NCBI GenBank assembly: GCA_011109175.1
Contig: RDEW01000052.1
Span: forward strand, 253,346 to 317,345
Source of the DNA: Dicyema japonicum
Taxonomy: Eukaryota > Animalia > Dicyemida
Direction: 5' to 3'
DNA: 64,000 bases
Shown: piece after piece, positions 1 through 64,000 of the stretch
How positions within the stretch are numbered: the stretch's first letter is position 1
How the letters are laid out: the number at the start of each line of letters is the position of its first letter
The notes under the pieces: generated by a model
What the model was told of the DNA's origin: nothing
What the model saw: only the letters and a program-made list of their open reading frames with translations
Database searches by the model: none
Made by a program: the position numbers and the translations under genes

Positions 1-1078
1 CACAGGGAAATATGACCAAATATAAGCACAGTATGGATCAATATAAAAATTTATCATCACGTCCGAAAAATAGTAATAGAGGACTTTTGAAGTGTGGGGA
101 GTTTGAAGAAACCTTAAATCATAAGAGAAAAAATGCCCGTTCGCAGATGCGAGAGAAAAATTACTGTTGTTGCAGATAGATTAACTGACGAATATCAATA
201 ATTTTTTAGAAAACAATAACATCTCACAGGACTCAGAACAACCAACAACATAGATATCCCAATCTGTTTTTTCGTTAGAGAGAACAAATCAAATGTCTCT
301 CTTCTATGACATTAGAAGCGACTATAACCTAATTTTGAAGATGAAAAAAATGATTAAAACAGATCGTTTCCCGTAGATCTATTAACGATCTGAGAAATAC
401 TTCAGAGACTTCAGATAGTCTATTAAGGTAAATATTACCAAGTGATTTATGTAAATGGTATTTGATTTTATATAAAATACGTTAATGAGTCATCCAAATA
501 AAGTAATGTTTCTAAATTAACCAATTCTGACATTGGAAAATATTTTTTTGTAAAATAATCATAACGTGCTATGTCGAAAAACGACTATCAATGATATCTG
601 CTTTCTCACAAGAAAATTAACATTATTGTTCAAGATTTTTCTTGGCTCCCTTATATCGCACTAAAAATCAAGAATGATTCTGCACTGTTTTTAGCATTCT
701 TACCCTTCTTGACGTGCGTACTATCCATTATTTCTGCTGAAGTCTGAGATATTAATGCGTAAAGTCTGAGAAATTAGTTGGTCTGACCCACTGAATGTAA
801 TTCTCGTATGTTTCGAAGGGTCATTCATGTCAGTGAGAGGACCACTATGCGATAACAGTACTTTCCCATCTAAAATCGAAAGGTTGGCTTATCAGTCATA
901 GAAGGTATTGGAACATTCCTGACATCTTCACGGTGATTTCGCACTTATATATAAATAATAGAACATTGCTGAGTACAAAAAATTATTTTTTTCATAAAAA
1001 AATATTATTAAAAATTATGTAATTCAAATAAAAAAATAAAAAAAATTTATAGGTCATACAATATAATCAACTTATTAA

Positions 1079-3830
1079 ATGGAAACGCCTTCATTATACG
1101 CGTTATGCATTAACAATATTCGAGCAAACTTTAATGAACAAAAATATACAAAATTAAACAACAAGTCTAAAAAAATGTTTTCTAAAAGAATACTTAATGA
1201 ACTGAAATATTTGATTTCACGACATGAGAAAGATTTATTTCTTCAACATTCGAATTTATATAGGATTCCTGATGTAGTTAAGAAAGACGTTTTTTACTTT
1301 GAATTGACTCGTGAAGATGTTGAAGTTAAGGACGTTGTTAAGATGATTCAAGTTTATCCAGATTTAACAAATATTACACTAAGAAGGATTGTTTCATCAG
1401 AAAAGAATCCTTTACTGCCATTTTTACAGAATGAGGTCAAATCATTTTCACTCTGGTTTTATGATGACCCAAATTTGCTACATCAACTATTCATGACTGG
1501 ATTTAAAAAATTGAAATATATGTCCCTCTTGTAGTAAATCGCACAACGACTATTTATAACAGAACACTAAATATAATAGAAAAACTGGAACGCATAAATT
1601 TTCACGACGTCATAATTTCAAATTTTAAAGAATTTATTAAAAACTTAAACAATCCAGAGTCTTTGAGGTTGATTTTATCTAAATTTAGACATTTCATACA
1701 TACAAGTGATGGAGAAATAAATGGATATGATTGTAATTTCATTTCTCTTTTCGAAAAAGCCAAGAATCTTACTTACGTGAATTTATCTGGATATTTAATT
1801 AAAAGAAAAATACTAAAAAAGTTAACAAAGTTATTGATTTGAATAATTCTAGCCAAATCAGAAAAATGGGATTTAAAAAATTTCACCATCGTAAATTTTA
1901 CATTTCAGTAAAAATATAAGCAATTCTGTATATTTTATAAAAATGCAGAATGACGAGCAATCAATTATAATAATTATGTTATTTCTGTTTTACATTTCGA
2001 TAATAAGACAAACTATTGAGAAACACCATTGATTACATTTGTTATTATGCAAATGAATGAAAATTTAATAAAACCATTTTTGAAAGTATTTTTGAAAATA
2101 GATATTTAGTTTGCATCTGTATGTAGATTATGATTTGATTTTCAAGATATCTTAATGTATTTTAATTTTTACTTGAGGGGAATTTTAAAGAAAATAAGCA
2201 ACAGCACTGATTCTTATGCTATTATTTGGTATGAGTATATTTCACCAATAGTTTTATTTTTGATATTTTTCTTGAGATTTTTTTGAATATATATAAAATA
2301 GAAGTATTACTGTGATATTTGATTTTTAGGCGTTTGATCTTTTCGACGATTTTAAACCATGGGAGATATCAATTTTTGTTTGTTAATTCTTATTTTAGCT
2401 TCCTGCACTTACACTTATGTTAATGAAACCTCATCACCATTATCAAATATTCTGTGATTTAAATCAATCGTAAAAAATATGAGTATGGATCTTCTAGCCT
2501 ATGTTGCTATTCAGAAGGACTTATCAAAGTTCATATAAAAAATAATTTTAGTTATGTGTTGAACATTTTAAAACAGAAGACTTTCATGATACTCTTAAAT
2601 TTGATTTGTTGAGCGTTCTTCTTGGTATTCTTAATATATTTGTTAGACGAAAATGAAAAGAATATGAATTTGTTTCGAGATTATAGTGGAATTTATTATA
2701 TTTATTATTTTTTTGAAAATTATTCTGCATCCGATCCTGATTACGATTATATATTAGTTCCCGTCATTAAAATTATCCATTATATAGCTAAATGCCCAAA
2801 TTCCAGATATTTGCTAAGAAGGTATGGTCTAATAAATTTTATATTGTAAATTTGTTGTTTTATGGAATATGGACATTGATCACGCTAACTGTTCTAGTGA
2901 TGTAGTCTATTCCATATTGAGTTGTATCTGCCAGATATTAACTGATCCAAATGATTTTTTACCTATTTTTATGAATTCTGATTTTAGCGATTTGAATCCA
3001 TGTGAACCCATTCTTAATAAATTTGCTCTTTTTATAAAATCTTACTTGGCGTGACGAACCTGATTACGATCTTAGGTTATTTCCTAATTTCTATATTAAG
3101 AACTATTACTTCTAAGATAAATTTATTAAACGTGAACACAGATGAACGAATTTGGCTATGGGCTATTTGGGAATGCGCTGAACTAGCAGGCAGATATGTT
3201 ATATTTTATTTTATAATAGATCCTGAGATTATGGACATATTTATTTCTAATAACATTTTATGAAAATTGATAATGTATGCTTACAATCCAATATGAAGGA
3301 GATTCATTACTTGCTCAGGTTTTCAAGAACTTACAATGTTGTTATTTTTATAATTTAGTTTACATAAATCGGCAGTAAAATCAATTCATATCGAGTGATC
3401 CGTTAATTAATGATATTAATAATAAATTAAATTAATTAAATTATTCCTTAAATCAGATTTAACTGAAACTAATTGGTTGCTTTAAGGCTCAACTAGAACC
3501 ATTATCCGAGTAGTGATCCAAGGATATTGTCCAAATACTGAAATCTATGCTTGAACTTTTCGCCAGTGAGCAATCGTCTCTTAGTATGGATCTCTTTGAA
3601 TTCCGGTAATGGGTATACCTTCTCTTTGTAAGTTGGAACCAATTAAATAGTTAGATGGGAATTGAATTACTGACGAGCTTCTACTGCTTATAAAATTAAT
3701 TGGAAAGTTAGTTATTTTCTAAAAGCACTTAGAAAAAGCTTAACCACGACTTTTAAACAAATTATCGAGACACGTTCTGAGCCTATCCTCTCTATCGCCT
3801 TGAGCGTTTCTTTAATATGTCAACCTATGT
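1079..3830 (+). CDS. Probable multi-exon (or degenerate) LRR + ARM-like protein, possibly ZYG11/ZER1-like
   Basis: N-terminus METPSLYALCINNI. LRR-like spacing (LTNITL, LERINF, LTYVNLSG) continues past the stop at 1532 if a 32-nt GT-AG intron (1531-1562) is removed. Downstream ORF pieces are helical (ERIWLWAIWECAELA). Exon structure not fully reconstructed and 3' end approximate. Confidence 0.35.
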
Positions 3831-3839
3831 TAACTATAA

Positions 3840-4810
3840 ATGACTTTCTTGAAGACAGAATAGGGGTCATATCGACTTGGTGGCGAATGAGGTCAGGAGC
3901 TTTGTAGAAGCAGTTAGGTACTGTGCGAAATTGTCAAGGGGCAAAAGAGCAGACTTTGATCAACAAATGCTTTTCTGTATCTCACGGAAACTCACATTTG
4001 TGGATGTGAAGAAGTCTTACGATTAAGTTGATCATTCTTAACTTGTCGAGTGCCTACACAGTCTGTGTATGCCTGTGTGGTTCATCAGCTTTGTAATGGC
4101 GATGATGAATAGGTGGAGTATTTATCTGAACTATAATAGGCACCGGATAGGCGAGGTAAAACTCAAGAGGGGGATCCTTCAGGGATAGCATGTCTCCACT
4201 ACTCTTTGTTCTCTGTTTGGAGCCATTGAGTCGCCGCCTCAATGACCGGTTTAGCAATACCAGTTCATTGTGAAGAATTTTTGTTTAAATACAAATCACC
4301 TTCTTTTTATCGATGATCTGAAGATGTATGCTCTAACAGCCGAGGAGCTCTACTCCATGGGAGTCTGTTCCAGTGAATTCTTTGAGAGTAGAGGACTAGA
4401 TTTGAATTATTCAAATTCTGAGACTAACACGCAAGTATATAGCGAGTTAGTAAGAGTCCTAGAGGAACACGAAGGATCTAAATATCGGGTGTTACCGATA
4501 CCCCAAAGTCCCTTATAAATCCTGAGACAAAGCAACAAATTACTGAAAGCGTTCGTATAAAAGCAGCGTTGTTATGTATGACGTCTCTAATTTCAAGGAA
4601 TTTGTTCCTAACATTAATGAGAATGTGGAGGCAGAGCGCGGAGATGACATATGGGCAGAGGGTTTTATTGGACAAGGCGCTCTCAGAGTTGTTTCAGCAA
4701 CTAGAATCGAACCTGCCTGAGGGGGCTTGCGAACAGGCAGGCGCAGAAGGTTATTGATTATTAGATATTAACTTTTTATTGTTGGTTAAAATAAAGTGGG
4801 TTTTTGTTTT
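3840..4810 (+). mobile_element. R4-like (RLE) non-LTR retrotransposon, internally deleted copy
   Basis: High nucleotide similarity to the reverse complement of 12155-14327. RT motifs GILQG.SMSPLLF and LLFIDDLK. Sequence jumps from the RT directly to the 3' end at about 4620. Confidence 0.85.
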
Positions 4811-5157
4811 AAAAAATACATAAATATTATGTCACGTGGTCGAGGCTAATAAAATTACAAAATTTTCTATAGCAGAATCAACTTAAATATACCAAATAAG
4901 TTTAACTTTGATATTAAAAATTCTGTGAGTGCAAAAATTGAGATCCAAATTAAAAAATTAACCACCAAATGTCACAAAGTAATAGTATCTTCGTGCTAAA
5001 AATAAATTTTATTTTGGTTAAAAAATATAAAATAGTTAAAATCTAATTATTTAAATAACTACTAAAATAACAAAAGCGTAACTTTAACCAAAAATATTAA
5101 ATTTAAGCATTGTTCTTTTAACGAAAATATTAAATTTAAGCCATATACATGAAACTT

Positions 5158-5662
5158 TAACTCTAAACAATAACCCTAAACATTTACCATAAACACTGAC
5201 CCTAATTAAAAACCCTAACATTAACCCCAACCAAAAACCCTAAACACTGACCCTAACTAAAAACCCTAAACATTAACCCCAACCAAAAACCCTAAAAACT
5301 GACCCTAACTAAAAACCCTAAACATAAACCCTAACCAAAAACCCTAAACACTGACCCTAACTAAAAACCCTAAACATTAACCCCAACCAAAAACCCTAAA
5401 CACTGACCCTAACTAAAAACCCTAAACATTAACCCTAACCAAAAACCCTAAACACGACCCTAACTAAAAACCCTAAACATTCAACCCTAACCAAAAACCC
5501 TAAACACTGACCCTAACTAAAAACCCTAAACATTAACCCCAACCAAAAACCCTAAACATTAACCCTAACCAAAAACCCTAAACACTGACCCTAGCTAAAA
5601 ACAATAAACATTAACCCTAACCAAAAACCCTAAACAATGACCCTAGGCTCAAAACCCTCAAA
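5158..5662. repeat. Telomere-like satellite of alternating 26-bp units (52-bp higher-order repeat)
   Basis: Units AAAAACCCTAAACACTGACCCTAACT and AAAAACCCTAAACATTAACCC(C/T)AACC alternate, with a CCCTAA-type core about every 13 bp. Confidence 0.9.
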
Positions 5663-5759
5663 AGTGTAAATTATTAAACATAATGATTAATTAAATTATT
5701 TTAGCGTTTTTGATCACTTTAACTGAGAATATTTCATTTCTTTGTTGTTGAGAAAACAC

Positions 5760-6016
5760 TTATCTCCCTCAATTTTGATTACGTTATAGATGGTACAGTC
5801 AACTCATCGTACAATGGCACTCACCTTCTTTTTTCAATCATCTTTTGTGCTGCTACTTTGGTATATATTCGTGCCTCATCCCTTGCTTCATCCACTTCAT
5901 AAGACAGAAAATTCGACAAATCCTCCGGAATTGCTTCCTGTGGATACTTACATCCCATAAATATGAAAAATGGCATTTGTTTAGTTGTCTCGTGTATCGA
6001 ATTGTTGTAATCAAAA
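5760..6016 (-). mobile_element. LTR-retrotransposon (Gypsy-like) integrase C-terminal remnant
   Basis: FDYNNSIHETTKQMPFFIFMG resembles the integrase YNxxxHxxTxxTPFxxxxG motif. Truncated at the n at 6017. Confidence 0.5.
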
Positions 6017-6017
6017 N

Positions 6018-6690
6018 GCTCTGCCACGACTATGTGTGGAGGCATAACGAGGTAGTAAGGAGTCTTCATCTTCTACTATGCAATAAGTATGGTATTCGCC
6101 ACACTAGAGAGTTGCGGACTCATAAGGTGCAATCTGTAGTAGAGAACACCAGGGTCCAAATTAAGGTAAACAGTGTTATCCGTACCTCGGTGCTAGTCAA
6201 GCACAATAAACAAGACATTGTGGTATACGATAAGGAGTCTGGCCAAGTCCTTATCATAGAATTTGGCATCACGTCTCAAGACCGTTTGCAGACTGTGGAG
6301 GTTGAGAAAAAAAGGAAGTATGACTTTCTTGCAAACGAGATGGGGCAGATGCTTGGTTGCAAGGTCCTCGTTATTCCTATAGTAATGACGTGGGAAGGAA
6401 TTGCAACAAAGTACCACAAGGGTTATCTGAAGCAGTTGGGGGTAGATAGGAAGTTCCAGGCCTATCTACAGTCCACTGTGTTAAAGCGGACCCTAGAGAC
6501 CTTGACACTGGAGTATAGGAGGCAGAGCCCTGAGATGCCATATGGGCAGAGGGTTCATTTTGACAATGCGCTCTCGGAGTTGTTTCAGCAACCAGAATCG
6601 AACCTGCCTGAGGAGGCTGGCGAACAGGCAGGCGAGGAAGGTTGTTGATTAATAAATATATTAACTTTTTTATTGTTTGTTAAATAAAGA
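6018..6690 (+). mobile_element. R4-like retrotransposon 3' end (RLE endonuclease domain and 3' UTR)
   Basis: RHNEVV...K(Q)DIVV...IIEFG...EKKRKY motifs. Near-identical to the reverse complement of 12165-12830. Confidence 0.9.
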
Positions 6691-6699
6691 TTAAATCCT

Positions 6700-7250
6700 T
6701 ATACCGTAAGCATGGAAATTTTTTATTAAACAATAGAAGGCATTGAGATATGAGTGGTGTCATGTTTTTCTTCTCTACTACGGCGACGTTGATGAAAATC
6801 TTGGACCAGATCTTACCATAGTTCAAATTAACATTAATGGAATTTGGATGCTTTATTGAACAACACTTTCTCGGTTTCCTTCAATGCGATCAACTCCGAT
6901 CTCGCAAAAATTCATTTCATCGTCCTTTGCGTCCTATTGATTCTGTAACACGAGTCTTAATTCAAACGAGAAATAATCAAAAGAACTTCCACAGACAGTC
7001 AGTGAACATCGGTGAAAGGATATCAACTAACACAACTAAAAACCCTTACAGACCCTAAGGAAAATACCTCTTCCATTGCATCTCATTTCACCCTTTTTAT
7101 TGAAGATAGGAGGTACAAGGGTGAACCTTAGTTATATTTGAATTCCCTTTACGAAATGCCAATATATCTTTGGTGTCACCTTTGATGCGTTAATGAAGTT
7201 CACTCGTCATACTGATAAAGTCATGGCTAGAAGACTTTGAAAGTGAAATA
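6700..7250 (+). mobile_element. Degenerate APE-type LINE fragments
   Basis: GVTFDALMKFTRHTDKV at about 7170-7220 resembles the RT thumb motif LGVxxDxxLxFxxH. Many stops and frameshifts. Confidence 0.45.
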
Positions 7251-7252
7251 TT

Positions 7253-9787
7253 TTAAAGGCTATTGTACAGAAGAACCCCCTCCCTTTTGTGACTTGCATC
7301 AGCAGATTTTACCATCACATAATTGCTCCAACCATCGAATATTTTTGTCCCGTTTAGAGATTTGCCCTTTCCTCTTAGAAAATTGAACACAACACTCAAT
7401 CCAGCGGAAAAAGGATTGGTTACTACTCTCCTTTCAGAGGAGTCGACCAGAAACAATGGCCGAGGTTTTTTTGTATTTTTGTAAGGAACATTACAAAAAT
7501 AGTATATTGAAATATGCATTTATCGTGTAGGCACCTCGTAGGTCCATCCATCTCCTGCACAAATACAGAGAAGGTCGCACTATCAAGAAAATGGCATAAT
7601 GGTGGAACAGTGGTTAAAAAATCCTTATTCATCTAAACAGAACAGTGTTTTCATTTCATCGCAACCTTGTAGTTCTCAACCTATCTTGGACTTTTATGGT
7701 TTTAAGGTAGGTCTCCTTGGGCAGTTGGATCACAGTTTAAGAATGTCAAAAATAAAAAGAAATCCGTAGACCAGGTAGAGGTGACAGTAATAGTTACTGT
7801 GATACTTGGTACTCAAAATCAACGATTTATTTTTATTGATCTTAAAAAACAGTCTTAAGAATTGGAGATGGTTAATTTGTTGTTCAATAAAAGCTTATTA
7901 TTAGCACTTTCACTAGAGCCATATATATGTGCAGCAGAAAACACAAGAGAAAGAGTTAGCTTATTCCAGGCTTTTCTGTTCTTAGTCAGATCCCTCAGTG
8001 TGTCCAAGTCATCAGCAGATGCTAGTGCTTTCTTTGTGCATTTGTAAAACGACGGAGGGTACTTCTCTGCATATCGGGGGTTAAATTAAATAATCATACT
8101 CATAAATTTTGCCGATAAAAAGGTGATCTTAGACAAGAATACTCAACTGGTACTTTATACTGACACCTTTCCATAGACTTCTCTGTCATTTCCTTGAACA
8201 ATCCAAAATGATTATCTGAAGGGGGTCAATATTATGCTTAAGTTATGTCAATCATCAGCAAATCAATATTGGGAACAAAAGCAATCATNTCATACTCATA
8301 AATTTTGGCGATAAAAAGGTGATCTTAGACAAGAATACTCAACTGGTACTTTATGCTGACACCTTTCCATAGATTTCTCTGTCATTTCCTTGAACAATCC
8401 AAATTGATTATCTGAAGGGAATCAATATTATGCATAAGTTATGTCAATCATCAGCAAACAAATATTGGGAACAAAAGCAATCATAGGGAACCAGAGAGAC
8501 TAGATGGGGACTAATATATGACACCAAATGTCTCTTCTCTGTTTATTAACCCATTTTACGAAACAATAATTATTTATTGTAGCAACTTTCCGATAGTTAT
8601 CATACGATTTTCATTCCTGGATGGTATTTTGGATCCAATCCGACAATTTAATGGCATATCTTCTAGATCCACCCTCAGCGAACTTGTTTTTTCTTTTCTT
8701 TCATACCATTACTGTAAGCCACAGACCAAGAACATGCTAACTATATATGTAGAGGATCTTGCCAGAATTCACATGCGTATAAGCGATTTTATTTATCACG
8801 TACCCTTCTTCTATTATTGATATGATCTCTGAAAAATCCCATCTGATCCTCAAATTACAAGGCAATATAGGTGTTCACAGAACATGATTTGGTCCATATT
8901 TAGTTTTCTTCACGTTCTTGGATATCCAAGAAACATAACATTTTTCACGAAATAAGGATAGTTTTGGTTACCACAATTTTAGCAATATGATTTATGCCTT
9001 TTCCAGGAAATTAGTCTACATATTTGTAAATCAATAAAATAATGTCGTTAGCACAAATAATCATTATTAGAGTGCTTTACACACTTAAATTAAAGTGGGA
9101 GCAAAATGACTGTTGTAACTCAACATAATTTTGATTTCTAACGACTCTTAAAAGGAAAATCTTTCATAAACTTATTCCAATATTAGCCATCGAAGGAAGC
9201 CTTAATGACTAACAAAATATACAAACTAAATATACCCTTCACAAAACTGACCTCAATAGTAGATAACAATAGTCCCTTTGCAAATTATAATCCCACAGCC
9301 TTAATGACTAACAAAATATACAAACTAAATATATCCTTCACAAAACTGACCTCAATAGTAGATAACAATAGTCTCTTTGCAAATTATAATCCCACACAAG
9401 ACATCCATATCTTCCAAACTAATTCAACCTTAGTTCTTTATCCGCAAATGTCACCAAGAATATATTCATAATAAAACTTCAACAACTCTAGGGAGTTTCA
9501 GTTATGAAATATTAGATCTGTTTGACCAATAAGTCGAATTGTGGATAAAAGTAATATCATCAAAATCCTCTTATTATAGAACCTTAAGGTTTTATACGCC
9601 CGACAGCTGATTGCTATACAGCAATAGATCCTTAACATGATATTATGAAGCCACATCAGCAGATCACGAGGTAATGATAAGATAATTGTGCCTATAGTGA
9701 AGATAAGAATAGACACTGCAGGAATATAATATTTTGGAGAAAAACCAATACAAATCAAATATGCACTTTGTGAAACAGTAACCACAT
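7253..9787 (-). CDS. Possible multi-exon extracellular protein with CUB-like motifs (structure unresolved)
   Basis: Minus-strand peptides NPRYAEKYPPSFYKCT, CSWSV...SLRVDLEDMPLNC, VFVQEMDGPT and KIFDGW resemble CUB-domain motifs. Interrupted by tiny-intron-like segments and two local duplications. Confidence 0.3.
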
Positions 9788-9828
9788 ATCATAATTTATT
9801 TAAACCGCATTGTAAAATTAATTTCAAT

Positions 9829-11280
<1,452 letters not shown>

Positions 11281-12154
11281 TTACATTCATAATCGCACAA
11301 CGTTGTTAATNGACCTGGACGAATTAAGATCACTCGCATTCTACAAAGGAAAATGGAAAAGACTAACTATAAATATTGTTTCTTTGAGTGTTGCACATGG
11401 GCTATAAACATTATGGCTTTCGTGGAAGTGCCATAATAATAATATGGCATTTATTGTTCTTGTTCGTTAGTAGATATAAGATCAAAATCACAGAAAGCAC
11501 ATATTTTTGCCAAGAAATATTCTGTTTTCATACTCAACTTTATGGGAAACTATGTAATTCAAAAATTTCTATTTTAATAGACTGTTTTACAAAAATTTTC
11601 TGTTAACACACATCGTAAAACCGTAAAGAATTTAAAGTGAAAGACTATTTTATATTTTTGGACAACATGTGTTTGATTATGTAATTCAAAAATTTCTATT
11701 TTAATCGACTGTGTTACAAAAATTTTCTGTTAACACACATCGTAAAACCGTAAAGAATTTAAAGTGAAAGACTATTTTATATTTTTGGACAACATGTGTT
11801 TGATTAAAGATGAAAACACATTATGGAAATGTTAAAGAATTAATATTGGGATAAAGGAATCAGTTGTAAAAAACAAATGAAGAAAAGAATTATTTTTCTA
11901 TAATTTGACAACTAACTAACTTGGTTTTCATAAAATGGGGTAGTTGGCTAACCAAAACAAAATATTAATCCTTGAATCTTTCTGAAATAGTTATATTTGT
12001 TTCAGAGTCTAGCGCGACGAAATATTGTAAACGGAAAATCTTAGATTTCAGTCTCTGTTGAAAGAGTTATTTCGCTAATATCTAAGATTCTCAAAAATAT
12101 CGAATTTTTTAAACATATAATATTTATGACTCTTTGATTTCATTCTATAATAAA

Positions 12155-14327
12155 ACACCCCACTTTATTTAACAAACAATAAAAAAGTTAATATATTTAA
12201 TCAACAACCTTCCTCGCCTGCCTGTTCGCCAGCCTTCTCCGGCAGGTTCGATTCTGGTTGCTGAAACAACTCCGAGAGCGCCTTGTCTAATTGAACCCTC
12301 TCCCCATATGACATCTCAGGGCTCTGCCTCCTATACTCCAGTGTCAGGCTCTCTAGGGTCTGCTTTAACACAGTGGACTGTAGATAGGCCTGGAGCTTCC
12401 TATCTACCCCCAACTGCTTCAGATAACTTTTGTGGTACTTTGTTGCAATTCCTTCCCACGTCATTACTATAGGTAACGAGGACCTTGCAACCAAGCATCT
12501 GCCCCATCTCGTTTGCAAGAAAGTCATATTTCCTTTTTTTCTCCACCTCCACATTCTGCAAACGGTCTTGAGACGTGATGCCAACCTTTATGATAAGGAC
12601 TTGGCCAGACTTCTTATCGTGTACCACAATGTCCGGTTTATTGTGCTTGACTAGCACCGAGGTACGAATAACACTGTCTACCTTAATTTGGACCCTGGTG
12701 TTCTCTACTAAAGATTGCACCTTATGAGTCCGCAACTTTCTGGTGTGGCGAATACCATACTTATTGCATAGTAGAAGATGAAGACTCCTTACTACCTCGT
12801 TGTGCCTCCACACATAGTCGTGGCAGAGCATGGATTCACATCGAGTGGCTAAATGATCAACCGACATGCTCCTTGACTTACAGTGGGGACATGTATTTGT
12901 TGATCGACCCCAAAAATATTGCGGTCTTGCATATACGTGTACAACGCCTCCGATCGAGGTGAGTTGTCACCGTATTTTAGCCATATTGTCGACGACTTAA
13001 GGTCGACATGTGGGTTGTCCAATGCTCTGAAGAGGACCTTATGAAAGCTTTTTAAGTTGATCTTTTCCATCAAATTATTATATTGTAATTCGATCAACCA
13101 ACGCCTCCGATCGAGGTGAGTTGTCACCGTATTTTAGCCATATTGTCGACGACTTAAGGTCGACATGTGGGTTGTCCAATGCTCTGAAGAGGACCTTATG
13201 AAAGCTTTTTAAGTTGATCTTTTCCATCAAATTATTATATTGTAATTTGATCAACGTCTTCACATTTACTATCCCACCATCACCAACACCATACTTAGCA
13301 GACAAAAAAGGTCTGATAGTGCCTAGGTGGGTTGCCCGTGTTTTCTCGGTCGTTATTATGGCGTGCTTCCTAGCAGACACACTTGACCCAGCTATCAGGG
13401 TGTCGTGCATTCGCATTAGGATACGCTCACTTAGTTGGACTACTCCACACAGTCCACGGCCGAATTTATCACGGGGTAAATATAGTCTCTCCTTATTGGC
13501 TGCCAGCACATGGAAATGGTTTTCTCTGAGTACTCCACGGATCATAACATCCATTTCATCATACTCTTTGGGCTCAAACTCCACAACACCTATGTAGTAG
13601 TTTAGCAGCGAGACAGCATACTCATTTAATGTTAAGAACAAATTCCTTGCATTTAGAGACGTTTTACACAATAACGCTGCTCTTTTACGGATGCCTTCAG
13701 TAATTTGTCGCTTTGTCTCAGGCATTATAAGGGACTTTGGAGATTAGGTAACACCCAGATACTTATATCCTTCGTGTTCCTCTAGGACTCTTACTAACTC
13801 GCTACATACTTGCGTGTTAGTCGCAGACTTTGAATAATTCAAATCTAGCCCTATACTCTCAAAGAATTCCCTGGCACAGACCCCCATGGAGTAGAGCTCC
13901 TCGGCTATTCGAGCATACATCTTCAGGTTATCGATAAAAAGAAGGTGATTTGTACTGAAACAGACCCCTTCACAATGAACTGCTATTTGCTCAAACCGGT
14001 CATTGAGGCGGCGACTCAATGGCTCCAAACAGAGAACAAAGAGTAGCGGAGACATGCTATCCCCCTGAAGGATCCCCCTCTTGAGTTTTACCTCGCCTAT
14101 CCGGTGCCTATTATAGTTCAGATGAATACTCCACTTATTCATCACAGCCACTACAAAGCTGATGAACCACACAGGCATACACAGACTGTGTAGGCACTCG
14201 ACAAGGTAAGAATGATCAACTGAATCGTAAGCCTTCTTCACATCCACCCACATGGACAAAAGTGAGTTTCCGTGAGACACAGAAAGGCATTTGTTGATCA
14301 AAGCCTGCTCTTTTGCCCCCTGACAAT
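12155..14327 (-). mobile_element. R4-like (RLE) non-LTR retrotransposon; 5' part lost in gap
   Basis: RT motifs VDVKKAYDSV, GILQGDSMSPLLF, LFIDNLK (DD>DN) and YKYLG. Zinc-knuckle VDHLATRC and RLE motifs RHNEVV/KPDIVV. Inactivated by stops, frameshifts and an internal 157-bp duplication. Confidence 0.93.
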
Positions 14328-14938
14328 NNNNNNNNNNNNNNNNNNNNNNNNNNNNNNNNNNNNNNNNNNNNNNNNNNNNNNNNNNNNNNNNNNNNNNNNN
14401 NNNNNNNNNNNNNNNNNNNNNNNNNNNNNNNNNNNNNNNNNNNNNNNNNNNNNNNNNNNNNNNNNNNNNNNNNNNNNNNNNNNNNNNNNNNNNNNNNNNN
14501 NNNNNNNNNNNNNNNNNNNNNNNNNNNNNNNNNNNNNNNNNNNNNNNNNNNNNNNNNNNNNNNNNNNNNNNNNNNNNNNNNNNNNNNNNNNNNNNNNNNN
14601 NNNNNNNNNNNNNNNNNNNNNNNNNNNNNNNNNNNNNNNNNNNNNNNNNNNNNNNNNNNNNNNNNNNNNNNNNNNNNNNNNNNNNNNNNNNNNNNNNNNN
14701 NNNNNNNNNNNNNNNNNNNNNNNNNNNNNNNNNNNNNNNNNNNNNNNNNNNNNNNNNNNNNNNNNNNNNNNNNNNNNNNNNNNNNNNNNNNNNNNNNNNN
14801 NNNNNNNNNNNNNNNNNNNNNNNNNNNNNNNNNNNNNNNNNNNNNNNNNNNNNNNNNNNNNNNNNNNNNNNNNNNNNNNNNNNNNNNNNNNNNNNNNNNN
14901 NNNNNNNNNNNNNNNNNNNNNNNNNNNNNNNNNNNNNN
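14328..14938. other. Assembly gap
   Basis: Run of N. Confidence 1.
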
Positions 14939-15096
14939 AAAAAAATGCTACATTAATTATTTTAAATTGCTATTTTACAGTTGCTTAATTATCTGTCACC
15001 CGAACAAATGGATCTAAATTTTAAGTAAATTTATATTTATGTATGAAATATAACATAAGCACTAATAGAATTAGTCAACAGAATTTTATTATAATA

Positions 15097-16040
15097 TTAA
15101 TGATTGAATAATCCAATCTGTAATGGATAATAACGTCTTCTTTTATATTTTATTATGTAGGCCACAGCAAATATTACAACAATTCCACCTATTACACAAA
15201 TAGCTATTATATTTTGGTTTTCTAAATTTAACTCAATATTACTGATTGGATGAAACTTTATGGTACTTAAATAACTATGAGTAGTCATTGTCTTTAATTT
15301 TGTCTTTAAAGCAATTGAAGTTAATTTTTTGTTTTTAAATTCTACAAATTTCCTTTTAGAATAGTACTGTTTATATAACTTTGAGTTGTAGTTGTCTTTA
15401 TTTTTGTATTCAAATGGGTTGTTGATTTTAATCTGTTATTTCTATTGAAATCACATCCGAGATCTAAATGTAGGCATTTATGAGTACCATTTCCAGTAAA
15501 TAATGTAAAATTATCTGTTTTTAATATTTGCATTTTCATATCTTTTATTTTTATTTTTCCAAAATTAGAAATACGTAAAACTATTTCTCTGCAGTTATAA
15601 TAACCGTTAGATGAAATGTTTATATTTTCAAGTCCATAACGATTATGAGTGGAAATTCGTGATAATCCCCAAGAAACAGAACATATATTAGTTGATCTTA
15701 AATAATCAACCATTATTGAAAAATATATATCATTTTTCTTCCATTTAAGGATAAAATCAAATCGGCCAAATTTTTCGAAATAAAAAATTGCGTCATTTAA
15801 ATTTTCATATATTATCTTTATTAAATATAATGTGATTACAGTATTATTAATTTTATATTCAATGTCAATTATTCCACTAAACAATGCTACAATCCGATCA
15901 TCCTCTAATGCACCCCACATTGGGACATTATTATACAACTTATTAAAGGTCTTAATATTCTTCATTAGTGATTTATTGGTTACCATACACATATATATTA
16001 CTATTATTAATTTATTTTGTAAACCTAGTAATTGGAGCAT
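15097..16040 (-). CDS. LAMP-fold-like type I membrane glycoprotein, family member 1 (about 274 aa spliced)
   Basis: ATG at 16040. Inferred introns 16001-16024, 15816-15839, 15464-15487, 15342-15367 (joins the two track ORFs in frame) and 15222-15242. Hydrophobic N-terminus, SSNGYYNC...KIKDMKMQILKTDNFTLFTGNDLGCD resembling the LAMP domain C-half, Thr-rich stalk, TM helix and tail RRRYYPL (YxxPhi). Confidence 0.7.
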
Positions 16041-16124
16041 CTTCACAGCAATTATTCTAATTATGAATTTAATTTTAATTTAAAATTATTAAACTTATAA
16101 TTTTTATTTAATACTGTCACATTA

Positions 16125-17207
16125 TAATGCTAATTCTCTGACAAATTCGACAAGAGACTTATCAAGTTGCAAATCTATTATTAAATCTGTTTATTTCAAA
16201 AATACGTATTGTATTCAAGAGAACTAAACAAGAGAGGACCGTAATTTTTTGACAACAAAACAGTGGGGTTTCCTTTTATTTAATACTGTCTCATTATAAT
16301 GCTAATTCTCTGACAAATTCGACAAAAGACTTATCAAGTTGCAAATCTATTATTAAATCTAATTATTTCAAAAATACGTATTGTATTCAAGAGAACTAAA
16401 CAAGAGAAAACCGTAATTTTTTGACAACAAACCAGTGGGGTTTCCACGCGAGAAGAACTGGTGCTCACCATATAAACTAGGAGATTGTGAATGTCATAGA
16501 TACTAGTAGGCAGTTACCCGCTAAGAAACTTTTTATCCGGAAGACAGTCTTTCGTCTAAAAAGGAGGAACAAATAAGAATGAGATTATGTTTATAATAGG
16601 AGTCCAACAAAGATCTGGTTTGATCCCAATTTTATTCGACGTATTCATTGTAAGTTTTTCAATATAAAAAAAATTAATATTGGACTAATTATACATGCCG
16701 ATGACGTCAAAGTTGTCGACACACTCTAAGGGATAAGTTTACGACTATGTTGGTTCAAATGATGGCGCAATATGAAAGGATAAAGCTCTCTGATCACATG
16801 GAAGATTATTTGAAAATGTCAGAGCGATAAAAAAGAGGCTTATCAAGCTCTTCTCAGTGCTCGCAAGTTACCCGTAGATATGAACACTTTACTTTATTTT
16901 CAGTTAATCAATATCGATTTGATTTTCTAAGTGCGAGATGAGACTTTCTTTAAAGAAAGAAAAAATTATATTTCTATTGGAGAAAATGAGAACGACAATA
17001 ATGACAGCAATTGATAGCTTAATGAAGAACTAAATAAGTAATAAAAGAAAAAACTCATTTCTATTCATAGTATAATGCAGGAGAGGATCGATGCCAACAA
17101 AAAGAGGTCAAATATGCAAAACACAAACAAAAAACCAATAGAAATAGCTGGATGGATGGAGGGTCTAGGGAGAAGTGTCAATTCACAAAAAGTAGCTCAA
17201 CATGATT
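16125..17207 (+). repeat. Segmental repeat containing a highly degenerate LINE RT remnant (copy 1 of 3)
   Basis: Repeated at 20293-21207 and 41990-42910. Residual QWGFH, GVQQRSGLIPILF and HADD motifs. Confidence 0.75.
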
Positions 17208-17239
17208 GTCGATTGATCTTTGTGCAATTTCATTTTTTT

Positions 17240-20200
17240 ATGTTGTTATCGTAGTGTCATGTGGCTCACCAGAAATGGTGTCACCCATTCCAAAAAGGAA
17301 CGAAAAGAGCCAACAGCTTTCCTCACCGTCCGGTGGTCCTTTCGACTCCTGTGTCTTCGACCCTATCTGGTGTCCCCATTTGTCGAGACTTATGATTCTC
17401 TCATGTGGTGACGTCGAAACCAATCCTGGTCTATGGAGAGATTTTACAATAATACAACTGAATACGAATGGGATCAGGAAGAAAATCTTTGGCACTCCTC
17501 CGCGAAAATGAGACTGACCTCGCTTTAATACAGGAGTCCAAGCTATCTCTTTCCATAAAACACCCTCTTTTCCCGGATACAAAGTGATCCGTAAAGATCG
17601 TCAGGGAGGACTACTTACTATTTTAAAGAACGATATTCCTTTTATGGATACAACTCAACGAACCTCAGAGCTTCTTGGCATTGACAAGACTTTGGAGCAG
17701 ATTACTGTCAGATCGAGTTATTCCCGTCCTTTTACAAAGTGATCCGTAAAGATCGTCAGGGAGGACTACTTACTATTATAAAGAACGATATTTCTTTTAT
17801 GGATACAACTCAACGAACCTCAGAGCTTCTTGGCATTGACAAGACTTTGGACCAGATTACTGTCAGATCGAGTTATTCCCGTTCTTTTGGATCTATTTGG
17901 TTCATTTATATATTCCTCCACAAAGATCGTTTCCGACATCTTACACCCCTGATTTATGACGCATTTCAACATTGAAAAATCTACAGTTATGTTGGGATCT
18001 TAATGCACGACATCCAGTTTGGCTCAGTTCCCAATCCTATGATAACAAATTATCTTCCTAACCTGATTATACTGAACAACCATAGCTCACATACTAGGAC
18101 CCTATTAAGGATGACTGATAGCTGCACATCCCCCGACTTAACACTATGCTCACCTTCTCTGGCTGGACTCATTTCCTGGAACGTCTTTTATGGCTTCTTA
18201 GTGACCACAATCTAATCCTTCTAAAATTGAGAAGTCTTCAACGATACAGGAGACGGCCGGCGGAATCAAAAAGATTCAAGTATTATACGAAAGTTGACTA
18301 GTCAGGTTTCAGTAACCTTAAGGATAAATTCTTGGCCCGGAGATTATCCTCCCCAATACGCTCTATTGATGATGCTGCAGAAATTATCAGCGCTGCCATT
18401 TAGAAAGATGACCATATTTTTATTCCTATATACAAGAAGTTTATTGCTATCCTCAGCTCTTATAAAATAAGTCTTATAAAACAAAGAGACCGGCTGAAGA
18501 TATGCCATCTGTTGGACTTGATGTTTTTGACAGCCCTCAGACAACTAAATATAAGGATCTGTCAGAGCATAAAAAAACACAACGACATGAGATGGTAGCA
18601 TCTAGTTAACCACTTCGACATTTCTGGAAAACTCTTAAACAAGTCCAGTCGGAGCTGGATGATGCAGACGGAACCGGAAAGTCTTCTCCTGGACACTTAT
18701 GCTACTTACATCCTAACATTCTCACGAAACATTACGCTTGAATTAGCTTCAGACCATTCTCGAAACACCTAGACATTATGGTGCGTGCCCATAAACCGAA
18801 GAAGGAACCTTACCACGAACTATTCTCATATGACCAAGTCTTGGATGTTATCACCAGATTAAAATGCTCACGGGCGTGCGGGCCTGACAAAGTATCTTCT
18901 ATTCATCTAAAACACCTAAGCCACTACGAAATTGGCTACCTCACGCAAATATACAACCTGTCCATTAACTATATATTATTCCCAAGATTTGGAAGAATTC
19001 TATCATCAAACCGATATTGCAGGCTGGGAAACCAGAGACAGAACCTGCCTCCTACAGGCCTATTTCCGTTACCAGCACTGTCAAAAATTATGGAGAAACT
19101 TGTATTATCAGTCTTTTTTCCGTATCTTCCACGTCCTATATTTTAACATGGTTCCCTCCCCAGGCAGGTCCACCGCTACATACTTGGCAACTTTATCGCA
19201 GTTCATTGCCGACGCTTTTAACACCCATCCTCCGCCTCAAAAACGCACAATCTTGGTTTCTATTGACATTAACAAAGCCTTTGACACTGTTTCGAGGAAA
19301 ATCCTGGTTAAAAAAATATTTTTCACTAATATTCGTCCGAATGTGAAATTATGGCTGGCCAACTTTTTGTCTGGAAGACGTGGAAGAGTAGTCAGTGGTG
19401 ATCTCAGATCTAGTCCACGATTACAACCGAATGGGGTACCCCAGGGGTCTCCACTTTCACCAATTCTATTCAACCTATTCCTACACGACCTACCTAATGA
19501 TGGAGACGAAGATTTCCTGCTATTATCCTACGCAGACGATGGAGTTATTGCAATACGGAACCGCTCGACGCAAGTCACATTCTTTAAAACTCAGACAAAA
19601 TTGAACACTCTCCACGATTGGATTGTTGGCAGTCGACTAACGATTTCTGCAACCATGTCTATCTGTTCCACATTCACGTCGGACCGCCGTTCCAAGGATG
19701 AACCGAGTCTTTTCATTGGTCCCACTCGGATTCCAGTGACAAGGTTCCCCACTGAACTTGGAGTCAAGTACTGCAGCCTTCTCAATTTCAACTCCACGCA
19801 ACAGACATGATCACCAGGGGGCTCCAGAAAGTTAACGTTATACGCGCCCTTGTTCGGAGGACCACGAGGAACATGGACTTTTCCGTCTCTACCATCTACC
19901 AACAAACATGGTCCAAAGAATCAACTCGATATACCGGAAAACAATCAGTATGCTTTGCCCATCTAATGATTCAACAGTCGACTCACTACTCATGGAAGCT
20001 AAGATCCGTAGTCGTGGCTCCGGATTTCTTGCATCTGTCAAGAAGATGGAAATCCGCTTCGCCTGATCCTTCCCATGGCAAGAGAAAACCGATTGGATAA
20101 GAAATTCCCCTCCGCGATCGGATTCCTCTGCAAGACCGAGAGAAGGCTCTTCCGGAAAGTAGTGGGGACGAAGGAAGATCACAGACGTCGAATGGCACAA

Positions 20201-20292
20201 GTGATTGCGAAAACTGGGATCACCTAACTGTTTGACTCATTTGTCTTTCTTTCTCGGTGTTCCCGGGGTTATTAAAATAAAATAAAATAAAT
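17240..20292 (+). mobile_element. Vingi/Ingi-like APE-RT LINE with N-terminal 2A-like motif, decayed
   Basis: SCGDVETNPGL followed by APE motifs (IIQLNTNGI, LIQESKL) and RT motifs (PPQKRTILVSIDINKAFDTV, GVPQGSPLSPILF, YADD). Ends GIT* followed by a (TAAAA)n tail. 5' boundary approximate. Confidence 0.85.
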
Positions 20293-21350
20293 AATGCTAA
20301 ATCTCTGACAAAGTCGAAAGAGACTTATCAAGTGCAGATGTATTATTAATTCTGATTATTTCAAAAATACGTCTTGTATTCAAGAGAACTCACAAGATAG
20401 GACTGTAATTTTTTGATAACAAAACAGTGGGTTTTCCACTCGAAAAGAACTTGTGCTTCACCATCTAAACTAGGAGATTGTGAATGTCATAGATAATAGT
20501 AGGTAGTTACCTGCTAAAAAACTTTTTATCCGAGGGACAGTCTTTCGTCTAAAAGGGAAGAACAATATAAAAATGAGATTATGTTTATAATAAGAGTCCA
20601 ACAAAGATCTGGTTTGATCCCAATTTTATTTGACGTATTCATTGTAAGTTTTTCAAAATAAAAAAAATTAATATTGGACTAATTATACATGCCGATGACC
20701 TCAAAGTTGAGGACACACTCATAGGGAAGAGTTTAGAGTATGTTGGTTCAAATGAAAAAATACGAAATATGAAAGGATAAAGCTCTCTTACCACATGGAA
20801 GATTATTTGAAAGATGTCAGAGCGATTAAAAAGAGGCTTATCTAGCTCTGTTCAGTGCTCGCAAGTTACCAGGAGATATGAACACTTTACTTTAAGTTTC
20901 AGTTATTCAATATCGATTTGATTTTCTGAGTGCGAGATGAGACTTTTTTTTAAATAAAGAAAAAATTATATTTCCACTGGAGAAATTGAGAACTACAATA
21001 ACGACAGCAATTGATAACTTAATGAAGAACTAAATAAGTAACAAGATAAAAAACTCATTTCTATTCATAGTATAATGCAGGAGAGGATCGATGCCAACAA
21101 AAAGAGGTCAAATATGCAAAACACATACAAAGAACCAATAGAACTAGCTGGATGGATGGAGGGTCTTTGGAGAAGTGTCAATTCACAAAAAGTAGCTCAA
21201 TATGATTTCCTTTTATAACTACAAAATTTATTATAATAAAGTTATTTATAGCTCTTCTTAATGGCGAAAGTAGAATGGTAGAGTTGTAGATTTATTTCTA
21301 TTGTATGGAAATCAATGTTTTTCATAATGTGAACTCTTGTTTTTTTTCTT
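20293..21350 (+). repeat. More diverged copy of the 16.1-17.2 kb segmental repeat; continues at 23970-24240
   Basis: Colinear with 41990-43310 and split by the LINE at 21365-23965. Confidence 0.8.
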
Positions 21351-21364
21351 CTTTTGTAAATGTA

Positions 21365-23965
21365 TTATTATTACCCACATGATCACTGGGTTAAAGAGAA
21401 ATAAATAAAAGTTTTCATCTAACTAAGTGATCCCAGATCGACAAAGGTAAGGACGAGTCCGGCGGGGTCGAGAATCCTGAACAGCGATTCTCATTGGACA
21501 TGGCATCGGCTCAAAATTTCTGTTAAATTGTAGATAATTCAATAGTATTTGGAATAGAGGGCAGCTCGATAGAATAGCCTCCTTTAATAGTTTCCGTTGT
21601 AGTTCGATTAAAAAATTTTCAATGGGTTGGATATTGTGATCTGGTCTAATTAACTTTATTGCAGTTTTCTCTTTTGCAAATAATTTCAATAAAGAATATC
21701 GTGACATTTACATTGCCCATGAAGGACTTGCATACGTCATCGTTGGTCGGATAAATTGTGTGTAAATCTAGTCAAGGACATTAGTTTGATCTCTAAGTGT
21801 TTTTGAGAGCACTTTTAAAATTCTCATTTTTTTCAGAGCAGAAGTTACTTTGTTTTCAACATGCCGGATAAAGGTGAGTCCCTGATCAAAGGTTACTCCT
21901 AGAATCTTCGGTGTTTTGTTAATAGAGATAGCTTCGTTCTTCATAAAGACTTTTGGTTCGATACAGAGCTGTCTCTTGTAGATGGTAAACAGTGTGACAA
22001 AAGACTTTGCTGCTGATGTGTCGATTCTCCGCTTCGTGAGCCATAGTTCCAAGTTGTCGAGCATTGTTGAGCCAACTGAGTCGCTGATTGAATGCTTCTG
22101 TTCTTGGAAGCAATAATGATATCGTCGGCATAAGAGAGGATTAGACAGTTTTCATTACAAGTTTGTGGTATGTCGTTTTTATAGAGATTGAAGAGTTGGG
22201 GTAATAGTGGGAAGCCTTGAGGGATTCCATTTAAGAAATAGCGAGATCTTGATTTGATGTTGTTGCAGAGTAATTGTGCTCGTCTTTTATTTAGGAAGTT
22301 TCCAAGCCAAAGTTTCAGGTTCGGATGGATGTTGGTTTCGTATATTTTCTCTGTTAGGAGTTCCTTAGGGACTGAGTCGAACGCTTTTGTGATGTCCACG
22401 GATATAGTACTGTCCTCTGATGGGGTTCGGGGGAGTTAAATCCTTAATAATAATAATAATAATAACAGCCTAATATCACGGAGCCGTGGTATTAGCTCCG
22501 CATAGGCAGGACACACACTTTATTTAAGTAAAGAACAGTTAATTTTAACTAATCGTAGAACCAAGGAATGATCTTCACTTCTTTTTTTTCTTTTTCTTGT
22601 GTGAGTGTTCTTTCTAGACAATCCAGTTCCGCAGTGAGTATTCACTGATGACGGCGTCACTCGTCAAACGCTTTCCGCATCGTAGATGCGTGGAACCTTC
22701 CACCAGGTGAACAGCAGCGAGATTCGAACCCGTAGCCTAAGCCACTTGAGCCCGACACCTAACCACTAAGCCACCCGGCTGGTTGTCCCGGAATCAAATT
22801 TTTTCAGGAATACTTGGTGTTTTTTTGAAAACTTCCTGTAGGATATAGATGTGTAATATTTAATCAGAGTGTCTGGTTTTATGTAGACTTCGATTTTTCT
22901 CTCGGAGTTAAATCCTTCTGCAATGAATTGTGTGAGGGTTGTAAGGTGTGTTGTTGTCGAATGGTTGTCCCGGAATCCATGTTGTTCGGGATTGAGATTG
23001 AGTCTTGTATTTTTTCCAAAACAAGTTTTTCAAAGATCCTTGAGACCGGACTTAGAATAGATATTGGGCGATAGGAAGATGGTTCATCTATTGGTTTGTT
23101 GGGTTTTCGGATAGGTCTGATTAGAGACTTCTTCTATATTTCAGGGATTGTATTTGTGTAAATGGATAGGTTGAAGATATAGGCTAATAGCTCCAGGGCT
23201 CGATGGCCTAGGTGCTTCAGTTCACATGTGGTTATGTTGTCTGGTCCTTTGGCCTCTGAGTTGTTGGCCTTAGATATGGCTCTGCGAACATCCTGACTAG
23301 TAAATAGGATCCAGTCATCGGAGCGTTTCGGTTCATTTTTTTTCAGGAATACTTGGTGTTTTTTTGAAAACTTCCTGTAGGATATAGATGTGTAATATTT
23401 AATCAGAGTGTCTGGTTTTATGTAGACTTCGATTTTTCTCTCGGGAGGATTTTTTGATGTTTTTGATCTACTTCCACAGTCTTTGTAGAGAGCTTTTGAT
23501 AGCCTCGTCCATCTATTTGCATTTTCTGTCTTTAAGTTATTGTCGATCTCTCTGTTCAATTCTCGTATTTTTTTGATGTTCTCTTCTGTTGGCGATTTTA
23601 CCATCTTTAGATTATTTCGTTCTCTGATCAGATGTTTCGTCGTTGTGTTAAAACGTTTTGATAACGTTGCTTGTCTCCCCATAGCAATTTACTTTTTTTC
23701 GCATCGTTTATAATGGAGTTGAACCATTTCACTAATTGTTCGACGGAGGGAAAAGTGGGGAAATTTAATAGTCCAATACAGTTATTGACGTATTCCTTGA
23801 ATCCTTTCCAATTCGCAAGGCTGTAGTTAGTTATGTTGGCCATTGTCCTTTTATCGTGACCTTGTTTTTTGACCTCCAAAAATATTGGGTTGTGATCACT
23901 CCTGGTGTCATACTTCACTGACCAGTCAATAAGTGGGGCCAAGGATGATGATGACAATGAGATGT
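21365..23965 (-). mobile_element. Second Vingi/Ingi-like LINE family, 5'-truncated
   Basis: SDHNPI (APE end), AKGPDNI, DITKAFDSV, GIPQG, SYADDI and KILGVTFD. Ends SGIT* with a (TAA)n tail. Confidence 0.85.
22446..22780 (-). mobile_element. tRNA-derived SINE (about 335 bp)
   Basis: Minus strand has A box TGGCTTAGTGG, B box GGTTCGAATC, a 3' stem-loop and a (TTA)n tail. A 14-bp duplication GGAGTTAAATCCTT lies at 22432-22445 and 22904-22917. No valid tRNA cloverleaf. Confidence 0.8.
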
Positions 23966-25381
23966 CGATAGAATTAATGAACTTTTATTATCACATAGAT
24001 AAAAAAAAGTTAATATGTAGGTCAGCCATCATACGAAAGACTGCTATTCTACATTATATATTAACTCTTATAGGTATCAACGATTTCTCATGATCTTTAT
24101 TTAACTTTGAGTCGGACCTCATCTGTAGGTAAATCTTATAGTTGAATTCTTTGTTATTCCAGCCTGGAAATAATTTTATGTTTTATATATCGAAATTATT
24201 CTTTGGCCTTAAAGTGGTATGTTGATTAATCTTTATGTAATTTTTTTATATCGATTGCAGGGACTCTACATTCTCACATTGCGAGTTTATTATTGATATC
24301 GTAAACTATAACGTTAGATCTAGTGTCTGGAGATAATGTTTTGGAAAGTTGGATTACTATTGTACATATTTTTATCTTCCAACCATTTTTTTTTATTCAA
24401 TTATTCTAATAGACAATCAAGTTGTTATTATGTACACTGAGTCTTTCTTACTAAAAAAATGCAGTAGAATAAACGTTTGTCAGTAGTTCTTTTAAAAAAA
24501 TAGTAGATGATTAGTATCATAGTCGTTGTTATCAAATCAGTTTTTTAAATACCAAGTGAAACAAATGACCCCATCAACGCACTTAATGTCATATCTTAGA
24601 ATAACATACCGTTCTCTTAATTGCCATAATTATATTTAGATAATATTTTATCGTGTGTATACACGACATAATGGACTCAGGAGACATTATATATGAGCTG
24701 TTTGTAACGAAAAAGCGATGATACTCTACACTGTAAGTTCGACACAAAATTCAGAGAACTTTGACATTTATACCCAGAGTAGGGAGAAAGGAATTATTAG
24801 TTTTATTACTAAATCTTAAACTTTATTAATAATTGTTAGATTTGTGCTCTAAAATACCTCAGCACCACGTTTCCTTTATTTAATCTCATGCGTATGATTT
24901 AATTATTGCAATAGAAAATCGTTCTGCATTTTAATCAGCTGCCATCGTTCATCTGAAAGTGAAAAAGTACACGACTGATAAATATCAAACTATCTTATAA
25001 TTCCTCCCCAAGTCAAAATGCACGTTGATCGGAGAAGTAATGGGGGACAAAAAAATTTTGATTGGATACCTTTTTCATGTAAGATTTCCAATTTGTAAAA
25101 AAGTCAGCTTGCTAGATCAAAAGACCAAATGTCTATAATAATGTTAATATTAAGAAAATTTTAAATTAAATAATTTATATTTTTTATTAACTTTTTGTAT
25201 TTTTTCCAAAACAAGCTTTTCAAGGAGTTTTTTAAACCTTTTTTTATTATTATTATTTTTTTAGAAAAAAATAACAATTATTTAACAGAAAAGCAATTGC
25301 TAGTTGAGGAAGCCGGCTGCATGGATCGAGAACGAGTTTCCTCGGAGTATGGCCAATCCAATCTTTTGTCTCAGTCATAAC

Positions 25382-27065
25382 TAGGGCAAGTTGTTTCTAG
25401 CACTTAAAAAAATTTTAGCGCTTAAAAATCATAAAATCTAGTAATTATAATTAAAAAAGTTAGCACTTAAAATGAAAAAATCTAGCATTTAAAATAGTAA
25501 AATCTATAACTTTAAATAATAAAATCAAACATTTAAATTTTATTTATTGTAATATAATAGAAGTTAATGCTTGATATTGTCTGGATGGAAGTTCCTATCC
25601 TTTTTTTTTAAATTTTTTTAGCATTTTAATAGCTCTTTCAACAGATGCATAGGATGCCTGACAGCGTGAAAGAGAAAAATAATCTTGTTGGCTAATTTTT
25701 GGATCAGTCATTTCAATAATAAGTTTAAATCCTTTTTCCTCCATTCTTTTATTTATATAATTTTTGATATTTGCCTTGTCATTATCAAAATGTAGTCCTT
25801 GCATAATAGTAATCTTCCATGATTTGATTGCAAGGAATCATTTCGTCCATTCTCAGAACATGTCTGATAAGTCGCCAGCATGAGGTAATTACTTCTCTGC
25901 TTATCGGTTTGCATTTACATAATTTGTAGAGAGTGTCTTTTTTGATAATCTGTGGCCATTTAATTCCCTCATTTTTTTCACAATTAATTTCTATGAAATG
26001 TGTCTAGTCAGTCACGGTCCGTTTTTAATGTTCCTCATGTTCCAGAGTTATATAATAGGACTGGTTGTATGAACGCGCTATATAAGCGCATCCGAAGATT
26101 TATGGAGATAAGTTTTCTGCGAGTCCAAATACTCCACATCTTTTCAGTGCACACGATCCCAACATCTTTCTGCGAGTAATATCCTCAGCATCACCCAAAA
26201 ATGAGCCGAGCCTTTTTAATAAACTTCCATTTCTCATCGAACCGCTGAATCGAAGTTAACTCCGCTTTTCTGAATTGATCTTCAAAGACCACCTCTCCAG
26301 AACTGTTGTGGCTTTATCTATTACAGTTCTTAGTACCACCACATCCTCAGATATAAAATCGATGTCATCAGCATACATTAATTCAACAAAATGATTATTT
26401 AAGTGAACTAATTCTTTCCTAACGTCCCTCAACGCAGCTTCCAAATAGATTGCAAGGAGAATTGGCGAAAGCGAGTCCCTTTGCAGAATACCAATACCGG
26501 TCGTGAATTTTTCCGAATAGCCTTTCCCCACTTTCACTATGAGGCTCGTGTCAGCCAGCAAAAACGCACAATTATCAAACAGTCCGCATCAATTATGTCC
26601 TTGAGAACATGCAATAGTTTATCTCGGCAGAAACAGTAGAATGCTTTTGATTAGCCGACACTCAGAGTATATATTGTTTTTCTGTACTTCTGACATATTG
26701 CCGTCAGCTACCGATGACTCCATACTATATCAGCAGTTGATTTTCCTGGTCTGAATCCGCTTTGACTTGGTGACAAGTATTGGTCAACTGTTGTAATCGA
26801 CAATGTATTTCGCCAAAGTGGTCAAAAGCACGATCGGTTTGAAATTTTCGATTGGACCTGCAGGTTTCGGAATCCGTAAACACATTATTAACTGCAAATT
26901 AAATTAGCATTTAAACAAAAATTAGCATTTAAAATTAAAAATAGCACTTATAACATTTATAATGTATGTTTTTTAACAAAATTAAAAAATAATTATTCCA
27001 AATTCAATTGTATATTTAAAAAAGTATAAAAAATAAAATAGCATTTTAGCACTTGAATTGCCCTA
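25382..27065 (-). mobile_element. Non-autonomous hAT transposon
   Basis: TIRs TAGGGCAA/TTGCCCTA and a perfect 8-bp TSD GTCATAAC (25374-25381, 27066-27073). Subterminal TAGCACTTAA repeats. hATC-like remnant ASYASVERAIKMLK at 25595-25804. Confidence 0.88.
25830..26880 (-). mobile_element. RTE-like LINE RT fragment inserted in the hAT element
   Basis: GILQRDSLSPILL and MYADDIDF motifs, plus a QSGFRPG-like motif near 26750. Confidence 0.8.
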
Positions 27066-27084
27066 GTCATAACCCTTCTCGTTG

Positions 27085-28370
27085 ATCAGCAATTTTTTTA
27101 TGCTAATCTGAAAAGGAAGTATTTTACTTAGCCAATAACAGCACGAGGCTCTTGAGAACTCCGGATAACTCCAACAATGGACTGAGCAATAACTGTGGTC
27201 AAACTCTCTTCTCTAAAGATCAGTCTCTTTGCTAGATATAGATAGAAAGCCAAAGAGAAGGAGCACAGCAGAGATTCATCGAATGTCGGTAGAGACTATA
27301 ATTGGATATCATAAAACTTTGATATTCCTGAGAAAGGCTCGAATTACTTCCTCCTTGAGTAGATTGAACCATGTAACAAGAATTTCCAGACTATAATCGG
27401 ATATCATAAAACTTTGATATTCCTGAGAAAGGCTCGAATTACATCCTCCTTGAGTAGATTGAACCTTGTAACAAGAATTTCCATGCATTCATACATTCTG
27501 TCCTTAGTGGAATCGTCCTGAAATTTAGAGTTCATTGTTTGATCAAAGTTTTAAGCAGAAATATTAGGTTATTCTAAAATTAAGAGATAAACACAGTACT
27601 GTGGTGGGGAGCTTCAAAACTAGCACGATGTATCTGCAGAGGTCAATTGAAGAACATTTTCTGATAGACTGAGAGACTTTTCAATAATTTGGGGGAAATT
27701 ATCTCCGGAAATGTTTAATTTGTAAAAAATATTCAAAATCTGAAAAAGATTGTGGGAATCAAGTCTGAATTTCTCTATGAACATACTTTGTTATCATTCT
27801 TCTACAAAAAATGAAGGACATTTAACGGTTGATTTGTTGGAGTTATCTTTGGTAATAATCTTCATCAGTAAAAAGTAGTAATCAGCAGGAAAGAACTCAA
27901 AACTAAGATATGTATATATATGCAATTACTCGTTTTCCTGAGTTAATAATAAATCCCACAACAGGTCCTTGATTTCATGTTCAAAGTCTTCTGGTAGCAA
28001 TTTAACCTATTTTAGGATCAAAAATGTACATTTCGTTCCAAAAATCCTACCAAAGTGGAAATTTGGTCAGAGAACTCTCCCACTTTAAGTAAGTTAATGC
28101 TGATCTTGTAAACTGTAAAAACGAATAGAACATCAATTTCGAAGATCACTGCTTTATTATGTATTACTTGGCGTGAATTTGAGAATAAATTTGTTGAAGG
28201 TGCTTATTTTGAATTTTTTCATTAGATTTTCAATCTAAATTATTTTTGATTTTACTTCTTCTGGGTAAATATCTTCAATAGTCTGATCATATCCCTCTTC
28301 GTTGCAAAATTGGTTAATTTCACAGATCAATTCGAAATTCTAATTCATCTTTATCACAAGAAATCACCAT
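27085..28370 (-). pseudogene. Degenerate multi-exon LRR-like host gene; partial paralog at 56064-56798
   Basis: LRR-like peptides (FYKLNISGDN) and tiny-intron-like segments such as 27574-27594. 3' end replaced by TE sequence. Confidence 0.3.
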
Positions 28371-28549
28371 AAATTGCCGCCAAAAATTAAATATTAAAAT
28401 TATTATATATTTTTTTTTAATAATATTAAAATATTTTTATATTAATAAGTTAATATCATGGTCATCTTTTCTAAATATTAATAATAAAATCAACATTATT
28501 ATAATTTTTAACATTGCATATGTAGATCACCAATTTGTAAGTATTAGTA

Positions 28550-28985
28550 AACTCCGGAGGGCACATAAAGTTATCCAAAAAGAGCTATTAAACATTTACC
28601 TCCGAGTATACTGTCTCCCAAGCTGCACGCAGCTACCTGGCGAAACTCAAAGCCCACCGCAAGAAATGGACCACGGTTCTACTACTAAACGTCAATGGAA
28701 TAAGGGACAAATGTTAGAATTGTGCTCTTTCCTGGGCGAGCTGAAAATCACGTGGCTTTGATTAAATAGACGGAATTTTTATTAAACAGTTCTATCCCGC
28801 TGTTTCCTGGATACAAGTCAATTCGGACTAACCGGAAGAAAAAGCGGGGTGGTGGCCAACTCATTTTATTCGAAAAGACCTTAAATATGTGGACATCACT
28901 TCAGTGTTAAAGAATATCTTGTGGTACGACGATGTTACTAAAATCAACGGCTTGGCGGAAATATTGACTTGGTCCGTCAATTAAG
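28550..28985 (+). mobile_element. LINE APE-endonuclease remnant
   Basis: VLLLNVNGIRDK and FPGYKSIRTNRKKKRGGG motifs. Confidence 0.55.
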
Positions 28986-29176
28986 CTTAAGAAGTGACCA
29001 CAATTCACATGTTATTTTCTTCCATGTTGTAAATGTTATAACTAAGCCGATTTTTGTCAATCAAGTCAAAAATTCATGTTCTTTAAAATTGTTTAAAACT
29101 TATATAAATGTGACTTTTTAATTCAAAATGTTATATAAATCAAAAGTTATACAGTCAAAAAAATCAAAATTTTGGG

Positions 29177-29500
29177 TAATAATAATAATAACACCAGAGA
29201 CCATGATTACACAAACTACTAATCACGTAATCTCAGCAAGCACTAGTAGGGACCTTATTTTGTCCCGATGCTCCCTCGACCCCACACAAGCACGTATCGG
29301 TCGAGTGACTGGACCTTCGCAGTCATGACGGCGCGTTCCATGGTTCATTCGTATCTAGGCTTCAAGTGGGAACCGTGGCTAGAACTCTCCAGAAATCCAG
29401 CGTTCCGTGATTTTGGATGCTCTTTTCCGGCTAGCCTTGATTTTCAAAACATTCGTCCAAGAGATGAGTGGGCCCATATACGACATGGATAAGAGATAAA
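29177..29500 (-). mobile_element. Possible LINE 3' end fragment with (TTA)n tail
   Basis: GC-richer island with minus-strand DTCLCG and an adjacent TAA repeat at 29177-29190. Confidence 0.3.
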
Positions 29501-29655
29501 TGGTTCAATAAATTGTTTATGTACAGTGCTCAGAACAGAATGCTTTTCGATCTTCCATAAGCCTGTGAGGCATTTCAGAACATTAGTTTTCGTTTCGCAT
29601 TGTCAAAAAAGGTAAAAATTTAATTTTTTTTAAGTCAATAAAGTCAAGTTTTTTT

Positions 29656-31310
29656 GGTGAGGTTGTGACGTGCCTCGTTTCTTGATTGGATCGCAATTGA
29701 GAAAAATGTCAAAAAGACAAGGGATACAAAGGAATGCATCTCGTCTAAAGGTCCTTACGCTCAATGCTAGAGGCTTATCTACGACCTGGTCGAGGAAGAT
29801 TCTCAGTGACAACCTGGAGAGATACGACGTATCTATTGAGTGCCTACAAGAGACGAAAGTTACTTGTAGCCTTGATGAGAACCATGGCGAATATCGAATT
29901 ATATGTCAGCCGAGCGACTCAAAATATTATGGATTGGATTTGCCATCCACTCAAAGTTGACAAGTGCAGTCCACCGTATATNNNNNNNNNNNNNNNNNNN
30001 NNNNNNNNNNNNNNNNNNNNNNNNNNNNNNNNNNNNNNNNNNNNNNNNNNNNNNNNNNNNNNNNNNNNNNNNNNNNNNNNNNNNNNNNNNNNNNNNNNNN
30101 NNNNNNNNNNNNNNNNNNNNNNNNNNNNNNNNNNNNNNNNNNNNNNNNNNNNNNNNNNNNNNNNNNNNNNNNNNNNNNNNNNNNNNNNNNNNNNNNNNNN
30201 NNNNNNNNNNNNNNNNNNNNNNNNNNNNNNNNNNNNNNNNNNNNNNNNNNNNNNNNNNNNNNNNNNNNNNNNNNNNNNNNNNNNNNNNNNNNNNNNNNNN
30301 NNNNNNNNNNNNNNNNNNNNNNNNNNNNNNNNNNNNNNNNNNNNNNNNNNNNNNNNNNNNNNNNNNNNNNNNNNNNNNNNNNNNNNNNNNNNNNNNNNNN
30401 NNNNNNNNNNNNNNNNNNNNNNNNNNNNNNNNNNNNNNNNNNNNNNNNNNNNNNNNNNNNNNNNNNNNNNNNNNNNNNNNNNNNNNNNNNNNNNNNNNNN
30501 NNNNNNNNNNNNNNNNNNNNNNNNNNNNNNNNNNNNNNNNNNNNNNNNNNNNNNNNNNNNNNNNNNNNNNNNNNNNNNNNNNNNNNNNNNNNNNNNNNNN
30601 NNNNNNNNNNNNNNNNNNNNNNNNNNNNNNNNNNNNNNNNNNNNNNNNNNNNNNNNNNNNNNNNNNNNNNNNNNNNNNNNNNNNNNNNNNNNNNNNNNNN
30701 NNNNNNNNNNNNNNNNNNNNNNNNNNNNNNNNNNNNNNNNNNNNNNNNNNNNNNNNNNNNNTTTGCGTCCCATCATAATAGTAAATTCATTAAGCAAAGT
30801 CTTGGCAAACATTGTGCTTGAACGAATCAAAGGATCTGCTACAAATACCTACCATATAATTAAAGTGGTTTTCGAGAAGGGAGATCCAAAGCTGATGCGG
30901 TCTGGAGTCACAGATGGAGGTGTGCAACATATCAAAGATACAGTAACACCACCAATATTCTGGGAATTGACCTATCAAAAGCTTTTGATACGGTTAACAG
31001 GAACAAATTAATGGGGGTACTGAGCGGATTTCTTGATGAGTCGAGTCTAAGGATGACCCGAATTCTACTTTCTAACACTGAGCTCCTTGTGAGAGTCGGA
31101 AAGACCTATTCAAAAAATTTTGAAACAAACACGGGCGCTCCACAAGGAGACTGTCTTTCACAATTTATTTGGAAACCTCTATGAGGGAACTAAAACCGTT
31201 ATATTAATGAAAGACGGAAGAAGTAATCTACGCGGACGATGTAGACCTAATTTCTGCAGACAAAGAAGTCCTGGAAAACCTATTAGAAAAAGCACCTGAT
31301 GTACTTGGGA
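29656..31310 (+). mobile_element. RTE-like LINE copy A (gap inside, 3'-truncated)
   Basis: VLTLNARGL, CLQETK, GAPQGDCLS and YADDVDL motifs. Near-identical to 56900-59300, including shared frameshifts. Confidence 0.87.
29982..30761. other. Assembly gap
   Basis: Run of N. Confidence 1.
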
Positions 31311-31681
31311 AAAAAAAACAAAAGTATTACTTTTACTTTCTACAGTCATTAGTTGGGTACTTTCCTTTTAAATAAATGAGTCCTGAGGCATAAATGTGCA
31401 ATTAGTTGTACTGAAAATATAGCTGTATTATGGTTATCTTTAAGACTACATTCGCTTTGATTGTTTTAGCGTTGTTGGCAATTTAAGACGGGCAGTTCAG
31501 TCGTTTTATTGGGACAATAAATAATTTGCTTCATTTTAGTCGATTTGTCGTTAGAATACATTGTAGAATCATAATACAGTTCGACCTCATTTTGGGAATC
31601 AAAAACTGATGGGAAAACCTCGATATTTGTGATTTATCATATTAAGCATCGTTTGCAAAGAAGTCATTACAATGCATTTAA

Positions 31682-32441
31682 CAGGGCTGTGGAGTTGGAG
31701 TCGAGGGGCTTTTGTATAGTCGGAGTCGAAGAAATAATATTTGAGGAGTTGGAGTAGGAGTCAGTAATAAAAAAAATTGATTTTGTTTATTAGTATAAGA
31801 CAAAATTCAAATATTAATTGTCGATAAGGACACGTCAAATTTTGACTAATTTAAATAATTAATTTAATACTATTAAAAAAAAATTTAATACTAGATATAA
31901 TAATTTTAAATTAATTTTTCTTCCATATTATTTGTATCCCAAATTGATATGTCTTTACATCGTAATTATATATTTCAATCTCAAGAGGCATTTATTTAGA
32001 TTCCATCCAAATATTCTAAATATTAATGATAAAAACATTCAATGGTATTTGTTTTCCTTTGATGTGCCCCTTAGAAAATACTACATCTCTAAGTCAGTCA
32101 GTGTTAAATAAGTTTTTTCAATCTGATAAAATTAGTATATTCATGGATGCTGAAAAATTTTAAATGCTTCTCATTGAACTTGTTGTTTTGAAAGGGGATC
32201 TCTTGCTCTACTTCCTACACAAGTCATCGTAGGAAGGCTGTTTTCTGTGCATAAATTATCAAATCAGACCTTCGAGCTTCTATGAAGGAAGACCTGATCA
32301 AAGCTATATTATTTCTAAAAAATAATAGTTAAATTTTCTTTTCTAAATGTTTTTTTACAACGTAAGAATCATTTTAATTATTAACAGGAGTCAGAACAGA
32401 GTCGAGGAGTCGTGATATATTTTACCAACTCCACAGCCCTG
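31682..32441 (+). mobile_element. hAT-derived MITE (760 bp)
   Basis: TIR CAGGGCTGTGGAGTTGG / CCAACTCCACAGCCCTG, subterminal GGAGTC repeats and imperfect TSD CATTT(T)AA. hATC remnant (TQV..RLFS..KSDLRASMKEDLIKAILFLK). Confidence 0.85.
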
Positions 32442-32879
32442 CATTTTAATGAAATCAAAAAAGAAACTCCTGAAAATATTCTTAAATAATATATTTTAAA
32501 GTAAAAAATATATAAATTGACTAATAATTTATGTCTCAATTTTATAACTTTTTTCATTTTGTTTATGTGAATGCAGAAAGGAAGTCTTTTATCTCCAAGA
32601 CACCAAATGTGACCATGAATTTAAGGGTGTTACATTAACAAATGTAATATTGTCAAAGGGAAGTATTACTGCTTATCCAACGTTTATTATTAAATGCATT
32701 TGAGAAATAATAATCATTATATTTATCTTGTGCTGTCCCTTCAAGTTCTGACTAACCATGCACCTTCCTACGAAATGTCTCGAGATCTTCATGGTGAGCA
32801 CTTACATTTTTGTTTTAGATAGGTAATCGTTGCTAGGGTTGTTCTTGGCTTTCTTGATATTTTCTAGTAATTGCTGATT

Positions 32880-34240
32880 AAAAGTAATTCTCCATCGCAT
32901 AATTGGCGGGAGTTGAAGTGTTATTGTAAAATATGGAAATTATGATAGCCAGATATCATTTAGTAGAAGCTTTCGACAACTTTTAACAAATTATTTCTGT
33001 TTACTGTGTCAAAACAGGAGAAAGATCAATTTCTAGTACATGAATATTAGTTTTATACATCTGGAACATGGCAATGAACACCTATGTGCCCATACTACAT
33101 CTGTGTAGATCTTCCAGTTCGAAATCCACTCTGGTTTGGAGAAATTCTCTCAATTTTGTTCAGAATATTGAAAAATAAAATTTCGCGTAATTTAGAATAA
33201 TTGTGTGTGTTGTTTAGAGAATCTTTGTCTGATTTCTGTACCAGGATTACGGTTGCTTCTAGAAAAAATGGTTTGTTCAGTCTAACTATTTCAGTATGAA
33301 TATACCTCAGTTGGTCCATATTTTAATAATTATGCGTGTATCTCTTCAGGGCATGCTGATTTGCCCGAATATTTGTTTAGCTATGAGGTTTCCTCTGCTG
33401 TTACTTGTTTTAGAAGAATAGCCTTTGATCATAAACTGATTCTCAACTTCCTGAACGATGAACAGTTTTCTGAAATGTAAGACACAATATCTGCTTTATT
33501 TAATACTATTCTTTTTTCTCGGTCGATAACCGTAGTGACCCTGGAAGGGTTGTTTAAGATTAGTAGACGTACTACCTTGAACTTCCTTGTCTTGTCAAAA
33601 AACAAACACACAAGAAAAAGAAAAAAACAAAAAAGTGAAGATCATTCATTGGTTCTCCTTCTACGATTAGTTATAATAACTGTTCTTTACTTAAATAAAG
33701 TGTGTGTTCTGCACGAGCGAAATTCTAGGCATCTTACGTGCTTTTGGCAACGCGGAAGTGCTTAATTATTATTATTAGAGTAACCGATTTCCGATTTTAG
33801 CTTTTTGACTTGCTAGAGTTGATTGTGTTTTCTGCTTTTAGGTGCAGTTTTTTAGTTGAGTAGATAGTTTATTGATTTCATGATAGTGTCTGCTTGGTCA
33901 GAGGGTTAGAATAACATTCCTAGTAGTGTTCTTGGTAATATTCTTAGTTTCTGTCCACAGTACTGTCAGTGTTATTTCTTCAAGGCTACGCTTTAAGTTA
34001 ACAGTTAATGAAGTCATATACAGTTTCCGTGTGGCATGTTGGTACATTAACTTTTCAGCAGAGAATCTTTATATGGGGGCGTTCTCTTAGTCCTCCCATC
34101 AACTCTGAGTAGATCCTATTATAGCTTATGTTTCTTTTGCATCTCCGTTGAGTCCGTCCACGTTGAATAAGCAGAGTTAAAGGTGTGGATCTTCGACAGA
34201 CCGATAAAGACATGAAAGGGACGTCATCACCTCAACCTGA
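32880..34240 (-). mobile_element. Highly degenerate RTE-like LINE
   Basis: ISPNQSGFRTGRST motif. A variant of the RTE 5' motif lies at 34218-34237 on the minus strand. Confidence 0.55.
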
Positions 34241-34599
34241 CTTTTTTGGAATAAAAATGTCAACTAATTAACTTTAAGTCATGGGATTAACATAAATGAG
34301 CAAAGTGACTAATATGACTACACTAATTACATTTAACAGTAATAGTTATTCAAAGTGATCTTTACAGAATTTAATAATGTCAGGTTACATTTACAGACTT
34401 TGTGGATGAGGTTTTAATTGCAAGCCAACGGTAAAGACTAAGGTCATTTTATTGACAATAAATTTGAAATTTTGACGTAAATTGATTTTATTATTAAAGC
34501 AACGTGCATAAATCCATAATATACACTGTTTTACGCATTCGGAGTTAAAACCATCAAACTAATTGGTTATACCTTCCGCGATCCTAATCAACCTATCGC

Positions 34600-35750
34600 A
34601 AGTTTTCAAAATGTTCTCCACATTTCATTTTTACGTACTTCAGATCAGCATCAAGTATCCCAGGAATTGTAACTCATGGACGTCTACAGAAACGTGATCC
34701 AGTCTCAACTAAGTACTACCCGTCGCTACATTAGCTTGGGTTTCCATTCTCAATTTATGTTCGTAGAGACTCGTCTTTGGAATAATTTTTTTATTGGCAC
34801 AGGGAGTCTATATTTTAGAAACTCTAGGTTGACATTGTCTGGTCCACGGGATCGATAATTTTTTAATTGCCATGACTCCCTCAAAATTAATTCAAATTTT
34901 TGGCTGCATGACGCCATGTTGTGCTATGTGGCTAGGTGGCCATAAATTGTTTTCCTTCCTTCCGATGGCGTAATTGGATCCACCTTACCGAGGAGACGCC
35001 GAATGCATGGTCGGCATCAAGAGGATCCAATTCTTCTTCCCTGGGGGACAACGTCGTTACCCGGAGAGAAGTTCTGGAATACTGGAACGAGTCAGTATCA
35101 AGGAGTTAGTTAGTTTGTAACCTTGGGCCTTTGGAATAATTAAATTGATTTTTCTCTTGTATGTTAATTTTTTCTTCTATTTTAAATAGACGTTCGTTTA
35201 GACCCAATCGAGCACTCGCCTTATCCAAGGTATTTTCTAGAAGTAGTTTTATCTCCTTTTGTTCTTATATAGTTGTAGTACATCGAGGCTAGTTTTGTCT
35301 TTGTTAAGTGCTGGAATTGGGTTCTCTCATCAGTAGTAGAGTAAATTCAATCTTAAACGACAGTCTAAATCCATTCAAAGGAAGTTTTTCAATTCTGCCA
35401 TATTCTTTATGGAAATTTGATAATTTTCTCTCCTCTGTGCGCATAGCTGTTCAGTCTTGTATCTTATGGCATCCGTCACGGATTTTCTTCGTTGCAGAGT
35501 TTTCATGAGAAAATAAGAGTGACTATTTTATGCTCACTGTCAGTCTCTGATTCTCCATAGGATCTCAAAGACAGTAGGAGCCACTGATCTCTATGAGCGG
35601 CATATGGTTAGTCTATTTGATTAAAGATCCGGAATATTTCAACATGGCAGAAATTCTCTTCCTGTCCACGTAGTTTTATGACGATGGAGAGCTGAAATCA
35701 AGTTTTGCATCAAAAAAGACTAAATGCATGGCAGAAATTGGACACTTTCG
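34600..35750 (-). mobile_element. Degenerate RTE-like LINE fragments
   Basis: RHKTTWTG, FNQID and RSYGESETDSEHKIV (APE end), plus SRGPDNVNLEFLKY. Contains a 250-bp insert. Confidence 0.6.
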
Positions 35751-36271
35751 ATCCTTGGAAGCCTCTGATTCCTCTTTCGTGCGAAAGGCTTCATCTCCTT
35801 TTCGGACTTATACCTTCGCATTTCATCTAGTGATGTAGGAAAAAGAAGAACTGAGCAAAAGTAGAGAGACCCCAATATTAAATATAACAAGTAAGAATCG
35901 AACCCACTAATGCTTATTATAACCACTAACCTATCATTATTGTTATTTAAAGACAAAAAATCATTAAATTAAAGAAAAAACGTAGTTTATTCGGCCAATC
36001 TGAATGATCATTGCATCTTCGCTCGATGCTCTCACGCGATCACGTCTACTTCGCTTGACCCGCGCTAGAAGAAAGCGTTCACGTGATGTGAACTACCCGC
36101 ACGTTCTTTTCACTAGAGTTTTGAAAAAGGTAGTGTCTATGAAAACATAAAAGTTCCGATTACATAGAATTGCAAGGTTTATCTTAGAATGTAATATTTT
36201 TTAATTTAATAGTTTTTAAATATATTATTAATTATATTTAAAACACATAATTAATTAGAATAGATCGTGTC

Positions 36272-36811
36272 ATGTCTATTAATGAAGATAAAAATGATGT
36301 GAATAACCAAAATAATGATAACCCAACCATTCTATCTAGAATAAAGAGTGCCAAACACTTTCAAAGTCAGCTCTTCCTCATTCAAGTCGCCCAAATTGTA
36401 ATAAATCGCATAAAATTAAGGTGATTGACATCATTGTTATCATCTGTGCCTCATCAAACTTCGGGTTCGCACTTAGTGGGGGAGTATTTGTCAACTTTGT
36501 GGCCTCATCATCTGCAGTACTCATAACCATCCAATTTTTTTTATATTTCACAACTCTCAACCAGAAAATCGACCATAGAAGGTTCACAATTGGAGAATTG
36601 GGAGGAAATATTTTGTTTTGTGGCCTATATTTTATTGCTGCTATTATTGCTGGCGCCAACTCTAACACAAGGTATAATGGGGCTTCTCCGGGGGGTATTA
36701 TCGCCACCACAGTTTGTGATGTTGTTATTATAGGTGTTCTGTTGTGTTGCTTTAGTCCTGAGGGGTTTTTTGACTGTTAGACTCCTCATGTCATTCAGAA
36801 TCAGTAGTTGA
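36272..36811 (+). CDS. MARVEL-domain-like four-TM protein (164 aa), 2 tiny introns
   Basis: Exons 36272-36397, 36421-36711 and 36734-36811, separated by GT-AG introns of 23 and 22 nt. One open frame from ATG to TGA with four hydrophobic helices. Confidence 0.75.
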
Positions 36812-38730
36812 TTTATTTTTTAATTAATATTTGGTTTATCTTTCGTTTTATGATTGGTCACAGTGCATTTATTGAGTCTCTCCTTGTCTATCGGAGAGGT
36901 TGGTGTAGTTAGCCACTATTCTATCGGATTGGTATTTCTGAGTGCTTATATCCTAAGAGATTATACTCTAAATATTTGTTGTACAAAATAATTGGAATTA
37001 TTAGGATTTATTCTTATGTTCTCCGTCCGACTTTGTCGTGGGCAGGAAATCTCAGGATTGATTTGTGTGTGCAACTGCCTTATGGTTGTAGAGAATATGT
37101 GACAATTCAAAATCCCCAATAATGTGTAATTTGATGTTATTATCTTAATTGATCCTGACTATTGATTTTTGCTATTTAATTAATGCTTTGTTGACAGTCG
37201 GAAGAGGAGGGACGGTCGTTGAGTGGAGTAGGGAAGATTATGAGAAAGTGCACTGTCAATCATGGTTAACTATTTCCTTAAACAATAAACTTACACAAAT
37301 CCCTTTACAAAAGCAGATAATTAGATTATAATATCAAAATAGCTTATTTATCATTTCTGAGAATTTAGATATGAACAAATGCGAGATAATGAACTGTTTA
37401 TGCATTATGGTTATTGGGTCATTAAGCAGATTGCTTCCGCTTAGTCATAGTCGCCTTCTGAGTGGATGAAAGGATAGGTTGCGGGCTATATTGAAATTCT
37501 GGAGAATGGAGATGGTCTCCACAGCACGTGTGGGTTGAATTGTCCGCAGCAATATCTACTGTCTCTAGGTTGGTGGGGCATGAATTGTTAGTAATGTCTA
37601 TACTTATGTTCCCGAATAAAGATTAATGTGTAATTAAGCAGATGACGTAGTTAAGTTGGCCTTTATGGTTTTAGTTATAAAATTAAGGTATTTGAAAGAA
37701 GAGTCACACTTCGCCTTTGTTCTTCACCTCTTTAAGAACTTGATAAATTCCGGAGACTTAACCTCAAAACATTCCCCTGAATTCACTGGACAATCTCATG
37801 ATAACACGAAGAATGTGCTAACTTTGAAATATTTGCATCTAAAACAAGCAAACCCTTGACTATTGATAATCATCATTTTCTTAATAGCACTTACTTGTGG
37901 TTAATGCAAAACGTTAAATGACTACAACGTAATCTCATCAAATGTAATACGTATAATATGCTCTTATTACATCATTCGCCCTCTTTTGACCATATAGTCA
38001 ACTATTTATATAAATTATCTACGAGGTCAAAATCCTAAAATGATCTGGAACTAGATTACATCTTTCAAGAGATATACCGCCAAACACAGTCAAACCGCAC
38101 AAGACGTACCTGACAACCAATTCAACACGAAAACCTATTTTTTCTACAGTATGTAGTTTGTATTTTTGCTTAAGAGTAATCGTCTTGATATCATTTTCTT
38201 TAAATTTTACTAATTATTAAAATGATTAAAAATAAAGATATTTTTGAATTTATTAACTTATCAATATATTTCATCGAAAACAATTAATTGGTCTATGTTT
38301 GCCCAATAAGATTTCAAATAAGTTATATTCTGTGGCACAAGCGAGGCCAATAAGCATCGACATTTTAAATCAAGATGGAGACTGTTTGTGCACGTGCTTT
38401 TTTCCAAAACTGATATCTTTTGCTAATTTATGTAAGTGCTATTTGCTATTTTTATTTATAATCAAGTAAAATAATAAGAAAATTATATTCAACAGGCGTC
38501 TATTATTCTTGTTTGTTAATGGATATAAGATCAAGATCACAGAAAGTACATATTTATGCCAAGAAACATTCTGATTTCATAGTCAACTTAACGGGGAACT
38601 ATTTTATTCAAAAAATTATATTTTAATTGACTGTGTTACAAAAATTTTCTGTTAACACACATCGTAGAACTGTGAATCATCTAAAGGGAAATACTATTTT
38701 ATATTTTTTGGAAAGCATGTGTTAGATTTT

Positions 38731-40052
38731 GGTGAGGTTTCTTCTCTGTACAACAATTAAGAAAAATGTCTGAAAAACACTTATTATACAATCGAGAACT
38801 CAGGCTAATGACGTTCAACGTACGTGGAATATCGAAAGATTGGACAAGGAAAGTACTTTGTGACGATCTCGAGAAATACAAAATATCTATTGGCTACAAA
38901 AGACGAAAATCGAAAATGGATGCGATGAGAAATGGAACAACTGCCGACTGATTCTCTTCCCAACTAAATGCTAGCACTACGGCATGGGATTTGCCTTACA
39001 CGTGGATTATCTCAAAAAATTACATCTCTATTGGAGAGTCAACAACCGAATATGTGTCCTACAAGTCAAACTAAATGATCTATGCCCGTCCAAGAGTGTT
39101 TATCACCACAATGTGGACGAGTAATCAAGAACCCTGGTGAGCTCGAGGGATTCTACTCAGAACTATCAAGCACATACTCTAATAATTCTTCCTTGTCCCT
39201 TGTCTTTATTGAGGAAGATATGTATGCAAAAGCCGGAATGCGAATGGGGCCCGAAGAATCCTCTATTAAAAGACACGGGTACGAAAGGAAAAAGCATCTG
39301 GTGAACTTCCGCGAAGCAAATAGCCTTTTCCTGTGCAACACGGCCTTCACGCACTTAGCTTGCCACAAGACAACGTGGCATGGACAAAGAAAAAACTCTG
39401 TCGGGGAGACCATGAATATATAATCAAATCGACTACATTATCTACCGAAAGTCTGATAAACACCTGCTAAATGATGCACGTTCCTACCAGGGGACAACAA
39501 CTGACAGCGGCCACAGGATCGTCATTGCAAAATTTTTTGTAAAAAAGCACCTGACTGTGAAAATTACATTGAAAACATGAAGAAGGTGAGACAAAGACAC
39601 AATATATACTTTCAAACAGAAAAAAATGTGGTTAGAGCTTACTTGTAGAGCTAAATATCACGAATAAATCGAGACTCTAATGGAGAAACCGCACCGGAAT
39701 CATCAGTACGAACTCTGTGGGATCAAACAAAGCAGGTAATCCCCAAGTTGGCCAATATATGCCTTGGACTCCGGAGTCATCACGCCCTAAAATTGAATCA
39801 CCACCCAAACGTGTCAGATATGGCAAAGCATTGCAGAGAGCTACGGCTAAAAGCGGCAAACACGTCAGAAAAGAGTAAAAACGAGCTTAATATCCAACAA
39901 AGGTTACTAAAATGGAGAATCAAAAAGATGAACAGAAAACACTCACGGGAAATTATTACATCACTATTAAAAATGTTGAATGCCTAAAGGACACTTCCGA
40001 CTGCCTTAAAATAAAACTTAAATCATGTGAGAAAAAATATAAAGACGGGGGA
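38731..40052 (+). mobile_element. RTE-like LINE family B, 5' part
   Basis: LMTFNVRGI, LFLCNTAFTHLACHKTTWHG and NQIDYI APE motifs. Confidence 0.8.
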
Positions 40053-40958
40053 CGACCTGGGCGAATTAAGATCACTCGCATTCGACAGAGGAAAATGGAA
40101 AAGACTTACTATAAATATTGTTTCTTTCGAGTGTTGCACATGGGCTATAGACATTATGGCTCTCGTGGAAATGCCATAATAATAATAAGGCGTTTATTAT
40201 TCTTGTTCATTAATGGATATAAGATCAAAATCACAGAAAGCACATATTTTTGTCAAGAAATATTCTGATTTCATAGTCAACTTAACGGGAAACTATGTAA
40301 TTCAAAAATTTCTATTTTAATCGACTGTGTTACAAAAATTTTCTGTTAACACACATCGTAAAACCGTGAATCATCTAAAGGGAAAAACTATTTTATATTT
40401 TTGGACAACATGTGTTTGATTAAAGATGAAATCACATTATGGAAATGTTAATGAATTAATATCGGGATAAAGGCATCAGTTGTAAAAAACAAATGAAGAA
40501 AAGAATTATTTTTTCTATAATTTGACAACTAACTACCCTGGTTTTAATTAAATTGGGTAGTGTGCTAACCACAACAAAATATTACTCCTTGAATCTTCCT
40601 GAATAATTATAATTGTTTCAGAATCTAGCGCGACGAAATTATTGTAAACGGAAAATCTTAGATTTCAGTCTCTGTTGAAAGAGTTATTTCGCTAATATCT
40701 AAGATTCACAAAAATATCGAAATTTTTAAACATATAATATTTATTACTCTTTGATTTCATTCTATAATAAATAATTTTTAACCATTTGATGGGAAAATTA
40801 AAAAAAATGCTACATTACTTATTTTAAATTGCTATTTTACAGTTGCTTAATTATCTATCACCCGTAGAAATGGATCTAAATTTTAAGTAAATTTATATTT
40901 ATGTATGAAATATAATATAAGCACTAATAGAATTAGTCAACAGAATTTTATTATAATA

Positions 40959-41904
40959 TTAATGATTGAATACTTCAATCTGTAATGGATAATAACGTCT
41001 TATTTTATATTTTATTATGTAGGCCACAACAAATATTACAACAATTACACCTATTACACAAATAGCTATTATATTTTGGTTTTCTAAATTTAACTCAATA
41101 TTACTGATTGGATGAAACTTTATGGTACTTAAATAACTATGAGTAGTCATTGTCTTTAATTTTGTCTTTAAAGCAATTGAAGTTAATTTTTTGTTTTTAA
41201 ATTCTACAAATTTCCTTTTAGAATAGTACTGTTTATGTAACTTTGAGTTGTAGTTGTCTTTATTTTTGTATTCAAATGGGGTGTTGATTTTAATCTGTTA
41301 TTTCTTTTGAAATCACATCCGAGATCTAAATGTAGGCAATTATGTGTACCATTTCCAGTAAATAATGTAAAATTATCTGTTTTTAATATTTGCATTTTCA
41401 TATCTTTTATTTTTATTTTTCCATATTCAGGAATATGTAAAACTACTTCTCTGCAGTTATAATAACCGTTAGATGAAATGTTTATATATTCAAGTCCATA
41501 ACGAATATGATTGGAAATACATGATAATTCCCAAGAAACAGAACATATATTAGTTGATCTTAAATAATCAACCATTATTGAAAAATATATATATCATTTT
41601 TCTTCCATTTAAGGATAAAATCAAATCGGCCAAATTTTTCGAAATCAAAAATTGCGTCATTTAAATTTTCATATATTATCTTTATTAAATATAATGTGAT
41701 TACAATATTATTAATTTTATATTCAATGTCAATTATTCCAATAAACAATGCTACAATCCGATCATCCTCTAATGCACCCCACATTGGAACATTATTATAC
41801 AACTTATTAAAGGTCTTAATATTCTTCATTAGTGATTTATTGATTACCATACAGATATATATTACTATTATTAATTTATTTTGTAAACCTAGTAATTGGA
41901 GCAT
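40959..41904 (-). pseudogene. LAMP-fold-like family member 2, frameshifted
   Basis: Very similar to 15097-16040 with the same intron signals. One extra AT unit in the (AT)n run at about 41585-41594 shifts the frame. Confidence 0.7.
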
Positions 41905-41989
41905 CTTCACAGCAATTATTCTAATTATGAATTTAATTTTAATTTAAAATTATTAAACTTATTAATTTTTATTTAATACTGTCTCATTA

Positions 41990-43310
41990 TAATGCTAATT
42001 CTTTGACAAAGTCGACAAGAGACTTATCAAGTTGCAGATCTATTATTAAATCTGATTATTTCAAAAATACGTATTGTATTCAAGAGAACTAAACAAGAGA
42101 GGACCGTAATTTTTTGACAACAAAACAGTGGGGTTTCCACCCGAGAAGAACTGATGCTTCACCATATAAACTAGGAGATTGTGAATGTCATAGATACTAG
42201 TAGGCAGGTACCCGCTAAGAAACTTTTTATCCGGAAGACAGTTTTTCGTCTAAAAAGGAGGAACAAATAAAAATGAGATTATGTTTATAATAGGAGTCCA
42301 ACAAAGATCTGGTCTGATCCCAATTTTATTCGACGTATTCATTGTAAGTTTTTCAATATAAAAAAAATTAATATTGGACTAATTATACATGCCGATGACG
42401 TCAAAGTTGTCGACACACTCTAAGGGATGAGTTTACGAGTATGTTGGTTCAAATGAAGAATGGCGCAATATGAAAGGATAAAGCTCTCTGATCACATGGA
42501 AGATTATTTGAAAATGTCAGAGCGATAAAAAAGAGGCTTATCAAGCTCTTCTGAGTGCTTGCAAGTTACTTGTAGATATGAACACTTTACTTTAATTTTC
42601 AGTAAATCAATATCGATTTGATTTTCTGAGTGCGAGATGAGACTTTTTCTTTAAAGAAAGAAAAAATTATATTTCTATTGGAGAAAATGAGAACGACAAT
42701 AATGACAGCAATTGATAGCTTAATGAAGAACTAAATAAGTAATAAAATAAAAAACTCATTTCTATTCATAGTATAATGCAGGAGAGGATAGATGCCAACA
42801 AAAAGAGGTCAAATATGCAAAACACATACAAAAAACCAATAGAACTAGCTGGATGGATGGAGGGTCTAGGGAGAAGTGTCAATTCACAAAAAGTAGCTCA
42901 ACATGATTTTCTTTTATAACTTTAAAATTTTTTCCTAATAAAGTTATTTAATGCTCTTTTTAATAACGAAAGTAGAATGGTAAAGGTGTCGATTTATCTC
43001 TATTGCAAAGAGATCAATAATATTCATAATGTGAACTCTTGTTCTCTTTTTTTTGTGAATAAATGAACTTTTCTTATCACATAAATAAAAAAAGTTAATA
43101 TGTAGGTCAGCCATCATACGAAAGACTGCTATTCTACCCTATGTATTAACTCTCATGATCTTTATCCAACTTTGAGTCAGACCTCATCTGGAGTGAAATC
43201 TTATAGTTGATCTCTTTGTTATTTTATCCTCGAAATAATTTTATGTTTTATATATCGAAAATATTCTTTGGCCTTGAAGTGGTATGCCGATTGATCTTTG
43301 TGAAATTTCA
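41990..43310 (+). repeat. Third copy of the segmental repeat with degenerate RT
   Basis: Matches 16296-17207 and 20293-21350 plus 23970-24240. Confidence 0.8.
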
Positions 43311-43317
43311 TTTTTTT

Positions 43318-44560
43318 ATGTTGTTATCGTAGTGTCATGTGGCTCACCAGAAATGGTGTCACCCATTCCAAAAAGGAACGAAAAGAGCCAACAGCTTCTC
43401 CTCACCGTCCGGTGGTCCTTTCAACTCCTGTGTCTTCGACCCTATCAGTTGTCCCCATTTGTCCAGACTTCTGATTCGTTCATGTGGAAACGTCGAAACC
43501 AATCCTGGTCTATGGAGAGATTTTACAATTATACGACTGAATACGAATGGGATCAGGAAAAAAATCTTTGTCACTCCTCCGCGAAAATGAGGCTGACCTC
43601 GCTTTAATACAGGAGTCCAAGCTATCTCCCTCCATAACAACACCCTCTTTTCTCGGATACACAGTGATCCTTATCTCATTGACCTGATTATACTGAACAA
43701 CCCGAACACACGTACTAGGACCCCATTAAGGATGACTGATAGCTGCACATCCCCCGACTTAACACTATGCTCACCTTCTCTGGCTAGACTCATTTCCTCG
43801 AACGTCTTTTACGGCTTCTCCAGTGTCCACAATCCAATCCTTCTAAAATTGAGAGGTCTTCAACGATACAGGAGACGGCCGGCAAAATCAAAAAGATTCA
43901 AGAATTATACGAAGGTTGACTGGTCAGGTTTCATTAACCTTGAATATAAATTCTTGCCCCGGAGATTATCCTCCCCAATACTTTCTATTGATGAGGCTGC
44001 AGAAATCATCAGCGCTGCCATTTAGAAAGCTGACTATATTTTTATTACTATATACAAGATGTTTATTCTTACCCTCAGCTATTATACATTAAGTCTTATA
44101 AAACAAAGAGACAAAAGAAACAATCGAGCCAGCCTTTGAGTATGCCTCAGTTGCATGGAGATTCGCGCTATCGGAGACTATGGTCCAAAGAGTCAACTCG
44201 ATACACCAAAAAACAATCAGTATGCTTTGCCCACGTAATGGATCAACAGTCGACCCACTACTGATGGAAGCTAAGATCCGTAGTCGTGGTTACGGATTTC
44301 TTCACGTCTGTGAGGAAGATGGAAATCCGCTTCGCCTGATCCTTTCCATGGCAAGAGAAAAACGATTGGATAAGAAATTCCCTTCCCGATCGGATTCTTC
44401 TGAAAGATCGATAGAAGTCTCTTCCGGAAACTAGTGGGGACGATGGAAGATCACAGACGTCGAATGGCACAATTGATTGCGAGGACTGGAATCACCTAAC
44501 TGTTTGACTCTTTTGTCTTTCTTTCTCGGTGTTCCGGGGATATTAAAATAAAATTAATAA
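43318..44560 (+). mobile_element. Internally deleted copy of the 2A-bearing Vingi-like LINE
   Basis: Matches 17240-17590, 18055-18490 and 19905-20290. Motif here reads SCGNVETNPGL. Confidence 0.85.
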
Positions 44561-44704
44561 ATCACATGACCCCACTCCAATAGGAAGAGAGATGAGTAAT
44601 AGACAAGCAAGCATAAAACTTTAACAAATTAACCACACAGCACCACATGAAGCCACGCGGCTTATTAAAATATTTTAATAAATAAATAATAATAAATAAT
44701 AATA

Positions 44705-45555
44705 TGGTCGGGTACGAAGTGTGACGAGTTCCGTTGAAAGCTAAAAAGTCACGAAGCTTGGATTTACCTGTATTTACAAACAGTTACTTTTGGTGTCATT
44801 CAAAGTAGCATATGAAGTTAAGAAACCAAAAAAAAGTCACGAAGCTTGGATTTACCTGTATTTACAAACAGTTACTTTTGGTGTCATTCAAAGTAGCATA
44901 TGAAGTTAAGAAACCAAAGAAGCCACGTACTATTGCAAATACTCTTATTAAGCCGTGTGCATCGGAAATAGTAAAACAGTTCTCTCGAAAACTGCAGCAG
45001 ATTTTTCTCATATAATTGTATTCGGGATTGAATTAATAGTATAGTGATGATATTTTAACAAAGTTGGTTCGGACATAAAGAATTCGTGCATCAAGAGTTC
45101 AATCCATTGGATGAATATATCGATGTTGATGGTTGTAGTCAACTAATTGGCTTTGTCGCTATATACAATAGCATTTAATTCTGTTTCTTTCTTGCAAACC
45201 TATCGAACCGGAATCCTCTGCAGAAAATGTTTTCCATATGATTTAGAATTTTTTTGATGAACATGATATTCCATAAGAAATTATCGGTCAATTTGCATGG
45301 ACGGTGCTTCAGTTATGCTGGGAAACAGGTCGGAAACGCTATTAACCCTCAAAACCATCTCAGAATTGCACTAGCAAAAAAAAACCACGTTTCAAGAATT
45401 TATTAAAACTAAAAGGAAGAAAAGTCACAAGGAACCTAACTAATCTTTTTGAATAAAATTCGAATTCAGTTAGATTTATAATCAAGGTGCGAGGTTAGTT
45501 TTTTTTTAATTTTTTGGGTGCGATTTCAAAAAGAATCGGTAATCGATGCTTTAGA
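44705..45555 (+). mobile_element. Buster/Charlie-type hAT transposase remnant
   Basis: SFKVAYEV.KPKKPRTIANTLIKPCASEIV, SIPLDEY.DVDGCSQL and DGASVMLG motifs. Confidence 0.7.
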
Positions 45556-45599
45556 TATTCAGGACTATATTTTGAAAATGAAATGGTGGATATAAGAAT

Positions 45600-47100
45600 T
45601 ACATAGAAAAAGAATGGAACAAATTTGTTCTCCACCGTAAAGTCTAACTACTTGAGAATTAGTCGTTTCAAAAGACACGATATCCAGTCTAACGCGCGTG
45701 GAGTGCTGAGAGTGCGCTTACTCAGCTACCTGAGTGTTACGATTGATCTTGAAGGCTCAGAATTAGTCGTTTCAAAAGACACGATATCCAGTCTAACGCG
45801 CGTGGAGTGCTGAGAGTGCGCTTACTCAGCTACCTGAGTGTTACGATTGATCTTGAAGGCTCATTTATGAAGGATGTCAAACTAAGAAGAAAAAGGGGTC
45901 TACAAACACTTCGATTTACTCGAAAACTTTCTGTTGGCAAAGATACTTTCTTGTTCATATTCTCGAGAATAATCCTGCCCAGCTTGATATACGGTTGTGA
46001 GGTGTAGTATCTGTCAACAAAGAAAGACAGGGTACTATCGTTATTGGAAAAGTCTAGAAAGGCTGCAAGAAAACTGGCGTTGGGGAAAAGGCTACACAAT
46101 AACCTAAATATGGAGGATGAAATACTCTTCCTAATAAGAAATATAGTGTTGAACAGAATTAGTTGCTTTCGTGAGAGAACGCAAGTAATTGACAAGATGG
46201 GGGACGATAGAAGTTTCCAGGCCATAATAGCAGGACAATGATAAAACCATCTATATAACTCCTAGTTCAGTTTATAATAAATTGATGTTATGTTACCAAT
46301 TCGAAACTTTAACAACTTTGACAAACTTTATTAACAAGGAAAGTTTAAAAAGTCTATTTTTCAAATATAATATTATTGAAGAGAGGAGTTTCACAAGGAT
46401 CAATTTTGAGTCCTCTATTATTTAATATTCTAATGGCGGTTTTCCCGTCTCCGAGGTTACCAAGTTCGAGATTTCTGATATACGCTGTCAAATCGCTACT
46501 GTCTGATGTGTCGAGATCGAGTTTGATCCCAGAAAGGAGACTCAAGGTGCATATGGAAGAGATTAAAGACTGGTTACTGTCTCCAACGATTAAAACGTTC
46601 AGAAGAAAATCTAATGCAATGAGGTTTTTCGGTCAAAGTAGAAAAGGAAATCAGCAAGGATCCCTATGATGTATAAATATTGTGAGATCCCTGAAGTATC
46701 TCGGAACACCTATTGAGAAAACGGGAGTACATTATGTGACTTTAAAATCCGAAGGAAGAAAGCCCAGCATGCGTTATTGTGTGTGAGGAAAATGAGACTC
46801 GAAACGGGCATATATTTATTTATTTATTTTATGTACGATCATTCTAACACTCCATGGATGGTATTACACTGCATACACGAAGTGTTTATCTATCTTCTTT
46901 AAAAATCGATGAGAGCAAGGATCGACCAGAAGTTAGATCAAGATGAAATTTTTTAGTAATGTCGATCAGAGATGTGTTTGAGAAAAGGATTGAAAACTTC
47001 CTAAAAAAAGATGCTATCATTGAGAGATGTTGCAGCACAGAATAAACCATAAAAAGGGTCTTAGAATGTAGAAGAATGTCCGAGCTATGAAGGACTTGTG
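45600..47100 (+). mobile_element. Rearranged LINE RT fragments
   Basis: YLSVTIDLEGSF, IILPSLIYGCEV, RGVSQGSILSPLLFNI and LKYLGT motifs. Confidence 0.55.
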
Positions 47101-47399
47101 GTGAGAAACTTATTTAACTTCAACTTTTGACAGACTTTATAAAGAAAGAAAAATAAAGAGGGTATTAATTGGTTTCTCATCACAGGTCATACCATAGCTG
47201 CCAATAAAAGAAAGAAAAAAAATCTATGCCTGTTGTTAAAAATACTCCTGCATAGAGGATTAATACAATCAAAAAAGCCACTTCTGGAGAGGTTTTTAAG
47301 AAAAATAGTATAGACACAAATCACCGATAAGAATCGACATAGCATTTTGGTAAGATAAACGGAATGTATGACTGTTGAACTCTCGGCTATCGACTAGAT

Positions 47400-49580
47400 C
47401 ATGGAAAGTATTAAATTTGTAAACCAATTATGTGGATTGAAATCCCTAAAGAACTTCAGAGTGACTGCATAATGTGGCGGGTTTTTCCGATTAGAGTTTA
47501 AAGAAAAATCAGCAAAAATCTAATTCGTCTCGAAGCAAAATATGACAGCATTGAAAAACTCCCTTTGAAGGGATTTAGACTGTTGTTTAAGATTGAATTT
47601 ACTCTACTACTGATGAGACAACCCAATTCCAGCACTTAACAAAGACAAAACTAGCTTCGATGTACCACAACTTATAAAAGAACAAAAGGAGATAAAACTA
47701 CTTCTAGAAAATACCTTGGATAAGGCGAGTGCTCGATTAGGTGTAAACGAACGTCTATTCAAAATAAAATAAAGAATTAACACACCACAAAAAATCAATT
47801 AAATTATTCCAAAGACCAAAGGTAATTGAAAAATAAATTGAATTGAAAAATAATCGATCCCGTGGACCAGACAACGTCAACCTAGAGTTTCTAAAATATA
47901 GACTCCCTGTGCCAATAATAAAAATTATTCCAAAGACCAAAGGTAATTGAAAAATAAATTGAATTGAAAAATAATCGATCCCGTGGACCAGACAACGTCA
48001 ACCTAGAGTTTCTAAAATATCGACTCCCTGTGCCAATAATAAAATTATTCCAAAGACGAGTCTCTACGAACATATATTGAGAATAGAAACTCAAGCTAAT
48101 GTAGCGACGGGTAGTACTTAGTTGAGACTGGATCACTTTTCTGTAGACGTCCATGAGTTACAATTCCTGGGATACTTGATGCTGATCTGAAGTACGTAAA
48201 AGTGAAATGTGGAGAACATTTTGAAAACTTGCGATAGGTTGATTAGGATCGCGGAAGGTATAACCAATTAGTTTGATGGTTTTAACTCCGAATGGGTAAA
48301 ACAATGTATATTATGGTTTTATGCACGTTGCTTTAATAATAAAATCAATTTACGTCAAAATTTCAAATTTATAGTCAATAAAATGACCTTAGTCCTTACC
48401 GTTGGCTTGCAATTAAAACCTCATCCACAAAGTCTGTAAATGTAACCTGACATTATTAAATTCTGTAAAGATCACTTTAAATAACTATTACTGTTAAATG
48501 TAATTAGTGTAGTCATATTAGTCAAATTTATTGTCAATAAAATGACCTTAGTCTTTACCGTTGGCTTGCAATTAAAACCTCATCCACAAAGTCTGTAAAT
48601 GTAACCTGACATTATTAAATTTTGTAAAGATCATTTTGAATAACTATTACTGTTAAATGTAATTAGTGTAGTCATATTAGTCACTCTGCTCATTTATGCT
48701 AATCACTCTGCTCATTTATGTTAATAATTAAAATGATTCAGACGTTGTAAAAAAACATTTAGAAAAGAAAATTTAACTATTATTTTTTAGAAATAATATA
48801 GCTTCGATCAGGTCTTCCTTCATAGAAGCTCGAAGGTCTGATTTGATAAATTTTAGCCCAGAAACAGCCTTTCTACGATGACTTGTGTAGGAAGTAGAGC
48901 AAGAGATCCCTTTTCAAAACAACTAGTTCATTGAGATGCATTTAAAATTTTTCAGCATCCATGAATATACTAATTTAATCAGATTGAAAAAACTTATTTA
49001 ACACTGACTGACTTAGAGATGTAGTATTTTCTAAGGGGCACATTAAAGGAAAACAAATACCATTGAATGTTTTTATCACAATATTTAGAATATTTGGATG
49101 GAATCTAAATAAATGCCTCTTGAGATTGAAATATATAATTACGATGTAAAGACATATCAATTTGGGATACAATTAATATGGAAGAAAAAATAATTTAAAA
49201 TTATTATATCTAGTATTAAATTAATTTAAATTAGTCAAAATTTGACGTGTCCTTATCGACAATTAATATTTGAATTTTGTCTTATACTAATAAACAAAAT
49301 CAATTTTTTTTATCACTGACTCCTACTCCAATTCCTCAAATATAATTTCTTCGACTCCGACTCCACAGCCCTGTTAAATGCATTGTAATGACTTCTTTGC
49401 AAACGAGATGGGGCAGATGCTTTATATGATAAATCACAAAAATTGAGGTTTTCCCATCAGTTTTTGATTCCCAAAATGAGGTCGAATTGTATTATGATTC
49501 TACAATGTATTCTAACGACAAATCGACTAAAATGAAGCAAATTATTTATTGTCCCAATAAAACGACTGAACTGCTCGTCT
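47400..49580 (-). repeat. Inverted duplication of about 31480-35520 with internal deletion
   Basis: Reverse complement of 35130-35500, 34283-34865 and 31480-32385. Includes a truncated MITE copy ending at 49373. Confidence 0.88.
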
Positions 49581-50850
49581 TAAATTAATAATCAATCATA
49601 TATAGATAATCCAAAGGTTTTTTACATATTTTGTAGGTAGGATTTCAAGGTATGATTTAGTGGTTGTGTACGTTAAACTCTGTTTTCTTTCTCTCGTATG
49701 GCCATCCAAACCTTTTTATTCTCATGTTATGACAACTACGTGAAATATTAAATTTGAATGATCATAACAAAATTTATCATAAAAACGATTTAAAAAATGA
49801 AAAACTCCTAGTTAACTTTTCATTTGTAATTTTGAAAGGGAGAGATCCCTAGAAGCAAAACTTAGAGATTTTTAATGATTTTAAATAAGAATCTGGTATT
49901 ATCGACCCAGACAGTATCAACATCCCTGACGCTATGATATATGACATTATTTAAATCCGAAAAGGGAACACCAAAAAAAGAGCAAATCATTTAATTAAAA
50001 ATATATATATAGTGAGCGAGAGTGGAGTCATACTTTGTAGAGTCAACGGATTGTTTTTACAACGTTGGAATTTTGTAGGGACGAGAAGATTACTTTGTCA
50101 TCATGTTTACTAAAAATTATTAGCAGTTCGTAAAAGTACGCCGCAGAATAGATTAAAATAAATAATTAAAAAATAAATTAAAGAAAATAAATTTAATTTT
50201 AAATCTAATTTTAGCTGGGACATCCATGAAATTTTATATCAAATCTTTTCCCGTCACTTTTGTTTCACATCTATCGCACTAGAATAAAAGCCTACTTCAC
50301 AGATGTTCATAACCTGATTTTTCTTTAACGGCAGCCACGTGAAGAACAAAAGATGCTGTGAAATGATCTCATAAATAGGATATTCACTTTAGGTAATTGT
50401 TACAAGAAGTCGAAGCTGGCAAAAAGCAGCCATATATTACTCCCAAAATTTTCCAGAAATTATTAAAATTGTCTCTGAATTTGAAGGAGATGGAGTTTAA
50501 ATCAAAAATGTTTCGATTTTTAATTATTTTAAAAATCTTTCCACGTTGTTTTCAAGTTTAACCGAAATAATTTTAAAACTATTTGGTTTAATTGAAATGA
50601 TTTCAAATACCTAACTACTCGATTATTCAATTGAAATTTTTATTCAGCATAGATTTTTCATTAGATCAATATAAAAATTATATATTATAAAGCTTCATAA
50701 ATTAGGGATACTAAGTATTCTTGATTTCTAAATAAAAATATTTCGCCAGAAATTTGTTGCGGGATCTCAGCCTCAGTTGAAAATGCGATATCTCTTTTGA
50801 CGAAAATTCTAACTAAAAATCGATACTTTAAACCTGAAAATGTTCAGGAA

Positions 50851-51780
50851 TACAGTTAACCCTATTAATCTGAACTAAAAAAATTTTGATGCCTTTCGGA
50901 TTGTGAAGGGAATAAATATATTAATTTCATTGTAGTTAATATTTATGTTTTCACATATAATATTAATCTTTTCACTTTTACATCAATAATTTCCTCGTCG
51001 ACATTATAATCTTCACAAAGAATGACGATTTCGTTCTCGTCGAGCCCTTCTGTTTGAGTTATTTCTTGTTCATTAGCAAGTTCAGATCTTTCGATATCCA
51101 TTCAAAACAGGATCCTGCATTATATCTTCATTAGCAAATTAATCATGACATTTAATTGCCTCAGTCTTTTTAAACAATTTTTGTTGTTTTCATTTACTTA
51201 GTGTGTTAGATACCATAATGATGGCTTTCCGCAAATTCACAAAAATAATATTTTTCCAAATCAAGGGTATAATTTCCAAAATAAGTTTTTTTCTATAATA
51301 ATGTTTAAATTTTTGATTATGTTTGCATCCATGGTTGAAGATGTGTAGTTGTGTTTTTGGAAGGAATAGAATTTCAATTGTCAATAATTTCGTTAAAACG
51401 AGGAGCATTATCAAGCAGTAAAAAGACCTTTTATCTGCAACAGTTTAATTTATAACAATAATGACTGATGAAAACGTTAAAAATCCTGTTGTCATTCAAT
51501 CCATTTTATTTACATAGTGCAATGATTTTCAAAGTCAAATCTTTTAAAAATCTTTGTCATTTAATATGGCCGGAAAATAGATTAATTTTTATTGTTCCAG
51601 TTGGAGCTATATTAATCCTCACTTTTGATTTCTTTATGCCATTTCTATCTTTAGATGAAATTGTTCTAGAAGGTAAAATTGAAAAAAGAGTCCAGTTTCA
51701 TCCATGTTTAGTAATACGTCATGATCAACCTCTTTTAACTAATCATATTTGTCTATTCAAATTAATTTTCTTGTGTTAAG
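50851..51780 (-). mobile_element. pogo/Tigger-like DDE transposase remnant
   Basis: NMDETGLFF, LLDNAP, IEILFLP and FKHYYRK motifs. Possible TA-CAG terminus at 50851. Confidence 0.7.
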
Positions 51781-51793
51781 CTGATAGCTCATA

Positions 51794-52330
51794 GGTGAGG
51801 TGGTTACGTGCCTCGTTTCTTCTCTGTACAAATGTCTAGAAAGCAGAAGATATAAAAGAATATGCATGCCCTAAAGTTTCTTACATTCAATTCTAGAGGA
51901 ATATCTAAACCTCAGTCAGGAAATACTCTCTGTGATGACCTAGAAACATATAACGTTTCTATTGGCTGTATAAAAGAGACTAAAATCTATCTCGATGAAT
52001 ACCACGGAAGATATCGTCTATTATGTCTACCTAATGACTCAAAACACTATGGTCTTGGATTCGCCATTCACAGAAAACTATCATCTGCCACCAGTCGCAT
52101 TTGGCGGGTGAATAACAGGATCTGCGTAATACAGATTCACCTGAACAATCAATTTTCTCCTAAAAATACACTAACAATTATAAATGTATATGCACCACAC
52201 AGTGGAAAAGTGGCAAAAAACCCGACCGAAATGGATGAATTTTACTCAGCATTATCAAAGACGTATATGAGTCGTTTTCACTTATATTCATTGCTGGCGA
52301 TCTGAATGCGAAAATTGGAACAAAAAAGAA
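51794..52330 (+). mobile_element. RTE-like LINE family C, 5' APE part
   Basis: FLTFNSRGI, CIKETK, YGLGFAI, TIINVYAPH and AGDLNAKIG motifs. Confidence 0.82.
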
Positions 52331-52895
52331 CCGATGCGAGAAAACAGTCGATGCGAAGGGATTGCACCCGCTGTCCTGCAAAACGGTCCGGAAGAGGAAC
52401 ACGTCACGCTGCTCTGAAGGCTAAAGGCTTCCCAGCACAGTTTGAACCAGTGGATTTTGACCGAGGAAATGGAAAGAGACCTGACGGGATGACGCTTTTC
52501 TTTTTCAAATCCGGAAAATCTTCGGTCTGGGAACAACTTGTGTTGACACGTTCTCTAACACGAATCTTTACAAATCAGTTCAGACACCTTTGAGCGGCTA
52601 CTTCGACAGCGGAAAACCTAAAAACCAAAAAATATTCCTGCCTCGGGGACCGCTAGCGATTTACTCATGTTGCGGCTGAGTCATCTGAAGCCGTTGGATT
52701 AATGTCGGCTGAGTTCTTGCGCGAACTCGGTGGAATGCTTGCCAGGAAAAAAAGGAATCAACGAGAAGGGTTATGGCTGAGACAAAAGATTGGAATGGCC
52801 ATACTCCGAGGGAACACGTTCTCGATACACGCAGCCGGCTTCCTCAACTAACATTTGCTTTTCTGTTAAATAATTGTCATTTTTTTCTAAAAAAA
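52330..52895 (+). mobile_element. CRE-like retrotransposon 3' end (RLE domain)
   Basis: RHAAL, GKRPDGMTL, GKSSVW, AENLKTKKY and LRQKIGMAILRGN motifs. Confidence 0.75.
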
Positions 52896-52976
52896 TAATT
52901 CAACTAAATTAAATATTATATTAAATAGAACCAATTAAGTTAGTATAATAATTAAAAATATTTGTAGTTAATGGAC

Positions 52977-53575
52977 TTAAGGTCTTCTGTGATATTTTAA
53001 TATTAAAAAGATTCCAGCAATACCTATAATTCCGACAATTACAAAAACTGCAATGTATTCTAAATTTAAATATTTTAGGTACTTTTTAGACCACTGTTTG
53101 CTAAACTATATGTTTTGGCTATCGTAGAGAAAAAACCTGTTGAGTTTAAATCGTTATCTGCATTAATTATTTATCTACTTTTTCGAATATTTGTAATGAT
53201 AGTTGTTGTAATAGTTTTTGCATTCGTAGTCGAAAAAAAGTTGTGTTTAATTCGCTATCTAATTTAAGTGTATTAACTACCTTTTTGACTGCTTTGACTG
53301 CTAGTTGTGGAAATAAATGTTTTTGGATTCGTGGTCGAAGTACTTGTCGACTTTATTTCGTCTTCTAAATTTAAGTAAGTTATGTACCTTTTGGACTACT
53401 TTGAATAGTAGTTGTAGCAATATATGTATTCTGGTTCGTGATGACTAAAGTTGTTGATTGGAAATCATTATTTTTTGTTTATAAAATTCACATTCTAATG
53501 CTAACAATGATTAGATGTTAATAACCATTTCCAGTAAAACTTGTACTATTATCTGTTTTCAATAATTGGGCTTAC
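52977..53575 (-). pseudogene. LAMP-fold-like family member 4, 3' half with three extra stalk exons
   Basis: QLLKTDNSTSFTGN, then Ser/Thr-rich exons 53281-53364, 53179-53258 and 53083-53157 separated by 21-23 nt introns, then a TM exon. The 5' half is replaced by a LINE remnant. Confidence 0.65.
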
Positions 53576-53689
53576 ACAGGAAAAGATCAAATGAAGGCGA
53601 AAATAAACCAGAGCAGCACCATTAAGGTTCCTCATCCACTGCTATGAGCTCCAAGAAAGTTTCATTTCTGAAGTGTTCCCATTTTTGAG

Positions 53690-54170
53690 TTCTAATCGCC
53701 TGCAAGGAAGGTGTGGGAAAAGCACGTATATCCCCAATCACCACGACGAGATCCGAGATTTTTAATTTCTTGAGGACGTCTCAATGCTATGCCCATTTTT
53801 GGTGCGTAAATGTTAATAATCGTTAAGGCGTTTTCCCGGTTATTAAGTGTAGTATTGATATACCGTCACTGACACTCCAACACTTTTGGATCGAGTTGGC
53901 AAATCTTTTGTGTACCGAAAAAATTTTCCATAGTGTCGACACTCAGGCTTTACGGAATATTAACCTGTATGTTCCGCTACTTCGCCCAGATCTCTGTTTT
54001 AGCTTTGTCTCTTGGAACAATCGACAGACTCCATAACAACGAGATCTTGTAGATATATTTGATAATTCAACAAGCTAACTCATCTAGTTACTTCGATTCC
54101 ATCAAAAGTGAGTCTCTTCACTTGGATGAAAACGCAAAAGCGACATCGCGATTGCTTTCTTCTTTCCTAC
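53690..54170 (-). mobile_element. LINE APE remnant
   Basis: LFQETKL, LTIINIYAP and VVVIGD motifs. Confidence 0.45.
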
Positions 54171-56063
54171 ATTGACGTAATCTTTGTGAGATCCATTTTC
54201 AGATAATCCATGATCTTAATTTGACCCATACTAACATCATCATTGATTCTCTTCCTATTCTACCCAATTCAATAAACCAGACATTTTCCACATTTTTTTT
54301 AATTCGCTCAATATGTATCAAAATTCTTTTCAAAAATAAAGATTTAAATTTTATCGGAGCTAGAACTAATATATTATCTGAATAATAATCACTTTCGAAT
54401 TAGAGTGTTCTACTTTAGGTACTTCACTTATCACTTAACTCTCGTCATATTAATACTTGTCTACTCTAGTATATATAAGTTGTTCTCGCTAGTCATTTTT
54501 AAAGAATTATTATTCGGTCTCTTATCTACGGATGTGAATGGTGGTATTTTTCCCCCAAGAGAGAGACATTAACAAACCTTCTTGATAAGAATAGGAGGAT
54601 GGCGATCAAGAAATTTATGACTGTATAACTACTTGATAACGAAACAGTCCAATATAATTGGAAAAATGAATTTTAAATATTTTTGTTATCATATCAACGA
54701 TGAAATAGATATCAGCGAGAAATTTACAGTGTGAAGTTATAAAGATACGGAACGTTGTTTCATAATGCTTATTAATGTTGTCATACAAGAAAATCTAAAA
54801 ATTTTTTTAGTTATACAGATTTTAAGAAAGTATTGTGAATTTACTACGAAAAAAAACAAAAGAACATGAAAATCACAGATTTTTATCAAAAAATAAAGTC
54901 TTTTTAATTTTAATAAATATTATAATTATTTTTTATTATAAATTAATTTATCTACATTTTTATTAAGATTTTCATCAAGAACTTCATTTTTGGTGAAAAC
55001 CTAAAAAATTGTGGAATTTCCGCCCCATTTCTGGTTCTGACTGTATTATGTTGTATTTAAGTTGGATTTGACTCTTAAATACTTTCTATTATTGAAAGTG
55101 TAATTGTCATCAAAACTTGCCTATTTTATTTCCAAAAAGAGAATATCATATATCTATGTTTACAGATTAGTGATATTATTTTAATATGGTTTACTATAGC
55201 TGGCGAAAATAATCCTTTTACAGATGTTGACTGTCTTTCAATATCATCTTACCTAATGTCCTAACTGTTTATAAAACAATTACAATGACTTGACATCGTG
55301 TGTCCTTTTGCAGTCAATTTGTTATATATTATCTAATTAGTGAAATTAATTTAAAGACAACTCCTATATGTGACACTTGTCAACATCATAATGTCAATTC
55401 TAGTTATTTTTGTTATAAGTTTATCAAAACCACAATTAAATAACAATAATGTTTAAAGATTAGAGACTAAAGTTAGCGATATCGGGATGGATGATCCGAA
55501 TCCCCATACACAGATATTGTTGAATCACTGTCGTAGTACTCCTCATTCAATTCAATCTGTGAGAATTGGCAACTATAATATTTCATAAAATAAACTTAAG
55601 ATTGGAATCACCATCCATTTGAGAATCATAATTGGAGTCCCCAGTTATATTTATTCCGTCAATAAATTGATTGTTTGTTGCCTTCTCTTGTTTATTATTA
55701 AAATTTCCTCTCATCTTAACCATTTGTCTAACAAATTCAAGTATTTCTGCTATTTATGAATTTTATTTTATTATATTAAATAAATATTAAATAAATAAAA
55801 TATTTTATTTAACATTTTCTTTTTGGTAACCATTGGATCATTTCTTGATCAGGATATCTATTTTCGAGTGGAGAAAGACTTCAACACATTTGTTTGTTCG
55901 GAAGCAGTGTCACACGTCCGAATTATTATTTTCTGAACTCCCTCTACTTCTCCGAAAGCAATGGTACCCAATTCTGATACAATTTTCACGATCTCCTCAG
56001 AAATATTCGCATAAAAGTAGTCGATTTAATATACAAGCAACATACCTTCGTTCAGCCAAATTT

Positions 56064-56798
56064 ATCAGCAATTTTTCTATGCTAATCTGAGAAGGAAGTA
56101 TTTTACTTAGCCAATAACAGCACGAGGCTCTTGAGAACTCCGGATAACTCCAACAATGGACTGAGCAATAACTGTGGTCAAACTCTCTTCTCTAAAGATC
56201 AGTCTCTTTGCTAGATATAGATAGAAAGCCAAGGAGAAGGAGCACAGCAGAGATTCATCGAATGTCGGTAGAGACTATAATCGGATATCATAAAACTTTG
56301 ATATTCCTGAGAAAGGCTCGAATTACATCCTCCTTGAGTAGATTGAACCTTGTAACAAGAATTTCCATGCATTCATACATTCTGTCCTTAGTGGAATCGT
56401 CCTGAAATTTAGAGTTCAGTTGTTTGATCAGAGTTTTAAGCAGAAATATTAGGTTATTCTAAAATTAAGAGATAAACACAGTACTGTGGTGGGGAGCTTC
56501 AAAGCTAGCACGATGTATCTGCAGAGGTCAATTGAATGAACATTTTCTGATAGACTGAGAGACTTTTCAATAATTTGGGGGAAATTATCTCCGGAAATGT
56601 TTAATTTGTAAAAAATATTCAAAATCTGAAAAAGATTGTGGGAATCAAGTCTGAATTTCTCTATGAACATACTTTGTTATCAATTCTTCTACAAAAAATG
56701 AAGGACATTTAACGGTTGATTTGTTGGAGTTATCTTTGGTAATAATCTTCATCAGTAAAAAGTAGTAATCAGCAGGAAAGAACTCAAAACTAAAATAT
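56064..56798 (-). repeat. Duplicate of 27085-27905 (LRR-like gene fragment)
   Basis: Direct near-identical repeat. Confidence 0.85.
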
Positions 56799-56899
56799 GT
56801 CCATAAGCCTCTGAGGCATTTCAGAACATTAGTTTTCGTTTCGCATTGTCAAAAAAGGTAAAAATTTAATTTTTTAAGTCAATAAAGTCAAGTTTTTTT

Positions 56900-59700
56900 G
56901 GTGAGGTTGTGACGTCCCTCGTTTCTTGATTGGATCGCAATTGAGAAAAATGTCAAAAAGACAAGGGATACAAAGGAATGCATCTCGTCTAAAGGTCCTT
57001 ACGTTCAATGCTAGAGGCTTATCGACGACCTGGTCGAGGAAGATTCTCAGTGACAACCTGGAGAGATACGACGTATCTATTGGGTGCCTACAAGAGACGA
57101 AAGTTACTTGTAGCCTTGATGAGAACCATGGCGAATATCGAATTATATGTCAGCCGAGCGACTCAAAATATTATGGATTGGATTTGCCATCCACTCAAAG
57201 TTGACAAGTGCAGTCCACCGTATATAGAGTGTGAATGACAGGATCTGTGTTATACAATTCCGACTAAACGACCTACCTTCTTCGAAGATCTTTCTGACAA
57301 TTGCAAATGTTTATGCGCCACACTGCAGGAGACTAGCGAAAGATCCGACAGTACTAGACGACTTCTATTCAACACTGTTACGGACGTATAATGAATATGA
57401 GTCGTCATCACTAGTACTCACTGCTGGGAATTTGAATGCAAAAATCGGGATGAAGAATAACCCGAATGATGTTTTCTTGGGAGAACATGTGCGTGGAATA
57501 AGAAACCTACCCGGAACAAATCTTGGTAACTTTTGTATGTCACACAACCTTTTCCTATGCAATACTGTATTTACGCATCCTGCCTGCCACAAAACTACGT
57601 GGATAAGGAAGCGAAGGAACTCAGATGGAAAGCTGGTCCCAATATACAACCAAATAGATTATGTCATATGCTCTGCTAAAGACATACACCTTCTAGTAAA
57701 CGCACGTTCAAATGAAGGCTCGACGACTGTCAGCGACCAAAAAATAGTTATTGCGACCTTCATCCTTAAAAAACATGCCAGCAAATACAAGAATGCCAAA
57801 AATCACGAATTTGAGAAAATCAGAGGCGACTACGAGACTGAAAGGCTGATTTCCCAACCGGAGACTACTGAGAGATATCAACAATACATTCAGACTCATA
57901 TGCAAGACTTATTGGTGGATACCCCGTAAGAAGACTCCTGGAAACGCATAGAGGACACCACCAACGAAACTGCTGCAGCATGTATTGACAAATGGGAGAA
58001 TAGTAAAATGCACCTGAAGGCTATTCATCCTGATGTTCCTGAGCTTGCGAAAAGTTTAAAATAAATAAATATGAGAAAATCAAATGCCACTGACACTAAT
58101 ACGATAAAAGCCTTTCAAGGCGAAAGGCAACGTGTCAGAATAAAAATAAAGGGTCTGAACAAAAAGCTTTTCATAGTAGAAATAGCTTCATGTATAGAAG
58201 AAGTAAACAAAGTGAAAGACAACGCAAAGGCAACGTGTCAGAATAAAAATAAAGGGTCTGAACAAAAAGCTTTTCATAGTAGAAATAGCTTCATGTATAG
58301 AAGAAGTAAACAAAGTGAAAGACAACGCACAAGTGTACGTCTCTCCCCGTATGCTGCGGTGAACAAACAGAAGTCGACTAAACATAAAAGACGAGAACTG
58401 TAAGCTGATACTGAACACCAAAGAACAAACTGAAGCCATCGCGGCTCACTTTGAGAAGCTTTTCAACATAAAAACAATAGAAATCCACCCATTTGATGGA
58501 AGGCCAAAACCCCTTGAGACACCAATCACGTCCGAGGAAATCAAAACGACCTCCCGAAAACTCAAGAAAAACAGATGCCCCGGACCAGATGAGATAAACC
58601 CAGAATTATTAAAATTTGGCCGTGATCTCCTTTTTGAAAAAATCGTAACACTACTTAATGAAATATTTTCAACTATCTCAACTCTACCTGTGAGTACGGA
58701 ACTACTAATCTCCATACAAAAAACCAACAAAAAAGAGGACCGCTGGAAGGTTTGCGTCCCATCATAATAGTAAATTCATTAAGCAAAGTCTTGGCAAACA
58801 TTGTGCTTGAACGAATCAAAGGATCTGCTACAAATACCTACCATATAATTAAAGTGGTTTTCGAGAAGGGAGATCCAAAGCTGATGCGGTCTGGAGTCAC
58901 AGATGGAGGTGTGCAACATATCAAAGATACTGTAACACCACCAATATTCTGGGAATTGACCTATCAAAAGCTTTTGATACAGTTAACAGCAACAAATAAA
59001 TGGGGGTACTGAGCGGATTTCTTGATGAGTCGAGTCTAAAGATGACCCGAATTCTACTTTCTAACACTGAGCTCCTTGTGAGAGTCGGAAAGACCTATTC
59101 AAAAAATTTTGAAACAAACACGGGCGCTCCACAAGGAGACTGTCTTTCACAATTTATTTGGAAACCGCTATGAGGGAACTAAAACCGTTATACCAAGGAA
59201 AGACGGAAGAAGTATTCTACGCGGACGATGTAGACCTAATTTCTGCAGACAAAGAAGTCTTGGAAAACCTATTAGAAAAAGCACCTGATGTACTAGGGAA
59301 ATGGTTTCTTACTGTAAACAGAGAGAAAACAGAACTCACAGAGATAAGAAAAATGAGCAACGTCCTAGAAGAGAAATGGCGACAATAAAAAAATTCGGTT
59401 CACTTTTGAGAGATAGCGAAAATATTNAGACAAAGAAGTCCTGGAAAACCTATTAGAAAAAGCACCTGATGTACTAGGGAAATGGTTTCTTACTGTAAAC
59501 AGAGAGAAAACAGAACTCACAGAGATAAGAAAAATGAGCAACGTTCTAGAAGAGAAATAGCGACAAGTAAAAAAATTCGGTTCACTTTTGAGAGATAGCG
59601 AAAATATTTTACGTAGGAAAACTCTAGCCAATGCTGCGTTATATAAACTGAAGAATCTATGGCTCAATCAAAAAGGAATCGACACGAAAATGAGAATCCT
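56900..59700 (+). mobile_element. RTE-like LINE copy D, near full-length APE-RT, frameshifted
   Basis: APE motifs NVYAPH, GNLNAKIG, NQIDYV and SDQKIV; CPGPDEI; RT motifs LRPIII, GAPQGDCLS, FYADDVDL and KKFGSLL. Confidence 0.9.
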
Positions 59701-60085
59701 ATCCTGGATGAACATACAGAAAATCAGTGATATTCAGTCCCTATCAGCTACAACTATCGGCAAGTTCGTGAGAACAGTAATTCTCACACTCATCTCTTTG
59801 GAAGATCTTATCGGACAAAATGGGAAGGGATTCGCCGCTTTGAGCCGAAAATCCAACTTCCTAAATGCTCTAATGGATTGGGTTTTACTAGAAGACTTTA
59901 CATCACCCCTCTTGCTTTTCTTTCAAAACCCTCCCGTCCATAGTAAGCTATGTTGGATCTCGGAAAGTCTATTGGAAAAAGATGAGAGACCTGATGGAGG
60001 CGGCCGGGATCACCTAATTAGTTTAATATAATTAAATTAAATATTGGTGTTCTTGGGTTAAATAAAATAAATAAATAAAAAAAAC
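59700..60085 (+). mobile_element. 3' end of a third Vingi-like LINE family
   Basis: Ends DLMEAAGIT*. Its 3' UTR (GGTGTTCTTGGGTTA + TAAA tail) resembles 20217-20292. Confidence 0.5.
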
Positions 60086-60369
60086 TTAAAAATGGCATTT
60101 ATTGAAACTAAATAGAATTATTGCTAAAACTGGCAAAAATTGCATCTTTAATTACTTAAAAGTTAAACGTTTTCAAAAATCATATAATTTAACTCGTTAA
60201 TAAAAAATGACCCTTCCGTGAAAAACGATATTTTATGGAAAACAAATTGCCCTACTCATCACGATCCACAGACGGTTTATCCGACTAACTCTCCACAATC
60301 TACAGAGAGGATATTCGTTAATATTATAGTAAAGAGAACAATATAAATTAGTATTAATGATTGAATGAG

Positions 60370-61514
60370 TTATGACATTAATGAATAATCACGTAGACGT
60401 TTTAATACCAAAACTATAGCAATAATCATAATAATTCCAACAATAACTGTAATTCCCCCAATTACACAAACTGTCATTATATATTTGTCATCTAAATTTA
60501 TATTTTATGTACTTTTTGGACTAATAATAGTTGAAGCATATATTTTGCTTTTTGTAGTGAATAAAGCTGTTGACTTTAATTTGAGATTTTTTCCATAACC
60601 AAATTTACAATCGAATTCTAAATAATGATCAAATTAAAATAACCATTTCCGGTAAAACTTGTATATTATCTGTTTTCAATAATTGTAGTTTCATATCACT
60701 TATTCATATCAATGATATTACCATATGGAGGGAAATACATAACACATTTGCTACATTTATAATAACTGTTTTTAGAATTTCTCCAGAAAATCAACAAATT
60801 TGTCATGATCTAAATTAATAAACCATTTTCTTTACATTTATGCTTAGATGCTGATAATTCCAAACNTTTTTTCGTATATCAAATTTACAGTCGAATTCTA
60901 AATAATGATTAAATTAAAATAACCATTTCCTGTGAAACTTTTATATCATCTGTTTTCAATAATTGTAGTTTCATATCACTTATTCATATCAATGATATTA
61001 CCATATGGAGGGAAATACATAACACATTTGCTACATTTATTATAACTGTTTTTAGAATTTCTCCAGAAAATCAACAAATTTGTCATGATCTAAATTAATA
61101 AACCATTTTCTTTACATTTATGCTTAGATGCTGATAATTCCAAACGTACTGATAATAAATTAGCTGAAGTATGATATTTGGTAGTAAATATTATTTTTAT
61201 GCCATTTTTTCGTCCAAGAAAACATTACTTTACCACATTCAAATTTTTTAAAATCAAATGTTGCATCATTAAAATTTTCATGTAAAATCTTTTTAGTAAT
61301 ATAATGTGATTACAGTATTATTAATTTTGTACGAGACAACAATTTTTCCTTTAAATAATACTATAGTCCGAGCATCCTCTCTAACAACCCACATTGGTAC
61401 TGCATTATCCAATATTACTGAAGTTATAATTTCACTCATTGTTGATTTACAAATGATTATACATGAATATACTGGTAATATTATTTATTATTATATACCT
61501 AGTAATTGGAACAT
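60370..61514 (-). CDS. LAMP-fold-like family member 3 (diverged); contains an n-joined internal duplication
   Basis: ATG at 61514. Introns 61472-61498, 61289-61313 and 60492-60512 sit at positions shared with member 1. VPMWVVREDAR, QLLKTD, TM helix and tail RDYSLMS*. Intactness not fully verified. Confidence 0.6.
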
Positions 61515-61892
61515 TCACACAACGTTATTGTCACAATTAATCAAAATTTTTAATAATATAAAATCAAATAAAATTAATAAAATATTATTTAATACAAAAT
61601 TAAAACATTTATTTGAAGAAATCCACGTGTGATGCGTTGTCATTGACTGTATGGAAGGATTTGCTGATTTCAAGTGAAATAGGGTGAACTTGCGGAAAGT
61701 CAGGGAAACTCTCAGATATGGAACCGGCAAATATTCTGGGTAGTCTTGTGGGTGAGTGTTGAATAAAGTAGTCCAGAAGGTATTTGGAAGGTGTTGACAA
61801 TACAAATACACGCATCCCCACGTTGAACAAGAAATTTAAATATATTTATAATATTATTTTTAATAATTGTAATTTATTTTTACCATAAACAA

Positions 61893-64000
61893 AAATATTA
61901 CTTTTATTTTCTACAGTCATTAGTTGGGTACTTTCACTTTAAATAAATGAGTCCTGAGGCATAAATGAGCAATTAGTTGTCAGAAAATATAGCTGTATTA
62001 TGGTTATCATGTTTTAAGAATATATTCTCTTTGATTGTTTTAGCGTTGTTGGTAATTTAAGACGGGCAATTCAGTCGTTTTATTGGGACAATAAATAATT
62101 TGCTTCATTTTAGTCGATTTGTCGTTAGAATACATTGTAGAATCATAATACAGTTCGACCTCATTTTGGGAAACCAAAACTGATAGGAAAACCTCGATTT
62201 TTGTGATTTATCATATTAAGCATCATTTGCAAAGAAGTCATTTCAATGCATTTAACAGGGCTGTGGAGTCGGAGTCGAAGAAATTATATTTGAGGAATTG
62301 GAGTAGGAGTCAGTGATAAAAAAATTGATTTTGTTTATTAGTATAAGACAAAATTCAAATATTAATTGTCGATAAGGACACGTCAAATTTTGACTAATTT
62401 AAATTAATTTAATACTCTAAAAAAATTTAATACTAGATATAATAATTTTAAATTAATTTTTCTTCCATATTATTTGTATCCCAAATTGTTATGTCTTTAC
62501 ATCGTGATTATATATTTCAATCTCAAGAGGCATTTATTTAGATTCCATCCAAATATTCTAAATATATTTAATACTCTAAAAAAATTTAATACTAGATATA
62601 ATAATTTTAAATTAATTTTTCTTCCATATTATTTGTATCCCAAATTGTTATGTCTTTACATCGTGATTATATATTTCAATCTCAAGAGGCATTTATTTAG
62701 ATTCCATCCAAATATTCTAAATATTAATGATAAAAACATTCAATAGTATTTGTTTTCATTTGATGTGCCCCTTAGAAAATACTACATCTCTAAATCAGTC
62801 AGTGTTAAATAAGTTTTTTCAATCTGATAAAATTAGTATATTCATGGATGCTGAAAAATTTTAAATGCTTCTTATTGAACTTGTTGTTTTGAAAGGGGAT
62901 CTCTTGCTCTACTTCCCACATAAGTCATCGTAGGAAGGCTGTTTTCTGTGCATAAATTATCAAATCAGACCTTCAAGCTTCTATGAACGAAGACCTGATC
63001 AAAGCTATATTATTTCTAAAAAATAATAGTTAAATTTTCTTTTCTAAATGTTTTTTTTACAACGTCTGAATCATTTTAATTATTAACAGGAGTCAGAACA
63101 GAGTCGAGGAGTCGTTATATATTTTACCAACTCCACAGCCCTGCATTTTAATGAAATCAAAAAAGAAACTCCTGAAAATATTCTTAAATAATATATTTTA
63201 AAGTGAAAAATATATAAATTGACTAAATATTTATTTCTATATTTTATAACTTTTTTCATTTTATTTATGTGAATGCAGAAAGGAAGTCACATTAACAAAT
63301 GTAATATTGTGAAAGGTAAGTTTTACTGCTTATCCAACGTTTATTATTAAATGCATTTGAGAAATAATAATCATTATATTTATCTTGTGCTGTCCCTTCA
63401 AGTTCTGACTAACCATGCACTTTCCTACGAAGTGTCTCGAGATCTTCATGGTGAGCACTTACATTTTAATTTTAGATAGGTAATCGTTGCTAGGGTTGTT
63501 CTTGGGCTTTCTTGATATTTTCTAGTAATTTCTCATTAAAAGTAATTCTCCATCGCATAGTTGGCGGTAGTTGAAGTGTTATTGTAGAATATGGAGATTA
63601 TGATAGCCAGATATCATTTAGTAGAAGCTTTCGACAACTTTTAACAAATTATTTCTGTTTACTGTGTCAAAACAGGGGAAAGATCAATTTCTAGTACATG
63701 AATATTAGTTTTATACATCTGGAACATGGCAATGAACACCTATGTGCCCATACTACATCTGTGTAGATCTTCCAGTTCGAAATCCACTCTGGTTTGGAGA
63801 AATTCTCTCAATTTTGTTCAGAATATTGAAAAATAAAATTTCGCGTAGTTTAGAATAATTGTGTGAGTTGTTTAGAGAATCTTTGTCTGATTTCTGTACC
63901 AGGATTACGGTTGCTTCTAGAAAAGATGGTTTGTTCAGTTAACTATTTCAGTGATGAATATACGTCAGTTGGTCCATATTTTAATAATTATGCGTGTATC
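61893..64000 (+). repeat. Direct duplicate of about 31320-33345
   Basis: Colinear near-identity up to the window end. Confidence 0.88.
62256..63143 (+). mobile_element. hAT-derived MITE, duplicate of 31682-32441
   Basis: Same TIRs and same flanks; internal 159-bp tandem duplication. Confidence 0.85.

Follow-up and report, generated by a model that had tools for sequence, protein, structure and literature searches.

What gene family has left four related copies within a single 64,000-nt stretch (hereafter the window) of the genome of Dicyema japonicum, a parasite of the octopus kidney, and do its members still function as genes? The first-pass annotation had proposed an expanded, fast-diversifying family of LAMP-like surface or endolysosomal proteins with a stalk built of mini-exons, and had regarded it as a candidate variant-antigen system. 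All four copies were found on the minus strand where that annotation had placed them (Table 1); their intron positions are common to the four, and the introns are GT..AG introns of 21-27 nt. Weighing the evidence jointly, we hold it probable that the copies represent a dicyemid-specific family, here termed family A, that descended from a membrane-proximal LAMP domain, evolves by birth and death and carries a modular stalk.

Member 1 is the sole intact copy among the four. Its exons of 16, 161, 328, 96, 99 and 125 nt are separated by introns of 24, 24, 24, 26 and 21 nt, with phases 1, 0, 1, 1 and 1, and they encode, in order, a short hydrophobic N-terminus, a predicted LAMP-fold domain, a stalk to which two exons contribute, then a TM helix and a basic tail. 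The end of exon 3 lies just ahead of the conserved intron upstream of the second Cys. The 99-nt stalk exon lies, as had been claimed, between the 26-nt and the 21-nt intron; self-comparison shows the two stalk units to be similar to each other, and the 3' end of the 26-nt intron is similar to that of the last intron, which points to a duplicated exon-plus-intron unit in this gene. The other three copies are defective. An additional TA in a (TA)n run of exon 3 shifts the frame of member 2 by 2 nt, and exon 3 of member 4 is interrupted by three in-frame stops in addition to a frameshift, irrespective of which copy of an internal duplicate is retained. Member 3 retains the final 50 nt of its exon 3 along with four stalk units (exons of 113, 84, 80 and 75 nt, set apart by introns of 23, 22, 21 and 23 nt) and a TM exon cut short by a premature stop. 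Its full-length relative with an intact stalk is locus L055 on scaffold C35, in which the equivalent of the 80-nt exon measures 81 nt; the 1-nt loss earlier supposed for this exon is therefore correct. The extra stalk exons had been counted as zero, one or three, and these numbers stand, but two labels had been exchanged: it is the third copy that carries three extras and the fourth that has none. Member 3, with its three extras, is thus among the defective copies.

Table 1. Coordinates of the family A copies, of the parts of member 1 and of assembly features in the window
Feature	Position	Strand	Description
Member 1	15097..16040	-	6 exons, 274 aa, open frame, all introns GT..AG
Member 1 exons	16040-16025, 16000-15840, 15815-15488, 15463-15368, 15341-15243, 15221-15097	-	Gene model
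Member 1 exon 3	15488..15815	-	328 nt, phase 0 to 1; the greater part of the LAMP-like domain
Member 1 exon 4	15368..15463	-	96 nt, phase 1-1; second conserved Cys and first stalk unit
Member 1 intron	15342..15367	-	26 nt; frame kept only if spliced out
Member 1 exon 5	15243..15341	-	Extra stalk exon, 99 nt, phase 1-1
Member 1 last exon	15097..15221	-	TM helix, basic run, Y-Y-P-L, conserved C-terminus
Member 2	40959..41904	-	Copy of member 1, 97% identical, inside a duplication of several kb
Member 3	52977..53575	-	Pseudogene fragment, 5'-truncated
Member 4	60370..61514	-	Pseudogene without a separate stalk exon
Assembly gap	29982..30761	.	Between members 1 and 2; touches no member
Assembly gap	14328..14938	.	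Begins 159 nt downstream of the member 1 stop codon
Direct duplicate	60588..61145	.	Two 279-nt copies, 96% identical, flanking a single N (60866), inside member 4

The sequences on either side of the gap between members 1 and 2 have counterparts at 56800-57225 and 58751-59301 in a paralogous segment, and their order is preserved there, which makes continuity across the gap plausible; judged from this sequence match, the gap probably hides about 1.5 kb, not 780 nt. The other gap is preceded by a very high-copy repeat with reverse transcriptase (12155-14327), which is missing from the locus of member 2. The direct duplicate in member 4 is probably an unmerged contig overlap. The same pattern of a duplicate around a single N is also seen at N 8289 and N 59427.

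Intron lengths vary between paralogues (23-26 nt for intron 2 and 24-26 nt for intron 3), and despite this variation the exons are in frame only after removal of the GT..AG segments, which indicates that the introns are real. A neighboring kinase gene is unspliced in the contigs of four DNA runs, and these runs are hence uninformative on splicing. A ciliate genetic code, which the short introns had brought to mind, was ruled out: the source is D. japonicum, and TAA ends the conserved tail. The stalk mini-exons are symmetric (phase 1-1), each with its own intron of 21-26 nt, as had been proposed, so that units can be gained or lost without a frame shift. The suggestion that stalk length is changed by whole exons holds in that their number differs between well-supported sister paralogues: a 102-nt homologue of exon 5 of member 1 is present in loci L012, L029 and L037 and missing from their sisters L018, L021 and L022. 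The stalk is also lengthened by in-frame repeats within an exon. Between one and four stalk units separate the last Cys from the TM exon; measured with its introns, the stretch that follows exon 3 up to the TM exon spans about 150-460 nt in most loci. Family A offers a clean example of micro-introns letting symmetric mini-exons serve as length modules.

A search of the D. japonicum genome (67,542,437 bases in 377 scaffolds) with member 1 returned 140 matches, down to E 6e-148 and more than expected by chance, which resolve into about 80 loci on more than 35 scaffolds, with arrays on scaffolds C35, C44, C90 and C10. A complete spliced frame from the start codon through the TM helix to the stop is found in 13-15 of them, so that the family comprises far more than a few copies, at least 13 of them intact. 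The number of loci, the arrays on several scaffolds and the duplication of several kb in the window bear out the claimed spread by segmental duplication, to which tandem duplication must be added. Counted by hand, 17 of 40 loci are no more than 50 kb from a scaffold end, which in this fragmented assembly is not clearly above expectation. Carriage as the cargo of a transposon, or origin as a retroviral env-like gene, was ruled out: similarity ends about 70 nt upstream (-70 nt) and at the stop codon, and the copies keep at least five introns.

Given such numbers of copies, the family might be essentially dead, a decaying gene relic whose intact members are simply the youngest and have no present function. 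About 60 of the roughly 76 loci examined yielded no full model, so that most copies are broken, as are three of the four in the window; the copies are located among retrotransposon debris; and the overall dN/dS, calculated like the frame checks, the alignment and the tree on joined spliced models, is about 0.9 (median 0.91), with the three codon positions differing equally on average, as under neutral decay. The codons of exon 3, however, separate into 49 that are hypervariable and 26 that are conserved, and these 26 core codons show differences of 0.023, 0.023 and 0.204 at positions 1, 2 and 3, i.e. they are nearly invariant at the first two positions and ninefold more variable at the third. 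The core codons are under purifying selection while the remainder are hypervariable, and the fast divergence that had been claimed is indeed found in most ectodomain codons around this core. Moreover, paralogues at dS 0.3-0.5 keep open frames and splice sites, similarity between loci is retained from about -70 nt through the stop codon where the flanking DNA has diverged beyond recognition, and the cytoplasmic tail is conserved across subfamilies. These observations make a wholly dead family quite unlikely in our view.

The identity of the domain rests on predicted structure, and here a rival reading is that the LAMP resemblance is convergent or a modeling artefact and that family A encodes an unrelated, lineage-specific beta-sandwich protein. 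Sequence methods link family A to neither LAMP nor anything outside the D. japonicum genome. Single exons, or read-through ORFs in which introns were retained in frame, served as input for searching and folding. The member 1 ORF and exon 3 of loci L027, L055 and L018 gave no Pfam match at E up to 10, a word-based protein search found no relative, the family A profile gave only a spurious short repeat match (single-chain adiponectin) among PDB sequences, and a search of 1.84 billion representatives with it gave 0 matches at E <=0.001. A feature search with ESM returned low-recognition viral acetyltransferase clusters, which were treated as noise. Sequence identity with the LAMP structures amounts to 6-12%, and one of the two LAMP disulfides is absent, the N-terminal Cys pair of LAMP domains being missing. 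Family A has instead a single conserved pair, 38 residues apart, in the C-terminal third of the domain; the corresponding spacing in LAMP-1 is 37, a similarity that would argue against convergence.

Structure comparison gave a more specific answer. Two AlphaFold models were computed from the read-through ORF of member 1, with two 8-residue retained introns in the modeled stretch and a paralogue-only alignment. The first reached pLDDT 54 and pTM 0.52; the best seven Foldseek matches were to LAMP-1, LAMP-2 and LAMP-3 (top E 1.7e-5), and VIA-align recovered six LAMP-fold chains at Z 10.5-11.8, the next chain being at 6.5. For the second, from a better alignment, pTM rose to 0.65 and pLDDT was 78-89 in most 10-residue blocks of the core (residues 11-150); it recovered the same six chains at Z 12.9, 12.8, 12.6, 12.4, 11.4 and 11.1, the next being at 5.2, with 122-140 residues superposed at an rmsd of 2.6-3.6. 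In both models the second Cys and the stalk were of low confidence. The chains matched are those of LAMP-1, LAMP-2, LAMP-3 (DC-LAMP, 4akm) and the V-ATPase subunit Ac45; over the two models Foldseek E-values extended down to 1.7e-6, and with either model these six representatives were the only ones among 48,161 chains at Z >=8. In the ESM Atlas, the third structure library, LAMP5 and LAMP3 clusters ranked first. LAMP-fold chains alone thus top three structure libraries, and the LAMP-like fold that had been suspected from motifs is supported as a prediction.

A further line of comparison comes from a second family of the same genome. A scan of the whole genome with PF01299 found matches in this family only, termed family B, which comprises six two-domain loci (L031-L036) with Lamp2-like_luminal as their best Pfam match (E 2e-4 to 9e-3) and, in five of the six, the sole one. 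Like family A it has micro-introns, and its 334-nt domain exon matches exon 3 of family A (322-328 nt) in size and shares its phases (0 to 1) and the motifs at its start and end; in both families, a Cys lies four residues into the exon that follows. The profile of family A aligns end to end with all six loci. A comparison of the two families by hhalign was not significant (E 0.06 over 23 columns), in keeping with convergence, and family B differs in its two domains, its Pfam match, a TM helix near the last Cys and its mere six loci. The shared exon structure with a bona fide LAMP-type family, together with the exclusive recovery of LAMP-fold chains, nevertheless leads us to consider convergence or artefact unlikely.

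As regards the remaining features of the predicted protein, the architecture first described needs amendment. The hydrophobic N-terminus, the one TM helix and the short tail stand; the domain is not bounded by Cys residues, and the stalk is rich in Thr and Lys and not plainly in Ser and Thr. A type I topology is predicted from a short hydrophobic N-terminus and a hydropathy maximum of 2.6-3.0 near the C-terminus. In most intact models the cytosolic tail is basic and 17-19 residues long. The proposed YxxPhi signal applies to some members only (Y-Y-P-L), many others carrying F-Y-P-L: what is conserved is an internal [FY]-Y-[PS]-L after a basic run, which gives Y-x-x-hydrophobic only where the first residue is Y. 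N-glycosylation sequons are not enriched relative to shuffled sequence, with 3-5 in most of 12 full models and nine in locus L013. We infer that the domain would face the lumen or the outside, that the stalk may be O-glycosylated and that the tail may direct endocytic or lysosomal traffic.

Could the family then be a variant-antigen system, in which one or a few members are expressed at a time and stalk exons are skipped so that the surface is varied? Its size, its many pseudogenes and its conserved framework with hypervariable segments are as such a system would have them; symmetric exons would permit skipping, and the variable codons differ more at positions 1 and 2 than at position 3 (0.50, 0.55 and 0.38), though these codons were chosen for being variable. 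To our knowledge, however, the cephalopod hosts have no antibody-type adaptive immunity, which removes the usual driver of antigenic variation, and the differences in the stalk are fixed genomic differences between paralogues. We regard such a system as improbable. A related reading, also doubtful, sees in the intact members a diversifying coat where this mesozoan meets its host, presenting a LAMP-derived ectodomain at variable height and being differentially expressed by stage, cell or host; stalk length would then be set by gain, loss or skipping of the symmetric mini-exons.

Returning to the dicyemid-specific, LAMP-derived family that we favor, its ancestor would most likely have been the membrane-proximal domain of a LAMP-type gene. 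An intact gene would encode a small type I protein with a hydrophobic leader, one LAMP-fold beta-prism of ~150 residues with one disulfide pair, a Thr/Lys-rich stalk, one TM helix and the conserved basic tail of 17-19 residues. Growth to about 80 loci would have proceeded through tandem and segmental duplication, with birth and death leaving most copies broken and at least 13 intact, while stalk mini-exons, each with its own intron of 21-26 nt, would have been gained or lost in frame. The proteins might coat membranes, apical or endolysosomal, of the peripheral cells, whose food is taken from host urine by endocytosis. Dicyemids are described as feeding by endocytosis across their outer cells, and an amplified, fast-changing LAMP relative is therefore a specific candidate for this adaptation. 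With a reported content of only 5,012 genes, the genome carries about 80 loci of a predicted LAMP-fold family that is invisible to sequence search. The D. japonicum genome paper reports no such cluster, and we found nothing in the searchable literature linking Dicyema with LAMP; as the published annotation masked repeats occurring more than 30 times ahead of cDNA mapping, the family was probably overlooked.

Among known systems, multicopy variant surface families of parasites such as trypanosome VSG and Plasmodium var are likewise large and clustered in repeat-rich DNA, with numerous pseudogenes and with hypervariable stretches set in a conserved scaffold. They have another fold, however, and family A belongs to a parasite whose host lacks antibody-based immunity. 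Further comparisons are with LAMP proteins, which line lysosomes and of which animals usually carry a handful of genes. Ac45 (ATP6AP1) has a luminal LAMP-like fold (Z 11.1-11.4) followed by a single TM helix; it is, however, a single-copy proton-pump subunit with its domain beside the membrane, and nothing points family A to the V-ATPase. With LAMP-1 and LAMP-2 (PF01299), family A shares a predicted beta-prism matching over 130-140 residues (Z 12.4-12.9), type I topology with one TM helix and a short tyrosine-containing cytosolic tail, and a Cys pair that lies in the C-terminal third of the domain, an aromatic-x-Gly motif standing shortly ahead of the last Cys. It differs in having one domain and one disulfide in place of two of each, no Pfam match, no enrichment in sequons and ~80 genomic copies as against one or two; its stalk lies between domain and membrane, whereas that of LAMP-1 and LAMP-2 lies between the two domains, so that the LAMP domain, which otherwise adjoins the membrane, is held away from it by the intervening stalk units. 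Similar in plan are the single-domain relatives LAMP-3/DC-LAMP, CD68 and LAMP5, each of which combines one LAMP domain and a mucin-like region with a TM helix and a short tail; two of them, LAMP-3 and LAMP5, also rank among the top structural hits (4akm; Atlas clusters of LAMP5 and LAMP3). The mucin region of LAMP-3 and CD68 is at the N-terminus, with the LAMP domain next to the membrane; family A, its sequence too diverged for profile detection, has these parts in the reverse order.

The four minus-strand copies that the first-pass annotation had assigned to a LAMP-fold-like family, here termed family A, are all present in the window at the positions claimed; only its labels for members 3 and 4 were swapped, its remaining description being accurate. 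Member 1 comprises exons of 16/161/328/96/99/125 nt, separated by GT..AG introns of 24/24/24/26/21 nt in phases 1,0,1,1,1, and encodes a product of 274 aa. Its three 24-nt introns contain no stops, so that it also presents a 225-codon read-through ORF, and removal of the 26-nt intron alone is strictly needed for its frame. Member 2 is a 97% copy of member 1 situated inside a duplicated block, with a frame broken by an additional TA in the domain-encoding exon (exon 3). Member 3 is a fragment in which 50 nt from exon 3 precede four stalk exons (113, 84, 80 and 75 nt) and a TM exon bearing a premature stop; the 1-nt loss proposed for its 80-nt exon is borne out by the related locus L055, which has 81 nt there. 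Exon 3 of member 4 contains one frameshift and three in-frame stops, even after collapsing the 279-nt duplicate around the N at 60866.

When the member 1 ORF was searched against the genome in six frames, it recovered 140 matches. These represent about 80 loci spread over more than 35 scaffolds, with arrays on C35, C44, C90 and C10, supporting the proposed expansion of the family. Modelling of 76 loci with a small dynamic program permitting GT..AG introns of 19-34 nt yielded a complete frame, i.e. conserved start, domain, TM helix and tail, in 13-15 of them; the remainder are partial or broken. The introns themselves are supported by their variation in length between copies (23, 24, 25 or 26 nt for intron 2; 24, 25 or 26 nt for intron 3), with the flanking exons being in frame across paralogues only once they are removed. 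The 5' half of intron 2 has a diversity of 0.10 between paralogues, lower than that of the variable exon codons (0.5). According to a 2026 survey, introns below 30 bp occur among animals only in myxobolids and in D. japonicum. The loci resemble one another from about 70 nt 5' of the start codon to the stop codon, and the conserved unit is thus the gene itself rather than a surrounding mobile element.

The window lies on scaffold C326 (positions 253346-317345) of an assembly whose 377 scaffolds total 67,542,437 bases; this agrees with the published description of the D. japonicum genome, which gives 67.5 Mb in 377 scaffolds, with repeats making up 49% and introns being very short. The window sequence is AT-rich and strongly repetitive, and holds reverse-transcriptase ORFs, multi-kb segmental duplications and four N sites or gaps of relevance. 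Both flanks of the gap between members 1 and 2 align, with order and orientation kept, to a paralogous segment in which their counterparts are separated by about 1.5 kb; hence, its stated 780 nt is probably too small. At the second gap, contigs in which 12047-12154 is fused straight to 14939 onward mirror the arrangement of the member 2 locus. The single Ns look like overlapping contig ends left unmerged, perhaps due to haplotype differences.

Features of the window and loci of the second, LAMP-type family
Feature	Location	Remarks
Member 1	15097-16040	minus strand
Member 2	40959-41904	minus strand
Member 3	52977-53575	minus strand
Member 4	60370-61514	minus strand
Assembly gap	29982-30761	between members 1 and 2, within no member
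Second assembly gap	starts 159 nt 3' of member 1 stop codon	preceded by very high-copy repeat with reverse transcriptase
Single Ns	8289, 59427, 60866	each between direct copies of 180-279 nt, 95-98% identity
High-copy stretch	12100-14327	summed word depth in DNA runs ~1,000-3,000x single-copy kinase gene; reverse-transcriptase ORF at 13744-14301; inserted 3' of member 1, missing at member 2 locus
RVT_1 reverse-transcriptase ORFs	18932-19810, 21941-22399	between family members
172-nt tandem duplication	16102-16445	in member 1 5' flank; relative at 20291-20437 without adjoining gene
Duplicated segment	27082-33342 and 56061-64000	collinear except 2.6-kb stretch 59302-61886 bearing member 4, without counterpart at 31313-31315
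Family B	L031-L036, on scaffolds C24, C1, C355, C322, C312, C374	micro-introns; Pfam match

The distance from the end of exon 3 to the TM exon is 145-187 nt in most members, corresponding to a single stalk exon. It is 261-267 nt, with two stalk exons, in members 1 and 2 and in L002, L003, L012, L029, L037 and L049, about 350 nt in L006, and 461 nt, with four units, in member 3 and L055. The extra stalk exons (96-102, 84, 81 and 75 nt) are each a multiple of three and lie between phase-1 introns. Such in-frame phase-1 mini-exons, differing in number between related paralogues, support the modular stalk that had been proposed. In member 1 the two stalk units resemble each other, and the similarity takes in the intron tail of the first and the intron of the second; this is the footprint of an exon duplicated along with its micro-intron. 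A second route to a longer stalk is an in-frame tandem repeat of 27 nt in 4.3 copies within a stalk exon of L006 (L006:1227-1342). In the exon 3 tree stalk length varies inside well-supported clades, namely between L006 and L015, and between L012, L029 and L037 on one side and L018, L021, L022 and L005 on the other, implying that units were repeatedly gained or lost. These are fixed differences between genes. In the four-unit subfamily (L055, C35:1389900-1392900; window 53388-53500) exon 4 measures 113 nt where 114 are needed, so that L055 and member 3 have in common a frameshift of 1 nt following the Cys motif, unless the frame is preserved by an 81-nt intron omitting the Cys. A direct repeat of about 120 nt over the last intron and the TM exon start of L019 (C343) is either genuine or an assembly artefact.

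The median pairwise dN/dS of exon 3 is 0.91 and its three codon positions are on average equally divergent, which on its own looks neutral. This average masks two classes of codons: 26 that are near-invariant at positions 1 and 2 (0.023, with 0.204 at position 3), and 49 that diverge by 0.50 and 0.55 at positions 1 and 2, more than the 0.38 at position 3, a contrast inflated by the classes having been picked by variability. For the TM-plus-tail exon the ratio is 0.72, and the tail is well conserved. Given that N-glycosylation sequons are not enriched in the family A models, the proteins are putative glycoproteins, with the Thr-rich stalk as the basis of the label.

The first-pass annotation had further raised a candidate variant-antigen system. 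Since the host is a cephalopod, the usual driver of antigenic variation is unlikely to apply to family A. The sequencing runs containing the locus are genomic only: the kinase gene adjoining the family is unspliced in their contigs, and their depth over family A is far above single copy. The function, localisation and expression of the family A proteins are inferred. RNA-seq of D. japonicum has been published; in the published annotation repeats present more than 30 times were masked ahead of cDNA mapping, which is probably why family A is missing from the reported multi-copy clusters. A literature search recovered no paper connecting Dicyema with LAMP.

At the sequence level, family A matched no family in Pfam and nothing in a word-based protein search, and its profile recovered no relative among PDB sequences and 0 matches among 1.84 billion representatives. 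AlphaFold predictions were obtained for the read-through ORF of member 1 (204 residues, including two 8-residue retained introns), with single exons and read-through ORFs of paralogues as alignment rows. The first model, from 27 rows, is weak (pLDDT 54, pTM 0.52); its best seven Foldseek matches in the PDB are LAMP-1, LAMP-3 and LAMP-2 domains, with the V-ATPase subunit Ac45 next, and an exhaustive VIA-align scan gave Z-scores of 10.5-11.8 for six LAMP-fold representatives (LAMP-1, -2, -3, Ac45), the next being 6.5. The second model, from 61 correctly registered rows, reached a pTM of 0.65, with a pLDDT of 78-89 in most 10-residue blocks of its core (residues 11-150) and low-confidence modelling past residue 154, a region covering a retained intron, the second Cys and the stalk. 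It matched the proximal domain of LAMP-1 with a Z-score of 12.9 (140 residues aligned, rmsd 3.6), followed by DC-LAMP (12.8), the distal domains of LAMP-2 (12.6) and LAMP-1 (12.4) and Ac45 (11.4 and 11.1), the next match being 5.2. Foldseek agreed on a LAMP fold (E 1.7e-6), and LAMP5 and LAMP3 clusters ranked first in the ESM Atlas. LAMP-fold chains hence head the Foldseek, VIA-align and ESM Atlas results for these models, in line with the fold originally suggested, and the predictions make it quite likely that the family A domain adopts the LAMP fold.

Family A escaped a whole-genome scan with the Pfam LAMP profile, which found six other loci (family B). Their exon ORFs have Lamp2-like_luminal as best Pfam match (E 2e-4 to 9e-3, below the curated cut-off), and in five of the six it is the sole one. 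The gene models specify two-domain proteins of canonical LAMP type, in which the last Cys is closely followed by a TM helix. The family A profile aligns end-to-end with all six loci at 2-5 bits, and an hhalign comparison of the two families gives E 0.06; the correspondence is collinear but falls short of significance. The membrane-proximal domain of family B is encoded by a 334-nt exon running from phase 0 to phase 1, with a Cys four residues inside the following exon. Exon 3 of family A (322-328 nt) has the same phases and boundaries, and shares with it a four-residue start motif and an end motif of the form aromatic-T-G-basic/N. Together with the predicted fold, these collinear exon features and the profile alignment suggest that family A probably, if with somewhat less assurance than the fold itself, branched off from the LAMP membrane-proximal domain and has strongly diverged from it.
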